64,000 nucleotides of DNA from Candidatus Brocadiia bacterium (GCA_050015075.1 JBEKCB010000004.1:96001-160000), one strand, 5' to 3'. Counted from the stretch's first letter, positions 1-64,000 are shown. The notes: a model not told the origin generated them from the sequence alone. Program-made: numbers and translations.

Positions 1-167
1 GGCTTGACGAAGACCAGCGACGGGAACACGTGCTCCTGCGCGTGATGGATCATCGTCGGCAGGTCTTCGGCGCTCGGCTGCGCCGAGCGGCACCCGCACA
101 GAGCGATCGCCAGAAACGCCAAAAGGATGCCCGCGGTCCGCGCGCCCGAGCGGAGTCTAGCCGTCAT
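1..167 (-). CDS. N-terminal fragment of a lipoprotein, possibly a trypsin-like (HtrA-type) serine protease; runs off the window
   Basis: Manual translation from ATG at 167: MTARLRSGARTAGILLAFLAIALCGCRSAQPSAEDLPTMIHHAQEHVFPSLVFVKP. Lipobox-like LCGC and GGGAGA RBS upstream. The protease call rests only on the VFPSLV resemblance. Confidence 0.5.
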   Translation of the reverse strand, partial: MTARLRSGARTAGILLAFLAIALCGCRSAQPSAEDLPTMIHHAQEHVFPSLVFVK

Positions 168-362
168 TTTCCATCTCCCAAGCCAGAGATCATTTGCGCA
201 GGCTTCTTATGCTAGCAGCATGAACCGGGGCTTTCAACCGAGAGGGTGTTCGGCCGGTTTCCGCTCAGTCACGGCCGGAAGGCTTCCTGAGCGCCTCGAT
301 GAGAGCGAGGGTAGGCAGTCCGTCGAGTTGCTGGAGCGCAGCCGGGAGTGTCGTTCAGCGCG

Positions 363-2456
363 TCATGGCCTGAGAGGGCGGCTTTGATCCGCGGCGCGGA
401 CCAGGCTCTGGACGAATCCCGGATCCGGCCGCCCGCCGAGTTTCTCGTACGTCTTCACGTCGGCCAGCGCCTGGCCGTATTCCCGCCTCTGGAAATGGAG
501 CCTGGCCCGGTTGTAATAAGCGCCGGCGTAATCGGGCCTCAGCGCGACAGCCTCGTCGAAATCGCGGAGGGCTTCGATGGAGCGGGCGCTCCGGGCGTAA
601 GCCCCGCCACGGTTGTTGTAGGCTTCGGCAAAATCCGGCTTCAACGCGATGGCCCGGTCGTAATCCGCGATGGCCTCGGAGTCGCGGTGAGCGTCAGCGC
701 GCGCATTGCCGCGGCTATTGTACGCCGTGGCGTAGTCCGGGTCCAAGTCGAGGGCCTTGTCGTAATCCCGCACGGCCTCGGTCAGGCGGCCCATCGTCGC
801 GTAGACGAGGCCGCGGTTATTGAAGGCCTCCGCAAAATCCGGCTTCAACGCGATGGCCTTGTCGTAATCGGCGATGGCATCGCTCAGCCGGCCGATCCCC
901 ACATCGGCGACGCCGCGGCTGTTGTAAGCGGCGGCGAAGTCCGGCTTCAACGCGATGGCCTTGTCGTAATCCCGGATGCTCTCACTCAGACGGCCAGCCC
1001 CCGCGCGGGCCAGGCCGCGGATATCGTAAGCCGGCGGGAAGTTCGGGTCCACGGCAAGAGCCCTGTCGCAGGAGCGGATCGCATCGTCGTACCGGGATGC
1101 GCTGACGTAAGCCTCGCCGAGGCTGCTCCAAGCGCGGCAATTCCCCGGCTGCTTGCGGGTCGCGTCCTCCCAGATCGAGACCTCCGTCCGGTAATCCGCG
1201 TTGCGCCGGAAGGTGGCCCAGCCCAGCGCGGCCGCGACCGCCATCGCAAGGACGACGGCCGTCATCGCCGCCGAATCATCCGACAGCGCCGATTGACGCG
1301 CCAGCCGCCGGATGAGCGCGTAGCCGGCGATCACCGCGCCTGCGACGACCGCTGCCAATGAAAGATACATCCGGTGCTCGAAGCACGCGTCTTTGATCGG
1401 CATGACCGACGAGGTCGGCGCGAGGATCAGGAAGAACCATGCGCCCAGGAATCCCAGCGCCGGCCGCCGAACGACGGCCCAGGCGGTGGCGGCCAGCAAC
1501 GCCGCCAGCGCAATCACTTCAGGCGCTACCTCCTCGAACGTCGCCGCGAACGGCCAGGGATAATCCAGGCAGAGCGACTGCGGCCAGAAACTCAGCCCCA
1601 GGTAATGGAGAATCACGCCCGGCTGCGTGAGCGCGTACCGCCACGGCGTGACGGTGCTTATCCCAAAGCCGGCGGCGCCCGATCCTTTGTACAGAAGCAT
1701 CATCGCGCCGAACACGGCCCAGGTCGCCGCCAGCCCAAGATAGAGCCCGCCGCGACGGCGGAACGTTTCGCGGAACGACCCGGCGAGGAACGCGCGATCG
1801 TACAGCAGCAGGACGATCGGCGCGGTGGCTATGACTTCCTTCGCCCCCATTCCCAGCGCGCAGACGATGACCGCGCCCGCGTACCACGGCCACGGCCGTT
1901 CGCTCGACGCGCCGCGGATCACCGCGTACAGCGTGAGCAGGTAGCAGAGTCCCATGAGCGATTCGGCGCGCTGGACGATATACGTCACCGATTCAGTCTG
2001 CAGCGGATGCAGCGCCCAGATCAGCGCCACGGCTGCCGCCAGCCCGGTCGCTGCGCCGCCGAACCGGTCGCGGAGTGCCGGCAGCAGCAGCGTGCGGCGG
2101 ACGATGCCGAAGAGCGTCAGCGCCGCGAGCAGATGGATGAGCAGGTTCCCGGCGTGGTACGAGCGCACCGCGAGTCTGCCGATGGCGTAATTCACCGCGA
2201 AAGACAGGTTCGCCAGCGGCCGGCGCGACAGGGTGACCTTGCCCGGCGGCATCAGAACCGCGGCGGAGCGCAGGCTGCGGATGGTCGCGTTCTTCTGGAT
2301 GGCGCTGACATCGTCGAAGATGAACGGGCCGCTGAAGCTGTTCGAGTACGCCGCCGCTACCGCCGCGATGATCACGAGGGCCGCCGGCACGGTCCAGACG
2401 AAACTCCGGGGTCCGAGGGATGAACGATGACGCGCTGTCTCATTCCTCATTCGCAC
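363..2456 (-). CDS. TMTC-like multi-pass membrane protein (GT-C fold, putative protein O-mannosyltransferase) with C-terminal TPR array
   Basis: FIFDD loop, RPLANLS, HPLQTESVTYIVQRAE, KE and EHRMYL motifs, many hydrophobic helices, then about 7 TPRs (AYNxRG...AIADYDKAIALKPD). Start is GTG 2456 or ATG 2450. Confidence 0.8.
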   Translation of the reverse strand: MRMRNETARHRSSLGPRSFVWTVPAALVIIAAVAAAYSNSFSGPFIFDDVSAIQKNATIRSLRSAAVLMPPGKVTLSRRPLANLSFAVNYAIGRLAVRSYHAGNLLIHLLAALTLFGIVRRTLLLPALRDRFGGAATGLAAAVALIWALHPLQTESVTYIVQRAESLMGLCYLLTLYAVIRGASSERPWPWYAGAVIVCALGMGAKEVIATAPIVLLLYDRAFLAGSFRETFRRRGGLYLGLAATWAVFGAMMLLYKGSGAAGFGISTVTPWRYALTQPGVILHYLGLSFWPQSLCLDYPWPFAATFEEVAPEVIALAALLAATAWAVVRRPALGFLGAWFFLILAPTSSVMPIKDACFEHRMYLSLAAVVAGAVIAGYALIRRLARQSALSDDSAAMTAVVLAMAVAAALGWATFRRNADYRTEVSIWEDATRKQPGNCRAWSSLGEAYVSASRYDDAIRSCDRALAVDPNFPPAYDIRGLARAGAGRLSESIRDYDKAIALKPDFAAAYNSRGVADVGIGRLSDAIADYDKAIALKPDFAEAFNNRGLVYATMGRLTEAVRDYDKALDLDPDYATAYNSRGNARADAHRDSEAIADYDRAIALKPDFAEAYNNRGGAYARSARSIEALRDFDEAVALRPDYAGAYYNRARLHFQRREYGQALADVKTYEKLGGRPDPGFVQSLVRAADQSRPLRP

Positions 2457-2459
2457 TTC

Positions 2460-3158
2460 TCACTTCAGGACGAAGCTGACCCAGACTTCCGTGCCGACTT
2501 TGGGGATCGCCGCGGTGTTGACTTCGAAGCCGAGCGTGTCGCCGCGGTACGGATTTCCGGCGGCGGAGGCGGCGTTCAGCACGCAGGCCTTGCGATACCA
2601 GAGGCCGACGGGCGTCCGCTCCATGTCGCCGACGTAGACCTCCTGTCCATCGGAAGTCTTGCCGGAGAAGGAGCCGGTGAAAACCCACTCGAGTTTCTCC
2701 GGCGGCCGCTTCGTGGCGCGATCCATCAGCCAGGATTCGGCATTCGCGGTGTGCTCGCCTTTATCGTCGCTCCAGCGCAGCGTGATGCCCACGCGGCTGC
2801 CGGGCGCGGCAGGCTCTTTCGGCGGCGGAGCGGCCGCGCCGCCCTTGAACGACTCGGGCATGCCGCCCGGCCTGGCGCCGAGCGCAAGCAGCGCGGCGTG
2901 CAGGTCGTGGCACTGGCCTTCGAGGATCAGCACCGACTCGTATTCCTTGCCGCTGTCCGCGTTGACGGCGAAGAAGTCGAGGATGCCGGAGGTGAGGCAG
3001 ACTGTGGCGCGGACCTCGGCGCGCCTCTCGGAGGCATAGATCGTGTATTTCCCGAGCACGCGCTTGAGCGGCGAGGCTGCGGTTTCCGGCGCGGCGAAGG
3101 CGTACGCGGACACAAAAAGCAGGGTCGCGGCGGCGAGAATCGAAATTTCCCGGCGCAT
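2460..3158 (-). CDS. YdjY-domain exported protein
   Basis: Signal peptide (MRREISILAAATLLFVSAYAFA); KEYESVL...DLHAALLALGARPG and WVFTGS motifs typical of YdjY-like proteins; GGAGG RBS before ATG 3158. Confidence 0.65.
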   Translation of the reverse strand: MRREISILAAATLLFVSAYAFAAPETAASPLKRVLGKYTIYASERRAEVRATVCLTSGILDFFAVNADSGKEYESVLILEGQCHDLHAALLALGARPGGMPESFKGGAAAPPPKEPAAPGSRVGITLRWSDDKGEHTANAESWLMDRATKRPPEKLEWVFTGSFSGKTSDGQEVYVGDMERTPVGLWYRKACVLNAASAAGNPYRGDTLGFEVNTAAIPKVGTEVWVSFVLK

Positions 3159-3293
3159 GAGTCGGCCTCCTTCATTCCCCTCGCGTGTCAAAGCCCTCCA
3201 TCAACATGACGCGAGTATAACGGCAAGGCGCGCGCGTTTCCATGCGGATTCGCGGGCGCAGGTCACCGCGCCGGGACAGACAGCGTCCTAGGG

Positions 3294-3343
3294 TTGTCAT
3301 CGTGCGAACCTTGTGGTAAGCTCCCGGCAATCCAAGGTTCGCA
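3294..3343 (+). promoter_or_regulatory. sigma70-type promoter overlapped by an 11-bp inverted repeat (candidate operator)
   Basis: TTGTCA (3294) - 17 nt - TAAGCT (3317) with extended TG; TGCGAACCTTG (3303-3313) and CAAGGTTCGCA (3333-3343) straddle the -10. Confidence 0.45.
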
Positions 3344-3365
3344 GGTTCAGTTCGAGAGGGCGTGA

Positions 3366-4757
3366 ATGAGCGTCTCTGGCCAATGCGATGAAGCCGCAAC
3401 TCGAATCCACGAGGCTTCAATTGCCCTTTTGGAAAATCCCGGCATCGGGATTGACCACGATGAGATAAGGTCCCTCCTCTTGAAGCGCGGCGCCAGGCCG
3501 GGAACCCGGAACGATAGCGTCAGGCTGCCAGCCGCGCTGATCGCCGAGGCGCTCGCGCAGTGCCCGAAGCAGTTCGATCTCACCGACCGCGGAGGCGTTC
3601 CGACCCGTTTGTCGGCTGTGTCGGAACCGGTCTTCTGGTCCTGTCCGGGAATGTTCCTGCATCGTTCCGACGAACACCGGCTCTTCACCTCGCGCGACAT
3701 GGCCGACATGAGCCGGCTGCTGCATCACCTCCGCCACGTGCAGGCGGTCTTCGGCATGTCGCTGGACGACGTGCCTCCTCCCGCGCGCGATGTGGTGGGC
3801 TTGCAGATCATGGCGAAGAACACCTCCAAGCACCTGCGCGTCCTGTGCTTTTCGCCGGAAGGGGCCGAGGCGCTGACGCGCATGAAGCCGGTGGTCGGAA
3901 AACATCCCTGGTTCAGCGTCGGCTTCACCGCCCATGGCCCGCTGCGCTGGACGGGGCTGGCGCTGGAGATATTCCGGAAGACGGCCGGTCACGGGATTCC
4001 GGTTTCCGTCAACGGAGAACCGATGGCGGGCGCTTCGGGTCCGGCGACGCTCGCCGGCTCGGCCGCCGTGGGGAATGCGGAGATTCTCGCCGGCCTTGTC
4101 GTCAACCAGCTTCTGGAACCGGGCCGGCCCTGCATTTACAACCTTGGCCTGGCGCACATCTTCGACATGAGGGCGGCTGTAGCTGTGACGGGCGGGCCGG
4201 AAAACGCCCTCCTCGCTCAGATTTCCGCCCGCATGGGCCGGTACTACGATCTGCCATCCGCCTCGTGGGTCTCCACGGAGGCGCTGTCGCCCGACGGACA
4301 GGCCGCGCTCGAAAAAATGTTCGGCTTTCATTCCCACATGGAGAGCGGCGTCAACTGCATCTGGGGCGTCGGGCAGCTGGAATCGGAACTGGCGATTTCT
4401 CCGGAGCAGGCGGTCATTGACAACGAAATGATCGGCTTCGCCTTGCGGTATCGTCGAGGGTTCACGACCAGCGCCGATGCGCTGGCGGTGGAGGTCACCC
4501 GCGCCGTGGGCATCGCGGGCTCATTTCTCGACCAGGAGCACACCGCTGCGCATTGTCGCTCGGAATTCTTCATGCCGGATCTGCTGTTCAGAGGGCGGCG
4601 CGCGGCGGACGCCGGCGGGACCGATCACCTGCGGAAGCGCGCGGAGGAGATCGCCGCGGAGGAGATGGCCAAGCCGGCGGAGAACGGGCTTTCCGCCGAC
4701 CAGGCGCGCGCGCTGGACGACATCGCCTCGGACTTCCTTCAGCGGATAGCCGGTTAG
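3366..4757 (+). CDS. Trimethylamine methyltransferase (MttB/MtgB) family protein, non-pyrrolysine
   Basis: RIHEASIALLE, PMAGASGPATLAG...NAEILAG, DMR...GGPE, GQLESELAISPEQAVIDNE motifs; no in-frame TAG. Confidence 0.85.
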   Translation: MSVSGQCDEAATRIHEASIALLENPGIGIDHDEIRSLLLKRGARPGTRNDSVRLPAALIAEALAQCPKQFDLTDRGGVPTRLSAVSEPVFWSCPGMFLHRSDEHRLFTSRDMADMSRLLHHLRHVQAVFGMSLDDVPPPARDVVGLQIMAKNTSKHLRVLCFSPEGAEALTRMKPVVGKHPWFSVGFTAHGPLRWTGLALEIFRKTAGHGIPVSVNGEPMAGASGPATLAGSAAVGNAEILAGLVVNQLLEPGRPCIYNLGLAHIFDMRAAVAVTGGPENALLAQISARMGRYYDLPSASWVSTEALSPDGQAALEKMFGFHSHMESGVNCIWGVGQLESELAISPEQAVIDNEMIGFALRYRRGFTTSADALAVEVTRAVGIAGSFLDQEHTAAHCRSEFFMPDLLFRGRRAADAGGTDHLRKRAEEIAAEEMAKPAENGLSADQARALDDIASDFLQRIAG

Positions 4758-4792
4758 GTATTCCGGCCGCCCGTCCCGTGCCGCCAGTCGCC

Positions 4793-4840
4793 TTGACAAC
4801 GTCATGGCCAGCGGATAGATTCCGCTTGTCATTCCGCTTG
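4793..4840 (+). promoter_or_regulatory. sigma70 promoter for the paralog array, with a direct repeat over the predicted transcription start
   Basis: TTGACA (4793) - 17 nt - TAGATT (4816); ATTCCGCTTG repeated at 4819 and 4831. Confidence 0.55.
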
Positions 4841-4881
4841 ACGACCCGGGCCCGGATTCCCCGTGAAAAGGAGGGACGAAG

Positions 4882-6069
4882 ATGATGATGTGGCAGCGCG
4901 TTCTGACGACAGGCGTCGTGCTGCTGGTCGCGACCGTTGCCGTCGCCGCGGACGAGGCCAAACCTGAGGCCTCCAATCCCTATGCGCAATGGAAGAACGG
5001 GCCGCCGAAGGATGCTTCCTTCTTCCCCATCGCCGTCTGGTGTCAGGACCCCGCGAATGCGGCCAAGTTTAAGAATGCGGGCATCAACGTATATATGGCC
5101 CTATGGAAAGGTCCGACCGAAGCCGACCTCGCTACGCTCAAGAAGGCCGGAGTATTGCTCATCTGCGACCAGAATGCCGTCGGCCTGGCTCACAAGAACG
5201 ATCCGACGATTATCGGCTGGATGCACGGCGACGAACCGGACAACGCCCAGGAGGTCCCGGGCGGCAAAGGCTACGGGCCGCCCATACTGCCGGCCAAGAT
5301 CATTGCCGGATACGAAGCGGCCGTCAAGGCGGACCCCACCCGGCCGGTGTTGCTCAATCTCGGCCGATCCGTGGCCTGGAACGGCTTTCCGGATCGCGGC
5401 GTGCGCTCCGAGCATGACGAAGATTACGCCGAATATGCCAAGGGAAGCGACATCGTCTCGTTCGACGTCTACCCCGTGTCGAACGTAGAGAAGCCAGCGG
5501 TCAAAGGCCAGTTGAATTTGGTTGCCCACGGCGTGGAGAACCTGATCAAGTGGACCGAAGGACACAAGATCGTCTGGAACGTCATCGAATGCACCGCGAT
5601 TAACGGAGCCGGGAAGGCGACGCCCAAGCAGGTCAAAGCCGAAGTCTGGATGAGCCTGGTGAGCGGGAGCCAGGGAATCACCTATTTCGTCCATCAATTC
5701 AAGCCCACCTTCGATGAGCACGCGCTGCTGGACGATCCGCCGATGCTCACCGCGGTGACGGCGCTCAACAAGCAGATCCATGAACTCGCCCCCGCTCTGA
5801 ACAGCCCCACCGTGAAGGACGCGGTCAAGGTGGAATGCTCGAACAAGGAGGTGCCGGTGGCGGCCATGGTGAAGAAAGAAGGCGGCGCAACGTACGTCTT
5901 TGCAGTTGCCATGAAGGCCGGCGAAACGGAAGCGACGTTCGGCCTGGAGGGTCTTCCTGCCGGCGCGCAGGTCGAAGTCCTCGGCGAAAACCGGAAGATT
6001 GAGCCGGCGGAGGGGAAGTTCAAGGACCGCTTCAGCAACTGGGACGTGCATCTCTATCGGATCAAATAG
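4882..6069 (+). CDS. Secreted clan GH-A-like glycoside hydrolase, array copy 1
   Basis: Sec signal ending AVA-A|DEAKP; GWMHGDEPDN (putative acid/base), FDVYP, WNVIECT (putative nucleophile); C-terminal beta-rich domain ending VHLYRIK; AAGGAGG RBS. Confidence 0.7.
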   Translation: MMMWQRVLTTGVVLLVATVAVAADEAKPEASNPYAQWKNGPPKDASFFPIAVWCQDPANAAKFKNAGINVYMALWKGPTEADLATLKKAGVLLICDQNAVGLAHKNDPTIIGWMHGDEPDNAQEVPGGKGYGPPILPAKIIAGYEAAVKADPTRPVLLNLGRSVAWNGFPDRGVRSEHDEDYAEYAKGSDIVSFDVYPVSNVEKPAVKGQLNLVAHGVENLIKWTEGHKIVWNVIECTAINGAGKATPKQVKAEVWMSLVSGSQGITYFVHQFKPTFDEHALLDDPPMLTAVTALNKQIHELAPALNSPTVKDAVKVECSNKEVPVAAMVKKEGGATYVFAVAMKAGETEATFGLEGLPAGAQVEVLGENRKIEPAEGKFKDRFSNWDVHLYRIK

Positions 6070-6083
6070 TCAAAGGAGAAACG

Positions 6084-7274
6084 ATGATGATCGGGCGGCG
6101 AGTCCTGGCGACGTGCGCTGTTCTTTTGGCCGCGACCATTGCCGCCGGCGCGGATGAAGCTAAACCGGCGGCCTCCAATCCCTATGCGCAATGGAAGAAC
6201 GGGCCGCCGAAGGATGCCGGCTACTTCCCCATCGCCGTCTGGCTGCAGGCCCCGGCGAACGCCGCCCGGTACAAGAACGCGGGCATCAATGTCTATGTCG
6301 GCTTGTGGCAGGGGCCGACGACAGCCCAACTCGCCGAGCTCAAGAAAAACGGAATGCAGGTCATCTGCGACCAGAATGCCGTCGGCCTGGCCCACAAAGA
6401 CGACCCGACCATCATCGGCTGGATGCACGGAGACGAACCGGACAATGCCCAGGAGCTCCCGGGCGGCAAAGGCTACGGGCAGCCCATATTGCCCTCCAAG
6501 ATCTTTGCGGAATACGAAGCGGTCCGCAAGACGGACCCCACTCGGCCGGTGCTCCTCAACCTCGGCGTGGGAGTGGCCTGGGACGGCTGGTACGGCCGCA
6601 ATGTGCCGGAGAATCTGCGGGAGACCTACGCCGAATCCCAGTACGTCAAGGGATGCGACGTCGTCTCGTTCGACATCTACCCCGTGGCGTCGGACGACGC
6701 GGCGGTCAAAAACAAGCTGGACTTCGTCGCCCTGGGCGTCGAGCGGCTGGTCAAGTGGACCGACGGGCGCAAGGTCGTTTGGAACTGCATCGAATGCGGA
6801 CGGATCGGCGGGACCGGCAAGGCGACGCCCAAGCAGGTCAAAGCGGAAGTCTGGATGAGCCTGGTGCATGGGAGCCAGGGAATCATCTATTTCGTCCATC
6901 AATTCAAGCCGACCTTTAACGAGCACTCGCTCCTGGACGATCCCGAGATGCTCGTCGCAGTGACGGCGCTGGACAAGCAGATCCATGAGCTCGCCCCCGC
7001 GCTGAACAGCCCCACCGTGAAGGACACGCTCAAGGTGGAATCCTCGAATAAGGAGGTGCCGGTGGCGGCCATGGTGAAGAAGGAAGGCGGAGCGACGTAC
7101 GTCTTCGCCGTCGCCATGAAGCCCGGCGAGACGGAAACCACGTTCGCTCTCGAGGGTCTCCCTGCCGGCGCGCAGATCGAAGTCCTCGGCGAAAACCGGA
7201 AGATTGAGCCGGCGGACGGCAAGTTCACGGACCGTTTCAGCAACTGGGACGTGCATCTCTACCGAGTCAAATAG
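6084..7274 (+). CDS. Secreted clan GH-A-like glycoside hydrolase, array copy 2
   Basis: Full-length paralog of copy 1; HGDEPDN and WNCIECG; AAGGAG RBS. Confidence 0.7.
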   Translation: MMIGRRVLATCAVLLAATIAAGADEAKPAASNPYAQWKNGPPKDAGYFPIAVWLQAPANAARYKNAGINVYVGLWQGPTTAQLAELKKNGMQVICDQNAVGLAHKDDPTIIGWMHGDEPDNAQELPGGKGYGQPILPSKIFAEYEAVRKTDPTRPVLLNLGVGVAWDGWYGRNVPENLRETYAESQYVKGCDVVSFDIYPVASDDAAVKNKLDFVALGVERLVKWTDGRKVVWNCIECGRIGGTGKATPKQVKAEVWMSLVHGSQGIIYFVHQFKPTFNEHSLLDDPEMLVAVTALDKQIHELAPALNSPTVKDTLKVESSNKEVPVAAMVKKEGGATYVFAVAMKPGETETTFALEGLPAGAQIEVLGENRKIEPADGKFTDRFSNWDVHLYRVK

Positions 7275-7290
7275 TCAAAGGAGGGCAACG

Positions 7291-8454
7291 ATGATCGTGC
7301 GGCGAGTTCTGGCGACGTGCGTTATCCTGCTGGCTGCGACCGTCGCCGCCGGTGCGGACGAAGCGAAACCTGAGTTCTCCAGCCCCTACGCGCAATGGAA
7401 GAACGGTCCGTCGAAGGACGACGCCTACTTCCCCATCGCCGTCTGGTGCCAGGAGCCTGTTATGGCGCCCGAGTACCAGAAAGCGGGCATCAATCTGTAC
7501 TTCGCGCTCTGGGAAGGGCCGACCGAGGCCCAGCTCGCCGAGCTGAAGAAAGACGGAATGCAGGTCGTCTGCGCGCAGAACGCCGTCGGCCTGGCGCATA
7601 TTGACGACCCGACCATCGTCGGCTGGATGCACGGCGACGAACCTGACAATGCCCAAAGCGGCGGCGCGCCCGTGCCGCCGGCGAAGATCGTCGAGGAATA
7701 CGAAGCGATCCGCAAGGCGGATCCTTCGCGGCCGGTGTTCGTCAATTTCGGCCGGGGCGTGGCCTGGGACGGCTGGAAGGGCCGTGGCACACGGAACAAT
7801 CACCCCGAGGACTTCGCCGAGTACATCAAGGGATGCGATATCGCCTCGTTCGACATCTATCCCGTGGCGAACATGCCGGCGAACCTCCGGGGCCAGTTGG
7901 ATTTCGTCGGCCACGGCGTCGAGCGGCTGGTCAAGTGGTGCGATGGGGGCAAGTACGCCTGGAACGCCCTCGAATGCACGCGGATCCACGGCGATGACAA
8001 GCCGACGCCCAAGCAGGTCAGGACGGAAGTCTGGATGAGCCTGGTGAAGGGAAGCCGCGGAATCATCTACTTCGTCCATCAATTCCTGCCCAAGTTTGAC
8101 GAGCATGCGCTGCTGGACGATCCCGAGATGCTCGCCGCGGTGACGGCGATCAATCGGCAGATCACGAGGCTCGCGCCCGTGCTGAACAGCCCCACCATTC
8201 CGGACGGAGTCAAGGTGGAATCCTCGAATAAGGACGTGCCGCTGGCGACCATGGTGAAGAAGCAAGGCGGCGCGACGTACATCTTCGCCGTCGCCATGAA
8301 GGCCGGCGCAACGGATGCCACCTTCACGCTCGACGGTCTCGCCGCCGGCGCGCAGGTCAGGGTCGTCGGCGAACGCCGGAGCATTGAGCCGGCGGACGGC
8401 AAGATTCGCGACCACTTCGACGACTGGGACGCGCATATCTATCGGATCCGGTAG
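7291..8454 (+). CDS. Secreted clan GH-A-like glycoside hydrolase, array copy 3
   Basis: Paralog; start moved to ATG 7291 after AAGGAGG; HGDEPDN and WNALECT; short deletion in the loop after DEPDNAQ. Confidence 0.7.
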   Translation: MIVRRVLATCVILLAATVAAGADEAKPEFSSPYAQWKNGPSKDDAYFPIAVWCQEPVMAPEYQKAGINLYFALWEGPTEAQLAELKKDGMQVVCAQNAVGLAHIDDPTIVGWMHGDEPDNAQSGGAPVPPAKIVEEYEAIRKADPSRPVFVNFGRGVAWDGWKGRGTRNNHPEDFAEYIKGCDIASFDIYPVANMPANLRGQLDFVGHGVERLVKWCDGGKYAWNALECTRIHGDDKPTPKQVRTEVWMSLVKGSRGIIYFVHQFLPKFDEHALLDDPEMLAAVTAINRQITRLAPVLNSPTIPDGVKVESSNKDVPLATMVKKQGGATYIFAVAMKAGATDATFTLDGLAAGAQVRVVGERRSIEPADGKIRDHFDDWDAHIYRIR

Positions 8455-8523
8455 ATGGCGGCTTTCAAGCCGTATGGGTTGTGCGCGCCCGCGTCACCGG
8501 ATTACCAGCGAAAAGGAGCAACG

Positions 8524-9711
8524 ATGATAATCTGGCGTCGAGTTCTGACGGCGGCCGTGGTCCTGCTGGCGGCGACCATCGCCGCAGGCGCGGACGAGGC
8601 TAAACCTGAGTACTCCAGCCCGTATGCGCAGTGGAAGAACGGGCCGCCGAAGGATGAGTCCTATTTCCCCATTGCCGTCTGGAACCAGAACCCGATGAAC
8701 GCGGCCAGGTACCAGAAGGCGGGCATCAATCTTTACATCGGCCTGTGGGAAGGTCCGACTGAGGTCCAGCTCGCCGAGCTGAAGAAACACGGAATGCCGG
8801 TCATCTGCGACCAGAACGCCGTGGGCCTGGCTCACGTTAACGATCCGACCATTATCGGCTGGATGCAGCAGGACGAACCGGACAATTCCCAGGAGATCCC
8901 GGGCAAGGAAGGTTACACGCCGCCGATCACGCCGGCCAGGGTCCTTGAGATCTATCAGGCGCTCCGCAAGGCGGATTCCACGCGGCCGGTGTTCCTCGGC
9001 CTCGGCCAGGGCGTGGCCTGGGACAACTGGTTCGGCCGCGGTGTACGCACCAATCACCCGGAGGACTACGCTGAGTACGTCAAGGGGTGCGACATCGCCG
9101 ACTTCGATATCTATCCCATGTCGCACGATAACCCGCAGGTCTATGGCAAGCTGGATTTCGTCGCCAAGGGCGTCGAGCGGCTGGTCAAGTGGACCGAAGG
9201 CCGCAAAATCGTCTGGAACACGATGGAATGCACGCTGATCGGCGGCTCGAATACCAGGCCGACGCCCAAGCAGGTCAAAGCGGAAGTCTGGATGAGCCTG
9301 GTGCACGGAAGCCGCGGAATCCAGTATTTCGTTTGTTCATTCAAGCCAACGTTCAAGGAGTACGCGCTGCTGGACGATCCCGAGATGCTCTCTGCGGTGA
9401 CGGCGATCAACAAGGAAATCCGGGAACTCGCGCCGGTGCTGAACAGCCCCACCATCAAGGACGCGCTCAAGGTGGAATCCTCGAACAAGGACGTGCCGGT
9501 GGCGACGATGGTGAAGAAGCACGGCGGCGCGACGTACGTCTTTGCCGTCGCCATGAAGGCCGGCGAGACGGAAGCCGCCTTCGCCCTCGAAGGTCTCCCT
9601 GCCGCCGCGCAGGTCGAAGTCATCGGCGAGAAGCGGAAGATCGAGCCGGCGGACGGCAAGTTCAAGGACCGCTTCGGCGGCTGGGACGTGCATCTCTATC
9701 GGATCAAGTAG
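8524..9711 (+). CDS. Secreted clan GH-A-like glycoside hydrolase, array copy 4
   Basis: Paralog; ATG 8524 after AAGGAG; QQDEPDN and WNTMECT. Confidence 0.7.
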   Translation: MIIWRRVLTAAVVLLAATIAAGADEAKPEYSSPYAQWKNGPPKDESYFPIAVWNQNPMNAARYQKAGINLYIGLWEGPTEVQLAELKKHGMPVICDQNAVGLAHVNDPTIIGWMQQDEPDNSQEIPGKEGYTPPITPARVLEIYQALRKADSTRPVFLGLGQGVAWDNWFGRGVRTNHPEDYAEYVKGCDIADFDIYPMSHDNPQVYGKLDFVAKGVERLVKWTEGRKIVWNTMECTLIGGSNTRPTPKQVKAEVWMSLVHGSRGIQYFVCSFKPTFKEYALLDDPEMLSAVTAINKEIRELAPVLNSPTIKDALKVESSNKDVPVATMVKKHGGATYVFAVAMKAGETEAAFALEGLPAAAQVEVIGEKRKIEPADGKFKDRFGGWDVHLYRIK

Positions 9712-9725
9712 GTAAAGGAGAAACG

Positions 9726-10916
9726 ATGATGATCGGGCGGCGAGTCCTGACGACATGCGCTATCCTGCTGGCCGCGACTATTGCCGCCGGCGCTGACGAA
9801 GCGAAGCCGGCGCCCGCCAATCCTTACGTGCAATGGAAGAACGGGCCGCCGAAGGATGCCGGCTACTTCCCCATCGCCGTCTGGTGCCAGGTGCCGGGCG
9901 ATGCGGCCAGGTACAGGCAGGCGGGCATCAATCTTTACGTCGCCCTGTGGGATGGGCCGACCGAGGCCCAGCTTGCCGAGCTCAAGAAATGCGGAATGCA
10001 GGTCATCTGCGAGCAGAACGCCGTGGGCCTGGCCCATAAGGACGACCCGACTATTGTCGGCTGGCTGCAGCCCGACGAGCCCGACAATGCGCAGGAGCTT
10101 CCGGGAGGCAAGGGTTGGGGACTGCCCATCTCGCCGGCCGAGATTCATAAGGGCTACGACGCGATGCGCAAGGCGGATTCCACGCGGCCGGTGTACTGTG
10201 GCCTCGGCGTAGGTGTGGCCTGGGACGGCTGGTACGGCCGCAACGTGCCTGCGGATAAACGCGACGAATACGCCGAGCCGCAGTATCTTAAGGGATGTGA
10301 TATCGTCGGCTTCGACATCTATCCCGCGGCGTCGGGCGACGCGGCGGTCAAAGGCAAGCTGGATTTCGTCGCCCTGGGCGTCAGCCGGCTGTACAAATGG
10401 GCCGACGGAAAGAAGATCGTCTGGAATACCATCGAGTGCACGAACATCTCGGGCGCGGGCAAAGCGACGCCCAAGCAGGTCAAGGCGGAATTCTGGATGA
10501 GCCTGGTGCGCGGCAGCCAGGGAGTCCTCTATTTCTGCCATCAAATGGGCCCCAAGTTTGACGAGCACGCGCTGCTGGACGATCCGGAGATGCTCGCCGG
10601 GGTGACGGCGATCAACAAGCAGGTCCATGAGCTTGCGCCCGCGCTGAACAGCCCCACCGTCAAGGACGCGCTCAAAGTGGAATGCTCGAACCAGGCCGTG
10701 CCGGTGGCGACGATGGTGAAGAAGGAAGGCGGCGCGACGTACATCTTCGCCGTCGCCATGCAGCCGGGCGAGACGGAAGCCGCGTTCACCCTCGACGGAC
10801 TCCCCGCCGGCGCGAAGGTTGAAGTCATCGGCGAAAACCGGAAGATTGAGCCGGCGGACGGCAAGTTCAAGGACCGCTTCAGCGACTGGGACGTGCATCT
10901 CTACCGGATCAAGTAG
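9726..10916 (+). CDS. Secreted clan GH-A-like glycoside hydrolase, array copy 5
   Basis: Paralog; true start ATG 9726 after AAGGAG (the ORF-track extension to 9189 overlaps copy 4); QPDEPDN and WNTIECT. Confidence 0.7.
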   Translation: MMIGRRVLTTCAILLAATIAAGADEAKPAPANPYVQWKNGPPKDAGYFPIAVWCQVPGDAARYRQAGINLYVALWDGPTEAQLAELKKCGMQVICEQNAVGLAHKDDPTIVGWLQPDEPDNAQELPGGKGWGLPISPAEIHKGYDAMRKADSTRPVYCGLGVGVAWDGWYGRNVPADKRDEYAEPQYLKGCDIVGFDIYPAASGDAAVKGKLDFVALGVSRLYKWADGKKIVWNTIECTNISGAGKATPKQVKAEFWMSLVRGSQGVLYFCHQMGPKFDEHALLDDPEMLAGVTAINKQVHELAPALNSPTVKDALKVECSNQAVPVATMVKKEGGATYIFAVAMQPGETEAAFTLDGLPAGAKVEVIGENRKIEPADGKFKDRFSDWDVHLYRIK

Positions 10917-10927
10917 GAAAAGGAGAA

Positions 10928-12115
10928 ATGATGATCATCGGGCGGCAAGTCCTGACGACGTGCGCTCTCTTGCTGGCCGCCACCATTGCCGCCGGCGCGG
11001 ACGAGGCCAAGCCTCAGGGCTCCAGTCCGTACGTGCAATGGAAGAACGGGCCGCCGAAGGATGAGTCCTATTTCCCCATCGTCGTCTGGGACCAGGAGCC
11101 GAGCGATGCGCCCCGGTACCAGAAGGCGGGCTTCAATCTTTACAACGGCCTGTGGATGGGGCCGACCGAAGCCCAGCTCGCCGAGCTCAAGAAACACGGA
11201 ATGCACGTCATCTGCGACCAGAACGCCGTGGGCCTGGCTCATAAGGACGACCCGATCATTGTCGGCTGGCTGCAGGAGGACGAGCCTGACAATTCCCAGT
11301 CGCTGCCCGGAGGCAAAGGCTACGGACCGCCTATTCTGCCAGCTAAGATCATTAAGATATACGAAGCGATGCGCAAGGCGGATCCCACGCGGCCGGTGTT
11401 CCTGGGTTTCGGCCAGTCGGTGGCCTGGGACGGCTATAATGGCCGTGGCGAGCGCAGCGGGCATCCCGAGGACTACGCCGAGTACGCCAAGGGAGGCGAC
11501 ATCGTCGCGTTCGACGTCTACCCCGTGTCGCACGGAGAACGGGAGATCAAAGGCAAGCCGGAGTACGTCGGCCTGGGCGTCGAGCGGCTGGTCAAGTGGA
11601 CCGGAGGACGCAAGATCGTCTGGAACACCGTCGAATGCACCGCGATTGACGGGGCCGGCAAGGCGACGCCCAAGCAGGTCAAAGCGGAAGTCTGGATGAG
11701 CCTGGTGCACGGGAGCCAGGGAATTCAGTATTTCGTCCATGAATTCAAGCCGAGAGAGAACGACCACGCGCTCCTGGATGACCCGAAGATGCTCGCCGCG
11801 GTGACGGCGATCAACAAGCAGATCCATGAACTCGCGCCGGCGCTGAACAGCCCCACCGTCAAGGACGCGCTGAAGGTGGAGTCCTCGAACAAGGACGTGC
11901 CGGTGGCGGCCATGGTGAAGAAGCACGGCGGCGCGACCTATGTCTTCGCCGTCCCCATGAAGGCCGGCGCCACGGAAGCCGTCATCACCCTCGACGGTCT
12001 TCCTGCCGGCGCGAAGGTCGAAGTCCTCGGCGAGGACCGGAAGATCGAGCCGGCGGATGGCAAGTTTCAGGACCACTTCGGCGACTGGGACGTGCACCTC
12101 TATCGGATCAAGTAG
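10928..12115 (+). CDS. Secreted clan GH-A-like glycoside hydrolase, array copy 6
   Basis: Paralog; QEDEPDN and WNTVECT; AAGGAG RBS. Confidence 0.7.
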   Translation: MMIIGRQVLTTCALLLAATIAAGADEAKPQGSSPYVQWKNGPPKDESYFPIVVWDQEPSDAPRYQKAGFNLYNGLWMGPTEAQLAELKKHGMHVICDQNAVGLAHKDDPIIVGWLQEDEPDNSQSLPGGKGYGPPILPAKIIKIYEAMRKADPTRPVFLGFGQSVAWDGYNGRGERSGHPEDYAEYAKGGDIVAFDVYPVSHGEREIKGKPEYVGLGVERLVKWTGGRKIVWNTVECTAIDGAGKATPKQVKAEVWMSLVHGSQGIQYFVHEFKPRENDHALLDDPKMLAAVTAINKQIHELAPALNSPTVKDALKVESSNKDVPVAAMVKKHGGATYVFAVPMKAGATEAVITLDGLPAGAKVEVLGEDRKIEPADGKFQDHFGDWDVHLYRIK

Positions 12116-12221
12116 GCGCCGGTCTTCGCGCTGACCGCGACCGGCGTCATGGCCTTAATGAGTTACAGCCGCAAAGCGGCGCAGGAAGGCCCTGCCTGTC
12201 CAAGCCACAAAGGAGCTGGAG

Positions 12222-13502
12222 ATGGCGGCGATGCAGATGATGGCTTTATGCCCGGCGTTCCTGACGCTCTTCGCCGCATCCCGCGCGATGGCTGAGAACC
12301 CGGCGTGGCCCGTCAAGGTCAGCCCGAACGGACGCTATTTCGTCGGCCAGGACGGCAAGCCGATCTTCTGGCTCGGCACAACCCAATGGGAACTCTTCCA
12401 CGGATATACTCTCGAGGACGCCCGGACGATCCTGCATCAGACCCGCAGCCATGGATTCACCTTCGTCCAGGTGATGCTCCTGGGCGTAAGCGACGGCACG
12501 AAGCCCAACGTGTACGGCGAGAAGCCCTGGATCAATGACAATCCGCTCACGCCGAACGAGGCGTACTTCAGGAACGTGGATGCCGTCGTGAAGGCCGCAC
12601 GCGCCGAGAACCTGACCATCCTGTTGACTACATACCATCAGAGCTGGCGCAAGTACATCACGGTGGAGAACGCGCGGGCCTGGACGAAATGGGTCTCGGC
12701 GCGTTACAAGGACGCGCCGAACATGGCCTGGACGATGAACCCGCAGGCGAAAGAGGAGTTCATCCCCGTCATCCGCGAGCTGGTTGCGGGCCTGCGAGAG
12801 GGAGACGACGGGCGCCACCTGATCAGCGCGAAGCCGGATCCCTCGCCTTTTTCGTCCAGCTTCGTCCACCCGGAGCCGTTGTTCGATTTCAACGCGATGC
12901 AGACCTGGAATGCCGTCCAGCTCATCTACCCCATGGTGACGCACGACTACCAGCTCAAGCCGGTGAAGCCCGTGCTCATGGCGGAAGGCGCGTACGAGGC
13001 GGGCTCCGAATACGGGTTCGAGGTCACGCCGCTCTGGGTTCGGCGGCAGGCCTACTACTCCTACCTGGCCGGCGCGCACCATACCTATGGGCATAACGCC
13101 AGTTGGCGCGTTCTGCCGAGTTGGAAGTCGGCGCTGGATGCGCCCGGCGCGCAACAGATGGGCATCCTCCGCAAGGTGTTCGAAGCGCGCGCGGAGTGGT
13201 GGCTGCTGGCGCCCGATCAATCCCTTTTCGCCGACGGCGGCCAGACGGAGGGTCAGATCCTTCACCTGGCGGCGCGGCACCAGGGCGGCAAATGGGCGAT
13301 GCTCTATCTCGCGGACAAGGCCGAGTTCAGCGTGGACCTCAGCAAGCTGAAAGGGCCCGGAGTCAGCGCCTTCTGGTGCAATCCGCAGTCGGGCGATAAG
13401 ACGCCGATCGAGCCGCTGACGAACAAGGAAGTGAAGCGCTTCTCAACGCCCGAAGGCTGGGAGGACGCTCTCCTGATCCTGGAGACAAAGGAGGAACGAT
13501 GA
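12222..13502 (+). CDS. DUF4038 / GH140 (apiosidase-like) secreted glycoside hydrolase with C-terminal collagen-binding-like domain
   Basis: Signal peptide; VKVSPNGRYFV..DGKPIFWLGTTQW, KPVLMAEGAYE, VRRQAY...HTYG, FWCNPQSG...FSTPEGWEDALLIL. Confidence 0.75.
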   Translation: MAAMQMMALCPAFLTLFAASRAMAENPAWPVKVSPNGRYFVGQDGKPIFWLGTTQWELFHGYTLEDARTILHQTRSHGFTFVQVMLLGVSDGTKPNVYGEKPWINDNPLTPNEAYFRNVDAVVKAARAENLTILLTTYHQSWRKYITVENARAWTKWVSARYKDAPNMAWTMNPQAKEEFIPVIRELVAGLREGDDGRHLISAKPDPSPFSSSFVHPEPLFDFNAMQTWNAVQLIYPMVTHDYQLKPVKPVLMAEGAYEAGSEYGFEVTPLWVRRQAYYSYLAGAHHTYGHNASWRVLPSWKSALDAPGAQQMGILRKVFEARAEWWLLAPDQSLFADGGQTEGQILHLAARHQGGKWAMLYLADKAEFSVDLSKLKGPGVSAFWCNPQSGDKTPIEPLTNKEVKRFSTPEGWEDALLILETKEER

Positions 13503-14680
13503 TGATGTGGCAACGTGTGCTGGCGACCTCCGTTATCCTGCTGGCGGCGGCCCTTGCCGCCGGCGCCGACGAAGCGCAACCCGAAGCGCCCGGTCCCTAT
13601 GCGCAATGGAAGAATGGGCCGGGAAAGGATGCTTCCTACTTCCCGCTCGCCGTCTGGGCGCAGGAGCCGCGCGATGCGGCCGGGTACAAGAAGGCGGGTA
13701 TCAATCTTTACATCGGCCTGGAGGGGCAACCCGACGCCGCGCTCGCAGAGTTGAAGAAAGCGGGGATGCCGGTCATCTGCGACCAGAATGCAAGGACTCT
13801 GGCCCACAAGGACGATCCGATCATCGTCGGCTGGATGCACGGCGACGAACCCGACAACGCCCAGGAGGTGCCCGGAAGCAAAGGCTACGGGCCGCCCGTG
13901 CTGCCGGCCAAGATCATCGCGGAGTACGAAGCGTTCCGCAAGGCGGATCCTTCCCGGCCGGTGCTGCTCAATCTCGGCCGATGCGTGGCCTGCGACGACC
14001 TGCCTGACCGCGACGGCCGTAGCCATCACCCGGAGGATTATCCCGAATACCTCAAAGGCTGCGACATCGGCTCGTTCGACATTTACCCCGTGGCGCATTC
14101 GTCCCCGCCGTACGCCGGCAAGCTGGATTTCGTCGGCACGGGCGTCGAGCGGCTGATCAAGTGGACCGACGGGCGCAAGCCTGTCTGGAACTGCATGGAA
14201 TGCACGCGGATCCACGGAGAAGACAAGCCGACGCCCAAGCAGGTCAAAGCGGAAATCTGGATCGGCCTGGTGCACGGGAGCCAGGGAATCATCTACTTCT
14301 GCCATCAGTTCCTGCCCAAGGAGGACGACCACGCGCTCCTGGACGATCCGCCGATGCTCGCCGCGGTCGGGGCGATCAACAAGGAGATCCTGGAACTGGC
14401 GCCGGCGCTGAACAGCCCCACTGTCAAGGACGCACTCAAGGTGGAATCCTCGAACGCCGAGGTGCCGCTGGCGACGATGGTCAAGAAGCAAGGCGGCGCG
14501 ACCTACATCTTTGCCGTCACCATGAAACCCGGCGAGACGCAAGCCGTCTACACCCTCGAGGGCCTCCCTGCCGGCGCGCAGGTCGAAGTCCTGGGCGAAA
14601 ACCGGAAGATCGAGCCGGTGAAGGGCAAGTTCAAGGACCACTTCGGCCACTGGGACGTGCATCTCTATCGGATCAAGTAG
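13499..14680 (+). CDS. Secreted clan GH-A-like glycoside hydrolase, array copy 7
   Basis: Paralog; ATGA overlap with the DUF4038 gene; HGDEPDN and WNCMECT. Confidence 0.7.
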   Translation: MMMWQRVLATSVILLAAALAAGADEAQPEAPGPYAQWKNGPGKDASYFPLAVWAQEPRDAAGYKKAGINLYIGLEGQPDAALAELKKAGMPVICDQNARTLAHKDDPIIVGWMHGDEPDNAQEVPGSKGYGPPVLPAKIIAEYEAFRKADPSRPVLLNLGRCVACDDLPDRDGRSHHPEDYPEYLKGCDIGSFDIYPVAHSSPPYAGKLDFVGTGVERLIKWTDGRKPVWNCMECTRIHGEDKPTPKQVKAEIWIGLVHGSQGIIYFCHQFLPKEDDHALLDDPPMLAAVGAINKEILELAPALNSPTVKDALKVESSNAEVPLATMVKKQGGATYIFAVTMKPGETQAVYTLEGLPAGAQVEVLGENRKIEPVKGKFKDHFGHWDVHLYRIK

Positions 14681-14702
14681 ACAACCAAGGAGGAAGAAGA
14701 CG

Positions 14703-15884
14703 ATGTGGCAGCGAGTTCTGACGACCGCCGCCGTGATTCTGTCCGCGACGATGGCCGCAGGCGCCGACGAAACGAAACCTGAGTTCGTCAGTCCCTATGC
14801 GCAATGGAAGAACGGGCCGTCGAAGGATGACTCCTTCTTCCCCATCGGCGTCTGTACGCAGGAGCCGAGCGATGCGCCCAGGTACCAGAAGGCGGGCATC
14901 AATTTTTACGAGGGCCTGTGGAAGGGGCCGACCGAAGCCCAGCTCGCCGAGCTCAAGAAATGGGGAATGTCGGTCTCGTGCAGCCAGAATGCCGTGGGCC
15001 TCGCCCACAAGGACGATCCGATCATCATCGCCTGGGAGATCGAAGAGGACGAACCCGACAACGCCCAGGCGCTCCCGGCAGGCAATGACTACGGGCCGCC
15101 GATATTGCCGGTCAAGGTCGTCCAGGAGTACGAAGCGATCCGCAAGGCGGATCCCACGCGGCCGGTGTTCCTCTGTCTCGGCCAGGGCGTGGCCTGGGAC
15201 GGCTGGGTCGGCCGCGGCGTGCGCACCAATCACCCCGAGGACTACCCCGAGTACGCCAAGGCGTGCGACATCGCCGCGTATGACATCTACCCCGCGGCGC
15301 ACACGAACCCGCAGGTCAAAGGCAAGCTGGATTTCGTCGCCCGGGGCGTCGAGCGGCTGGTCAAGTGGACCGGCGGACGCAAGCCGGTCTGGAACGCCAT
15401 CGAATGCACGCGCATCAATTCGGACACCAAGGCGACGCCCAAGCAGGTCAAGGCGGAAGTCTGGATGAGCCTGGTCCACGGCGCCGCCGGAATCCTGTAT
15501 TTCGTCCATGAATGGAAGCCCAAGTTCGACGAGCACGCGCTGCTGGACGATCCCGAGATGCTCGCGGCGGTGACGGCGATCAACGGGCAGATCAGGGAAC
15601 TCGCCCCGGCGTTGAACAGCCCCACTTTCAAGGACGCGCTCAAGGTGGAATCCTCGAACACGGGCGTGCCGGTGGCGGCCATGGTGAAGAGGCGCGGCGG
15701 CGCGACGTACGTCTTTGCCGTCGCCATGAAGCCCGGCGCGACGGAAGCCGCCTTCACACTCGAAGGTCTCCCTGCCGGCGCGCAGGTTGAAGTCATCGGC
15801 GAAAACCGGAAGATCGAGCCGGCGGGCGGCGAGTTCAAGGACCGTTTCGGCGACTGGGACGTGCATCTCTACCGGATCAAGTAG
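14703..15884 (+). CDS. Secreted clan GH-A-like glycoside hydrolase, array copy 8
   Basis: Paralog; WEIEEDEPDN (one-residue insertion) and WNAIECT; AAGGAGG RBS. Confidence 0.7.
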   Translation: MWQRVLTTAAVILSATMAAGADETKPEFVSPYAQWKNGPSKDDSFFPIGVCTQEPSDAPRYQKAGINFYEGLWKGPTEAQLAELKKWGMSVSCSQNAVGLAHKDDPIIIAWEIEEDEPDNAQALPAGNDYGPPILPVKVVQEYEAIRKADPTRPVFLCLGQGVAWDGWVGRGVRTNHPEDYPEYAKACDIAAYDIYPAAHTNPQVKGKLDFVARGVERLVKWTGGRKPVWNAIECTRINSDTKATPKQVKAEVWMSLVHGAAGILYFVHEWKPKFDEHALLDDPEMLAAVTAINGQIRELAPALNSPTFKDALKVESSNTGVPVAAMVKRRGGATYVFAVAMKPGATEAAFTLEGLPAGAQVEVIGENRKIEPAGGEFKDRFGDWDVHLYRIK

Positions 15885-15904
15885 ACAACCAAGGAGGAAC
15901 GAAG

Positions 15905-17083
15905 ATGATGTGGCACCGAGTCCTGACGACAGGCGTTTTAGTGCTGGCCGCGACCATTGCCGCCGGCGCCGACGAGGCTAAACCCGAGGCCGCCGGTCCC
16001 TACGCGCAATGGCAGAACGGGCCGCCGAAGGATGACTCCTATTTTCCGCTCGCGGTCTGGGCGCAGGAGCCGAGCGACGCGCCGAGGTATCAGAAGGCGG
16101 GCATCAATCTGTTCATCGGCCTGGAGGGGCGCGCCGATTCCGCACTCGCCGAGCTGAAGAAATATGGAATGCACGTCATCTGCGGCCAGGATGCTCGGAC
16201 TATGGCCCACAAGGACGATCCGACCATTGTCGGCTGGATGCAGGGCGACGAACCCGACAATGCCCAGGACCTGCCGGGACACAATGGCTACGGGCCGCCC
16301 ATATTGCCGGCCAAGATCATTGCGAAATACGAAGCGATGCGCAAGGCGGATCCAACCCGGCCGGTGTTCCTCAATCTCGGCCGGGCCACGGCCTGGGATG
16401 AGCTTCCCGACCGCGGCGAGCGCAGCAGGCATCCCGAGGACTACGTCGAGTACGTCAAGGGATGCGACATCGCCTCGTTCGACATCTACCCGGTGGCGCA
16501 GAACGACCCGAAGGTCAAGAACAAGCTGGAGTTCGTCGGCAAGGGCGTCGAGCGGCTGGTCAAGTTCACCGACGGGCGCAAGCCGGTCTGGAACTGCATC
16601 GAATGCACGCGGATTGACGGCGGCGACAAGGCGTCGCCCAAACAGGTCAAGGCGGAAGTCTGGATCGCCCTGGTGCATGGGAGCCACGGAATCGTCTATT
16701 TCTGCCATGCCTTCAAGCCCACAGAGGATGACCACGCGATCCTGGACGATCCCGAGAACCTCGCCGCGGTGACGGCGATCAACGGGCAGATCCGGGAACT
16801 CGCCCCTGCGCTGAACAGCCCCACCATCAAGGGCGCGCTCAAGGTGGAATCCTCGAACGAGGACTTGCCGGTGGCGGCCATGGTGAAGAAGCACGGCGGC
16901 GCGACCTACGTCTTCGCCGTCGCCATGAAGCCCGGCGAGACGGAAGCCAGCTTCACCCTCGAGGGTCTCCCGGCCGGCGCGAAGGTCGAAGTCCTCGGCG
17001 AGGGCCGGAAGATCGAGCCGGCCGACGGCAAGTTCAAGGACGCCTTCAAGGACTGGGACGTCCACCTCTATCGGATCAAGTGA
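15905..17083 (+). CDS. Secreted clan GH-A-like glycoside hydrolase, array copy 9
   Basis: Paralog; QGDEPDN and WNCIECT; upstream spacer TAGACAACCAAGGAGGAA identical to the one before copy 8. Confidence 0.7.
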   Translation: MMWHRVLTTGVLVLAATIAAGADEAKPEAAGPYAQWQNGPPKDDSYFPLAVWAQEPSDAPRYQKAGINLFIGLEGRADSALAELKKYGMHVICGQDARTMAHKDDPTIVGWMQGDEPDNAQDLPGHNGYGPPILPAKIIAKYEAMRKADPTRPVFLNLGRATAWDELPDRGERSRHPEDYVEYVKGCDIASFDIYPVAQNDPKVKNKLEFVGKGVERLVKFTDGRKPVWNCIECTRIDGGDKASPKQVKAEVWIALVHGSHGIVYFCHAFKPTEDDHAILDDPENLAAVTAINGQIRELAPALNSPTIKGALKVESSNEDLPVAAMVKKHGGATYVFAVAMKPGETEASFTLEGLPAGAKVEVLGEGRKIEPADGKFKDAFKDWDVHLYRIK

Positions 17084-17146
17084 AGCAGGTTCGTGACAGC
17101 CGCGGACCGCCGGTCACCTGAAAACCATGGTTGAAAAAGAAAAGCG

Positions 17147-18013
17147 GTGAAAACGAAGCACTGGGCTGCCGTTGCTCTATGCACGGGACTGATCGCCGCG
17201 TTCACCGCCGTCATTGCGCTCAATTACGGCCTCTTTTCACCGGGCCATGTCCAGGCGCTGTCCCGCGCCTGGTTCATGGTGCTGGTCGCGGCCTTCCTGA
17301 CCGGCTACATTGACACCTGCGTCGGCGGCGGCCACGGCACGCTGCTGACTCCGGTCCTCATTCTCCTGGGATTCACGGCCGCGATGGTGGTCCCGGCCGT
17401 TCTCCTGTCTGAGATCGCCATCGGCATCCTGGCCACCATCCTGAATCACCGCGCGGGCAACATTCGCCTGGCGCAGGGCGAGCAGCACCGCCGCGTGCTT
17501 CTCGTGCTGGCCGCGTGCTCGCTGGTCGGCTCGTTCATCGCGGTGACGGTGGCCATGCAGGCGCCGCCGAAATGGGTCAACGCCTACATCGGCATGATGA
17601 TCATGGCAGTGGGAGTTCTGCTCCTGGCGGGACGAGGGATTCCCCGCAAGTTCTCGATGCGGCGGATCGCGGTCCTGGGCACGATCGCCGCGTTCAACAA
17701 GGGCCTGTCCGGCGGCGGCTACGGGCCCCTGCTCACCAGCGGCCAGATTCTCTCGGGAGTGGGCGAGAAAGGCGCGGTGAGCATCACGCCGCCCGCCCGC
17801 GGGTTGACCAGCCTGTTCGCGGTGACGCTGTACTTCGCGGCCAGGGGCCGCCTGGAATTGAACTTGGCCGCCCCGCTCATTATCGGCTCCCTGCTGGCGA
17901 TGCCGGCGGCCGTCGGCACGATTACCTGGATCGAGGCCCCGATGCTGCGGAAAGGCATCACCGTGGCCACCCTGATCCTCGGCGCACTGCTCGTGATCAA
18001 GGCGTTTCATTGA
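17147..18013 (+). CDS. TauE/SafE (TSUP) family sulfite-exporter-like membrane protein
   Basis: Multiple TM helices; IDTCVGGGHGTLLTPVLILLG and FNKGLSGGGYGP internal-repeat motifs. Confidence 0.8.
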   Translation: MKTKHWAAVALCTGLIAAFTAVIALNYGLFSPGHVQALSRAWFMVLVAAFLTGYIDTCVGGGHGTLLTPVLILLGFTAAMVVPAVLLSEIAIGILATILNHRAGNIRLAQGEQHRRVLLVLAACSLVGSFIAVTVAMQAPPKWVNAYIGMMIMAVGVLLLAGRGIPRKFSMRRIAVLGTIAAFNKGLSGGGYGPLLTSGQILSGVGEKGAVSITPPARGLTSLFAVTLYFAARGRLELNLAAPLIIGSLLAMPAAVGTITWIEAPMLRKGITVATLILGALLVIKAFH

Positions 18014-18057
18014 ACGGTATTCCGGGAAACACGACCCGCATGGAAATGGAGAGACTC

Positions 18058-20175
18058 GTGAAGTACCTCCCTTTCGTCAGCGCGGCGCTGCTCCTCGCGA
18101 GCGCCTGTCCTGCATGGGCGCTGGAACCCGCCAATCTCAAGGCCGACGCGCAGGCCCGCGCGATCCTCAATTACCTGGAGAGGCTTCCGCGGCAGGCCGA
18201 CAAGAGGCTGCTCTCGGGGCAGTTCATTAATTTCGGCCCTTCCGCCAAGCTGGAGATCTGCTCGGAGATCCACGATAAGACGGGCCACTGGCCGGCGATC
18301 ATCGGCTTGGACTACGCCGACTTCGCCAGGGGCGGCCTGGTGTACAAGACCGTCAACCGCCTGGCCGTCGAGTACGCCCGGCAAGGCGGCCTGATCACCA
18401 TCTCCGCGCACCTCTACAACCCGGCGAATCCCAACGGCGGCGGCCTCCGCGACGAGGGTGTGGACCTGCAGAAACTCCTCTCGCCCGGCAACGACGCCCA
18501 TGACCGCTGGATGAAGGAACTGGACACCCTCGCCGCCGGGCTGAAGGAGTTGCAGGACGCCGGCGTGGTCGTCCTTTGGCGGCCGTTCCACGAGATGAAC
18601 GGCGGCTGGTTCTGGTGGGGCGCGAAGGACCCCGAGACCTTCATCCGCCTCTGGCGGCACATGTTCGATTACTTCACCGGGACCAAGGGCTTGAACAACC
18701 TGCTATGGGTCTACTCGCCCAACCACGGCGACAAGACCGCCGACTACTATGCCGGGGACCAGTACGTGGACATCGTCGGCCTCGACGCCTACACGGATTT
18801 TGTGGACCCGCAGCACATTCGCGGCTACGACGCCGTGGCCGAGCTGCCCAAACCGTTCGCCTTCACCGAGTTCGGCCCGCATGGCCCGCAAGACCCGCCG
18901 GGCGACTACGATTACCTCCGCTTCATCGGCGGCGTCGAGAAGTATTTTCCCAAGACGACTTTCTTTCTCGCCTGGAACGACAAATGGAGTCTCGCCCGGA
19001 ACCGGAACGTGAAGCAACTCCTGGAGCATCCCTGGCTGGTCAACCGCGAGGACCTGCCTGAAGCGCTGGCACCGCAGCACGCCAGTCCCTACGCGCAATG
19101 GAAGAACGGGCCGCCGAAGGATGACTCGTACTTCCCCATCGCCGTGTGGGACCAGGAGCCCAGTCATGCGGCCGAGTACCGGAAGGCGGGCATCAATCTC
19201 TACATCGGACTGTGGGACGGGCCGACCGAGGCCCAGCTCGCCGAGCTCAAGAAATGCGGGATGCCGGTCATCTGCGACCAGAATGCCGTGGGCCTGGCTC
19301 ACAAGGATGATCCGATCATTGTCGGCTGGATACGCGGCGATGAGCCCGACAACGCCCAGCCGCTCCCGGCCGGCGGCGGCTACGGACCGCCCATACTGCC
19401 GGCGAAAATCGTGGAGCAATACGAGGCGATGCGCACGGCGGATCCCTCGCGCCCGGTGCTCCTCTGGCTCGGCTTGGGCGTGGCCTGGGATGGCTGGTTC
19501 GGCCGCGGCGTGCGCACCAATCACCCCGAGGACTACGCGGAGTACGTCAAGGGGTGCGACATCGCCGCGTTCGACATCTACCCCGTGGCGGACCCGCGCC
19601 CGGAGTTCGCAGGCAAGCTGGATTTCGTCGGCCGGGGCGTGGAGCGGCTGGTCCAGTGGACTGACGGACGCCAGCCCGTCTGGGATTCCATCGAGTGCAC
19701 GCGCATCAATTCGGGCGCCAGGCCGACGCCGAAGCAGGTCAAGGCGGAAGTCTGGATCAGCCTGGTGCATGGCAGCCGCGGAATCAAGTATTTCTGCCAT
19801 GAATGGAAGCCCAAGTTCAACGATCACGCGCTTCTCGACGACCCCGATATGCTCGCTGCGGTGACGGCGATCAACCGGCAGATTCGGGAACTCGCGCCTG
19901 CGCTGAACAGCCCCACCGTCAAGGACGCGCTCAAGGTGAAATCCTCGAACAAGGACGTGCCGGTGGCCACCATGGTCAAGAAGGAAGGCGGCGCGATGTA
20001 CGTCTTTGCCGTCGCCATGGGGCCCGGCGAAACGGAAGCCGCCTTCACCCTCGACGGCCTCCCCGCCGGCGCGCAGGTCGAAGTCCTCGGCGAATACCGG
20101 AAGGTCGAGCCGGCGGATGGCAAGTTTCAGGACCGCTTTTGCGACTGGGATGTGCATCTCTACCAGATCAGGTAG
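18058..20175 (+). CDS. Bimodular secreted enzyme: GH26 beta-mannanase-like domain fused to array copy 10
   Basis: GTG 18058 after GGAGAG; signal peptide; GH26 motifs WRPFHEMNGGWFWW, DIVGLDAY, FTEFG; from 19084 the array domain without its signal (SPYAQWKNGPPKD...RGDEPDN...WDSIECT...VHLYQIR). Confidence 0.85.
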   Translation: MKYLPFVSAALLLASACPAWALEPANLKADAQARAILNYLERLPRQADKRLLSGQFINFGPSAKLEICSEIHDKTGHWPAIIGLDYADFARGGLVYKTVNRLAVEYARQGGLITISAHLYNPANPNGGGLRDEGVDLQKLLSPGNDAHDRWMKELDTLAAGLKELQDAGVVVLWRPFHEMNGGWFWWGAKDPETFIRLWRHMFDYFTGTKGLNNLLWVYSPNHGDKTADYYAGDQYVDIVGLDAYTDFVDPQHIRGYDAVAELPKPFAFTEFGPHGPQDPPGDYDYLRFIGGVEKYFPKTTFFLAWNDKWSLARNRNVKQLLEHPWLVNREDLPEALAPQHASPYAQWKNGPPKDDSYFPIAVWDQEPSHAAEYRKAGINLYIGLWDGPTEAQLAELKKCGMPVICDQNAVGLAHKDDPIIVGWIRGDEPDNAQPLPAGGGYGPPILPAKIVEQYEAMRTADPSRPVLLWLGLGVAWDGWFGRGVRTNHPEDYAEYVKGCDIAAFDIYPVADPRPEFAGKLDFVGRGVERLVQWTDGRQPVWDSIECTRINSGARPTPKQVKAEVWISLVHGSRGIKYFCHEWKPKFNDHALLDDPDMLAAVTAINRQIRELAPALNSPTVKDALKVKSSNKDVPVATMVKKEGGAMYVFAVAMGPGETEAAFTLDGLPAGAQVEVLGEYRKVEPADGKFQDRFCDWDVHLYQIR

Positions 20176-20281
20176 AGCGCCTCCGCGCTGAGTTGCGCGC
20201 TCGGCGGACCCGTGGTACGATTCAGATGCAAGTTCCGTGCAGGTCCGGCCGCTTTACTCCGAGTTGATGAAAGGCAAAACG

Positions 20282-21517
20282 ATGCTGCGAAAGAATCTGC
20301 CGGTCGGTTTGCTGCTGGCTGCCGCAATGCTGGCGGCTCCCGCCTTCGGCGCCGATGCTGAGAAAGCCGGCCTTGATCCGGCCACGAGAAAAGAGGCGCT
20401 GAAAGCCATCGAGGGTGGCGTGCAGTGGCTCAAGAGCTGCCAAAAGGAGGACGGCTCCTGGTCGTTGAAGCAGTACCCGGCCATCACCGCCCTGGCGGCG
20501 CGGGCGATCCTCGAAGACCCGTCGCGTCCGGTGAACCAGATGGACCCGGCCGCCGAAAAGGGGCTCGCGTATGTCGCCTCGTGCGCACGCCCGGACGGCG
20601 GCATCTACTGCCAGGTCCCCGTCGAAAAAGGCGGCAGCCAGGCGAACTACAACACCGCCGCCTCGCTGATCGGGATCGCCGCGGCGCACGAGACCGAGTA
20701 CGAGCCGCTCATCCGCGCCGCGCGCAGCTACCTCATACACACTCAGCATCTCGAGAAGGACGACTACTACGGCGGCTGGGGCTATGACGCCAGCCGCAAG
20801 GACCCGCACGCGGACATGAGCAACACCGGATTCACGATGCAGGCGCTGTACGTCACCGCGCGCCCGCCGAAGCCGGCCGAGACCGCCAAGCCGGCGCAGA
20901 CCGAGACACCGCCGCCTGAAGCGGTTCCCGACGATCCGAACTGGGCAGCGGCGACGGCGTTCCTCTCCCATTGCCAGAACCTGGCGTCCGATGCCGAGAA
21001 GGAGCGGGCGGTGAGCAAGCTGCCGCGGGACGTCGGCGGATTCCATTATCATCCCAATGCCAGCATGGCCGGCGGCGAGCTGGATGAGGACGGGCGGCAG
21101 ATCTGGCATTCCTATGGCAACGCCACGGCGCTTGGGCTGGAGTGTCTCCTCGAGGCCCACGTGGACCGCAAGGACCCGCGCGTCGCCGCGACGGTCAACT
21201 GGCTCCGCTCGAACTATAACCTCGCTGAGCATCCCGGCGGCATGGGCAAGTCGGGATTGTATTTCTTCTACCACACCCTCGCGCGGGCGCTCTCGATGTA
21301 CGGCGAAGAGCCGCTGAAGCGCGCGGACCAGCCGGCGGCGGACTGGCGGCGCGGGCTGATCGAGAAGCTCGTCGCCCTGCAGCGCACCGACCCGCAGACC
21401 GGCCGGAAGTACTGGGTCAACGACGACGCGCGCTGGATGGAGAACGACCCCGTGCTCGTCACCGCCTACAGCGTGCTGGCGCTCGAGACGCTCGTGAAGG
21501 CGCCGCAGAAACAGTGA
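20282..21517 (+). CDS. Secreted prenyltransferase/squalene-oxidase repeat (terpene cyclase/mutase-like) protein
   Basis: Signal peptide; QW-like repeats WLKSCQKEDGSW, GGWGY...DMSNT, CQN...GGFHY, W.END.VL.TAY. Own promoter candidate TTGCGC (20193) - 17 - TACGAT. Confidence 0.75.
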   Translation: MLRKNLPVGLLLAAAMLAAPAFGADAEKAGLDPATRKEALKAIEGGVQWLKSCQKEDGSWSLKQYPAITALAARAILEDPSRPVNQMDPAAEKGLAYVASCARPDGGIYCQVPVEKGGSQANYNTAASLIGIAAAHETEYEPLIRAARSYLIHTQHLEKDDYYGGWGYDASRKDPHADMSNTGFTMQALYVTARPPKPAETAKPAQTETPPPEAVPDDPNWAAATAFLSHCQNLASDAEKERAVSKLPRDVGGFHYHPNASMAGGELDEDGRQIWHSYGNATALGLECLLEAHVDRKDPRVAATVNWLRSNYNLAEHPGGMGKSGLYFFYHTLARALSMYGEEPLKRADQPAADWRRGLIEKLVALQRTDPQTGRKYWVNDDARWMENDPVLVTAYSVLALETLVKAPQKQ

Positions 21518-21553
21518 ACCGGGTCAGCAACTCGTTGAAGAAGCCGTTTCCTT

Positions 21554-21640
21554 TGTCACTCTGAGCGCAGCGAAGAGTCTCACACCCCTGGTCCCGCTTG
21601 CGCCAGAGGTGTGAGATTCCTCACTTCGTTCGGAATGACA
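21554..21640. repeat. ~87-bp palindromic extragenic element, family A copy 1
   Basis: TGTCACTCTGAGCGCAGCGAAGAGTCT...AGATTCCTCACTTCGTTCGGAATGACA between convergent genes; related copies at 26850 and 45642. Confidence 0.75.
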
Positions 21641-21660
21641 AATTCTGAACAGCCCGGCGG

Positions 21661-22611
21661 TTACTCCAGCGGCGTCACCTCAGTCATCTGGTCGTAGAAC
21701 CGGACGAAGTCGCTGTGGTCCGCGTCGGCCATGAACTTCATGGCGCTGCGCGGGTGCTCGTTGAGCGCTCCGGTGATCAGATACGGGATGTGATATCCCC
21801 ACTCGATAGACTTCTGCAGTGGCAGCAGATGCGACTGGATGACCGCCAGGACGGGGCGCAGGTCGAACTTCGGGTTCTTCAGGAAAGCCATGAGCAGCTC
21901 GATCGGGCAATTCCCGGCGCCGCGGCCGATGCCGTAGAGCGACCCATCCAGCCGGTTGCAATTTCGGATGATCGCCTCGATCGTGTTCGCGAACGCCAGT
22001 TGCTGGTTGTTGTGCCCGTGGAAACCCAGCGTCTTGCCCGGCAGCGCGGCGGTGCACTTCTTGACGAGTACGTCCACCTGCTCGCTGTACATGGCGCCGA
22101 AGCTGTCCACGATGTAGAAGACCGGCACGCGGCTCTTCGAGAGGTCGTTGAGCGCCTCGTCCAGGTCGCGCTCCATCACCTTGCTCATGGCCATCAGGTT
22201 GATCGTCGTCTCATACCCTTTGTCCATGCAATGCTCGGCCAGCGCGATCGCCTTGTCCATCTGGTTCACGTAACAGGCCACGCGGATCATGGATAACTGG
22301 CTCTCGCTCTTCGGCGGGATGTCGTCGAACTCGATGCGCCCGATGTCGGCCATGGCGGAGAGCTTCATCGCGGTCTTGTGGTCGCCGACGATCCGCCGCA
22401 GCGGCGCCTCGTCGCAGAACTTCCACGGGCCGTTCTCCTTGCGCGAGAAGGCGGCATCGGAGCTCTTGTAGCCGATCTCCATGTAATCCACCCCGGCGGC
22501 GGAAAGCGCCAGGTAGACCGCGCGCACGAATTCGTCCGTGAATTGCCAGTTGTTCATCAGCCCGCCGTCGCGGACCGTGCAATCCATCACCTTGATTTCG
22601 GGCCGATACAC
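21661..22611 (-). CDS. DRE-TIM metallolyase, 4-hydroxy-2-oxovalerate aldolase-like
   Basis: DCTVRDGG, YIVDSFG, GFHGHNN, GIGRGAGNC motifs; GTG start with GGGAGG RBS. Confidence 0.8.
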   Translation of the reverse strand: MYRPEIKVMDCTVRDGGLMNNWQFTDEFVRAVYLALSAAGVDYMEIGYKSSDAAFSRKENGPWKFCDEAPLRRIVGDHKTAMKLSAMADIGRIEFDDIPPKSESQLSMIRVACYVNQMDKAIALAEHCMDKGYETTINLMAMSKVMERDLDEALNDLSKSRVPVFYIVDSFGAMYSEQVDVLVKKCTAALPGKTLGFHGHNNQQLAFANTIEAIIRNCNRLDGSLYGIGRGAGNCPIELLMAFLKNPKFDLRPVLAVIQSHLLPLQKSIEWGYHIPYLITGALNEHPRSAMKFMADADHSDFVRFYDQMTEVTPLE

Positions 22612-22732
22612 AGAATCCTCCCTTTCTCTAGACAGCTAGTCCTTACCACCAAGACACCAAGGCGCGAAGAACGGATGAGTGAGGAGTACGTATTACTGTA
22701 TACCGAATGGCAAATGCCGCGCAACACTTCGC

Positions 22733-23833
22733 TCACCCTTCCAGGTCCGCGAGCGCCTTCGCCAGGACGCCCGGATCCACGGCGCGGACGTATTCGCCCT
22801 TCTCCTCGCGCGCGTGTCCGACCCGGTCGAGCAGCACAAACCGCGGCCGCGCCTCGAGCGCCTTCTTATCGCGCGACATGATTTCCAGCAGCGCGCCGGC
22901 GTTGATCTCCGGCGGAAGCTTCGCCGGCATGCCGAGCTTTCCAAGCAGCGCGGCCGAGCGGCGGCGGACGCTTTCATCCGCCAGGCGAAATTCCTCCGCG
23001 ATGCGCGCTGCGGCCAGGATGCCCAGCGCCAGCGCTTCGCCGTGCAGCAGCCGGTAGCCGCTGGCCGATTCCACAGCGTGGCCGACCGTGTGCCCGTAAT
23101 TGAGAACGCGCCGCGCGCCCTGCTCCTCGACATCCTGCTCCACGACGCGGGCCTTGATCGTGACATTGCGCTCGGCGACCGATTCAAGCGCCGCCGGATC
23201 GCGGGCCAGCAGCTCGTCCAGGTGCATCTCCAGGTACTCGAAATAAGCGGGGTCCGCGATCATCGCGTGCTTCACCGATTCCACCAGCCCCGCGCGGTAA
23301 GCCCGTTCGTCAAGCGTGGCCAGCGTCGCAACATCCACGTACACGCGCGCCGGCTGCTTGAAGACGCCGTACGCGTTCTTCGACAGCCGCGAATCCACGC
23401 CGACCTTCCCGCCGACGGACGAATCCGCCTGCGCGACCGTGGTCGTCGGAACCTGGACGTACGGAACGCCGCGCTTGAAGATCGCCGCCGCGAAGCCGCC
23501 GATGTCGCCCACCGTCCCGCCGCCCAGCGCCACGAGCAGCGAATCGCGGCCGAACTTCAGCGACTCCATCGTTTCGAGGATATCCGTCACGGTCCCGATG
23601 TGCTTGGAGACTTCGCCCGGCGGGTCAATGACGTACTGTGCCATCGGCCGGTCGCCCGTCAGGGCCGCCGCGTGGCCCGCCGCGCGGACATTCGCGTCCG
23701 TCAGCAGAAAAACGCGCCGGCGCGGGTGCAGCCGCTGCGCGTCGGCGAGCACGTCGCCGAGCACGCCGCGCCCGATCAGCACCGAGTAACTCAGGTCGTC
23801 GCTGCGCACCAGCGACACGCGAACCTCGCGCAC
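22733..23833 (-). CDS. aroB: 3-dehydroquinate synthase
   Basis: ALGGGTVGDIGGF, VPTT..AQADSSVGGKVG, KN..G.FKQP, LNYGHTVGHAVE, LHGEA, DKK; GTG 23833 with AGAGGAG RBS. Confidence 0.9.
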   Translation of the reverse strand: MREVRVSLVRSDDLSYSVLIGRGVLGDVLADAQRLHPRRRVFLLTDANVRAAGHAAALTGDRPMAQYVIDPPGEVSKHIGTVTDILETMESLKFGRDSLLVALGGGTVGDIGGFAAAIFKRGVPYVQVPTTTVAQADSSVGGKVGVDSRLSKNAYGVFKQPARVYVDVATLATLDERAYRAGLVESVKHAMIADPAYFEYLEMHLDELLARDPAALESVAERNVTIKARVVEQDVEEQGARRVLNYGHTVGHAVESASGYRLLHGEALALGILAAARIAEEFRLADESVRRRSAALLGKLGMPAKLPPEINAGALLEIMSRDKKALEARPRFVLLDRVGHAREEKGEYVRAVDPGVLAKALADLEG

Positions 23834-23966
23834 GGGCGAATCTCCTCTTCTCAATCTCGCAGTAGTAATCGGGCTCGTAACCGTAATCGGCGCCATCCAT
23901 CCACGCCGAGCGAAGGCCGAGTAAGATTGCGATGATGATTACGACGAACGATATGAAACAGGCTCT

Positions 23967-23995
23967 ATGGTAAGAGCGTTCCGTCCCGCTGTCAA
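23967..23995 (-). promoter_or_regulatory. sigma70 promoter for aroB and the aldolase gene
   Basis: Minus strand TTGACA - 17 nt - TACCAT. Confidence 0.55.
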
Positions 23996-24270
23996 CAATC
24001 GCGGGCGACCTTCCGCCGCAGATTGAGATCCCGGCACTGCTGCATCCGACGGACCGCGTCGTCGCCGTCGCAACCCCAACGCGGCCGGGCTGTCAGAGAG
24101 TGTTCGTTTTCTACGCGCGGACTGGTCAAGTTTGCGACGTATGCGACGGCGTTTCCGAGCCTGCGGCACACTTATTCCGTTCACGCAGATGGTCAGAAGT
24201 CCTTATTGCCGTTCAATCTATAGCAATTATGTCTTCGTCGAAGACCAGTACAGACTCAACTTTTTCCGTT

Positions 24271-24287
24271 TCGGTACGATGATTGCT
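24271..24287 (+). promoter_or_regulatory. sigma54 (-24/-12) promoter of the pilin gene
   Basis: TCGGTACGATGATTGCT: GG-N10-GC spacing with TTGCT, about 80 nt upstream of the pilin start; sigma54 control of pilA is established in several phyla. Confidence 0.6.
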
Positions 24288-24365
24288 TAGAGTGCAAGAG
24301 TCGGCGCGGGCGCTGTGGGCGTCCGGGCATTCTGGTTTTTGGCAATGTGCAGGAAAGGAGAGGCC

Positions 24366-24782
24366 GTGAAGAAGATTGTGCAGCAGATGCGGCGCGGGGG
24401 AGCGTTCACGTTGGTTGAGCTGATGATCGTGGTGACGATCGTGGCCATTCTGGCCTTGATCGCCATTCCGCTCTATTCGGCGAACACGACCGCCGCGATC
24501 ATGTCCGAGGGAGTCGCCGGCGCAGGCACGATCCGCACCGCGCTGCGGACCTATTACTCCCAGAACGGCAGCTACACTGGTGCGACGATGGGTACCCTTA
24601 CAATCGGCGCGGCCGACCTGCAAGGCAAGTATTTCGCGCAGACGGACTACTCGCTGCTCAACGTCACCGCCTCGACTTACACGATCCAGGCAGGGCCGCC
24701 TTCACAGACAACCAAGACGACCCAGTACTACCAGATCAACCAGCTCGGTTCGGAACTGGGCACGTATTACACGAACCAGTAG
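24366..24782 (+). CDS. Type IV pilin (prepilin with N-methylation site)
   Basis: Basic leader MKKIVQQMRRGGA|FTLVELMIVVTIVAILALIAIPLY with Glu at +5; GTG start after AAAGGAGA. Confidence 0.9.
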   Translation: MKKIVQQMRRGGAFTLVELMIVVTIVAILALIAIPLYSANTTAAIMSEGVAGAGTIRTALRTYYSQNGSYTGATMGTLTIGAADLQGKYFAQTDYSLLNVTASTYTIQAGPPSQTTKTTQYYQINQLGSELGTYYTNQ

Positions 24783-24800
24783 GGATGCCGGATTCGGGTA

Positions 24801-24858
24801 GAAGCCGGAAGACGGGATCGCTTCGCGGATGTCTGCGAGGATCTCCTCTTCCGGCTTC
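24801..24858. terminator. Long hairpin between convergent genes, probable bidirectional terminator
   Basis: GAAGCCGGAAGA ... TCTTCCGGCTTC 12-bp arms with further internal pairing. Confidence 0.55.
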
Positions 24859-24891
24859 GCTGCGTTGTGAGATGCAGCGCGGCCGGGAAAG

Positions 24892-25830
24892 CTAAGTCTT
24901 CCGCAGGATGTCCGCCCCGCCCTCGGCGATCTCGAGGACCGCCGCCACCAGCAGTTGCGCGCTGCGGAACACGTTCTCGAGGCTCACGCGTTCGGGGATG
25001 TCGCCGGGCAGATGGTACTCCTTATCGCCGCCGCCCCCCGTGTTCATCACCGTCGTAGTAAAGCCCGCCTTGATGTACATGCCATCGTCGTCATTCACAT
25101 GCGGCTTGAAGAACGTCCGCACGTCCAGGCCGATGTTGTAGCGGACCGCGCAAGTCGCGATCAAGTCGGCCAGGGGCCGGCCTTCGTCGGTGCTGTAGCC
25201 GATGGCGTGGATCAGCTTGCCGGCGGCCATCAGCTCGTCCGACTTGGAGTCCAGCCCGTCCACGTTCAGCACGGCGATGATGCGGTCGCCGCGCGCGGCG
25301 GCGGCTTCCGCCGCGGGGCGGCTGGTCCAGGGCCAATGTTCCTCGTTGCAGAAGAGCACGCGCACCGACCGCTTCAGATCGCACCCGGCCAGAACTCGCG
25401 CCACCTCCATATTGGCCACGGTGCCGGTGCAGTTGTCATGGGCGCCGGGCGAATCAATCCAGCTCATGGAGTCCTTGTGCGAGATCAACTGGATGAGCTC
25501 CTCGGGGTGCTCGCGGCCGGGATGGGTCGCCTGGAGGTTTGCCGCTTCGAACCATGGGTCGTTCGGTTCGGGCGGGGAGAACCACTGGTTGGGCGGCTGC
25601 TTGGTCCTGTCGCAGCGAAAGGCTTGCACCTTGTGCTGCGTCGTCGTCACCTCGTAACCGGCCGCCTCGAGCTGGCCGCGGATGTAGGCGTCGGCCTCGG
25701 CCAGCGAGTTGACGCTGCGGCCCGGCCGCGTGTAGTTCACTTTGCGGAACGGCAAGGGATCGCGGCAGAGATAGAAGAGGTCGCGGCGGATTCGGTCAGC
25801 GGACACTTTCTGAAGCGTGTCTCGGATCAT
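24892..25830 (-). CDS. M28 family metallopeptidase, copy A (complete di-zinc ligand set)
   Basis: SHKDS, PGAHDN, CNEEH, LNVDG and YH..GD motifs. Confidence 0.8.
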   Translation of the reverse strand: MIRDTLQKVSADRIRRDLFYLCRDPLPFRKVNYTRPGRSVNSLAEADAYIRGQLEAAGYEVTTTQHKVQAFRCDRTKQPPNQWFSPPEPNDPWFEAANLQATHPGREHPEELIQLISHKDSMSWIDSPGAHDNCTGTVANMEVARVLAGCDLKRSVRVLFCNEEHWPWTSRPAAEAAAARGDRIIAVLNVDGLDSKSDELMAAGKLIHAIGYSTDEGRPLADLIATCAVRYNIGLDVRTFFKPHVNDDDGMYIKAGFTTTVMNTGGGGDKEYHLPGDIPERVSLENVFRSAQLLVAAVLEIAEGGADILRKT

Positions 25831-26771
25831 GATTGAACCCTCTTTGGCAGGATGTTTGTGCCGCCCTCGACGATCTCGAGCACCGTCGCCAGCAGCAGTT
25901 GCGTGCTGCGCACGAGGTTCTCGAGGTTCACGCGTTCGGGGATGTCGCCGGACATGTGGTACTCCGAATCGCCGCCGCCGCCGGTGTTCATCACCGCGGT
26001 GCGGTAACCCGCCTTGATGTACATGCCGTCATCGCCATTCGGCTGCGGCTTGGCGAAGATCCGCACGTCCAGGCGGATGCCGTAGCGGGCCGCGCAAGCG
26101 GCGATGAAGTCGGCCAGCGGGTGGCCTTCATCGGTGCTGTAGGCGATGGAGTGGATCAGGTTCCCCACGAGCATGTCCTTGTCCGGCTTGTCATCCAGGC
26201 CGACCTGGTTCAGAACGGCGATGATGCGGTCGCCGCGGGCGGCGGCGGCTTCCGCTGCGAAGCGGCTGGTCCACGGCCAATGCTCCTCGTTGCAGAAAAG
26301 CACGCGCACCGACCGTTTCAGGTCGCAGCCGGCCAGAATCCGCGCCATCTCCAGGTTCGCCACGACGCCGGTGGCGTTGTCATGAGCGCCGGGCGAGTCA
26401 ATCCAGCTCTGGGAGTCCTTGGGCGAAATCAACTGGATGATCTCCTCGGGCTGTGCGCGGCCAAGCCGGGTCACCTCGAGGTTCGCCGCGTCATACCAGG
26501 GGTCGCTCGGGTCGGGCGGAGAGTACCAGTGATGCAGCGGCTTGGTCTTATCGCAGCGCCAGGCCTGCACCTTGTGGTGGGTCGTCGTCACGTCGTAGCC
26601 GGCCGATTTGAGCTGGCCGCTGATGTAGGCGTCGGCCTCGGCCAGCGAGTTGACACTCTGCCCAGGCCGGGTGTAGTTCACCTTGCGGAACGGCAAGGGA
26701 TCGCGGCTGAGGTAGAAAAGATCGCGGCGGATGCGGTCGGCGGACACTTTCTGAAGCGCATCTCCGATCAT
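25827..26771 (-). CDS. M28 family metallopeptidase, copy B (tandem paralog with two zinc ligands substituted)
   Basis: Collinear with copy A, but SPKDS and LNQVG replace SHKDS and LNVDG; ATG 26771. Confidence 0.75.
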   Translation of the reverse strand: MIGDALQKVSADRIRRDLFYLSRDPLPFRKVNYTRPGQSVNSLAEADAYISGQLKSAGYDVTTTHHKVQAWRCDKTKPLHHWYSPPDPSDPWYDAANLEVTRLGRAQPEEIIQLISPKDSQSWIDSPGAHDNATGVVANLEMARILAGCDLKRSVRVLFCNEEHWPWTSRFAAEAAAARGDRIIAVLNQVGLDDKPDKDMLVGNLIHSIAYSTDEGHPLADFIAACAARYGIRLDVRIFAKPQPNGDDGMYIKAGYRTAVMNTGGGGDSEYHMSGDIPERVNLENLVRSTQLLLATVLEIVEGGTNILPKRVQS

Positions 26772-26849
26772 GATTGAACTCTCCACAAGATTATGCGGTC
26801 GAATTGCGAGTATCTCGTTCAGGGATTAACACGCATAAGTCCAGACCGC

Positions 26850-26935
26850 GTCACCCTGAGCGCAGCGAAGGGTCTCATACCACAATCCGTTGCCTGCACG
26901 CAACGTATGAGATTCCTCGCTTCGCTCGGAATGAC
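26850..26935. repeat. Palindromic extragenic element, family A copy 2
   Basis: GTCACCCTGAGCGCAGCGAAGGGTCT...AGATTCCTCGCTTCGCTCGGAATGAC. Confidence 0.75.
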
Positions 26936-27032
26936 CGCGCATTACACAACCTATCTTGAAACGCCACACTAGAGAGATCGGCGACTTCGAGGACGCGGCG
27001 CCACACATGACCGCCCTGCCCGGCGCGCGGCG

Positions 27033-27479
27033 CTATTCCGCGGCGGCGAGCCGTCCGAGCAGCGTGCCCAACTCGCGGAGCTTCTGCGTCGCCTCCTCGT
27101 CCGGGCGGTTCAGCACCAGCACCGGCGCGCAGGCGAGCCGGAACTTGAAGCTCCGGCAGATGGACTTGACGCTCTCGACGGCTTTGCCGCCGCCGCCATG
27201 CGTCAGGAAAACGCCGACCGGCTTGTCGGTCACCTTGCCCTGCGTCGGATAGTAGGCGCGGTCGAAGAAATCCTTCACGCCGCCGGCCATGTAGCTGAAA
27301 TAGTCCGGCGTGCCCACCGCCAGCGCCGCGCAGTCGAGCAGGTCCTCCGGCCCGGCCTTCAACGCCTCCATCACCTTCGCCTCGACGCCCTCGGCTTTCC
27401 GCACGCCCTCCGCGACGGCCTCGGCGGCCGCGCGCGTGTTCCCGCTCAGCGAATGGTAAACGATCAGAACTTTCGCCAT
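27033..27479 (-). CDS. Flavodoxin / WrbA-like FMN-binding protein
   Basis: MAKVLIVYHSLSGNT FMN loop, GTPDYFSYMAG.VKDFFDR; GGAGGA RBS. Confidence 0.85.
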   Translation of the reverse strand: MAKVLIVYHSLSGNTRAAAEAVAEGVRKAEGVEAKVMEALKAGPEDLLDCAALAVGTPDYFSYMAGGVKDFFDRAYYPTQGKVTDKPVGVFLTHGGGGKAVESVKSICRSFKFRLACAPVLVLNRPDEEATQKLRELGTLLGRLAAAE

Positions 27480-27653
27480 CGTTCTTCCTCCCGTGTTCAT
27501 CGCCCGCGATCCGCCCAAACGCGCCGGCGGTCATCATATCATCCCCGGCGAGACCGGACAATGCCGCAGTTCCGAAAGCGAGACTCGCCCGGCCGATCGC
27601 GGTATAATACGCGCTGCGATAATGACCGGCGCACCTTGGAGGATGGAGCAACG

Positions 27654-28979
27654 ATGACACGCAATGCGACGAGTGAGCAGCTTTTCGGGAAGACGTTCGC
27701 CTGCGAGTGCGGCAAGACGCACCGAATCGAGCCGCGCGAGGTGCTGTTCGAGCGCGGGGCCGCGGAGAAAGTGCCGGCGCTCTGCGCCCGCTGCGTGAAG
27801 GGACGGCGCGTGGCGGTCGTAATGGACGTCCGCACGCGCGAGATCGCCGGCGCGGAGGTGTCGCGCAGGATGGCCTCGGGCGGGTGGACGGTTTCCGAAT
27901 TGCTCGTGCCGGACCGGAGCAACGGACACGTGCCGGAGTGCGATGACGTGACGAAGGAGAAACTCGCCGCGGTCCTCGGGCCGGTGGACTTCCTCCTGCC
28001 GGTCGGAAGCGGCGTGGTGACGGACCTCAGCCGGTGGCTGGCGGAGGACCGCAAGCTGCCGTTCGTGAGCTTCGCAACCGCGGCCAGCATGAACGGCTAC
28101 GCCAGCTCCAACGCGGCACCGACGATCGCGGGGGTGAAGCGGGTGAAGTGGGCGCATCCGCCGGTGGCGCTCGCGGCCGATCCGGCGATCATCGCCGCGG
28201 CGCCGTGGAAGATGACCGCCTCCGGCCTGGGCGACGTGCTGGCCAAGTCGGTCAGCACGACGGACTGGCGGCTCAATCATCTGCTCTTCGGCGATTACTA
28301 TTGCGCGCGGTCGGTGAACCTGATCGCCGACATCGAGCCGCTCTACCTGGAGCACCCGGACGAATTGAAAGCGCGGTCGCCGCAGGCGATTGACGCGCTG
28401 TTCCGCGCCCTGCTGCTGACCGGCGCGGCCATGACGATGGCGGAGACTTCTTCACCGGCCTCCGGCGGCGAGCACATGATGAGCCACACGCTCGACATGT
28501 TGTCGCTGCGCGACGAGACGGAGCACGACATGCACGGGCGGCAGGTGGGCGTCGGCACGGTGCTGGCGTCGGAGCTTTACCGCCGCGTGCTGGCGGTGGA
28601 GTCTCCATCGGTCGCGGAGCCGCAACTGTCGCCGGATGAGCGCTTCTGGGGGAAGCTCGCGGGCGAAATGCGGCAGGAGTACTCGGCCAAGGCGGAGCGC
28701 ATGCGGCTGGCGGCTCGGAAGCTGGCGCAGCCGGGCGAGTGGGACCGCATCCGCGCGGACCTCGCGCCGCTGACGCGGACGCCGGAGACCATCCAGCGCT
28801 GCCTCTCGCGCGCCGGTGCGGCCTCGCGGGCGGCGGACATCGGCATCAGCAAGGAGCAGTTGCTCGGCGTGCTGCTGCACTCGCACGAAATCCGCTCGCG
28901 TTTCACCATCCTCGACCTGGCCCGGCTGGTCGGAATAATGCCGAAGGCGGCAGTGGAGATCGTGGAGCAGTGGGCTTAG
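27654..28979 (+). CDS. egsA: sn-glycerol-1-phosphate dehydrogenase (AraM/EgsA family)
   Basis: N-terminal CECGKTH, VGSGVVTD, TAASMNGYAS, SGLGDVLAK, PASGGEH..SH, HG.QVGVG; ATG 27654 with TATAAT at 27603. Confidence 0.85.
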   Translation: MTRNATSEQLFGKTFACECGKTHRIEPREVLFERGAAEKVPALCARCVKGRRVAVVMDVRTREIAGAEVSRRMASGGWTVSELLVPDRSNGHVPECDDVTKEKLAAVLGPVDFLLPVGSGVVTDLSRWLAEDRKLPFVSFATAASMNGYASSNAAPTIAGVKRVKWAHPPVALAADPAIIAAAPWKMTASGLGDVLAKSVSTTDWRLNHLLFGDYYCARSVNLIADIEPLYLEHPDELKARSPQAIDALFRALLLTGAAMTMAETSSPASGGEHMMSHTLDMLSLRDETEHDMHGRQVGVGTVLASELYRRVLAVESPSVAEPQLSPDERFWGKLAGEMRQEYSAKAERMRLAARKLAQPGEWDRIRADLAPLTRTPETIQRCLSRAGAASRAADIGISKEQLLGVLLHSHEIRSRFTILDLARLVGIMPKAAVEIVEQWA

Positions 28980-28983
28980 GTTG

Positions 28984-29077
28984 GGAGATTAGGAGATTAG
29001 GAAACTGGGAGATTGAGATAAAAGGCGACTGCAAAGTCTAATGCGCAATCTCCCAATTTCCTAATCTCCCAATCTCC
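28984..29077. repeat. Inverted repeat built from 8-nt tandem units (GGAGATTA/G), probable bidirectional terminator
   Basis: GGAGATTAGGAGATTAGGAAACTGGGAGATTG ... CAATCTCCCAATTTCCTAATCTCCCAATCTCC between convergent genes. Confidence 0.75.
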
Positions 29078-29084
29078 GAATATG

Positions 29085-31259
29085 TCACGCCGCAGGCCCG
29101 TGCGGCTTGAACGGCTTCGGCGGGGGCGGCTTCTTCTGCGGCGGGCGCGCGTGGACTTCGAAGCTGTCCAGAATCCGCATGAGCAGATCCTGAAACGCGT
29201 TCTCGTCCCGGGTCTCGCATTCGAAAACCAGGATATAGCTGCCGTCGGGCTGGATCAAGTGGAAGCGGAACCGGGTGATGCGCGTATCGTCCTCGGTCGC
29301 GGTGACCTTGAGTTCGTGGTAGATTTTCTTCCCGACGATCAGATTCTTCTCGCCGTTCGGGAGACTTTCCTCGCCGTTCGCCGGGCCGAGTTTCAGCGGC
29401 ACGTCCGGCGCCGGGATGATGAGCAGGCCCTCGCCCAGCGGACCCAGGTACTGCACCCGTTCCGGCTGGACGAGCGATATCCAGAAACCCGGCACCTCCA
29501 CGCTCCAGCCGCGGTCCGGAGCCTCGCGGGTCACCAGCGGCTGGGGCTTTATCGGATAGCCGCCGCCCTCGACGTTGCGGACGACGTTGAACAGGCTGAC
29601 GGCCACAACGAGCGCCATGGCCAACCCCGCGACGTGGAAGGCGGTTTTCCGCCGGCCTTCGGTCCCCGCCGGACGCAGCAATAAGCCGATCGCCGCGCCG
29701 CCGACCAGTCCGCCGAGATGCGCGAAGTTGTCAATGTGCGGCTCGAAGAATCCGAAGAGCACCTGGAGCACGGCGATGAAGATGAAATTGAAGAAATAGA
29801 CCTTCCGCACGTGCTTCGGGATCGACTTGAAGGTGATCGAGATCACCGCCGCCGCGCCGAGCAGCCCCATGATCGCGCCGGAGGCGCCCGCCGACAACGG
29901 CGGGTTGCCCAGCCACGTGCTCGCCACCGAGCCGCAAATCCCGGCGACCATGAAGACCACGAACATCTCCCAGCGGCCCGTCAGTCGCTCGACGAAAGCG
30001 CCGAAGAGATACAGCGCGTACATGTTGAAAAGCAGGTGCACCGCCCCGATGTGAAGGAAGACGCTGGCAACGAGCCGCCACCACTCGCCGGCTTTGACCA
30101 GGCCTGACACATTCGCGCCGAACTGCGCCAGCGTGTAGGAGGACTCGCTCGAACCGGAGAGTTCCGTGACGAGCCACACGCCCATGCACGCGGCGATGAG
30201 GCCCCAGGTGAGCGCCGGTTTCCACGCGACGGCGGGGACGAGCGGCCGAGCGACGGCGATCGGCGCGCGCTCCTCGAGCAACTCGATCGCGTCGAGGTCC
30301 GCGTCCGTGCCGGCGGTGGGCGCCGCTTGAGCGGCGCCGCCGGTCGCGAGATACGGCTCCGCGATGCGGCGCAGCCACGCCTCGCCTTCGCGCTGGCGGG
30401 CCAGCGCGGAAGCGATCACGGCATGGGCGGCTTCCGGCTCGCCGTGCCGCAGCAACGCCACACCGCGCCAGAGGCGCACGTAGGCCGTCGGCAGGCTCGA
30501 GGCGACCGCGCCGTTCCTGTCGAGCAGGCGTTCGAGGGCGTAGACCCGGCCGGCCTGCGCATAAGCGTGGATGAAGGCGACGAAGCGGCGCAGGTCCTGC
30601 GAGTTCGGCTGGGCGACCAACTCTTCCGCGCGGCGGAGGCACCGGGCCGCTTTGGGCAGGTCGCCCGCCTCGCCATAGGGAATGACCATCGTGTAGAGTA
30701 TGTCGGCGTCGGGGCGCAATCCGCCCGGCCCGAAGTGCTTCTCGAACAGCTCGACCGCGGTGCGGTACTCGCCCAGTGCGGTCCAGGAGTTGATCCGGCT
30801 CTCGATGAAGCCCTTGCGCGAGGTGGCGGCGGTGAGGCGAACGAGCCAGTGGCCGCGGGGAACGCTCTCGAGGAAGCCCGCGCTTCCGCGCGCCGCGGCG
30901 GCGTAGATCGGTTCGATCGCGGGAAACGTGGCCGACCGCGGCCGCCACAGCAGCAGCGACAGCGCCAGTCCCCAGCGCCGGGCCGCGGGCGCGTTGCCCC
31001 GGGTGAACAGTGCGTGGATGCGCCGCTGGAGGAAGATCGGCACGAACAGCGTCACCACCAGGAGCAGCACGACGGCCGGGACGTAAACGGACTGCAGGTC
31101 GGTCCGATGGGTGAGGAGGAGCCACGCCGCGAACGCGCCGCAGAGCACGCACTGAATGACGCGGCCGAGGTTCCAGCGCCAGTCGCTGTACAGCAGGAGC
31201 GCGGCGACGTAAAGCCAAATGCCCGCGCAGAGAAAGACAATCGCCAGGCCATAATCCAT
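29085..31259 (-). CDS. Rhomboid family intramembrane serine protease with N-terminal TM/TPR-like region and C-terminal soluble domain
   Basis: GEWWRL...FLH...HLLFNM, GASG (catalytic Ser), IDNFAHLGG (catalytic His). Confidence 0.85.
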
Positions 31260-31321
31260 CGAGGGTCCTTGACGGAGGGCGAAGTGCGGAGTGCGGAATG
31301 CCGCCCGCGATCCGGCCTCAC

Positions 31322-32695
31322 TTACGCGTTGAGGTTCATGGAGCGGAGGAACTCCTCGTTGCTCTTGCTGCGCGAGATGCGGTCGCGCAGGAGCTCCATC
31401 GCCTCGACCATCTGCATTTCGCTCAGGACCCGCCGCAGAATCCAGATGCGCTTCTGCTCGTCATCGGAGAAGAGCAGTTCCTCTTTCCGCGTGCCGGAGC
31501 GCTCGATGTCAATCGCCGGGAACACGCGCCGGTCCACCAGGCGCCGGTCGAGATGCAGGTCCATGTTGCCGGTGGCCTTGAACTCCTCGAAGATCACTTC
31601 GTCCATGCGGCTGCCGGTGTCAATCAGGCAGGTGCCGAGGATCGTGAGCGAGCCGCCTTCCTCGACGTTTCGCGCCGAGCCGAAGAAGCGCTTCGGCTTC
31701 TGCAGCGCGTTGGAGTCCACGCCTCCGGAGAGGATCTTGCCGCTGTGCGGCACCTCGGCGTTGTAGGCGCGTCCGAGGCGCGTGATCGAGTCCATCAGGA
31801 TCACGACGTCGTGCCCGTACTCGACGAGCCGGCGCGCCTTCTCGATGACCATCTCGCTGACCTGGCAGTGGCGGCTGGTGGGCTCGTCGAAGGTGGAGCT
31901 GATGACCTCGCCCTTGATGGAGCGCTCCATGTCGGTGACTTCCTCGGGCCGCTCGGCGACGAGCAGGACGATCAGCTTGACTTCGGGGTGGTTCTGCCCG
32001 ATGGACTGGGCGATCTTCTGGATGATGACGGTCTTGCCGGTGCGCGGCGGCGCGACGATGAGGCCGCGCTGCCCCTTGCCGATCGGCGTGATGAGGTCCA
32101 CGATGCGCATGTCCACGTTCTTCGGGTCGGTCTCCAAGCGCAGGCGCTCCTGCGGATAGAGCGGGGTGAGTTCGTCGAACGGGATCTTCTCGTTGATGAG
32201 GTCGGGCGCCTCGTAGTTGATCGCCTCGACGCGCAGCAGCGCGAAGTACCGTTCGCCGTCCTTCGGCGGGCGGATCTGCCCCTGCACGATCGAGCCGGTC
32301 TTGATCCCGAACCGCCGGATCTGCGAGGGCGAGATGTAGATGTCGTCCGGGCACGGCAGGTAGTTGTAATCGGGCGAGCGGAGGAAGCCAAAACCGTCGG
32401 GCAGCACTTCGAGCACGCCCTCGCCGTACATCAAGCCGTTCTTGCTGCAGCGCTCTTTCAGGATTTTGAAGAGCAGGTCCTGTTTGTTGAGCGAGGAATA
32501 CTCGGTGATGTTCTCGCGCTTGGCGGTATCGCGCAGTTCCTTGATCGTCATGTGCTGCAGGTCCGCGATGAACAACCGGTCGCTGGCCTTGACATCGGCC
32601 GCCGGCCGCGCGGGCTGTTCCGGCGCTTCGCTCTCGGCGGCGTTGTGATTCGCGTCTTCGTTCGGTGTCGGCGGCATCGGTTTCTGCCTAGCCAT
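31322..32695 (-). CDS. rho: Transcription termination factor Rho
   Basis: [48 protein letters not shown]; ATG 32695. Confidence 0.97.
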
Positions 32696-33404
32696 TCCTC
32701 TCTCCTCCTGATGGACAGCCAGAGCGCGCAGGGTCCTGCGCGCGACATGGAGCTGCGGTTGAACTCGGATCGGAAACCCATTGGCGGAAGAGCCGCGCCA
32801 CAGCGGCGCGGGTGTCTTCCATGGAACCATTATTGTCGAGGACGATGGAGGCGCGCGCGCGCTTTTCCGCCAGGGACGCCTGGGCGGCTTCGCGGCGGAG
32901 GACCTCGTCGTCGGACCAGCCCCGGTCGGCGCGTGCGCGCGCGAGGCGGAGCGGGTCGGCCACGTCCACGAAGATCAGCGCATTGCACCACGGCGCCAGG
33001 TCGGCCTCGATGAGAAGCGGCGCGTCAATGATGATGAGCGGCACGCCCCGGTCCGCCAGGGCGCGGTCGAGCTGGGCGCGCATCTCGCGCAGCGTCGGCG
33101 GGTGCACCCAGCCGGTGAGTTCCTTCAATTTCGCGGGATCGCCGAAGGCGATCTGGGCGATTCGTGCTCGGTCGGGGCGGCCGTCGCGGAACGTCTCGTG
33201 GCCCCAACTCTTGCGTAATTTTTCGGCGATCTCCGGCGACCGCAGGACCTCGCGCGCGATGGCGTCGGCGTCAATCACCGCCGCGCCGAGTCGCGCGAAT
33301 ATCGCCGCGACGGAGCTCTTGCCCGAGGCGATGCCGCCGGTCAGGCCGATGACTTTCGGGGTTATCGGCGTGGGAGTTATGGGATTTATGGGAATGATGG
33401 GCAC
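32688..33404 (-). CDS. coaE: Dephospho-CoA kinase
   Basis: [31 protein letters not shown]; GTG 33404 immediately after the polA stop. Confidence 0.92.
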
Positions 33405-33405
33405 G

Positions 33406-36075
33406 CTATTTGGCTTCGCTCCACGTTCGGCCCAGGGCCACATTCACTTTTACCGGCACGTCCATCTTCAGCGCGGTGCTCATCTCCGTGGAGACGAGAT
33501 CGGTCGCGCTGATCTCCTCGCTGGGCGGCACTTCGAAAAGTAGTTCGTCGTGGATCTGGAGGAGCATCTTGGTGCGCATCTTCTCGTCGCGTAGGCGGCG
33601 GGCGATGCGGATCATGGCGACCTTGATCATGTCGGCGGCGGTGCCCTGGATGACGGTGTTGACCGCGGCGCGCTCGGCGAACGCGCGCGTGGCGTGGTCG
33701 GGATCGTTCAGGCCGGGCAGCGGCCGGCGGCGGCCGAGGAGCGTGGTCACGGAGCCGTTCTTCCGCGCGTCGGCGACGGTGCGGTCTATGAACGCCTTCA
33801 CGCCTGGATAGCGGTGGAAGTACGCCTCGATGAACGCGGCGGCTTCCTCGTTCGGGATTTTCAACTGGCGCGCCAGGCCGTATGGGCCCTGGCCGTAGAT
33901 GATGCCGAAATTGGTCGTCTTGGCCACGCGCCGCATCGCGGGGGTAACCTCTTCGGGCTTGACGCCGTGGATCTGCGCCGCGACGAAGCGATGGATGTCC
34001 ACGTCCTGCGCGAACGCCTCGCGCAGCGCCGCGTCGCCGCTGAGGTGCGCGAGGATGCGCAGCTCGATCTGCGAGTAATCGGCCGTCAGCAGCCGGTTGC
34101 GCGGGTCGGTCGCGACGAAGGCCTTGCGGATGCGCTCGCCGATTTCGCTGCGGATCGGGATGTTCTGCAGGTTCGGGTCGCTGCTGCTGAGCCGTCCGGT
34201 CGTCGTCGCCGCCTGGTTGAACGAGGTGTGCAACCGGTTGCTGCCGGGCGCGACCATCTCCGGCAGCGCGTCCGCATAGGTGGACTTGAGCTTGCTCAAC
34301 TGCCGATATTCGAGCACCAGCGCGGGCAGGCGATGCGCGGCGGAGAGCTGGTCGAGCACGTCGCTGTCGGTGGAGCTTCCGGTGCGGGTCTTGCGGCCGC
34401 GCGGCAGGCGCAGTTTCTCGAAGAGGATCTTCGCCAGTTGCTGCGTGGAGCCGATGTTGAACTCCTCGCCGGCCTCCTGGTAAATCCGTTTTTCGAGTTT
34501 CGCCATTTCCTGCTCGAGCCATTGCGACATGGTGCGCAGCGCGGCCACGTCGAGTCCGATGCCCTGGAATTCCATCTCCGCGAGCACCGAGACCAGCGGC
34601 ATTTCGACTTGCGCGAAGAGGTCGTGCATCTTCTGATCGCGCAGCAGCTTTTCGAGAATCTCGGAGAGCCGCAGCGCGATGTCGGAATCCGCGCAGCAGT
34701 AGTCGCAGACCTTCCGCGCCGGGACGCGGTCCATGGTGATCTGCTTCTTGCCCTTGCCGATGAGGTCGCTGATCGGGATCATCCGGTAGCTCAGGTAATC
34801 GGCCGCGAGCTCGTCGAGGCCGTAGCGGCGGCGCTCGGCGTCGAGGACGTAGGCGGCGATCATCGTGTCGAAAACGATCCCGCGCAGTTCCACGCCGTGG
34901 CGGCGCAGCACGACGGTGTCGTACTTGATGTTCTGGCCGATCTTGCCGACCGACTCGTCCGTGAGGATCGGCCGCAGCGCGTCGAGCACTTTCTCGGTGT
35001 CGAGCGTCGGGTCGGGCGCCAGCGCGCGCGTCGGGATGTACCAGGCCTCTTTCGGCTGCCAGCAGACGGAGAGGCCGACGATCTCGGCGAGCATCGGCGA
35101 AGTGCTCGTCGTCTCCAGGTCAATCGAGAACCGCTTCTGCGCGCGCAGGGCGGCGAGAAGAGACTCGAGCGCTTCCTCGGTGTCCACCAGGTGATAGGCG
35201 GCCGCCTCTTCGCGCGTCGGCGCAACGGGGAACTCGGCGATGAACTGCCGGAAGCCCAGTTTCTGGAAGACCGGAACCAGCCGTTCCGGCTCAGGCGGTT
35301 TCACCCGGCACGCGTCGAGCGAAAGCTCGACCGGCGCTTTCGTGTCAATCGTCACCAGCCGGCGGCTCAGGCGCGCCGCATCGGCGTGCGTGGTCAGGCT
35401 CTCTTTCAGCCGCTTGCCGCGGATTTCGCCGACGTGCGCCAGGACGTTCTCCAGCGTGCCGTATTCCCGGATCAACTCCAGCGCGGTCTTCGGGCCGACG
35501 TGCGGGACGCCGGGGACGTTGTCGCTCGCATCGCCGGAAAGCGCCATGACCTCGATCACCTGTTCGGGCGCGATGCCGTCGCGCTCGCGGAGCTTTTCCG
35601 CCGTCAGGGTTTGGTCTTTGCCGGTGTCGAGACAGGAAACGTTCGGCCCCAGCAGTTGCGCCGCGTCCTTGTCGCCCGTGACGATAACCACGTCCACCCC
35701 CAAGCCGGACGCCTGGACGGCCAGCGTGCCGAGCACGTCATCCGCCTCGTATCCTTCCAGGGCGTACACCGGCACCTGCAGCGCGTCGAGCACTTCGCGC
35801 GTCAGGGGAATCTGGGCGATGAATTCATCCGGCGGCTTCACGCGTGTGGCCTTGTAATCCTCGAAAAGGTCGTGCCGGAAGGTCTTGCCGGGCATGTCGA
35901 GCGCCACGGCCAGGTAGTCCGGCTTCTGCTCGCGCAGCAGCTTCCGAAGCATGGCGGTGAAACCGAAGACGGCATTGGTGGGCCTGCCCTCCGGCGAGGT
36001 GAGCCCTTTGACCGCGAAGAACGCGCGGTACAGGTGCGAGTGCCCGTCTATGAGGAAAAGTTTCTTTCGAGCCAT
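33406..36075 (-). CDS. polA: DNA polymerase I
   Basis: LIDGHSHLYRAF 5'-3' exonuclease, DLETT 3'-5' exonuclease, TGRLSS..PNLQNIP, DYSQIELR, NFGIIYG, QIHDEL. Confidence 0.98.
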   Translation of the reverse strand: MARKKLFLIDGHSHLYRAFFAVKGLTSPEGRPTNAVFGFTAMLRKLLREQKPDYLAVALDMPGKTFRHDLFEDYKATRVKPPDEFIAQIPLTREVLDALQVPVYALEGYEADDVLGTLAVQASGLGVDVVIVTGDKDAAQLLGPNVSCLDTGKDQTLTAEKLRERDGIAPEQVIEVMALSGDASDNVPGVPHVGPKTALELIREYGTLENVLAHVGEIRGKRLKESLTTHADAARLSRRLVTIDTKAPVELSLDACRVKPPEPERLVPVFQKLGFRQFIAEFPVAPTREEAAAYHLVDTEEALESLLAALRAQKRFSIDLETTSTSPMLAEIVGLSVCWQPKEAWYIPTRALAPDPTLDTEKVLDALRPILTDESVGKIGQNIKYDTVVLRRHGVELRGIVFDTMIAAYVLDAERRRYGLDELAADYLSYRMIPISDLIGKGKKQITMDRVPARKVCDYCCADSDIALRLSEILEKLLRDQKMHDLFAQVEMPLVSVLAEMEFQGIGLDVAALRTMSQWLEQEMAKLEKRIYQEAGEEFNIGSTQQLAKILFEKLRLPRGRKTRTGSSTDSDVLDQLSAAHRLPALVLEYRQLSKLKSTYADALPEMVAPGSNRLHTSFNQAATTTGRLSSSDPNLQNIPIRSEIGERIRKAFVATDPRNRLLTADYSQIELRILAHLSGDAALREAFAQDVDIHRFVAAQIHGVKPEEVTPAMRRVAKTTNFGIIYGQGPYGLARQLKIPNEEAAAFIEAYFHRYPGVKAFIDRTVADARKNGSVTTLLGRRRPLPGLNDPDHATRAFAERAAVNTVIQGTAADMIKVAMIRIARRLRDEKMRTKMLLQIHDELLFEVPPSEEISATDLVSTEMSTALKMDVPVKVNVALGRTWSEAK

Positions 36076-36314
36076 CTTCACTTGCTAATCTGCGAGGCAG
36101 CGAACTTTCGCTGCGCGGCGCGAGCGGATGCGACGCCGACCCAAGGCGGACGAGCGCGCGGATAACGTACCGGTCGAACATGGGGCTGCGGCCGACCCTG
36201 TCGTTGGAAATGCGTGGTTATGGCGAGCAGGATAATAATTGTCTCAGCAGGGGTATTCAGCGATCTCGAATCAGGAAGGATGCCCGGCCCGTCTCCCAGG
36301 CCAATCCGTCTAGT

Positions 36315-36343
36315 ATCTTATCCGCACCGGAAGCGTTTGTCAA
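36315..36343 (-). promoter_or_regulatory. sigma70 promoter of the polA-coaE-rho operon
   Basis: Minus strand TTGACA - 17 nt - TAAGAT; implies a leader of about 230 nt. Confidence 0.55.
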
Positions 36344-36469
36344 GCGAAAATGCGGCATTTCGCGCCAGGAACCGCAACAGCGTCGCGTCAGGGTTGAGCC
36401 GGACAAAGATTTGTGGCATAATCCGGCCTTGGCGGCATGGGCGCGCCCGTGGTCCTTGGAGCGTTGTGA

Positions 36470-37039
36470 ATGGCTGATCAAAGCCCCGCGCAACCCGAAC
36501 AGCCGGGACAGGTTCCGCCGGACGAGACGGAGCCGGCCGCCCCGTCTTCAGAACCGGAGCGGGGCACGCCGCCGGAAAGAATCGCTCCGGTCCCGCCTGG
36601 CGAAGATTCGGATGAATCATTGCAGGGATCATCCGCTGAACCGCCGACCCAGCCGATCGAGCCGCCCCAGTCCGCCGAGGCCGCATCCCAGCCGCCGGAA
36701 GGAGTACCGGAATCGCAGGAAAACTTCCCGTGCCCGTTCGACGAGGACATCGGATACGAGATCGTCGAGCCGCCGGAGGGCGAGGAATCGGACGATGGCT
36801 TCGCGAGCATTCCGCCGGGCCCGACCGAAGAGGTGAACTACGAGCCGCCGCGCGTTCGCGGGCCGAGACGACGTGGAGACCGCGGCCGCCGTCAAGCGGC
36901 GCGCCCCGCAGCGCCGGTCCAGGACAGGGACAGGGAACCGGCAACCAAGCGTTTTCCGATCTGGCTGGCCGTCGCCGGCGTCGTGCTGGCGGCGGCGATC
37001 ATCGCTGTGGTGATTTTGCTCGCGAGGAGTGGACGATAG
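36470..37039 (+). CDS. Hypothetical Pro/Glu-rich protein with a C-terminal transmembrane anchor
   Basis: Low-complexity acidic body, single hydrophobic helix (FPIWLAVAGVVLAAAIIAVVILLA); GGAG RBS; promoter candidate TTGAGC (36394) - 17 - CATAAT. Confidence 0.6.
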   Translation: MADQSPAQPEQPGQVPPDETEPAAPSSEPERGTPPERIAPVPPGEDSDESLQGSSAEPPTQPIEPPQSAEAASQPPEGVPESQENFPCPFDEDIGYEIVEPPEGEESDDGFASIPPGPTEEVNYEPPRVRGPRRRGDRGRRQAARPAAPVQDRDREPATKRFPIWLAVAGVVLAAAIIAVVILLARSGR

Positions 37040-37087
37040 ACGATGGACGATTGTCCATGGTCTATGGTCTATCGTCTAACGTCAATC
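37031..37087. repeat. Inverted repeat built from 7-nt tandem units (RGACGAT) between convergent genes
   Basis: GGACGAT AGACGAT GGACGAT ... GTCCATG GTCTATG GTCTATC GTCTAAC GTCAATC; contains or abuts both stop codons. Confidence 0.65.
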
Positions 37088-37775
37088 AGCCGTCCTCGCT
37101 GCGTCCCCGGCGCACCAGGCGGGCCGAAGTGCCGGCGGCGATGGCGCCGGGCGGGACGTCCTGCGTGACGACTGAGCCGGAGACTACAATCGCGCCCGCG
37201 CCTATCCTGCGGCTGGGCAGAACGACCACGCCGTCGCCGATGAAAGCGCCTTCCTCCAGGTGAGTTCCAGCCCCGAGAGTCGTTCCGGCCCCGATGGTTC
37301 CATGACAGCCGATCACGCAATCGTGGTCGAGCAGGCTGCCCATGCCGACGAGGCAGTTCTCCTCCAGGACCGTGCCGACGCCCAGCAGCGCGCGCGCGCC
37401 GATGACGCACCCGGCGCCGATCTTCACCTCCTGCAAGACCATGGCCGTCGGATGGGTGAGCACCGCCGGCGTCAGCCCCGCCTCGATGCACGCGCGGTAG
37501 AGCCGCCGGCGCGAGACCGCCGCGCCGGAGACGACGACGAACTGCCGGATGCCCATGCGTTTCAGCCGGGGCAACTGGGCCTGGCCTTCGAGTTTGACGA
37601 CGGGCAACCCGGCCCAGGAGTCGCCGCGGAACTTCCCCTGCGGGTCCACGAAGCAATCCACCTCGCGACCGTTCGCGCGGAAGTTCTCCAGGATCATCCG
37701 GCCGGAAGGCGTCGGCCCCAGGATGCAGATGCCGCCGTTGCCGCGCCGGCCCGGGAATAGTTTCTTAAGCCTCAC
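37086..37775 (-). CDS. NeuD/PglD-like sugar acetyltransferase (hexapeptide repeat)
   Basis: N-terminal Rossmann-like segment, THPTA, hexapeptide repeats, LDHDC His motif, VVTQDVP; start uncertain (GTG 37775 has a GGAG RBS). Confidence 0.75.
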   Translation of the reverse strand: MRLKKLFPGRRGNGGICILGPTPSGRMILENFRANGREVDCFVDPQGKFRGDSWAGLPVVKLEGQAQLPRLKRMGIRQFVVVSGAAVSRRRLYRACIEAGLTPAVLTHPTAMVLQEVKIGAGCVIGARALLGVGTVLEENCLVGMGSLLDHDCVIGCHGTIGAGTTLGAGTHLEEGAFIGDGVVVLPSRRIGAGAIVVSGSVVTQDVPPGAIAAGTSARLVRRGRSEDG

Positions 37776-37865
37776 GATGGGAACTCCAACGCCAAGGAGA
37801 GATGAACGATAGACCACGGTCCGCCGTCTCACCCAATGCTACCACGCGCGCGCGGGGGATTCAAG

Positions 37866-37894
37866 TTGACGGTTTCCGGCGATGCCCTTATAAT
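37866..37894 (+). promoter_or_regulatory. Near-consensus sigma70 promoter for argB-mla
   Basis: TTGACG - 17 nt - TATAAT. Confidence 0.7.
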
Positions 37895-37938
37895 CCCATA
37901 TCCGTGACCCACAGCCGGTCATTCATGGATGGCCGTCA

Positions 37939-38847
37939 ATGACCAACGATCGCAACCCGATGGAAGAGGCGATCCGCAAAGCGCAGACGCTGATCGAGGC
38001 GCTGCCGTACATCCGCGCGTTCCGCGGCAAGGTGTTCGTCGTCAAGTTCGGCGGCGCGGCGATGGAAGTCCCGGCGACGCTCGAAAGCGTCCTCGGCGAC
38101 GTGCTTTTCCTCGGCGCCGTCGGAATCCGGCCGGTGCTGGTGCACGGCGGCGGGCCGGAGATCACGCGCGAGATGAAAGCGCGGAAGATCGAGCCGCGTT
38201 TCGTGCGCGGCCATCGGCTGACCGACGAGGCGACGCTGCGCATCGTGCAGGACGTGCTGGCCAATCGCATCAACGCGGGCATCTGCAAGCGGCTCGAACA
38301 GCTCGGCGGACGGCCGGTGGCGTTCGCGAGCCCGGCGCAGGGCGCGCTCAAGGCGCGGCGCCGGCTGACGAAAATCCAGACGCCCGACGGCCGCACCGAG
38401 GAGATTGACCTGGGCCTGGTCGGCGATATGGTCGGCATCGCCGAGTCTCAGTTCCGAACCGCGCTCGAGGCGGACCTGGTGCCCATCGTCGCGCCGCTGG
38501 CGCTCGGCGAGAACGGCGAGACGCTCAACGTCAACGCGGACATGGTCGCCGCCTGCGTCGCCGCCGGCCTCCGCGCCGAGAAGGCGGTCTTCCTGACCGA
38601 CACGCGCGGGATCATGACTGACCCGAAAGACACCGGGTCGTTCGCGGACACGCTGACGGAGTCGCAGATTGACGACCTGATCCGCCGCGGGGTGATTGAC
38701 GGCGGCATGCTGCCGAAAGTGGAGGCCGGCCTCACGGCGTTGAAGGCCGGCGTGCGGAAGACGCATATCATTGACGGCCGCGTCCAGCACGCGCTGTTGC
38801 TGGAGATATTCACGGACAAAGGCGTTGGCACGCAGATCACCCATTAA
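37939..38847 (+). CDS. argB: Acetylglutamate kinase
   Basis: EALPYI...VVKFGGAAM, VHGGGPEI, NVNAD, GGMLPKV, LLLEIFTDKGVGT. Confidence 0.95.
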   Translation: MTNDRNPMEEAIRKAQTLIEALPYIRAFRGKVFVVKFGGAAMEVPATLESVLGDVLFLGAVGIRPVLVHGGGPEITREMKARKIEPRFVRGHRLTDEATLRIVQDVLANRINAGICKRLEQLGGRPVAFASPAQGALKARRRLTKIQTPDGRTEEIDLGLVGDMVGIAESQFRTALEADLVPIVAPLALGENGETLNVNADMVAACVAAGLRAEKAVFLTDTRGIMTDPKDTGSFADTLTESQIDDLIRRGVIDGGMLPKVEAGLTALKAGVRKTHIIDGRVQHALLLEIFTDKGVGTQITH

Positions 38848-40363
38848 TCGGTCGGCCACGGTTTGGCGAAGCGCAGGCGCGGCGGCCGCGTTGGCGCTCG
38901 GGCTCATTGTTTTCGCCACCGGACCGGCGTTCGCCGATGAGCCGAGCCTGAATCTCTCGCCGCTTTGCCGCCTCGAATCCACGCCCGCGGAATCGGAGCG
39001 CAGCTTCGAGGCGCTCTGGCCGCTCTTCGAGTGGCGCGACTCGGCCGCCTTCGAGGAGCTCTACATCCGGCCGATCTACAACCGCCGCACCGACAAAGCC
39101 CAGAAGATCACCGAGTCGGACTGGCTCTGGCCGTTCGGTTTCGGCACCGGCCGCCCCGATGTGAACCGGCAGGTGGTTTACCCGCTCTTCCTGCACGAGA
39201 ATGAAACCGCCAGCGACGGCAGCCCGGAGAGCCGCACGATCCTGCTTCCGCTGCTCTATCAGCATTCCAGGCACGGCGTGTCCGACCTGCTGATCTTCCC
39301 GTTCGGCGGCGTGCTCCACAATTTCCTGGACCGCCAGAAAATTGTGATCGTGCTCTGGCCGATTTACGTGTATCAGCGCAGCCACGAGGCGCAGGACTGG
39401 AGCATCCTGTTTCCGATCTTTTCGTACATCCGCTGGGACGACGGCTCGCGCGGATTCAAGTTCTGGCCGCTGATCGGCATCAACCAGCGGCCGAATAAGT
39501 TCTACAGGCTTTTCGCGCTCTGGCCGATAATACACTACGAGAATGTGATCCTGCCGCAAGGCACGATCCACGCCTGGGCGGTCTGGCCGTTTTACAGCTC
39601 CGAGACGGGACCGGGCGGCTGGGACTGGTCGGTCGCGTGGCCGTTCATCAGCGGGCACTTCGAGCGCAACGAGACGCAGCACTGGTTCCCGTGGCCGTTC
39701 CTCGGGCGGCTCTCCGGCGAGAAAGTAAGCGGCTGGACGTTCTGGCCGGCTTTCTCCATCACGAAACGCCCGGAGAAGACCGACGGGTATTATCTCTGGC
39801 CGCTCGGCTGGTTCAGCCGGAAGAAGGGAGCGGACACGGCGTTTTCGTTCCGGCTCATTCCGCTGATGTTCTACGAGAGCGAGACGCGGCTGCGGAAGTC
39901 TCCGGCCGTGCCGCCCGCCTCGCCGGCGGCGCCGGAGGCGTGGTCCGGCGCGACGGGCGCCCTGCCGCCGGGCGCGGAGCCGCAGGCGGAATCCTCCGGC
40001 GCCTGGCAGGTCTGGCCGCTGGTAAAGCACCGGTCCGACGCGGACGGCGCGCGCCACCTGGAAGTGCTCTCGCTCTTCCCGCTGCGCTGGTACGCGCCGT
40101 GGGAGCGGAATTTTGCGCCGTTTTTCCGCGTCTTCGAATACGAACGTGCCGCCGACGGCGAAACTTCGTGGCGGGCGCTCTGGCGTCTCTGGCGCGTGGA
40201 CCGCGGGCCGGCGGTCAACGCAGTTGAATTCGCACCGCTGTTCAGAGTATATGATAGGCCGCCGTCGGCCGAGCGCGGCTGGAGCGCCCTGCTGGGACTC
40301 ATCGCCTGCGATCGGACCCAGGAGACCCGCACCTGGCGGTTGCTGTACTTAATCAAGTTCTGA
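38825..40363 (+). CDS. Exported aromatic-rich beta-repeat protein upstream of mlaEFD (putative outer-membrane component)
   Basis: Probable TTG start with signal peptide ending AFA|DEP; about 20 repeats of xxLWPFY-like motifs; terminal Phe. Confidence 0.6.
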   Translation: MARRSPINRSATVWRSAGAAAALALGLIVFATGPAFADEPSLNLSPLCRLESTPAESERSFEALWPLFEWRDSAAFEELYIRPIYNRRTDKAQKITESDWLWPFGFGTGRPDVNRQVVYPLFLHENETASDGSPESRTILLPLLYQHSRHGVSDLLIFPFGGVLHNFLDRQKIVIVLWPIYVYQRSHEAQDWSILFPIFSYIRWDDGSRGFKFWPLIGINQRPNKFYRLFALWPIIHYENVILPQGTIHAWAVWPFYSSETGPGGWDWSVAWPFISGHFERNETQHWFPWPFLGRLSGEKVSGWTFWPAFSITKRPEKTDGYYLWPLGWFSRKKGADTAFSFRLIPLMFYESETRLRKSPAVPPASPAAPEAWSGATGALPPGAEPQAESSGAWQVWPLVKHRSDADGARHLEVLSLFPLRWYAPWERNFAPFFRVFEYERAADGETSWRALWRLWRVDRGPAVNAVEFAPLFRVYDRPPSAERGWSALLGLIACDRTQETRTWRLLYLIKF

Positions 40364-40387
40364 CCCTCGTCCAAGGACCGCTGACGA

Positions 40388-41161
40388 ATGACGCCAACCC
40401 TGATCGAGAACCTCGGCCAGCGGCTTTTCGGCGCGTGCGAAGAGGCCGGCAACATGGTCGTGCTGTTCGTGGAGAGCCTCCGCGAATGCGGCCGGGTGAT
40501 GGAGCATCCGCACCGCATCTTCGTCCAGATGAAGAATATGGGCAACGACACGCTCTTCATCGCTTCGGCGATCTCGCTCTTCATCGGAATGACGCTCGCG
40601 CTCTACAGCGGCCACGCGCTGGTGCAGTTCCAGTACACCGAGGCGCTGCCGAGCCTCGTGGCGAACTCCATCGTCAAGGAAATGGCGCCGGTGATCACGG
40701 CGCTGCTGCTGGCCGGCCGCATCGGCGCGGCGATCGCCGCCGAAATCGGCACGATGCGCGTGAACGAGGAGATTGACGCGCTCTATACGCTCGGCATCAG
40801 CCCCATCCGCTACCTGGCGATGCCGCGCTTCGTCGGCTGCATCACCATGCTCCCGGTCCTGGTCATTTACGCGAGCCTCGTCGGTATGTTCGGCGGCGCG
40901 CTCATCGCCTCGGCGTACTTCAATATGACCTGGGGAGCGTATTTCAAGGCCGCTTTCAAGTCCCTGGACATGTCGGACGTCAGCGAAGGCCTGCTGAAGG
41001 CGCTTCTCTTCGGCGCGATCGTAGCCGTCGTCTCCATTCATCGCGGCCTGAGCACGCGCGGCGGCGCCGAGGGCGTCGGCCGAGCCATTACCCGCTGCGT
41101 GGTGACCTGCTTCATCTGGATCATTGTCTGCGATTATTTTGTGACCCGGTTCATGATGTGA
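40388..41161 (+). CDS. mlaE: MlaE family ABC transporter permease
   Basis: KEMAPVITALLLAGRIGAAIAAEIGTMRVNEEIDAL...P, GGAEGVGRA.T. Confidence 0.92.
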   Translation: MTPTLIENLGQRLFGACEEAGNMVVLFVESLRECGRVMEHPHRIFVQMKNMGNDTLFIASAISLFIGMTLALYSGHALVQFQYTEALPSLVANSIVKEMAPVITALLLAGRIGAAIAAEIGTMRVNEEIDALYTLGISPIRYLAMPRFVGCITMLPVLVIYASLVGMFGGALIASAYFNMTWGAYFKAAFKSLDMSDVSEGLLKALLFGAIVAVVSIHRGLSTRGGAEGVGRAITRCVVTCFIWIIVCDYFVTRFMM

Positions 41162-41928
41162 ACGAACAGACCACACAACCGCCGGCGTACGATATCGAGT
41201 CGCGGGAACTCCGCAAGAGCTTCGGCGACCACGAGGTGCTGCGCGGCGTCAACCTCCAGGTGCCGAAGGGCAGCACCTGCGTCCTGGTGGGGCCTTCCGG
41301 CTGCGGCAAGAGCGTTTTCCTCAAGCACATCGTGGCGCTTCTGACGCCCGATTCAGGCGAGATGATGGTGCTGGGCAAGAACATCGCCGAGCTGCCGCCG
41401 CAGGAACTTCTGGCGCTGCGCCGCCACGTGGGCATGGTCTTCCAGTCCTCGGCGCTGCTCAACAGCCTGACCGTCGAAGAGAACGTAGCGCTCGGGCTCA
41501 CGGAGTTCAAGGAGAAATCGCCCGAGGAAATCCACGAGATCGTGAACGAGAAGCTGGCGCTGGTCGAGATGGCGGACACGAACCACCTGCTGCCCGAGGA
41601 ACTCAGCGGCGGCATGCGCAAGCGCGTGGCCGTCGCGCGCACGCTGGCGCTCGGACCGGAGATCATCCTCTTCGACGAGCCCACCGTCGGCCTCGATCCG
41701 CTGCTCTCGACCAACGTGGACAAACTGATCCTCGATCTCAAGGAGAAAGTCGGCTGCACGAACGTCGTCGTCACCCACGACCTGATCACCGCCTTCCGCG
41801 TGGCCGACCGGATCGGCATGTTCCACGACGGTCTCATCACCGCCCTCGGCACGCCGGAGGAATTCGCCCATTCGAAGGAGCCGGTCGTGCAGGAGTTCAT
41901 CGCGCGCAATCGCGATTGGAAAATTTAA
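41158..41928 (+). CDS. mlaF: MlaF family ABC transporter ATP-binding protein
   Basis: GPSGCGKS, LSGGMRKRV, FDEPTVGLDP, VTHD; GTGA overlap with mlaE. Confidence 0.92.
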   Translation: MNEQTTQPPAYDIESRELRKSFGDHEVLRGVNLQVPKGSTCVLVGPSGCGKSVFLKHIVALLTPDSGEMMVLGKNIAELPPQELLALRRHVGMVFQSSALLNSLTVEENVALGLTEFKEKSPEEIHEIVNEKLALVEMADTNHLLPEELSGGMRKRVAVARTLALGPEIILFDEPTVGLDPLLSTNVDKLILDLKEKVGCTNVVVTHDLITAFRVADRIGMFHDGLITALGTPEEFAHSKEPVVQEFIARNRDWKI

Positions 41929-41972
41929 ACGCGTCCGCCTGGACCACCCCACTTTGAGAGGGAGCGACGGAA

Positions 41973-43115
41973 ATGGCTCTGAGCGTTGAAACGAAAGTCG
42001 GCCTCTTCTTCCTCGTCGGCCTGGCGATCCTGGGCGTCATCACGTTCCGGGTGGCCAACGTGAGTGAGTACTTCGAGCCGAAGGCTTATTACAAGGCCTT
42101 CTTCCCGTCCGCCTCCGGGCTGAATCCCGACGACCCCGTCGCCGTCGCCGGGCTGAAGGTCGGCAAGATCAAGTCGCTGGAACTCAAGGAAACCGGCGTC
42201 CTGATGACGCTGACGATTGACCCGAAAGTCCGCATCCGCAAGGACGCCATCGCCACCGTCGCCTGGGGCGGCCTGCTCGGGAACCGCTACATTGACATCT
42301 CGCTCGGCAAGCCGGACCAGCCGTGGCTGGAACCCGGCTCGGAAATCCCCGTCGGGCCCACCATCGAGCTGACCGACGTGCTCTTCAAGATCAATGCCGC
42401 CGCGTCGGACCTGCAGGACATGCTGAAGACCACCGGCGCAGGCTCCAAGGTCCAGGCGCTGCTGGACAACCTGACCAAGGCCTCCGCGGACATCGCCAAG
42501 GTGACCGAGGACATCCGCGAGCGGCGCGGCACAGTCGGAAAACTCATCGGGTCCGACGAACTCTACAACAAAGCCATGGGCATCGCCGACGACCTGAAGG
42601 GCTCCGCCGCCGACGTGCGCAAATTGCTGGCCGACAACGACCAGCGCCTGCGCGACATCCTCGCGAAGCTCGACGCCGCCATCCCCGAGGCGAAGGACGC
42701 CTTCAGCTCCATCAAAAAACTCGGCGACGAAGCCAACAACGGCAAGGGTGTCGTGGCCACGCTGCTCAACGACGAGAAGATGGCGCAGGACCTGCGCACT
42801 TCCGTGGCGCGCCTGGGCAGCACGCTTGACCGGCTCGACGCGCTCACCAAAAACATCCAGGAAGGCCAGGGCCTCGCCGGCCGGATCATCAACGACCCGC
42901 AGATGGCCGACGACGTCCGCGACGCGATCAAAAGCCTGCGCGTCGTCGCGGAGCGGCTCGATACGGGCGACAATACCATCGCGCGGCTGACCCGCGACAA
43001 GGACCTCTATGAGGATGTCAAGAAACTGCTCGACGACGCGCGTGAGACGCTGCGCAGCGTCAAGGAACAGGTTCCGGTCAGCACCTTCGCCAGCCTGCTG
43101 CTGACGACGTTCTAG
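41973..43115 (+). CDS. mlaD: MlaD/MCE family protein with long helical C-terminus
   Basis: ETKVGLF TM anchor; MCE core GL....PV.VAGLKVGKI...GLLGNRYIDI..G; repeated G..GKLI.D..LY helical units. Confidence 0.88.
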   Translation: MALSVETKVGLFFLVGLAILGVITFRVANVSEYFEPKAYYKAFFPSASGLNPDDPVAVAGLKVGKIKSLELKETGVLMTLTIDPKVRIRKDAIATVAWGGLLGNRYIDISLGKPDQPWLEPGSEIPVGPTIELTDVLFKINAAASDLQDMLKTTGAGSKVQALLDNLTKASADIAKVTEDIRERRGTVGKLIGSDELYNKAMGIADDLKGSAADVRKLLADNDQRLRDILAKLDAAIPEAKDAFSSIKKLGDEANNGKGVVATLLNDEKMAQDLRTSVARLGSTLDRLDALTKNIQEGQGLAGRIINDPQMADDVRDAIKSLRVVAERLDTGDNTIARLTRDKDLYEDVKKLLDDARETLRSVKEQVPVSTFASLLLTTF

Positions 43116-43242
43116 CAGGCGCGTTCCCGGGCCTCGGTCATCGTTGTGGCCCTCCGATTTCCGCGTTCCCGCTCTCTTGCAGAGCGCGCACCCGCCGTGT
43201 AATATAGGAACCCGTCACGGCCAATCGCTCGAAAGGAAAAGA

Positions 43243-44436
43243 ATGACCGGTTCCGAAACGATCGCGCTCTATCGGCAGTACGTCATCGGCAATTACACGC
43301 GCCTGCCCATCGTGTTCGTCCGGGGCGAAGGCAGCTACCTGTGGGACGCCGACGGCCGGCGCTACCTTGACCTCTTTCCCGGCTGGGGCGTGGACGGCCT
43401 GGGCCACTGCCACCCGCGTGTCGTCGCAGCGATCCGCGAGCAGGCCGGCAAGCTCCTCCACGTCGCGAACAATTATTACATGGAGCCGCAGGGACGGTTC
43501 GCGCAGATCCTTTCGGAGCGCTCGTTCGGCGGGCAGTGCTTCTTCTGCAACTCCGGCGCCGAGTCGAACGAGGGCGCGATGAAACTCGCCCGCCTGGCGA
43601 CGCACGCCGCCGCCGGCAAATCGCGCTGGAAGTTCATCACCTTCGAGAACAGCTTCCACGGCCGCACGCTCGCGGCGATCTCCGCGACGGCGCAACCCAA
43701 ATACCACAAGGGGTTTGAGCCGATCGTCCCCGGGTTCCTCTACGCGCCTTTCAACGACCTGAAAGCCGTCGAGGCGCTCGTGGACAAAGAGACCTGCGCC
43801 ATCCTCGTCGAGCCGATCCAGGGCGAGGGCGGCATCAATGTCGGCACGCCCGAATTCCTGCAGGGCCTCCGCAAAATTTGCGACCGCGAGGGCATGATCC
43901 TCATCTTCGACGAGGTCCAGACCGGCTGCGGACGCACCGGGAAATGGTTCGGGTATCAGCACTTCGGCGTGACGCCGGACATCATGACGCTGTCGAAGAT
44001 GCTCGGCGGCGGCGCGGTGATCGGCGCGATCGTCGCCCAGCCCAAGGTGGCCGAGAAGCTCGCTCCCGGCACGCACGCCTCGACCTTCGGCGGCAACCCG
44101 CTCGCCTGCGCGGCGGGCATCGCCACGTTCGAGGCGATCGAGGAGGAGAACCTGCTCAAGAACACCGTGGCCGTCGGCCGGCATACAACCACCCGGCTCC
44201 GGGCCATGAAGGCGAAGTTCCCGTTCATCCGTGAAGTTCGCGGAAAGGGCCTGATGATCGGCATGGAACTCGACCGCCCCGGCAAGGACGTCGTCGCGCG
44301 CTGCCTGGCCGAGGGACTGCTCATCAACTGCACGCACGATACCGTGATCCGCATGCTGCCCGCCATGACGATCTCGCGCGAGATCATGGACGAGGGACTC
44401 GACATCCTGGAAAACTCCCTCGCGGCGGAAAAGTAA
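43243..44436 (+). CDS. argD: Acetylornithine aminotransferase
   Basis: GHCHP, NSGAESNE, SFHGRT, EPIQGEGG, DEVQTGCGRTG, HASTFGGNPLA; ATG 43243 after AAAGGA; promoter candidate TTGCAG (43177) - 17 - TAATAT. Confidence 0.92.
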   Translation: MTGSETIALYRQYVIGNYTRLPIVFVRGEGSYLWDADGRRYLDLFPGWGVDGLGHCHPRVVAAIREQAGKLLHVANNYYMEPQGRFAQILSERSFGGQCFFCNSGAESNEGAMKLARLATHAAAGKSRWKFITFENSFHGRTLAAISATAQPKYHKGFEPIVPGFLYAPFNDLKAVEALVDKETCAILVEPIQGEGGINVGTPEFLQGLRKICDREGMILIFDEVQTGCGRTGKWFGYQHFGVTPDIMTLSKMLGGGAVIGAIVAQPKVAEKLAPGTHASTFGGNPLACAAGIATFEAIEEENLLKNTVAVGRHTTTRLRAMKAKFPFIREVRGKGLMIGMELDRPGKDVVARCLAEGLLINCTHDTVIRMLPAMTISREIMDEGLDILENSLAAEK

Positions 44437-44459
44437 GAACGACGAAGAACAAGTTTTTT

Positions 44460-44639
44460 GACCGCGAAAACGCGAAAAACGGAAACGTCAAACGGAATTG
44501 GAACCACAGAGCAATAGCGCGAGCTGGCGAGCGCTGCCTATCGCCACAGATGCGCACAGTTAAGAAACTTCGTATCTGTGCCTATCTGTGTTCATCTGTG
44601 GTTTAAACTTTTCTTTCGCGTTTTCGCGTTTTCGCGGTC
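44460..44639. repeat. Nested composite palindrome (9-nt-unit outer arms, 10-nt-unit inner arms)
   Basis: Outer GACCGCGAAAACGCGAAAAACGGAAA / TTTCGCGTTTTCGCGTTTTCGCGGTC; inner AACCACAGA...CACAGATGCGCACAG / ATCTGTGCCTATCTGTGTTCATCTGTGGTT. Confidence 0.75.
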
Positions 44640-44677
44640 CAAGATTACGTTTCTTTTCCTGTGGTGAGGGAGCACGC

Positions 44678-45607
44678 ATGAAGAGCCGGCATTTCGTGAG
44701 CATCGCCAGCACGCCGCTGGAGGACCTCCTGGAAATCTTCGACGTCACGGCGCGCCAGAAGGAGACGCTGGCGCGTGAAGGCCGCCTCGGCCCCCTGCTC
44801 GAAGGCAAGACGCTCGGCATGCTGTTCGAGAAGCCGTCGCTGCGGACGCGCGTCTCGTTCGAGGTGGCGATGGCGCAGCTCGGCGGCCACACGACCACGC
44901 TCGGCCAGGGCGAAGTGCAGCTCGGCCAGCGCGAGGCGGTCTGCGACTTCGCGCGCGTCCTCTCCCGGTACGTGGACGTCATCGCCGCGCGCGTCTTCCA
45001 GCATCGGCACGTCGAGGAAATGGCGCGGAACAGCCGGGTCGCCGTGATCAACGCGCTGAGCGACTACTCGCATCCGTGCCAGGCGCTCGCCGATCTCTGG
45101 ACTTTCAAGGAACACGTCGGCCGCTGGGAAGGCGCCAAGCTCGCGTTCGTCGGCGACGGGAACAACGTCGCGCGCTCGCTCGGGTTCCTCTGCGCCAAAC
45201 TGGGCGTGCGCTTCGCCCTGGCTTCGCCGATCGGCTACGGCTTCGACGACGCCTACCTCGAAAAGCTGGAGCGCACGGTGGAGAACAAGAAGTTCAGCCT
45301 CGAGATGGGCGCCGATCCTAAGAAACTTCTGCGCGGCGCCGATGCCGTCTACACCGACGTCTGGGCCAGTATGGGCCAGGAGGCGGAGCGCGAGAAGCGC
45401 AAGAAAGAATTCGCTGCCTACCAGCTCAACGAGAAACTGCTTCGCTGCGCGAAGCCGGGCGCCATCGTGCTTCATTGTCTGCCGGCGCACCGCGGCGAGG
45501 AGATCACCGACGGCGTGATGGACGGACCGCAGGCCGCTGTCTACGACCAGGCGGAGAACCGGATGCACACCGAGCGCGCGCTGCTCACGCTCCTCACGAA
45601 GAAGTAG
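44678..45607 (+). CDS. argF: Ornithine carbamoyltransferase
   Basis: FEKPSLRTR, HPCQALAD, GDGNNV, DVWASMG, HCLP, QAENR. Confidence 0.95.
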   Translation: MKSRHFVSIASTPLEDLLEIFDVTARQKETLAREGRLGPLLEGKTLGMLFEKPSLRTRVSFEVAMAQLGGHTTTLGQGEVQLGQREAVCDFARVLSRYVDVIAARVFQHRHVEEMARNSRVAVINALSDYSHPCQALADLWTFKEHVGRWEGAKLAFVGDGNNVARSLGFLCAKLGVRFALASPIGYGFDDAYLEKLERTVENKKFSLEMGADPKKLLRGADAVYTDVWASMGQEAEREKRKKEFAAYQLNEKLLRCAKPGAIVLHCLPAHRGEEITDGVMDGPQAAVYDQAENRMHTERALLTLLTKK

Positions 45608-45641
45608 TGTGGCGACCAGGTAATGACTCGCATAACGCGCG

Positions 45642-45727
45642 GTCATTCCGAGCGCAGCGAGGAATCTCATACGCTGCGCTCCGTCCACGGTTTGTGGTGT
45701 GAGATGCTTCGCTGCGCTCAGCATGAC
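45642..45727. repeat. Palindromic extragenic element, family A copy 3 (inverted relative to copy 2)
   Basis: GTCATTCCGAGCGCAGCGAGGAATCT...AGATGCTTCGCTGCGCTCAGCATGAC; the spacer also aligns with the reverse complement of copy 2. Confidence 0.75.
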
Positions 45728-45779
45728 TTCGGTTGAGCTAGGGCGACTTATCCGCGGGAAACGATGCTAGGAGGTCCGC

Positions 45780-46526
45780 TTGGCTTCGAGAGGCCGGAGC
45801 GACGGCCGGCGCGCCGACGAGTTGCGGCGCGTCACCGTCGAGATGGACTGCATGAAGTTCGCGCGCGGCTCAGCGCTCATCCGCGCCGGCAACACTGCCG
45901 TGCTCTGCACCGCGAGCGTCGAGGAGAACGTGCCACCCTTCCTGGCCGGCAAAGGCGTCGGCTGGCTCACGGCCGAGTATGCGATGCTCCCGGCCAGCAC
46001 GCCGACGCGCAAGCCGCGCGAATCGTCCTCCGGCCGCACCGATGGCCGCACGCAGGAAATCCGCCGCATCATCGGCCGCGCGCTCCGCGCCGCAGTGGAC
46101 CTCAACGGCATCGGCGAGCGCACCCTCCTGCTCGACTGCGACGTCCTCCAGGCCGATGGCGGCACGCGGACGCTGGCCGTCACCGGCGCGTGGCTTGCGC
46201 TCGCCATGGCCGTCCGCCGTCTCCAGCGCCAGGGCCTCCTCAGCGGCAATCCCGTCCGCCGCCAAATCGCCGCCACGAGCGTCGGCATCGTCACCGGACG
46301 GTGTCTGCTCGATCTCGCGTACGACGAGGACTCGCGCGCCGAGGTGGACATGAACGTCGTGATGACCGACGACGAGCGGTTCATCGAGATCCAGGGCACC
46401 GCCGAGAATGAGCCGTTCGACGAGCGCCGCCTCGGCCAACTGCTCGCCCTCGCGAGGAACGGTTGCCGCCGGCTGATGAAAATCCAGAACGCCGCGCTCC
46501 GCGCCTGGGAAAAGGGAAAGCGGTGA
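45780..46526 (+). CDS. rph: Ribonuclease PH
   Basis: RSDGR, GWLTAEYAMLP, GRTQEI.R.IGR.LR, DCDVLQADGGTRT, EIQGTAE; TTG start after AGGAGG. Confidence 0.95.
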   Translation: MASRGRSDGRRADELRRVTVEMDCMKFARGSALIRAGNTAVLCTASVEENVPPFLAGKGVGWLTAEYAMLPASTPTRKPRESSSGRTDGRTQEIRRIIGRALRAAVDLNGIGERTLLLDCDVLQADGGTRTLAVTGAWLALAMAVRRLQRQGLLSGNPVRRQIAATSVGIVTGRCLLDLAYDEDSRAEVDMNVVMTDDERFIEIQGTAENEPFDERRLGQLLALARNGCRRLMKIQNAALRAWEKGKR

Positions 46527-47170
46527 CGGCGCGCGGCCCGTTCGACAATGTGCGGAGCCGAGCGTTGGTGGTCGGGTCGTTCAACCAGGCGAAGGCTGCG
46601 GAGATGGCGGAACTCCTTCGCGGGCTTGAAGTTCCGATCCGCTCGCTGCGGGACTTCCCGGAAGTTCGGCCCGTTCCGGAGACCGGCGAGACTTTCGCCG
46701 AGAACGCCCGCGAGAAGGCGCTGGGCCTTGTGCGGCAGATCGGCGACGCGGAGATTCTCGGCCTGGTCGCGGACGATTCGGGGCTGGAGGTGGATGCGCT
46801 CGGCGGCCGGCCGGGCGTGCGCTCGGCGCGCTACGTGAGCGAGTCCGCCACGGACCCGGAGCGCGTGCTGCGGCTGCTCGAAGAACTGGACGGGTTGCCG
46901 CCGGAGCGGCGCACCGCGCGCTTTCGCTGCCACGTGGCGCTCGCGAATGCGGAGCGAGTGCTGATCGAGACGGAGGGCGCGGTGGAAGGACGGATCGCCT
47001 TCGCGCCGGCGGGATCGTTCGGGTTCGGCTACGACCCGATCTTCATTCCGCGCGGATACGACCGCACGTTCGGCGAGATCGGCGCAGACTTGAAACCGCG
47101 GATCAGCCACCGTGCCGTGGCGCTGCGGGAATTCCGGGAACGCTTGAAGCGGATGCTCGATCAATCATAG
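46523..47170 (+). CDS. rdgB: Non-canonical purine NTP pyrophosphatase (RdgB/HAM1)
   Basis: ETGETFAENA..KA, ADDSGL.VDAL.G.PGV.SARY, GFGYDPIF, SHR; GTGA overlap with rph. Confidence 0.93.
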   Translation: MTARGPFDNVRSRALVVGSFNQAKAAEMAELLRGLEVPIRSLRDFPEVRPVPETGETFAENAREKALGLVRQIGDAEILGLVADDSGLEVDALGGRPGVRSARYVSESATDPERVLRLLEELDGLPPERRTARFRCHVALANAERVLIETEGAVEGRIAFAPAGSFGFGYDPIFIPRGYDRTFGEIGADLKPRISHRAVALREFRERLKRMLDQS

Positions 47171-47191
47171 TTTTGCAGAGGGACTGAAACC

Positions 47192-48187
47192 ATGGCCCGC
47201 AAAATGATCGGCATTGACCTGGGCGGCACGTTCATCAAGGCCGGCGTCGTGGACGATAAAGGGCGCGTCTTGAGCCGCGTGAAAAAACCGACGGATACGG
47301 CGGAAGGCCGGGATACGATCATCCGGAACATCGCCGCGGCGGTGGTCGAGGCGCGCGAGCAGGCCGGAGTGAACTGGCGGAGCATTTCCGCGGTCGGGCT
47401 CGGTGCGCCCGGGCTGTTCGAGCAGCCGAGCGGGATCGTCAGCCAGTCGCCGAACCTGCCGGTGCTCGCCGGCAAGGTGCTCGCCCCGCCCGTCATGAAA
47501 GCCGCCGGGCACCCGGAAATCCCGGTGGTGCTGGAGAACGATGCGAACGTCGCCGCCTTCGCCGAGGCGTGGATCGGCTGTGCGCGCGGCGTCGGCACGA
47601 TGGCGCTGATGACCCTCGGCACCGGCATCGGCGGCGGCATCGTGCTGAACGGCGAAATCTGGCGCGGCTTTCGCGGGGTGGCGGGCGAAGTCGGCCACCA
47701 GAACCTTTTCCCGAACGGCGTGCGTTGCGGTTGCGGAAACCGCGGCTGCCTCGAGGCCTACGCCTCCGCGACGGCGCTGGTCCGCCGCCTCAAGAAGGCC
47801 GTCCGAGACGGGAAGCGGACCCGGCTGACGGCGGAGCTGCAGCGCGGAGCGCCGGTGAGCGCGCGCGACATCTGCGAGGCGGCCATCGCCGGCGATCCGC
47901 TCTGCCTGGCGCTCATGGAGGAGACCGGCAGTTTTCTCGGCATCGCGGTGATGAACATGCTTCATATCCTTAATATCGAACTGGTCGCCTTCACCGGCGG
48001 CATGACTGCCGCGGGCGACCTGCTGCTGAACTCCATCCGCAACGAGGCGCGCGAGAGGACCCTGCTGCTGGCGATGAAGGGCGTGAAGATCGTGTTCTCG
48101 AATATGGGCGACGACGCGGGGCTGATCGGCGCCGCCGGCTGGGCGCTGCGCCGGACGCACGGCCTGCGCCTCGGAGGACGCGCGTGA
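47192..48187 (+). CDS. ROK family sugar kinase (glucokinase-like)
   Basis: [36 protein letters not shown]. Confidence 0.9.
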
Positions 48188-49758
48188 CGAAGGCTGACGA
48201 AAAGCAGCCGCACAGCCCGCCGGTCCGGCCGCGGCATCCCTGGCGCGACACCATCGAGGGCGTGCTCGGCGCGCTCGTGCTGGTGCTGATCATCCGGCAT
48301 TTCGTCTTCGAGGTCTTCCGGATTCCCACCGGCTCGATGGCGCCCACGCTCCTCGGTCAGCACCGCGATCTCAAGTGTCCGAACTGCGGGCTGGAATTCC
48401 CGGTGGATTCGAACCTGGGCACCAACAGGCTCGCGGCCATCTGCCCCAACTGCAAGTACGAATTCCCGTCGTCGGAAGTCCGGAAGACGTTCTGCACGTG
48501 CTTCCCGTCGTGGCCGCCGGAGCTGTTCGGCGGCGGCGACAACCGCGTGATCGTGGACAAGTTCATGTGGGACGATCCGCAGGACGGGCTCGCGCGGCTC
48601 TTCTACCGCAACGGCCTTCCCCGCGAATTTTCGCCGCCGAAACGCTGGGATGTGATCGTCTTCCACTGTCCGGTCGTGGATGTGCGATGCAGAACCTGTG
48701 GCACCTATTCAACAGGGGTGCGGATAGACGAGAGCGCAAAGTGCCCCGTGTGCGGCTCGACGGACGTGCAGATCCTCAACGAGAAGAACTACATCAAGCG
48801 ACTCATCGGCCTGCCCGGTGAAACGATCCGGATCCGCCATGGCGACATCTTAGTGAACGGCAAGCTCGCGGTCAGGCCGCCCGACGTGCAGGATGCGCAG
48901 TGGCAGTTCGTGTACGACAGCGCGTATGTGCCGAAGGAGCCGGTCGCATCGGCGCCGGCGGCGTGGATCACCGAGGAAGGCGCCACGAAGCTGGACGGCG
49001 CCACGTTGCGGCTGACACCCGGCGCGGGCGGAAGAGCCGAGGCGCGATACGGACGCCGGATCAGCGACGTTTCCACGTACAGCGGCTACGACAGCATGCT
49101 TCCGTATTACTCGGCCGGCGAGCGCGGCGCGGCTTATTACCCCGTGGGCGAGATCAAGTGTGACGCCGAGGTGACGCTTGACCGCGCCGGTGTGCTCCGC
49201 CTGGCCATTGACGAGGACGAGTCGCACTACGTCGGCACGGTCCGGTTCGGCGCCGCCGGCGCAAAGACGAGCCTGCGCGCCTCCAGTGACGGCATCGCGT
49301 CGGTCGAGAGCGACTTCGCCGCCGAACCGGGCAAGCGGCATCGGGTGACCTTCACCAATGCCTCGGGCCGACTCGAACTGGCAGTGGATGGCGCGACGGT
49401 GCTCTCCTGCGAGCACCCGATGCCGCAGAACGCTCAGACGGTCAGCAGCGGCGCTGCGCTCAGTGTGGAATCGGCCGAGGCTGAGTTCAGCCGCGTTCGG
49501 CTCTATCGCACCGTCTACTACCGGCCGCCCGACGGAGGCACCTTTGCGGCTGACATCTCGGGCAGGAGCGTCATGATGCCGGATTCCTTGATCGGCGCGG
49601 ACGGCTACCGTCTTCCTGAAGACCAATACCTGGTGCTCGGCGATAACCAGCCCAATAGTTGGGACAGCCGGTACTGGGGAACGGTGCCACGGCGCAATCT
49701 CATCGGCCAGGGCGTGGTTCTCTGGTGGCCGGTGAATATGCTGCGAGCGATCTACTAA
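48184..49758 (+). CDS. lepB: Signal peptidase I with zinc-ribbon and beta-domain insertions
   Basis: [10 protein letters not shown] (Ser), [12 protein letters not shown] (Lys), LGDN..NS.DSRYWG; four CxxC motifs. Confidence 0.88.
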
Positions 49759-49991
49759 ATGCCGGCATGAATTCAGGCCCCCACGGCGCGTTAAAACTAG
49801 CCTCTATTAGATATAACCCACGACTCACCCTCCATTTATAGCACTTTTTCCGCCACAGCTCAGTTTACTGACCATATTCATGACTAATAGTCGTATGATT
49901 ATATGCACAAGTTAGTTACATATACTTGACAAATATGGTATTATACTATCGGCATGTAAAACGAGGCCGAGCAAGTGACAAGGAGTTAACC

Positions 49992-50489
49992 ATGCGTACT
50001 GAACATTCAACAATTCGTAATCCGCTGATGCGGCACAGGCGTATGGCGTACATACGCGGCAAACTTCTGGAGACACGGCGCCAACTGCTTGAGCGCATGG
50101 AGGCCGAACTGACGGAACCGGATGAGCCGGCAGGCGTTCCGGGCGATCCTGCCGACATGGCTCATTCGGTCTCCGCACGCGAGACGTCGTACGAGATCGG
50201 ATCGGTCGAGTCGCGGACGGTTGCGCAGATTGATTACATGCTGCAACGGATAGACAGCGGGAAGTACGGCATCTGCGAAGACTGCGGCAAACGGATTCCG
50301 CCGGCGCGGCTCAAAGCAATGCCGTTCGCGTACTTGTGCGTGGAGTGCAAGCAGCATGATGAGCAGGCCGATGAGAAGAGCGAGGCGGAAACGGTGATCG
50401 AGTCGCTGGAACTCGGCGAACTCGGCGATGGCGACACGGGCGAAGCCGAGGGCAAGCACGAGACCATACGCGGCGGCCGCCCGGCGTGA
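49992..50489 (+). CDS. dksA: TraR/DksA family transcriptional regulator
   Basis: DPADMA (DxxDxA) coiled-coil tip, YGICEDC..IP..RL.AMP....CVEC zinc finger; ATG 49992 after AAGGAG; AT-rich upstream region. Confidence 0.8.
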   Translation: MRTEHSTIRNPLMRHRRMAYIRGKLLETRRQLLERMEAELTEPDEPAGVPGDPADMAHSVSARETSYEIGSVESRTVAQIDYMLQRIDSGKYGICEDCGKRIPPARLKAMPFAYLCVECKQHDEQADEKSEAETVIESLELGELGDGDTGEAEGKHETIRGGRPA

Positions 50490-50493
50490 AATG

Positions 50494-50558
50494 AGTGCGG
50501 ATTGCGGAGTGTGGAGTGCGTAGCGAACGGCATGATCATCACCCCGCAATCCGCAATC
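50494..50558. repeat. Degenerate inverted repeat of 7-nt tandem units (TGCGGAT/ATCCGCA)
   Basis: AGTGCGGATTGCGGAGTGTGGAGTGCG ... CCGCAATCCGCAAT; a related solo arm AGTGCGGAGTGCGGAATG lies near 31283. Confidence 0.55.
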
Positions 50559-50647
50559 TCCCTTCCTGCGTCTTGACACGATGAGACTGCTTTCGGATAA
50601 TCCGGCCATTGGCATGTGGGGATTCCTTTTTCGAGGTGTGACGCGCC

Positions 50648-52024
50648 GTGCCACAGCCGGAACCATCTGCGACTCGCCTGAAGGCGTTGGTCGTTGACGA
50701 CGAAGCGGGGATTCGCGAAGTCTGCGCGATGGCGATCTCTGCGGAGGGCGCGGAGGCCTTCACGGCGGCGACCGGCGTCGAAGGCCTCGCGCTGGCCACT
50801 GAACTCCTGCCCGATTTCCTCTTCCTGGACGTCGGCCTCACGGACGCGAACGGAATGGAGCTCCTTCGCGAAATCCGCAGCCGGCTGCCTTCCATCCGCG
50901 TCGTGGTCATCACCGGGCTGGCGACGGTGGAAATGGCCGTCGAGGCCATGAAACTCGGCGCATACGATTACCTCGCCAAGCCGCACATCATCCCGCAAAT
51001 CCGCGAGATGATCGCGCAGTCCATGCGGCCGGGGCCGGCGGCGGAGAGCGCGGCGCCCGTGGATAGTTTCTGCGGGCTCGTCGGCAGCTCGCGCGTCATG
51101 CAGCAGGTTTACGTCCTCATTGACAAGGCCGCGCGCTCCGACAGCACCGTGTTGATCCAGGGCGAAAGCGGCACGGGCAAGGAACTCGTGGCGCGGGCGA
51201 TTCACATCCGCTCGCCGCGCGCCTCGCAGCCGTTCGTGCCCGTGGACTGCGGCGCGATCGCGCCTTCGGTCATCGAGAGCGAGCTCTTCGGCCACGCGGC
51301 CGGGGCGTACACGGACGCGCGGACGGCCGGCGTCGGCCTGCTGCGCAGCGCCGGCGGCGGGACAGCGTTCCTGGACGAGATCGGCGAACTCCCCACGGCG
51401 GTCCAGGTTAAACTGCTGCGCGCGCTGCAGGAGATGGAAGTGCGGCCGGTCGGCAGCACGCACACCGAGCCGCTCGGATCGCGCATCATCGCCGCCACCA
51501 ACCTCGACCTGGGCCAAGCCGTGACGCTGGGCCGCTTCCGCCGCGACCTGTTCTATCGCCTGCACGTCGTGCCCATTTTCATCCCGCCGCTGCGCGAGCG
51601 GCGCGAGGACGTCGCCCTGCTCATCGAGCACTTCATGGGCGACTGCGCCGGCCGATCGGGCCGCACGTTCTCCATGACGCCGGAGACGGTCGAACACCTG
51701 GCTCGCTGCGACTGGCCGGGAAACGTGCGCGAGCTGGAGAACCTGATCCGCCGCGCCTTCGCGCTGCTCGATGGCGACACGATCCGGCTGTCCGACATGC
51801 CGATGCTCTTCGACCCGAAGGCCGCGGGAAACGCCGCGCCGGCGGTCGAGCCCGCAGGTCAGGCCGCGGGGACGAAGGGACACCTGCTGGAGGACCGCGC
51901 GGTGGAAACGATCCGCGACGCCATCCGCCAGGCGAACGGCAACAAGCGCGAGGCCGCGCGCATCCTCGGCATCGGAATCGCAACGCTCTATCGCAAGATG
52001 AAAAAGCACGGCATCAGCGATTGA
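50648..52024 (+). CDS. NtrC-family sigma54-dependent response regulator (REC-AAA+-Fis HTH)
   Basis: LVVDDE and FLDV receiver, GESGTGKE, ESELFGH..GAYTDA, FLDEIGE, WPGNVREL, HTH; promoter candidate TTGACA (50573) - 17 - GATAAT. Confidence 0.92.
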   Translation: MPQPEPSATRLKALVVDDEAGIREVCAMAISAEGAEAFTAATGVEGLALATELLPDFLFLDVGLTDANGMELLREIRSRLPSIRVVVITGLATVEMAVEAMKLGAYDYLAKPHIIPQIREMIAQSMRPGPAAESAAPVDSFCGLVGSSRVMQQVYVLIDKAARSDSTVLIQGESGTGKELVARAIHIRSPRASQPFVPVDCGAIAPSVIESELFGHAAGAYTDARTAGVGLLRSAGGGTAFLDEIGELPTAVQVKLLRALQEMEVRPVGSTHTEPLGSRIIAATNLDLGQAVTLGRFRRDLFYRLHVVPIFIPPLRERREDVALLIEHFMGDCAGRSGRTFSMTPETVEHLARCDWPGNVRELENLIRRAFALLDGDTIRLSDMPMLFDPKAAGNAAPAVEPAGQAAGTKGHLLEDRAVETIRDAIRQANGNKREAARILGIGIATLYRKMKKHGISD

Positions 52025-52244
52025 GAAATCATACGGTCCGGCATCCCGCCGCCGCCATCTTTTCGACCCGCCTGGTGCTTCCTTGCGGAAATAGGCGTCC
52101 TATTTCCGCAAGGAAGCATGACCGCAATAAGCCGCGTCGTTATGCCGAGCACATTAGCCGCGCCGACGGCTGCGCGGCTGGTGCATCAATAGAGAATGCG
52201 CGCCGAGCGCGCATTTTCTTAGGAGTTTTACGTTCCGTTGGGCC

Positions 52245-52290
52245 GTGTTTAGATGCGTAAATTGGTACGCCAATTTACGCAACTAAACAC
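52245..52290. other. 21-bp-arm near-perfect hairpin in an AT-rich intergenic region
   Basis: GTGTTTAGATGCGTAAATTGG-TACG-CCAATTTACGCAACTAAACAC (one mismatch). Confidence 0.7.
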
Positions 52291-52569
52291 TAGGGATTCC
52301 GCTCCACTGGAATGAGTTCCATAGTGATAGCGGACACCCGCAGTGAGCGTATCATCCTTATCTCATGATCTGACAACATGTTACACGCCGAAATGTGGCC
52401 AGTTCTCATCCCCGCGCTTCCAAGTTGATAATTCAGATGTAACAGGCCGCTCGCCGGCGCCCAACTGCCACGCACGAGCGCGCAACGTAAGTATTTATTT
52501 CTCACCGCCTTACGCCTTGAGCCGAACCTCCAATCCTGCGAGACGATTTTCCTTCGAAATTTCCATTCG

Positions 52570-52585
52570 CGGCATCCCCTTTGCT
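52570..52585 (+). promoter_or_regulatory. sigma54 promoter upstream of the second NtrC-family regulator
   Basis: CGGCATCCCCTTTGCT: GG-N10-GC with TTGCT, about 60 nt before ATG 52647. Confidence 0.55.
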
Positions 52586-52646
52586 TTTCCGACTAACGCT
52601 TGCGCTGCGGCGTTACGTGAATTCTTCGAATGAAGGAAGGAATGAC

Positions 52647-54026
52647 ATGGCAGCGAACGCAGTGGTGATGGTCGTGGACGACGACGAGAAACTGCGGAGT
52701 CTGGTCGGCACCGTGCTCTCTCGCGCGGGGCACGAAGTCATCACCGCCGCCGACGGCGAGGAGGCGCTCGGCCTGCTCAGCGAGAAGTTGCCGGACCTGG
52801 TGCTGACGGACCTCAGCATGCCGCGAATGGACGGCGTGCGGCTTGTCGAGGAAGTGCGGAAACGCGACCCCCTGCTGCCGCTGATCGTTCTCACCGGGCT
52901 CGGGACGGTGGACAAGGCCGTCGAGATGATGCAGAAGGGTGCGTGCGACTTCATCGCGAAACCGTTCAGCACTGAGCAGCTCGCCCGTTCGGTGAAGAGC
53001 GCGCTCCAGAGCCAGCTCTTCCGGCGCGAAGTGCTGCGCCTGCGTTCCGAGCAGCGCTCGCGGCTGGGCGACATCGGCGCGGAGCTTATCAGCGCCAGCC
53101 CGAAAATGGCCGCCATCTATCGCATGGTCAAGCAGGTCGCTCACAGCCCGACGACGACGGTGCTGATCCAGGGCGAGAGCGGCACGGGCAAAGAGCTGAT
53201 CGCGCGCGCGATCCACCTCTCGTCGGCGCGGCGCGGGCAGTGCTTCATGGAGATCAACTGCGCGGCGCTGAACGAGTCGCTCCTCGAGGCGGAACTCTTC
53301 GGGTACGAGAAAAATGCATTCACGGGCGCGGCGACCGCCGGCAAGCCGGGCCTCTTCGAGGTCGCGGACGGCGGCACGGTGTTCCTCGACGAGATCGGCG
53401 AGATGACGCTGCCGCTGCAGGCGAAGCTGTTGCGTGTGCTCCAGGAGCGGCGCTTCAAGCGCGTCGGCGGCATCGAGGACGTGGAAGTGGACGTGCGCAT
53501 CATCGCCTCGACGAACCGCGACCTGGAGACGCTCATCCGGCAGGGCCAGTTCAGGCTGGACCTGTTCTACCGCCTGCGCGTCATGCCGCTGCTGCTGCCG
53601 CCGCTGCGTGAGCGGAAAGAGGACATTGAGCCGATCGCGCAGCACTACGTCGAGTTCTTCAGCTCGCGCCTCTTCAAGAAGGTCACGGGCCTCACGGCGC
53701 AGGCGCTCCAAGCGCTTGAGAAGTATCGCTGGCCGGGCAACGTGCGCGAACTGCGCAATGTCATCGAGCGAGCCGTGATCCTGTCGCCGGGCGGCGAGAT
53801 CGGCTCCGAATCGCTCCTCTTCCGCGGCGCGCCGAGCGGCCCGGAGGCCGACGCGGAATGCGCGTCGGAGAACCTGTCCATGGCCGAAACGGAACGGCGG
53901 CTGATCGGCCGCGTGCTGACGAACACCGCCTGGCGCAAGGGCCAGGCGGCGCAAATCCTGGGCATCAATCGCACGACGCTCTACAACAAAATCCGCGAGT
54001 ACTCACTGGCGCCGGGCGTCGGATAA
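52647..54026 (+). CDS. NtrC-family sigma54-dependent response regulator
   Basis: MVVDDD, LTDLSMP, GESGTGKE, EAELFGYEKNAFTGA, FLDEIGE, WPGNVREL, HTH. Confidence 0.93.
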   Translation: MAANAVVMVVDDDEKLRSLVGTVLSRAGHEVITAADGEEALGLLSEKLPDLVLTDLSMPRMDGVRLVEEVRKRDPLLPLIVLTGLGTVDKAVEMMQKGACDFIAKPFSTEQLARSVKSALQSQLFRREVLRLRSEQRSRLGDIGAELISASPKMAAIYRMVKQVAHSPTTTVLIQGESGTGKELIARAIHLSSARRGQCFMEINCAALNESLLEAELFGYEKNAFTGAATAGKPGLFEVADGGTVFLDEIGEMTLPLQAKLLRVLQERRFKRVGGIEDVEVDVRIIASTNRDLETLIRQGQFRLDLFYRLRVMPLLLPPLRERKEDIEPIAQHYVEFFSSRLFKKVTGLTAQALQALEKYRWPGNVRELRNVIERAVILSPGGEIGSESLLFRGAPSGPEADAECASENLSMAETERRLIGRVLTNTAWRKGQAAQILGINRTTLYNKIREYSLAPGVG

Positions 54027-54037
54027 AGGAGAAAAAG

Positions 54038-54490
54038 ATGGATCGGGAACGGCCGGGCGCGGCTCATGATCTCCGACAGGCCTCGGCGGACGACGGGCAT
54101 GAACACCGCGCCGCCATCGCCGGCGGGCCACAGGAAGGCGCCGTCTCCGCCATGAATGCCGTGCTGAACGGTTACCGGGAAGAGGCGGAGATCTATCTTC
54201 ACGTGCTGCAACTGACATGGCGGCAGCGGGACGTACTCAGGAATGGCTTCGATCTGAGCCTGTTCCGCGATCTGCTGCAAGAAAAAGAGGATCTTCTGCG
54301 GATGGCCGCGCAGATCAACTCGGAAATGAAGAACGCCAAATCGCTCGTGCTGTCTTACCCCGCGACGCAGTGGCCGGAACGCCGGGAACTGGAGACGGTG
54401 CTCGACCGACTGGCCGACACGGTCGAGGAGGTCCGCATCGCCGAGGACAAAAACGCATGCCTGCTGGAGACCGCCCCTTCGAAGAATTGA
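54038..54490 (+). CDS. Small helical protein, FlgN-like chaperone (tentative)
   Basis: AAGGAG RBS; helical pattern E..IY..VL.L...Q..L....DL......LL.EKE.L...N..LL; probably co-transcribed with the regulator. Confidence 0.5.
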   Translation: MDRERPGAAHDLRQASADDGHEHRAAIAGGPQEGAVSAMNAVLNGYREEAEIYLHVLQLTWRQRDVLRNGFDLSLFRDLLQEKEDLLRMAAQINSEMKNAKSLVLSYPATQWPERRELETVLDRLADTVEEVRIAEDKNACLLETAPSKN

Positions 54491-54507
54491 TCGGAATGTC
54501 GTTGTTT

Positions 54508-54556
54508 GTAATGGCGCCGTCAGGCGCTGCTTCGTATGCCCTGCCGGGCACACTAC
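54508..54556. repeat. REP/REPIN-like element, family B copy 1
   Basis: GTAATG-GCGCC-gtca-GGCGC...TGCCC-tgcc-GGGCA-CACTAC; near-identical to 58093-58149. Confidence 0.7.
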
Positions 54557-54563
54557 GGGCGGA

Positions 54564-55124
54564 TCATTTCGCTGAAGTCGCCGCAGAAGACACCGTGGCC
54601 GGACTGCCCGTCTCCGGCGTCGAGCCGCCGCGGGCTATGAGTTCGCGGACTCTTTTTCGCAACGGGGCTACGTCCTGTTGATTAAACTGCCTGGCATCGG
54701 CCACCAGCTTTAGATTCACTGAATTGACCCCGTCGCGCGCCTTCTGGATCGCGTCCGCGTCGGCGCCGCGCTCAGCCTGCACCAGTTGCTGGAAAGCAAG
54801 GAGGCGCGCTGCTTCATCCTGATGCACGACCTGCAAGTCTGCGATCGCCTTATCGAGCAGCGTCTGAACTTCCGGATCGTTCTTGGCATGAAGATTAACC
54901 GCCGCGACCATGAGAATCTGCGGCAAATCCCCCGTGTCAGGCCGTTGTGAGTCGCCGGGGCCCGGTCGTTTCGTAGCCGCCCCTTGGCCGGCCACAGGCT
55001 GCGTGGCGCCCGCGGTGGAAGGCGAGACGGGAGTGGCATTCGGGTCAGCCGCGTAAGCTACGACCACGAGCATCACGAGGGCTGCCGCGACCGCGACGCC
55101 GCTCCAGATCAAATGCTTTCTCAT
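54564..55124 (-). CDS. Secreted helical hypothetical protein
   Basis: Signal peptide MRKHLIWSGVAVAAALVMLVVVAYA|AD; ATG 55124; preceded by a strong sigma54 motif. Confidence 0.65.
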   Translation of the reverse strand: MRKHLIWSGVAVAAALVMLVVVAYAADPNATPVSPSTAGATQPVAGQGAATKRPGPGDSQRPDTGDLPQILMVAAVNLHAKNDPEVQTLLDKAIADLQVVHQDEAARLLAFQQLVQAERGADADAIQKARDGVNSVNLKLVADARQFNQQDVAPLRKRVRELIARGGSTPETGSPATVSSAATSAK

Positions 55125-55184
55125 CGTTGTGTCTCTTTGCCCGAATGAACCGGCGTCTCTTGCCGTACTCCGCCATAGGGCTAT

Positions 55185-55200
55185 AGCAACACTCATGCCA
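55185..55200 (-). promoter_or_regulatory. sigma54 promoter (near consensus)
   Basis: Minus strand TGGCATGAGTGTTGCT versus consensus TGGCACNNNNNTTGCW; IHF-like CACAACGCGTTA about 45 nt further upstream. Confidence 0.7.
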
Positions 55201-55372
55201 ACCTGTCTGCGCACCGGCAGGCGAGGCGCATCGCGCGTCTGCATAACGCGTTGTGACTTATTTTCGGCGACAGCCATGCTGCCGGATCGGCATTGCAGTT
55301 GCCCACACACTTGTCGCGATAGCCTACACGGAGAGCGCGGCGGGTGGCTTGGGCTGCCTCGGGGACAGGATA

Positions 55373-56476
55373 CTAAGAGAGAATCCGGGATGACGGCCCG
55401 TCGGCGGCTCGCTGCGCTCGGCGGACTGCCCACTGGATTGGCAGCAGCAGGATTCGGATCACGAGCGCCGCGAGGACGAGGAGCGGGATGCCGATCGCGC
55501 CGGCGAGCAGCGCTACAAGGAGAATGGCGATTCCCAGGCCGATGACGAACCCGATAGCCGGCAGCGCCACGAACACAACGAGGGCGATGATGAGCGCCGC
55601 CGTCATCAGGGCCAGCGCCACGCCGGCGACCTTGAGCGCCGGCGGGTGAATCTCCCGCCCTCCGAACCGCACACGCCAGCGCGAAAGCGATTCCGGCCTC
55701 GCGCTTCCGGACCCGGCGTCCGGCTTCACCGGGCTGTGGTCCACCGGCGCGACCGAGGCCGTCCGCGCGCTGGAGAGGTAATGAGCGACATCGGCCTGCG
55801 GATCTATGTGCAGCGATTCCGAATATTCCACCACCTCGATCCGGCAGCCCGGCCCGATCGTCACCTGCCGGCCGCGCACTGTGCCCGCGCGCGTGGCTTC
55901 GAGGTGAACGCTTTCCCCCTCGATCGTCTCGGCCGCCAGGAGGGCCGAAGACCACGGCCATGCGAAATCGAGCAGCCGCCATCGCCATGACGCCCGCCGT
56001 ACGGCGATCTCCGGCGCGACGATCTCCGAGGCGCGCGAGCGCCCTGCGAGGGCCATCTGGATTCGCTGCCCGCTGACCGATCCGCCGACGTCGAACGCGC
56101 CGCTCAACTGAAGCTGGTCCACCTCAAGGTTCCCGCCGCACTCCGCGAAGCCGGAGATCGTCGCCTCGCGCGCCTTCAGCGTTCCGCCGGCGATCAGCCG
56201 GCCGGAGAACTTGAGCGTCTCGGCGCGGAGGTCTCCGCCGATCCGGCCCCTGCCGGAGCCGCGCAGCGCCTGCGCCTGCAGGTCGCGTCCGACCTCGAAC
56301 CCGCCGGAGGCGGAGAACGTCCCGGCCTTGACGCCGCCCTCCATCATGCACGAGCCGGCGATGCTGACCGCAGCGGCCTCCAGGTCGCCGCCGGTCCTGC
56401 TCGAGCCGGAAACCGACACCTCGTCATAAACACCGCCGGCGAACTCGGTCTTGCCGGAGAGTTTGAGGGCTTTCAT
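55373..56476 (-). CDS. Polymer-forming cytoskeletal (bactofilin/YhbE-like) beta-helix protein with C-terminal TM helices
   Basis: Repeats xSGxxxxGGDLxAxxL; IEGESVHLEAT.A..VRG..V.IGPGC.IEVVEYS.SL.I; two hydrophobic C-terminal helices. Confidence 0.7.
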   Translation of the reverse strand: MKALKLSGKTEFAGGVYDEVSVSGSSRTGGDLEAAAVSIAGSCMMEGGVKAGTFSASGGFEVGRDLQAQALRGSGRGRIGGDLRAETLKFSGRLIAGGTLKAREATISGFAECGGNLEVDQLQLSGAFDVGGSVSGQRIQMALAGRSRASEIVAPEIAVRRASWRWRLLDFAWPWSSALLAAETIEGESVHLEATRAGTVRGRQVTIGPGCRIEVVEYSESLHIDPQADVAHYLSSARTASVAPVDHSPVKPDAGSGSARPESLSRWRVRFGGREIHPPALKVAGVALALMTAALIIALVVFVALPAIGFVIGLGIAILLVALLAGAIGIPLLVLAALVIRILLLPIQWAVRRAQRAADGPSSRILS

Positions 56477-56568
56477 GTCGAGCCAACTTTCCGAAACCAC
56501 GTCACCTGCAGCGACGCCTCATACAATCCAGAAGATTACCGCCGCGCGCGCGCCGCCGCAAGTCCAAT

Positions 56569-58074
56569 TCAGGGCATCTCGCAGCCCGCGCCGTAGGTCA
56601 GCGACTCCAGGCGGCTCAAACAGCTCGAAAGCCAACGGCGACCGAGCCAGGTCTCGCACTCTTCCAGAAGGCGGATCGCCAGGCATCCGCTCAACATCAG
56701 GAGCAGCAAGTATGCCGGCCATACGATGCGCTCCTGACCGTATAGTATCAGCGTGATCAGGAGGAAATTCACCAGGACGAAGGCGCAGCCCATGCGACCG
56801 GGATCGCGCCAGAGCTTGGCCAGTTCCCGGCGGAACGGCGCGCTGAGCAGTCCTGCGCCGAGAAGCGCCAGCCACAGGATAAAACTGACCACGAACGCCA
56901 GGTGAAGCACGAGCAGCGCCGCCAGGAGCACGGCCAATATTCCGAAGCGCATCCACGGCCGTGCGTTCAAACCGTCCATGAATATGCACGCCGTCACGAG
57001 CAACAGCAGCGCCATGAACCATCGCGGCGGCCGCTCCCAGGCCGCGTTCTCGAGCTTCCGGATCAGCGCCGTGGGCAAGTACGACGGGTGATCGGCATAG
57101 AATCCCACCACGAGCGATAACGCGGAACGCCCCGGCCGCTCCTTCAGCGCGCGGGAGTAAAAGCTGTTCGCGTCATCCTGCCACTGCGGGTTCCAATGAC
57201 CGCGAGACAATGTGTATTCGTTGTTCCCGGCCAGCAGGATGTCCGGTCCTTGCGTGGAAACGAACGTCGGCCGACCGGTACGAACCGTCGCGTATCCCGA
57301 CCACAAAGCGACCGGCACGACCGTGACCGCGATCGTCGTCATGACGGCGGACATGCGGTACGCCCTCGATCCGAAGGCGCGCAGGAACGCATACCCCAGG
57401 AAGAACGCGGGAAGGAAAATCAGCGAGCCCTTCACCAGCAGCGCCACGGCAAGGCTGGCGCCCAGCGCCATCCCGGCGATCCAGTCGCGCCGGCGCTGGA
57501 ACAGGACCCAGGCCGCCAGGACCAGGAAAACGCAGAGGCATATTAACACTTCGCTCAGGATGGCCAGCGCGGCGTCCGCATGCAAGTGGACCAGCGCGAT
57601 TCCGCCGATGATGCCTCCGGCAAAACCGCGCACGCCCAACAGGCCGTGTCCGAGGAGCGGCAGAAGCGCGGCCATCGCCACGAGCCCAAGCAACTGGAGG
57701 AGCATGACGATGTCCGGACGCACGCCGAAGAGCCGGTAAATAACCGCAAGCGCGACCGGATATCCGGGCGCCCGGTAAAAAGTTCCCGCTCCAGCGCCCT
57801 CTCCGGCTGCGGCAGGCCTGTTCCGGTCGTCGCGCGCGGCCGCCGGTTCGAAGGCATACTGCTCGGACGGCAGGATCTCCGCGACGTCGTACCGGTGCGC
57901 CTTCAAGAGGTTAACGGCCAACAACTGATAGTCGCGCGCGTCGGCGATAAACGAGGCGTTCGACGGGACCGGGTATTTGTGGAGCGCATACGCCGCCAGC
58001 GCGACAAACAGGGCGACAACAATGCCCCACCGCAATACGCAAGGGGATAGTTTGGGACTGGTGAGGACAGCCAC
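56569..58074 (-). CDS. ArnT/PMT-like (GT39/GT83, GT-C) membrane glycosyltransferase
   Basis: DARDY..LA.NL, YRAPGYP..LA.IY.LFG, LSEVL, LVK, multiple TM helices. Confidence 0.75.
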   Translation of the reverse strand: MAVLTSPKLSPCVLRWGIVVALFVALAAYALHKYPVPSNASFIADARDYQLLAVNLLKAHRYDVAEILPSEQYAFEPAAARDDRNRPAAAGEGAGAGTFYRAPGYPVALAVIYRLFGVRPDIVMLLQLLGLVAMAALLPLLGHGLLGVRGFAGGIIGGIALVHLHADAALAILSEVLICLCVFLVLAAWVLFQRRRDWIAGMALGASLAVALLVKGSLIFLPAFFLGYAFLRAFGSRAYRMSAVMTTIAVTVVPVALWSGYATVRTGRPTFVSTQGPDILLAGNNEYTLSRGHWNPQWQDDANSFYSRALKERPGRSALSLVVGFYADHPSYLPTALIRKLENAAWERPPRWFMALLLLVTACIFMDGLNARPWMRFGILAVLLAALLVLHLAFVVSFILWLALLGAGLLSAPFRRELAKLWRDPGRMGCAFVLVNFLLITLILYGQERIVWPAYLLLLMLSGCLAIRLLEECETWLGRRWLSSCLSRLESLTYGAGCEMP

Positions 58075-58092
58075 CCGTTTTAGCTCCGGCTT

Positions 58093-58149
58093 GTAGTGGC
58101 GCCGTCAGGCGCTATTTCGTATGCCCTGATGCCCTTGCGGGCACACTAC
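58093..58149. repeat. REP/REPIN-like element, family B copy 2
   Basis: GTAGTG-GCGCC-gtca-GGCGC...TGCCC-ttgc-GGGCA-CACTAC; its CTA supplies the TAG stop of the upstream Fe-S gene. Confidence 0.7.
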
Positions 58150-58922
58150 GAGCGGCCCGAGGTCCGCGCCAGTCGGGCGTTCGTCGCGGCGGCGCGTTTG
58201 CGCTTGCACGAATCGCAGAGGAGCGTGGCCGCGGCGAGCGACTCGCCGACCTTCTTGCGGACCCGATCGGCCATCGGCGCGCTGCCGATGACCGCGCCGC
58301 ACTCGGAGCATTTGAGGAGTTTGATGCGGCTCTTGAACGGCGAGATTTCGACCTCGTCCGCGTGCCAGCGCAGCTTGATGGTGCCGACGGGGCAGACGGC
58401 GGCGCAGGCGCCGCAGCCGACGCACGCCTCGGACGGCTGCAGGAACGGCGCCGCGACGACGCGGTTCACGCCGCGGTTGACGAACGAGATCGCGGACGCG
58501 CCGATGATCTCGCGGCAGACGTTCACGCAGAGCCCGCAGAGGATGCAGTCGCGCTGCGATTGCGTCACCGTCGGCAGCCGCCCGGCCTTGACGCCGAGCA
58601 GCTTCGCCATTTCCTTCAGCGGCTCCGATTCCGGCGCGCGCGCCAGGAGCAGTTCCATCACGCCGCGGCGCGCCTTGACGACTTTGTCGCTCGTGGTCGA
58701 GACGACCAGCCCGTCGCGGACGTTGTAGCAGCAGGAGGTGACGATGCGCGTCCGGCTGCCCTGCTTGACCTCGACCAGGCAGAGCCGGCACGCGCCGTAC
58801 GAAGCCACCGCCGGATGGTAGCAGAGCGCAGGGACGAAAATCCCCGCCGCGCGCGCCGCGTCGAGCACCGTCGCGCCGTCGCGAATCTCAACCGTCTTGC
58901 CGTCAATCGTCAGTTTCGCCAC
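58146..58922 (-). CDS. Short NuoG/HydA-N-terminal-like Fe-S protein ([2Fe-2S] + 2x[4Fe-4S]), no catalytic domain
   Basis: LTIDG, PALC...GACRLCLVE...SC, CILCGLCVNVC, CVGCGACAAVCP, terminal CSEC...CDSC; GTG 58922. Confidence 0.85.
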   Translation of the reverse strand: MAKLTIDGKTVEIRDGATVLDAARAAGIFVPALCYHPAVASYGACRLCLVEVKQGSRTRIVTSCCYNVRDGLVVSTTSDKVVKARRGVMELLLARAPESEPLKEMAKLLGVKAGRLPTVTQSQRDCILCGLCVNVCREIIGASAISFVNRGVNRVVAAPFLQPSEACVGCGACAAVCPVGTIKLRWHADEVEISPFKSRIKLLKCSECGAVIGSAPMADRVRKKVGESLAAATLLCDSCKRKRAAATNARLARTSGRS

Positions 58923-58934
58923 AGCCTCACCTTC

Positions 58935-59088
58935 ACCACCAAGGCACCAAGGCACAAAGACATGACGACTTCCACGACGGAATACACGGAGCACACCGAA
59001 TGAATTTCCTAAACAGCTTCAGTGTCTTCCGTGTGTTCCGTGGTTGCAATATCAGCTGACGTTCTTGGTGCCCTCGTGCCTTGGTGGT
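58935..59088. repeat. Nested composite palindrome (8-nt-unit outer arms, 9-nt-unit inner arms)
   Basis: Outer ACCACCAAGGCACCAAGGCACAAAGA / TCTTGGTGCCCTCGTGCCTTGGTGGT; inner CCACGACGGAATACACGGAGCACACCGAA / TTCAGTGTCTTCCGTGTGTTCCGTGGTT; solo outer arm at 22645-22670. Confidence 0.75.
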
Positions 59089-59093
59089 AAAAA

Positions 59094-60965
59094 CTAGACT
59101 TTCGCCACCGCCGAGAACGGGCAGACCTCGTAACATTTCCCGCACCGGGTGCACTTTGCGGCTTCGATGACGTGCGCCTGCTTGCGCTCGCCGGTGATGA
59201 TCTTCTCGGGGCATTCCTTCTTGCACAGGCCGCAGCCTTTGCATTTCTCGGCGACGATCTGGAACTTGAACAGCCCGCGGCACTCGTGCGCCGGGCAGTG
59301 GCGCTCGAGGATGTGCTCGTCGTATTCCTTGCGGAAATAATGGATGGTGCTGCGGATCGGGTTGCAGGCGGTATTGCCGAGCCCGCAGAGCGCGGCGACT
59401 TCGAGGATATCGCAGAGTTCCAGCAGCAGCTCCACGTCGCCCGGCTGGCCTTTGCCCGCGCAGATGCGCTCGAGGACGTGCAGCGCCTGGGCGACGCCTT
59501 CGCGGCAGGCGGTGCATTTCCCGCAGGACTCCTTGACGAGGAAGTCCAGGAAGTACCGCGCCACGCCGACCATGCAGGTGTCCTCGTCCATGACGATGAG
59601 GCCGCCGGAGCCCATCATCGAGCCGAGCTTCGTCAGCGCGTCGAAATCCACCGGCGTATCCAGCAGGCTCTCCGGGATGCATCCGCCGGACGGGCCGCCG
59701 GTCTGCACGGCCTTCAGCTTCCGCCCGCCGGGCACGCCGCCGCCGATGTCGCAGACGATCTCGCGCAGGCTCATGCCCATCGGCACCTCGACGAGGCCGG
59801 TGTTCGTGATCTTGCCGACGAGCGAGAAAACTTTGGTGCCCTTGCTGCCTTCGGTGCCGACGGAGGCGAACGCCTTCGCGCCGTTCGTGATGATGTACGG
59901 CACGTTCGCCCAGGTCTCGACGTTATTGAGCGTGGTCGGCTTGCCGTGGAGACCGACCTCGACGGTGTGGACGTACTTCGCGCGCGGCTCGCCGACCTTG
60001 CCCTCGAGCGAGGCCATCAGCGCGGTGGATTCGCCGCACACGAACGCGCCGCCGCCGCGGTTGATGCGGATGTCGAAGGAGAATCCCGAGCCGAGGATGT
60101 CCTCGCCGAGCAGCCCGTACCGGTGCGCGTCCTCGATCGCCTGGCGCAGCCGGACGACCGCCAGCGGGTATTCGTTGCGGACGTAGATGAAGCCCTGGTG
60201 CGAGCCGATGGCGAACGCGCCGATGATCATCCCCTCGATCACCGAGTGCGGCACGTCCTCCATGACCGAGCGGTCCATGAACGCGCCCGGGTCGCCTTCG
60301 TCGCCGTTGCAGATGACGTAGCGGACGTCGCCGTGCGCGTCGCGGCAGGTGCGCCACTTGCGGCCGGTCGGGAACCCGCCGCCACCGCGGCCGCGCAGGC
60401 CGGAAAGCTCGACTTCCTTGATGATCTGCTCGGGCGTCATCTCGGTCAGCGCCTTGGCGAGCGCGGCGTAACCGCCCATGGCGATGTAATCGTCAATGCT
60501 CGTCGGGTCAATGAACCCGTTGTAGCGCAGGACGAAGCGCGTCTGCCTGCGGTAGAAGGGAATCTCCTGGCTGGTGGCGACGCTCTTTCCGGTGTCCGGG
60601 TCCGCGTAGAGCAGCCGGGCGACGGCGCGCCCGCCGAGGATCGTCTCGCGCACGATCTCGGGCACGTCGGCCTCCTGAACGTTGCAATAGAGGATATTGC
60701 CGGGATGCACGATGAGGATCGGCCCGATCTCGCAGAAACCGTGGCAGCCGATGCGCTTGAGCTGCACGTCTTTGCCGCCGGCACGGACCTCCTCGACCGC
60801 CCCTTGCAAGGCCGCGAAGAGTCTGCCGGAACCTTTGACCTCGCATCCACCGCCCCGGCAGAGCGAAATCACCGTGCCGGTCGGCTTGCCGCGCGCGGCG
60901 GCCTCTTCGCGAAGGCGCGCCAGGTCGGCGGGCGAATTCAGCAGCCGTTCCGTCGCGACGATCAT
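59094..60965 (-). CDS. nuoF: NuoF/HydB-like NADH/FMN-binding subunit with N-terminal thioredoxin-like [2Fe-2S] and C-terminal 2x[4Fe-4S] domains
   Basis: GCHGFCEIGP, SGLRGRGGGGFPTG.KW, CNGDEGDPGAFMDR, GAFVCGE, ESCGKCTACREG, CKGCGLC...CTRCGKC. Confidence 0.9.
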   Translation of the reverse strand: MIVATERLLNSPADLARLREEAAARGKPTGTVISLCRGGGCEVKGSGRLFAALQGAVEEVRAGGKDVQLKRIGCHGFCEIGPILIVHPGNILYCNVQEADVPEIVRETILGGRAVARLLYADPDTGKSVATSQEIPFYRRQTRFVLRYNGFIDPTSIDDYIAMGGYAALAKALTEMTPEQIIKEVELSGLRGRGGGGFPTGRKWRTCRDAHGDVRYVICNGDEGDPGAFMDRSVMEDVPHSVIEGMIIGAFAIGSHQGFIYVRNEYPLAVVRLRQAIEDAHRYGLLGEDILGSGFSFDIRINRGGGAFVCGESTALMASLEGKVGEPRAKYVHTVEVGLHGKPTTLNNVETWANVPYIITNGAKAFASVGTEGSKGTKVFSLVGKITNTGLVEVPMGMSLREIVCDIGGGVPGGRKLKAVQTGGPSGGCIPESLLDTPVDFDALTKLGSMMGSGGLIVMDEDTCMVGVARYFLDFLVKESCGKCTACREGVAQALHVLERICAGKGQPGDVELLLELCDILEVAALCGLGNTACNPIRSTIHYFRKEYDEHILERHCPAHECRGLFKFQIVAEKCKGCGLCKKECPEKIITGERKQAHVIEAAKCTRCGKCYEVCPFSAVAKV

Positions 60966-61453
60966 GGCTTCTCCTTCGCGCCGTACTCGGCAAGGATCTC
61001 CGGCACCTGCGCGGGCGTCACCTTGCCGTAGTACTTCTCGTCAATCATCAGCACCGGCGCCAGCGCGCAGGCGCCGAGGCAGTTCACCGGCTGGTACGTG
61101 AACAGCCGGTCCTCCGTCGTGCCGCCCGGCTCGATCTTGAGCCGGCCCTGGATCGCTTCGGCCACCGCCTTCGCGCCCTTGAGGTAGCAGACGGTGCCGA
61201 CGCAGAGCGTGATGAGGTGCTTGCCGCGCGGCGTCAGCGAGAAGGTCGTATAGAACGTGGCGACGGAGTAGATGCGGCTGAGCGGCACGTCGAGGACTTC
61301 CGCCAGCCGCTTCATCGCCTCCGGCGGCACGTGCTCGTTCTCGGACTGGAGGTCCTGCAGCATCGGGATGAGGAAGTCCGGGTCGCGCCCGTAACGCGCG
61401 ACCACGGCATCCGCAGCGGCGCGGTAGTCGGGCTTTGCAGTCTTCGTCGGCAT
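60962..61453 (-). CDS. nuoE: NuoE/HydC-like [2Fe-2S] subunit
   Basis: VATFY..F, CVGTVC...NCLGAC.LAP. Confidence 0.9.
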   Translation of the reverse strand: MPTKTAKPDYRAAADAVVARYGRDPDFLIPMLQDLQSENEHVPPEAMKRLAEVLDVPLSRIYSVATFYTTFSLTPRGKHLITLCVGTVCYLKGAKAVAEAIQGRLKIEPGGTTEDRLFTYQPVNCLGACALAPVLMIDEKYYGKVTPAQVPEILAEYGAKEKP

Positions 61454-61485
61454 GGTTGCTTACTCAAAACGACGGCAGGGCCGGA

Positions 61486-61986
61486 TTATTTGCCGCGCAG
61501 AGCCGCGGCGGCTCGGCGTCGGGCTTCGAGGACCACGTCGTCCAGTTCCTTGAACTCCATCGCATGGGTCGGGCACGCGGCGACGCACGCCGGTTCCAGG
61601 CCGCGCGCCAACCGGTCGGCGCAGTTGTCGCACTTGATCACCGTCTTCCCGTCGGCGGTCTGGCGGACCATCCCGAACGGGCAGGCGACGATGCAGGACT
61701 TGCAGCCGATGCAGCGCTCGCGCGCCAGAAGGATCGGGCCTTCCTCGGTCTCGCGATAGATGGCGCCGCTGGGGCAAACCGCCAGGCAGGGCGCGTCCTC
61801 GCACTGATGGCAGACGAGCGGCACCGCCTCGGACTCGACCGCCAGCACGCCGCAGCCGGCCTGGGAGAAATTCACGGCGTTCAGGGGCGCATTCGCAGCC
61901 GCGCCCGCGCGCCGGTAAGAGCACTCCACCACGCACGAAAGGCACGCGTAGCACTTCTTCGAATCCACGACAATCGCCTTGCGCAT
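61486..61986 (-). CDS. 4Fe-4S dicluster electron-transfer protein (CooF/HydN-like)
   Basis: CYACLSCVVEC, CHQCEDAPCLAVCP, CIGCKSCIVACPFG, KCDNC...PACVAACP; ATG 61986 with GGAGG RBS. Confidence 0.88.
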   Translation of the reverse strand: MRKAIVVDSKKCYACLSCVVECSYRRAGAAANAPLNAVNFSQAGCGVLAVESEAVPLVCHQCEDAPCLAVCPSGAIYRETEEGPILLARERCIGCKSCIVACPFGMVRQTADGKTVIKCDNCADRLARGLEPACVAACPTHAMEFKELDDVVLEARRRAAAALRGK

Positions 61987-62040
61987 CCGCCGCAACCTCC
62001 GCCAGGGAACGTAGTTTTTCCGCCATGCGCCGCTCTATCC

Positions 62041-62134
62041 AGCTTACACCCGCACGGAAAAACTGTCAAGCGAGGGTCGGAAGCCGCAATGCGTTCAGAA
62101 ACAGCTTGACCTCACCGCCGGCCGCCGATATCCT
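62041..62134. promoter_or_regulatory. Divergent sigma70 promoter pair
   Basis: Minus: TTGACA (62069) - 17 - TAAGCT. Plus: TTGACC (62106) - 17 - TATCCT. Confidence 0.55.
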
Positions 62135-62197
62135 TCAGGCACAGGCGACTTTGGGCCGCTCGGCTAACGAGAATTCGTCCGGAATAAAGAATTCGAC

Positions 62198-63331
62198 ATG
62201 AAACGCAACTTGATACTGCTTCTCGCCCTGCTCGGTGTCATTGCTTTCCCTCAGTACGCCTGGGCGGATGCCGGGACGCCGCTGATGTGGGCCGGGATGC
62301 TTCATTTGGTTTTCGGGAATGCGCTGATCGGAGTGGCAGAAGGGTTGCTGCTCGGCTGGCTGTTCGCCGTCCCGCAACGCAAGGGCCTTCCGGCCATGAT
62401 CCTTGCGAACTACACCTCCGCGTGGCTCGGCGGCTTGGTCATCGGCGGCGCGATTGCACGATCAGTGCCGATGGACCTGAACAATGGGTGGACATGGTTC
62501 TGGATCATGGTCGTCGTCACATTCTGCATCACCCTGGTGCTGGAGTGGCCGTTCTTCGCATGGTGCTTCCGTGGCACGCAGGATTGGCTGAAACGCAGCG
62601 TGCGGGCCACTCTCCTCCTGGTGAGCGCATCCTATATCGTTCTGTTCGGCTGGTATTGGATGGCCAGCGGCACTTCTCTTTACACCACAATGCATATCGT
62701 CGCACCGGCCAATATTTCGCTTCCGGAGCAGGTGGTTGTCTATTACATCGCTCCGGCTGACGGCAATGTTTACAGGCGGCAGTTGGCAGGCGGAGGCGAG
62801 CAAAAGGTAAATGATCTGCACTCGACGGACGAGAACGACCGATTGTTCGTTCGGCCGAGTGCAGCGGACAAGAACCGCTGGGACCTGGTGGCACGCCTTC
62901 AACCGAAGGGGTATCCCGATCACCGCTTCGTAGACGTGCTGACGAATTTGCCGCTTGAGGCGGCGCCAGACTGGCGCAGCACTGGGATCAAGTCTCCTGA
63001 AGATGAGGATACATGGTTTAACTTCGGGAAGGTGCCGAGCCTTGGGAGCGCGACGAGCAGCCAATGGGAGTTCACGACCGGCTTTTGGCCAATGGCGGGG
63101 CTTCACGCCTTAAATAAGGCGACCGGCGAGGAAGAACGGTTCTCTTACGAGACTCTTTTTGGCGCCTGGATGATCCGAAACGCGGTTAACCTGCCCTCAG
63201 ACAAGGTCTTGTTTCAGTTGGGCGCTGACCAGATTTGCGCGTTTGATCCTGTGACTCGACGAGTCGCTTTGCTTTGGCACGGAAGAGGTCCGGTGCCGGT
63301 CATCCCCATGGCCAATGTCCTCGCGCAATGA
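62198..63331 (+). CDS. Hypothetical membrane protein (signal peptide, about 4 TM, C-terminal beta-rich soluble domain)
   Basis: Long ORF, AWA|DAGTPLMW, hydrophobic segments; visibly more A/T-ending codons than neighbours. Confidence 0.65.
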   Translation: MKRNLILLLALLGVIAFPQYAWADAGTPLMWAGMLHLVFGNALIGVAEGLLLGWLFAVPQRKGLPAMILANYTSAWLGGLVIGGAIARSVPMDLNNGWTWFWIMVVVTFCITLVLEWPFFAWCFRGTQDWLKRSVRATLLLVSASYIVLFGWYWMASGTSLYTTMHIVAPANISLPEQVVVYYIAPADGNVYRRQLAGGGEQKVNDLHSTDENDRLFVRPSAADKNRWDLVARLQPKGYPDHRFVDVLTNLPLEAAPDWRSTGIKSPEDEDTWFNFGKVPSLGSATSSQWEFTTGFWPMAGLHALNKATGEEERFSYETLFGAWMIRNAVNLPSDKVLFQLGADQICAFDPVTRRVALLWHGRGPVPVIPMANVLAQ

Positions 63332-63494
63332 TCAGATCGTTCAGGCCCTCGCCAGCTTGTCCTAAGTCTGCCCGACCCAAGACCGCTTGCGCGATGAAAG
63401 GCAGCGGGCTAATATGACCGCAGAGGATTCGATGCGGCTTTGGCTTGCTGCGCCGGGGGTTGGCTGCGGCTCGCGGTTGAGAGGTGATGTCCAA

Positions 63495-64000
63495 ATGAAA
63501 GACACCCGCCCGGAAGGCAATTCTGCACGCGACGCGCAGGCGACGCCGCACGTGTTCGGGCCGGTGCCCTCGCGCCGCCTGGGGCGGTCGCTCGGCGTGG
63601 ACTTGACGCCGCGCAAGGTCTGCTCCTTCGATTGCATCTACTGCCAGGTCGGCCGCACAACGCGCAAGACCACCGAGCGCGAGCAGTTCGTGGCCGCCGC
63701 CGATATCGTCGCCGAGGTCCGCCAGAAATTGAAGACAGTTCCCCGGCCGGATTTCATCACCCTCTCCGGCTCCGGCGAGCCGACGCTGCACGCCGGCATC
63801 GGCCAGATCATTGACGGCGTCAAGCAGATCACGGACGTGCCGGTGGCGGTGATGACGAACGGCTCGCTCTTCTACGACCCGGAAGTGCGCCGGGCCTGCC
63901 TGCACGCGGACCTCATTCTGCCGACCCTGGACGCCGGCGATGAGGAGACGTTCCAGGCGATCAACCGCCCGGCGGCGGGGCTGACGCTGGCGCGCGTCGT
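63495..64000 (+). CDS. Radical SAM protein, partial (COG0731-like)
   Basis: Manual translation: HVFGPVPSRRLGRSLGVDLTPRKVCSFDCIYCQVG (CxxxCxxC), ITLSGSGEPTL; GAGGTG RBS; runs off the window. Confidence 0.85.
   Translation, partial: MKDTRPEGNSARDAQATPHVFGPVPSRRLGRSLGVDLTPRKVCSFDCIYCQVGRTTRKTTEREQFVAAADIVAEVRQKLKTVPRPDFITLSGSGEPTLHAGIGQIIDGVKQITDVPVAVMTNGSLFYDPEVRRACLHADLILPTLDAGDEETFQAINRPAAGLTLARV

Follow-up and report, generated by a model that had tools for sequence, protein, structure and literature searches.

The closest structural match of the proteins described here is the GH164 beta-mannosidase Bs164 from Bacteroides salyersiae (PDB 6T5O), an enzyme of 658-681 residues in which a trimerisation domain of about 220 residues lies between the barrel and the sandwich. 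In the paper on Bs164, GH26 is named among the clan GH-A families acting on beta-mannose linkages. The second group of relatives is GH42, which comprises beta-galactosidases and alpha-L-arabinopyranosidases (PF02449; PDB 4OIF, 5XB7, 3TTS and 1KWK) with a three-domain architecture that also includes a trimerisation domain.

Two further systems are relevant to the way in which the genes have diverged. Eukaryotic glycosidase and glycosyltransferase families offer well-documented cases in which tandem enzyme genes were neofunctionalised under positive selection at substrate-contact sites (excerpts of PMC13336362 and PMC13572035), while a limited search of the literature for comparable tandem-enzyme neofunctionalisation in Planctomycetota found none. 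The targets of diversity-generating retroelements, and other binding proteins with a fixed scaffold and variable sites, combine a conserved framework with a few highly variable positions on one face.

The present study concerns a bacterial ten-copy cluster from a family that has neither a curated model nor a characterised member. It is likely that these copies, members of an unclassified GH42/GH164-like family, are tandem paralogs that were neofunctionalised in an early adaptive burst and then entered stasis, and that they do not form a hypervariable repertoire.

Array organisation, family spread and predicted fold

The stretch of DNA that was analysed (the window) comprises 64,000 nucleotides from Candidatus Brocadiia bacterium (GCA_050015075.1 JBEKCB010000004.1:96001-160000), an uncultured peat planctomycete. 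Between positions 4882 and 20175 of the + strand lie nine tandem genes and one fused domain, which together make up ten paralogous units, c1 to c10 (Table 1). All ten copies are on one strand, and the intergenic gaps in the cluster range from -4 to 106 nt. The other copies are 66-77% identical to c1 at the amino acid level, and the mean column identity over the ten copies is 79%. N-terminal signal peptides were read by eye from the alignment of the window proteins.

Table 1. Features of the array in the window; all positions are counted from its first nucleotide.
Feature	Positions	Strand	Description	Basis
Paralog c1	4882-6069	+	395 aa; signal peptide, TIM barrel ~48-306, beta-sandwich 315-394	ORF
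Paralog c2	6084-7274	+	396 aa; 77% identity to c1 and 95% to the G001 ortholog, o2	
Paralog c3	7291-8454	+	387 aa; beta4-alpha4 loop shorter by a 6-residue deletion	
Paralog c4	8524-9711	+	395 aa	alignment
Paralog c5	9726-10916	+	396 aa	alignment
Paralog c6	10928-12115	+	395 aa	alignment
Unrelated glycosidase gene, interrupting the array	12222-13502	+	GH140-type apiosidase-like catalytic domain; Collagen_bind_2	PF13204, E 2.4e-62; PF12904, E 5.3e-14
Paralog c7	13499-14680	+	393 aa; start overlaps the stop of the GH140-like gene by 4 nt	
Paralog c8	14703-15884	+	393 aa; best sub-threshold Pfam GH42 match	E 7.8e-4, 19.3 bits
Paralog c9	15905-17083	+	392 aa	alignment
TauE/SafE-type membrane protein gene, inside the cluster	17147-18013	+		PF01925, E 1.7e-23
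Fusion protein	18040-20175	+	GH26 domain (residues 34-337) followed by c10	PF02156, E 6.6e-64; alignment
Paralog domain c10	19069-20175	+	C-terminal in the GH26 fusion; its start coincides with the family's mature N-terminus	
Selected codons of c1 (homologous codons in c2-c10)	within 5041-5781	+	residues 54, 59, 76, 89, 141, 143, 159, 170, 177, 203, 204, 206, 208, 216, 234, 239, 241, 243, 244, 270, 272, 300	P>=0.9 for the omega 3.4 class on inter-paralog branches

A scan for regulatory sites was uninformative, with 5 promoter-like sites (3.2 expected) and 11 terminator-like sites (15.1 expected); the best promoter-like site (10/12 matches) was located at 4793-4821, just upstream of c1. Peat metagenome contigs from four runs covered all 30 bins, mostly at 99% identity to the window or above, and were fragmented. 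Joints between paralogs in these contigs, with sides of only 20-51 letters, may have arisen during assembly.

Every motif string listed in the original prediction was found in the ten copies. The variable strings after FPIAV (WCQD, WLQA, WCQE, WNQN, WCQV, WDQE, WAQE and CTQE) and before DEPDN (MHG, MQQ, LQP, LQE, IEE, MQG and IRG) were all present, as were those of strand 5, of the post-nucleophile stretch and of strand 8. The scaffold had been called nearly invariant, and this applies to LNSPT and DEPDN (10/10 copies each) and to GGATY (9/10), but was somewhat overstated for PKQVKAEVW and LLDDPEML, because these occur in only 7/10 and 5/10 copies, respectively.

The family is large: it includes 2751 representative sequence clusters at E<=1e-3, and species-representative genomes, mainly of Planctomycetota and Verrucomicrobiota, contain no fewer than 559 loci. 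Close copies (E<=1e-60) were found in three of the 31 genomes searched, including the genome of the window itself. Among the 79 loci kept, 77 had a single copy within the DNA examined, which is weak evidence on rarity because many of them are on short contigs. An array was seen only at the other two (L005 and L039), both of which lie on one contig of one Candidatus Brocadiia MAG and were not treated as independent of the congeneric genome G001 described below.

The AlphaFold model of c1 (pLDDT 91.7) consists of a TIM barrel followed by a C-terminal beta-sandwich. Its closest structural match was Bs164, with a Z-score of 26.0 and an rmsd of 3.7 A over 330 residues at 10% sequence identity, and this was followed by five GH42 chains with Z-scores of 22.3-24.6. 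A Foldseek search against the PDB returned only generic TIM-barrel glycosidases (GH13, GH66 and GH30; TM ~0.45-0.54) and was less informative than the other structural search. The likeness to Bs164 extends to the gene cluster, in which one copy is fused to a GH26 domain, itself from a beta-mannose-linkage family. However, the window proteins have only 387-396 residues and lack the trimerisation domain, and when a profile built from 52 family sequences was run against every PDB chain sequence at E<=10, the only hits were 8te8 and 4oif, with neither 6t5o nor any other GH164 chain. Strong as it is, the structural match to GH164 indicates the fold and not family membership.

The likeness to GH42 is also seen in the sequences. 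In the HMM alignment, the nucleophile motif xEC(T) of the family and its strand-6 motif D-x-Y-P fall on MECT and WDAYP of the GH42 chain 4OIF, and neighbouring Atlas clusters bear the automatic name 'GH42 N-terminal domain-containing protein'. On the other hand, the three copies tested reached Pfam GH42 scores of only 14.4 (c1), 19.3 (c8) and 14.2 bits, below the gathering threshold of 21 bits, in matches that span strands 6-8 (E 7.8e-4 to 0.027). For c1, c2 and c6, Pfam gave no family at E<=0.01, and NCBIfam gave none at E<=10 for any of three proteins. The GH42 three-domain architecture is absent, as the model of 395 residues contains barrel and sandwich only, without a central trimerisation domain, and no further Pfam domain was detected; the N-terminal signal peptides are another difference from GH42. 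We infer that this is an unclassified, secreted GH42/GH164-like family of clan GH-A glycosidases.

Positive selection among the ten copies

Codon models were fitted with our own implementation, not PAML, using NEB posteriors and eight beta classes, with branch lengths that could change only through two scale factors. For the ten copies, model M0 gave an omega of 0.27. The original prediction of excess non-synonymous change was borne out at a minority of sites, where a class with omega above 1 fitted better than the null model in the comparison of M7 with M8 (2dlnL 33.7, p 5e-8; 7.3% of sites at omega 2.0). The same was found for M1a and M2a (LRT 13.7, p 0.001; 3% of sites at omega 3.1) and for M8a and M8 (LRT 17.4, p 1.5e-5). 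A four-class model, in which branches between paralogs formed the foreground and those between orthologs the background, placed 9.4% of sites in a class with omega 3.42 on the former and 0.17 on the latter (LRT 38.5 on the ML tree), and another 35% in a relaxed class with omega 0.68. The test remained significant with a star tree (105.6), with three segment-specific trees (23.2) and with F61 frequencies (20.8). These results support positive selection among the ten copies.

Relaxation alone was considered as an alternative: the copies would have drifted under relaxed constraint after duplication, and the omega>1 class would be spurious, produced by ancient gene conversion, errors in the deep topology or multi-nucleotide mutations. 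With its single foreground class, the standard branch-site model A estimated omega at 1.11, which did not differ from 1 (LRT 1.45), so that the omega>1 signal appears only once the relaxed and the positive classes are separated. The large relaxed class fits this explanation as well. Recombination can inflate the LRTs of codon selection models, and the PHI test detected recombination among the copies (p 0.007). The deep nodes of the paralog tree are weakly supported (bootstraps 24-64), and the 3' third of the gene shows a reduced paralog dS (0.34 vs 0.46). Against these points stand the agreement of the four set-ups and the simulations under the null model, in which the LRT was close to zero in both of the two replicates run.

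The location of the selected sites also argues against relaxation alone. Of 23 selected sites in total, 21 were recovered with F61 frequencies, 18 with segment-specific trees and 23 with the star tree, and the 22 top sites are those listed in table 1. Beta-alpha loops, which make up 93 of the 367 mature residues, hold 14 of the 22 (odds ratio 5.9, p 1e-4). None fall in the alpha-beta loops (34 residues) or in the C-terminal domain (89 residues), although the latter is the least constrained part of the protein between orthologs, at 0.108 replacements per site-pair. Drift would not be expected to produce such a distribution, and replacements between orthologs were not enriched on the beta-alpha-loop face (odds ratio 0.6). 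Relaxation as the sole explanation is therefore considered unlikely.

A proxy for height, derived from the topology of the barrel, places 19 of the 22 top sites in its upper half (p 0.007). Six are carried by helices (59, 89, 141, 143, 216 and 300), two of them, 89 and 300, in the lower half. The model thus supports an enrichment of selected sites on the catalytic face, as judged from barrel topology and not from measured distances. To this extent the proposed selection on the binding pocket agrees with the data, whereas the helix sites do not fit it, and the strict clustering at strand ends was not significant: positions -1 to +5 relative to the C-terminal end of a strand account for 7 of the 22 top sites, against 49 of 234 (p 0.18). 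Of 21 variable positions that had been picked out by eye, five (54, 159, 239, 270 and 272) belong to the positively selected class, while most of the others are merely in the relaxed class.

Predicted catalytic residues

In the model of c1, strand 4 comprises residues 110-117 and is followed by E118, so that it ends in D117-E118, and strand 7 comprises residues 233-236 and ends in E236, in agreement with the strand assignment made earlier from the sequence. The pair of strand-4 and strand-7 glutamates that marks the retaining glycosidases of clan GH-A is thus found in the predicted structure. Glu118, in the motif 'DEP', is the predicted acid/base and is conserved in at least 90% of 52 aligned sequences; Glu236, the predicted nucleophile, is invariant in all 52. 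The acid/base motif D-E-P differs from that of the GH42 enzyme BiBga42A, given as Asn159-Glu160 in the available excerpt of PMC10688820. The selected sites 239-244 are situated 3-8 residues past the predicted nucleophile, and the corresponding stretch in GH42 carries Trp326 of subsite +1, according to the same excerpt and the 4oif alignment.

Alternatively, the proteins might lack catalytic activity and bind carbohydrates or act as sensors, with the glycosidase fold serving as a lectin-like scaffold whose binding sites vary. In favour of this, a scan of 42 fused homologs from other organisms showed the domain joined to FecR anti-sigma domains (5), to ECF sigma factors (4) and to modules of the PA14, laminin-G, CBM9 and dockerin types, and an extra paralog on another contig (C3) of the same genome has lost the DEP motif and reads GVPDE. 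The array itself points the other way, since all ten copies retain DEPDN, the strand-7 glutamate is kept throughout the alignment, the catalytic motifs are under strong purifying selection, and the copies have signal peptides and adjoin GH26 and GH140-like enzymes. A purely binding function is regarded as improbable.

Orthologs and the history of the array

The genome G001, which belongs to the same genus, has a syntenic array with ~91-92% nucleotide identity. In this array the ortholog of c3 is interrupted by an insertion, and the c10 part has been deleted, leaving a short remnant with a stop codon. All 11 ortholog pairs formed cherries with 100% bootstrap support. Omega was 0.42 on the branches between paralogs, compared with 0.098 on those between orthologs (LRT 222), and dN/dS between orthologs ranged from 0.09 to 0.28. 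At the 22 top sites, identity was 19.8% between paralogs (196/990) and 90.5% between orthologs (199/220). Paralog dS was the same within a genome (0.459) as across genomes (0.463), indicating that speciation was not followed by exchange. Among clade-mates at a greater distance (71-95% identity), only 60% identity was seen at the 22 sites, compared with 81% overall, so that either turnover continues over longer periods or the sequences compared are additional paralogs.

Because the same sites have an omega of 3.4 between paralogs and of 0.17 between orthologs, selection appears to have been episodic. The original prediction of a repertoire with a fixed framework and variable loops is accordingly apt only if 'repertoire' is taken to mean an established set of specialised paralogs; ongoing hypervariation is contradicted by the conservation of the selected sites between orthologs. 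The array shares with the targets of diversity-generating retroelements a conserved framework and a few variable positions on one face, but here it is paralogs that vary, not alleles, and orthologs conserve the variable positions. A Pfam scan of 36 window ORFs detected no reverse transcriptase domain.

A true hypervariable repertoire, in which an arms race or a diversity-generating mechanism is still changing pocket residues, would account for omega>1 sites on a conserved scaffold, for the lower identity of the 22 sites in distant clade-mates and for the two of ten copies lost or broken in the sister genome, but is very improbable in view of the low omega and high identity of these sites between orthologs, the low ortholog dN/dS, the equal paralog dS within and across genomes, the lack of a reverse transcriptase domain in the ORFs scanned and the near-identity of most peat metagenome contigs to the window.

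Early neofunctionalisation followed by stasis would proceed as follows. A burst of tandem duplication would have preceded the split of the two congeneric species. Right after duplication, about one third of the sites would have been relaxed, and ~9-17% of sites, mostly in the beta-alpha loops of the substrate-binding face, would have been pushed by positive selection to copy-specific residues, which purifying selection has maintained since. The outcome would be a stable set of enzymes that share their catalytic machinery but differ in sugar or linkage specificity. Co-expression of the copies with the cluster's GH140-like and GH26 enzymes is probable, and the shared task of all these proteins may be the dismantling of a complex plant- or moss-derived glycan in peat. 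This course of events resembles that of the eukaryotic families for which, in the excerpts cited above, tandem duplication was followed by omega above 1 at few sites and then by purifying selection; the difference is that it would have taken place in an uncultured peat bacterium. A bolder version is tentative and somewhat less likely to be right than wrong, namely that the array represents the adaptive radiation of a new clan GH-A family, a minimal, secreted two-domain relative of GH42 and GH164, with ten co-expressed enzymes tuned to ten linkages of one peat glycan.

If this bolder version is correct, the 22 selected positions would chart, as a map drawn by nature, the specificity determinants of the whole family of at least 2751 sequence clusters. 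The ten-copy array and the ortholog array of the sister species form a rare natural experiment that parts the sites setting specificity from those keeping the fold, and would therefore provide concrete targets for enzyme discovery and engineering. The array would be a clean bacterial case of duplication, short adaptive burst and stasis. It also points to unrecognised glycan degradation by uncultured peat planctomycetes, which would matter for the turnover of peat carbon.

Array layout and protein family

The array (positions 4882-20175, + strand) consists of nine complete genes, c1 to c9 (387-396 codons), and a tenth copy, c10, with neighbouring genes spaced by -4 to 106 nt. Two unrelated genes, recognized by Pfam, break it (see table). 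The N-termini of c1-c9 resemble signal peptides: each has a hydrophobic segment that closes with A-x-A/G-ADE (alignment, by eye). In c10, which starts at the mature N-terminus, a GH26 domain replaces this segment. Outside the array lie ordinary chromosomal genes (Pol I, Rho, an ArgB-type kinase, an Mla transporter and Nuo-type genes), and no reverse transcriptase domain was detected by Pfam in the 36 window ORFs scanned. The product of the gene flanking the cluster downstream begins with a hydrophobic, signal-like segment and contains an alpha-alpha toroid domain; such toroids are present also in glycan-active enzymes. A long antisense ORF (316-484 aa), starting with a conserved MHVPVAE-like peptide, lies opposite every paralog. 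GC3 was 0.62-0.69 in the five antisense ORFs computed versus 0.79-0.85 in the sense frames. The antisense ORFs are interpreted as mirror images of a GC-rich coding sequence rather than as genes.

Coordinates of the array features and of related loci
Feature	Sequence	Positions	Strand	Remark
MttB-superfamily methyltransferase gene	window	3366-4757		upstream flank
GH140-type apiosidase-like gene	window	12222-13502	+	unrelated
TauE-type membrane protein gene	window	17147-18013	+	unrelated
c10	window	19069-20175	+	C-terminal domain of protein 18040-20175, GH26 domain N-terminal
Toroid protein gene	window	20237-21517		downstream flank; squalene-hopene-cyclase/prenyltransferase type (PF13243, E 7.6e-10)
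Antisense ORF	window	5101-6051	-	
Antisense ORF	window	6054-7256	-	
Antisense ORF	window	7267-8436	-	
Antisense ORF	window	9696-10898	-	
Antisense ORF	window	10901-12097	-	
Antisense ORF	window	13304-14662	-	
Antisense ORF	window	14673-15866	-	
Antisense ORF	window	15938-17065	-	
Antisense ORF	window	18703-20157	-	
Paralog-paralog joint	window	6247-7507		peat contigs
Paralog-paralog joint	window	6249-8789		peat contigs
Paralog-paralog joint	window	6907-11761		peat contigs
Paralog-paralog joint	window	7198-20146		peat contigs
Paralog-paralog joint	window	7865-16585		peat contigs
Dispersed paralog	G000 (own genome), contig C3	2911-4089	-	GVPDE in place of DEPDN
Insertion in c3 ortholog	G001 array locus L001	4450-5150		G001:C57, ~14950-15650
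c10 remnant and junction	G001 array locus L001	16330-16480		after GH26 domain

The paralogs matched no Pfam family at E<=0.01 and no NCBIfam family at E<=10. In Pfam at E<=10 the sole meaningful match was Glyco_hydro_42, over strands 6-8, at 14.2-19.3 bits and thus below the cut-off of 21 bits. The AlphaFold model of c1 (52-sequence alignment as input; pLDDT 91.7, pTM 0.88) predicts an eight-stranded (beta/alpha) barrel (~48-306) followed by a beta-sandwich (315-394). Its top structural match, in a Foldseek-independent search, was the GH164 beta-mannosidase 6T5O (Z 26.0, 330 residues aligned), and the next were five GH42 chains (Z 22.3-24.6). The GH164 fold described in PMC7105311 has a trimerisation domain between its barrel and its beta-sandwich, and its catalytic Glu residues lie on strands 4 and 7; the trimerisation domain is absent from the window proteins. 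In the model, strand 4 ends at D117-E118 (predicted acid/base) and strand 7 at E236 (predicted nucleophile), which is invariant in all 52 aligned sequences. In an HMM alignment, E236 pairs with the MECT-motif Glu of the GH42 chain 4OIF, assigned as nucleophile via the equivalent Glu318 of BiBga42A (PMC10688820).

The family is large, with more than 4606 matches scored in one search, 2751 clusters at E<=1e-3 (50%-identity representatives) and at least 559 loci in species-representative genomes, mainly of Planctomycetota and Verrucomicrobiota. Among 42 longer homologs, the fusion partners were FecR (5), ECF sigma factors (4), DUF4082 (4) and GH26 (1), as well as PA14, CBM9, laminin-G, dockerin, SLH and Ig-like modules. 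In the FecR-type anti-sigma and ECF sigma-factor fusions of other organisms (proteins P0121, P0123, P0135, P0150, P0151, P0158, P0189, P0233 and P0234) the family domain is C-terminal and presumably extracytoplasmic, pointing to a role of the fold in glycan sensing. The window's own genome holds 14 close copies (10 in the window, 4 elsewhere) and 3 distant proteins of ~1000 residues. One dispersed paralog, on contig C3, has an intact ORF in which GVPDE replaces DEPDN, so that the predicted acid/base Glu is lost. Its ortholog in G001, a genome of the same genus, is conserved (92% identity, dN/dS 0.175), and this paralog may be a non-catalytic binding form.

Non-synonymous divergence and its timing

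Identity to c1 was 66-77% across the ten copies, with a mean column identity of 79%. The original prediction described variable strings on a nearly invariant scaffold. This pattern is confirmed: the strings quoted for five variable stretches were all present in the sequence, and the scaffold was as described for LNSPT (10/10 copies) and GGATY (9/10), but less so for PKQVKAEVW (7/10) and LLDDPEML (5/10). DEPDN was likewise present in 10/10 copies.

Pairwise dN/dS among the copies was 0.32-0.60 at dS 0.31-0.56 (Nei-Gojobori). Site models were fitted with our own Goldman-Yang codon likelihood code, using F3x4 frequencies and optimizing every branch length. Omega was 0.27 under M0. Model M2a (lnL -7052.98; M1a, -7059.85) assigned omega 3.1 to 3.0% of sites (p 0.001), and the comparison of M7 (lnL -7045.23) with M8 (lnL -7028.38) supported a class of omega 2.0 at 7.3% of sites (p 5e-8; p 1.5e-5 against M8a, lnL -7037.06). 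Sites 203, 170, 89, 208, 54, 177, 204, 143 and 30 had NEB posteriors, from the same code, of ~0.95 or above.

G001 carries a syntenic array of ~91-92% nucleotide identity. The 11 ortholog pairs, c1-c9 from the array plus two copies located elsewhere, all formed cherries with 100% bootstrap; ortholog dN/dS was 0.09-0.28. A two-ratio model gave omega 0.42 on inter-paralog branches versus 0.098 on ortholog branches (LRT 222). In branch-site model A the single foreground class (omega 1.11 at 34% of sites) did not differ from 1 (LRT 1.45). When this class was split, again in our own code and with branch lengths fixed up to two scale factors, the four classes held 50% of sites at omega 0.07 on all branches, 6% that were neutral, 35% at 0.68 between paralogs and 0.07 between orthologs, and 9.4% at 3.42 between paralogs and 0.17 between orthologs. 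The last class differed from omega=1 (LRT 38.5, p 3e-10). The omega>1 class was also obtained on a star tree (LRT 105.6), with F61 frequencies (LRT 20.8) and when three gene segments were each given their own tree (LRT 23.2; omega 2.1 at 17% of sites), and in two of two null simulations the LRT was ~0.

At the 22 mature-protein sites with NEB posterior >=0.9, identity was 19.8% between paralogs (196/990 comparisons) versus 90.5% between orthologs (199/220). Site 54, for example, reads C, L, C, N, C, D, A, T, A and D in c1-c10, and was unchanged in 9/10 ortholog pairs. Judged from these codon comparisons, the copies diverged episodically once duplicated and have since been under purifying selection. 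Paralog dS exceeded ortholog dS by a factor of only 1.2-2.3, and the deep tree was nearly a star, which fits a duplication burst shortly before the species split. Distant clade-mates (metagenome proteins, 71-95% identity) showed 60% identity at the 22 sites versus 81% overall; either these positions keep changing over longer times, or the sequences are further paralogs.

Recombination among the copies was indicated by the PHI test (p 0.007). Since paralog dS was equal within and across genomes (0.459 and 0.463), there was no gene conversion after the species split. Paralog dS was 0.34 in the 3' third, encoding the C-terminal domain (codons ~290-393), versus 0.46 in the barrel, and a paralog was as near as the ortholog or nearer in 33/385 sliding windows, mostly in the 3' third, hinting at gene conversion of this part before the split.

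Turnover of copies

The c3 ortholog of G001 is interrupted, between the RGTRNN and HPEDF codons, by an insertion of ~0.65 kb. Both halves retain a low dN/dS against c3 (0.09-0.12), indicating that the break is recent or an assembly artefact. The G001 GH26 gene continues into a c10 remnant of ~15 codons, a stop codon and then, directly, the downstream intergenic sequence, a deletion of ~1.1 kb. The remnant indicates that the GH26-c10 fusion is ancestral and the domain was lost in G001. By this sequence comparison, the sister species has lost two of the ten copies.

Half or more of the sampled words of the array were found in 14 peat-metagenome runs, with no RNA runs among those listed. Contigs of four peat runs span the array, mostly at >=99% identity. 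Some join paralog to paralog, skipping 1.3-12.9 kb, with 20-51 letters on the short side of the joint; either copy-number variation through unequal crossing-over or artefacts of repeat assembly may account for these joints.

Location of the selected sites

The 22 sites were placed by the predicted barrel topology of the c1 model. The beta-alpha loops hold 14 of them (one each after strands 1 and 2, two after strand 5, four each after strands 6 and 7, and two after strand 8), strands 5 and 7 two, and helices six. The alpha-beta loops, the N-terminal extension and the C-terminal sandwich, of 34, 22 and 89 residues respectively, hold none. The sites were enriched in the beta-alpha loops: the odds ratio was 5.9 relative to the whole mature protein (p 1e-4), 3.2 when only barrel residues were compared (p 0.01) and 4.1 when only variable sites were (p 0.004), and the contrast with the alpha-beta loops gave p 0.0096. 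By a coarse height proxy, the upper barrel half holds 19/22 sites versus 143/234 other barrel sites (p 0.007). Ortholog replacements, used as a guide to plain tolerance, were not enriched on the beta-alpha face (odds ratio 0.6) and were commonest in the C-terminal domain; the face most divergent between paralogs is thus the best conserved within each lineage.

Sites 239-244 lie 3-8 residues past E236. In GH42 BiBga42A, Trp326 (nucleophile+8) is reported to form subsite +1 and Arg327 to contact subsite +3 (PMC10688820), and the 4OIF alignment places the subsite +1 Trp at family position 242.

The proposed clustering of variable positions at strand ends was not borne out (residues -1 to +5 around strand ends, p 0.18), and 5 of the 21 positions named fell in the selected class, the remainder outside it. 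Placement at the pocket agrees with the loop enrichment, but not with the six helix sites, two of which (89 and 300) lie on the lower barrel half. As far as the modelled topology can show, positive selection is concentrated on the predicted substrate-binding face; the diversifying selection originally proposed there is retained as an episodic, rather than an ongoing, process. Divergence after duplication is the ordinary way in which new enzyme specificities arise; the example here is a bacterial array of unusual size, from a GH42/GH164-like family that is unclassified.
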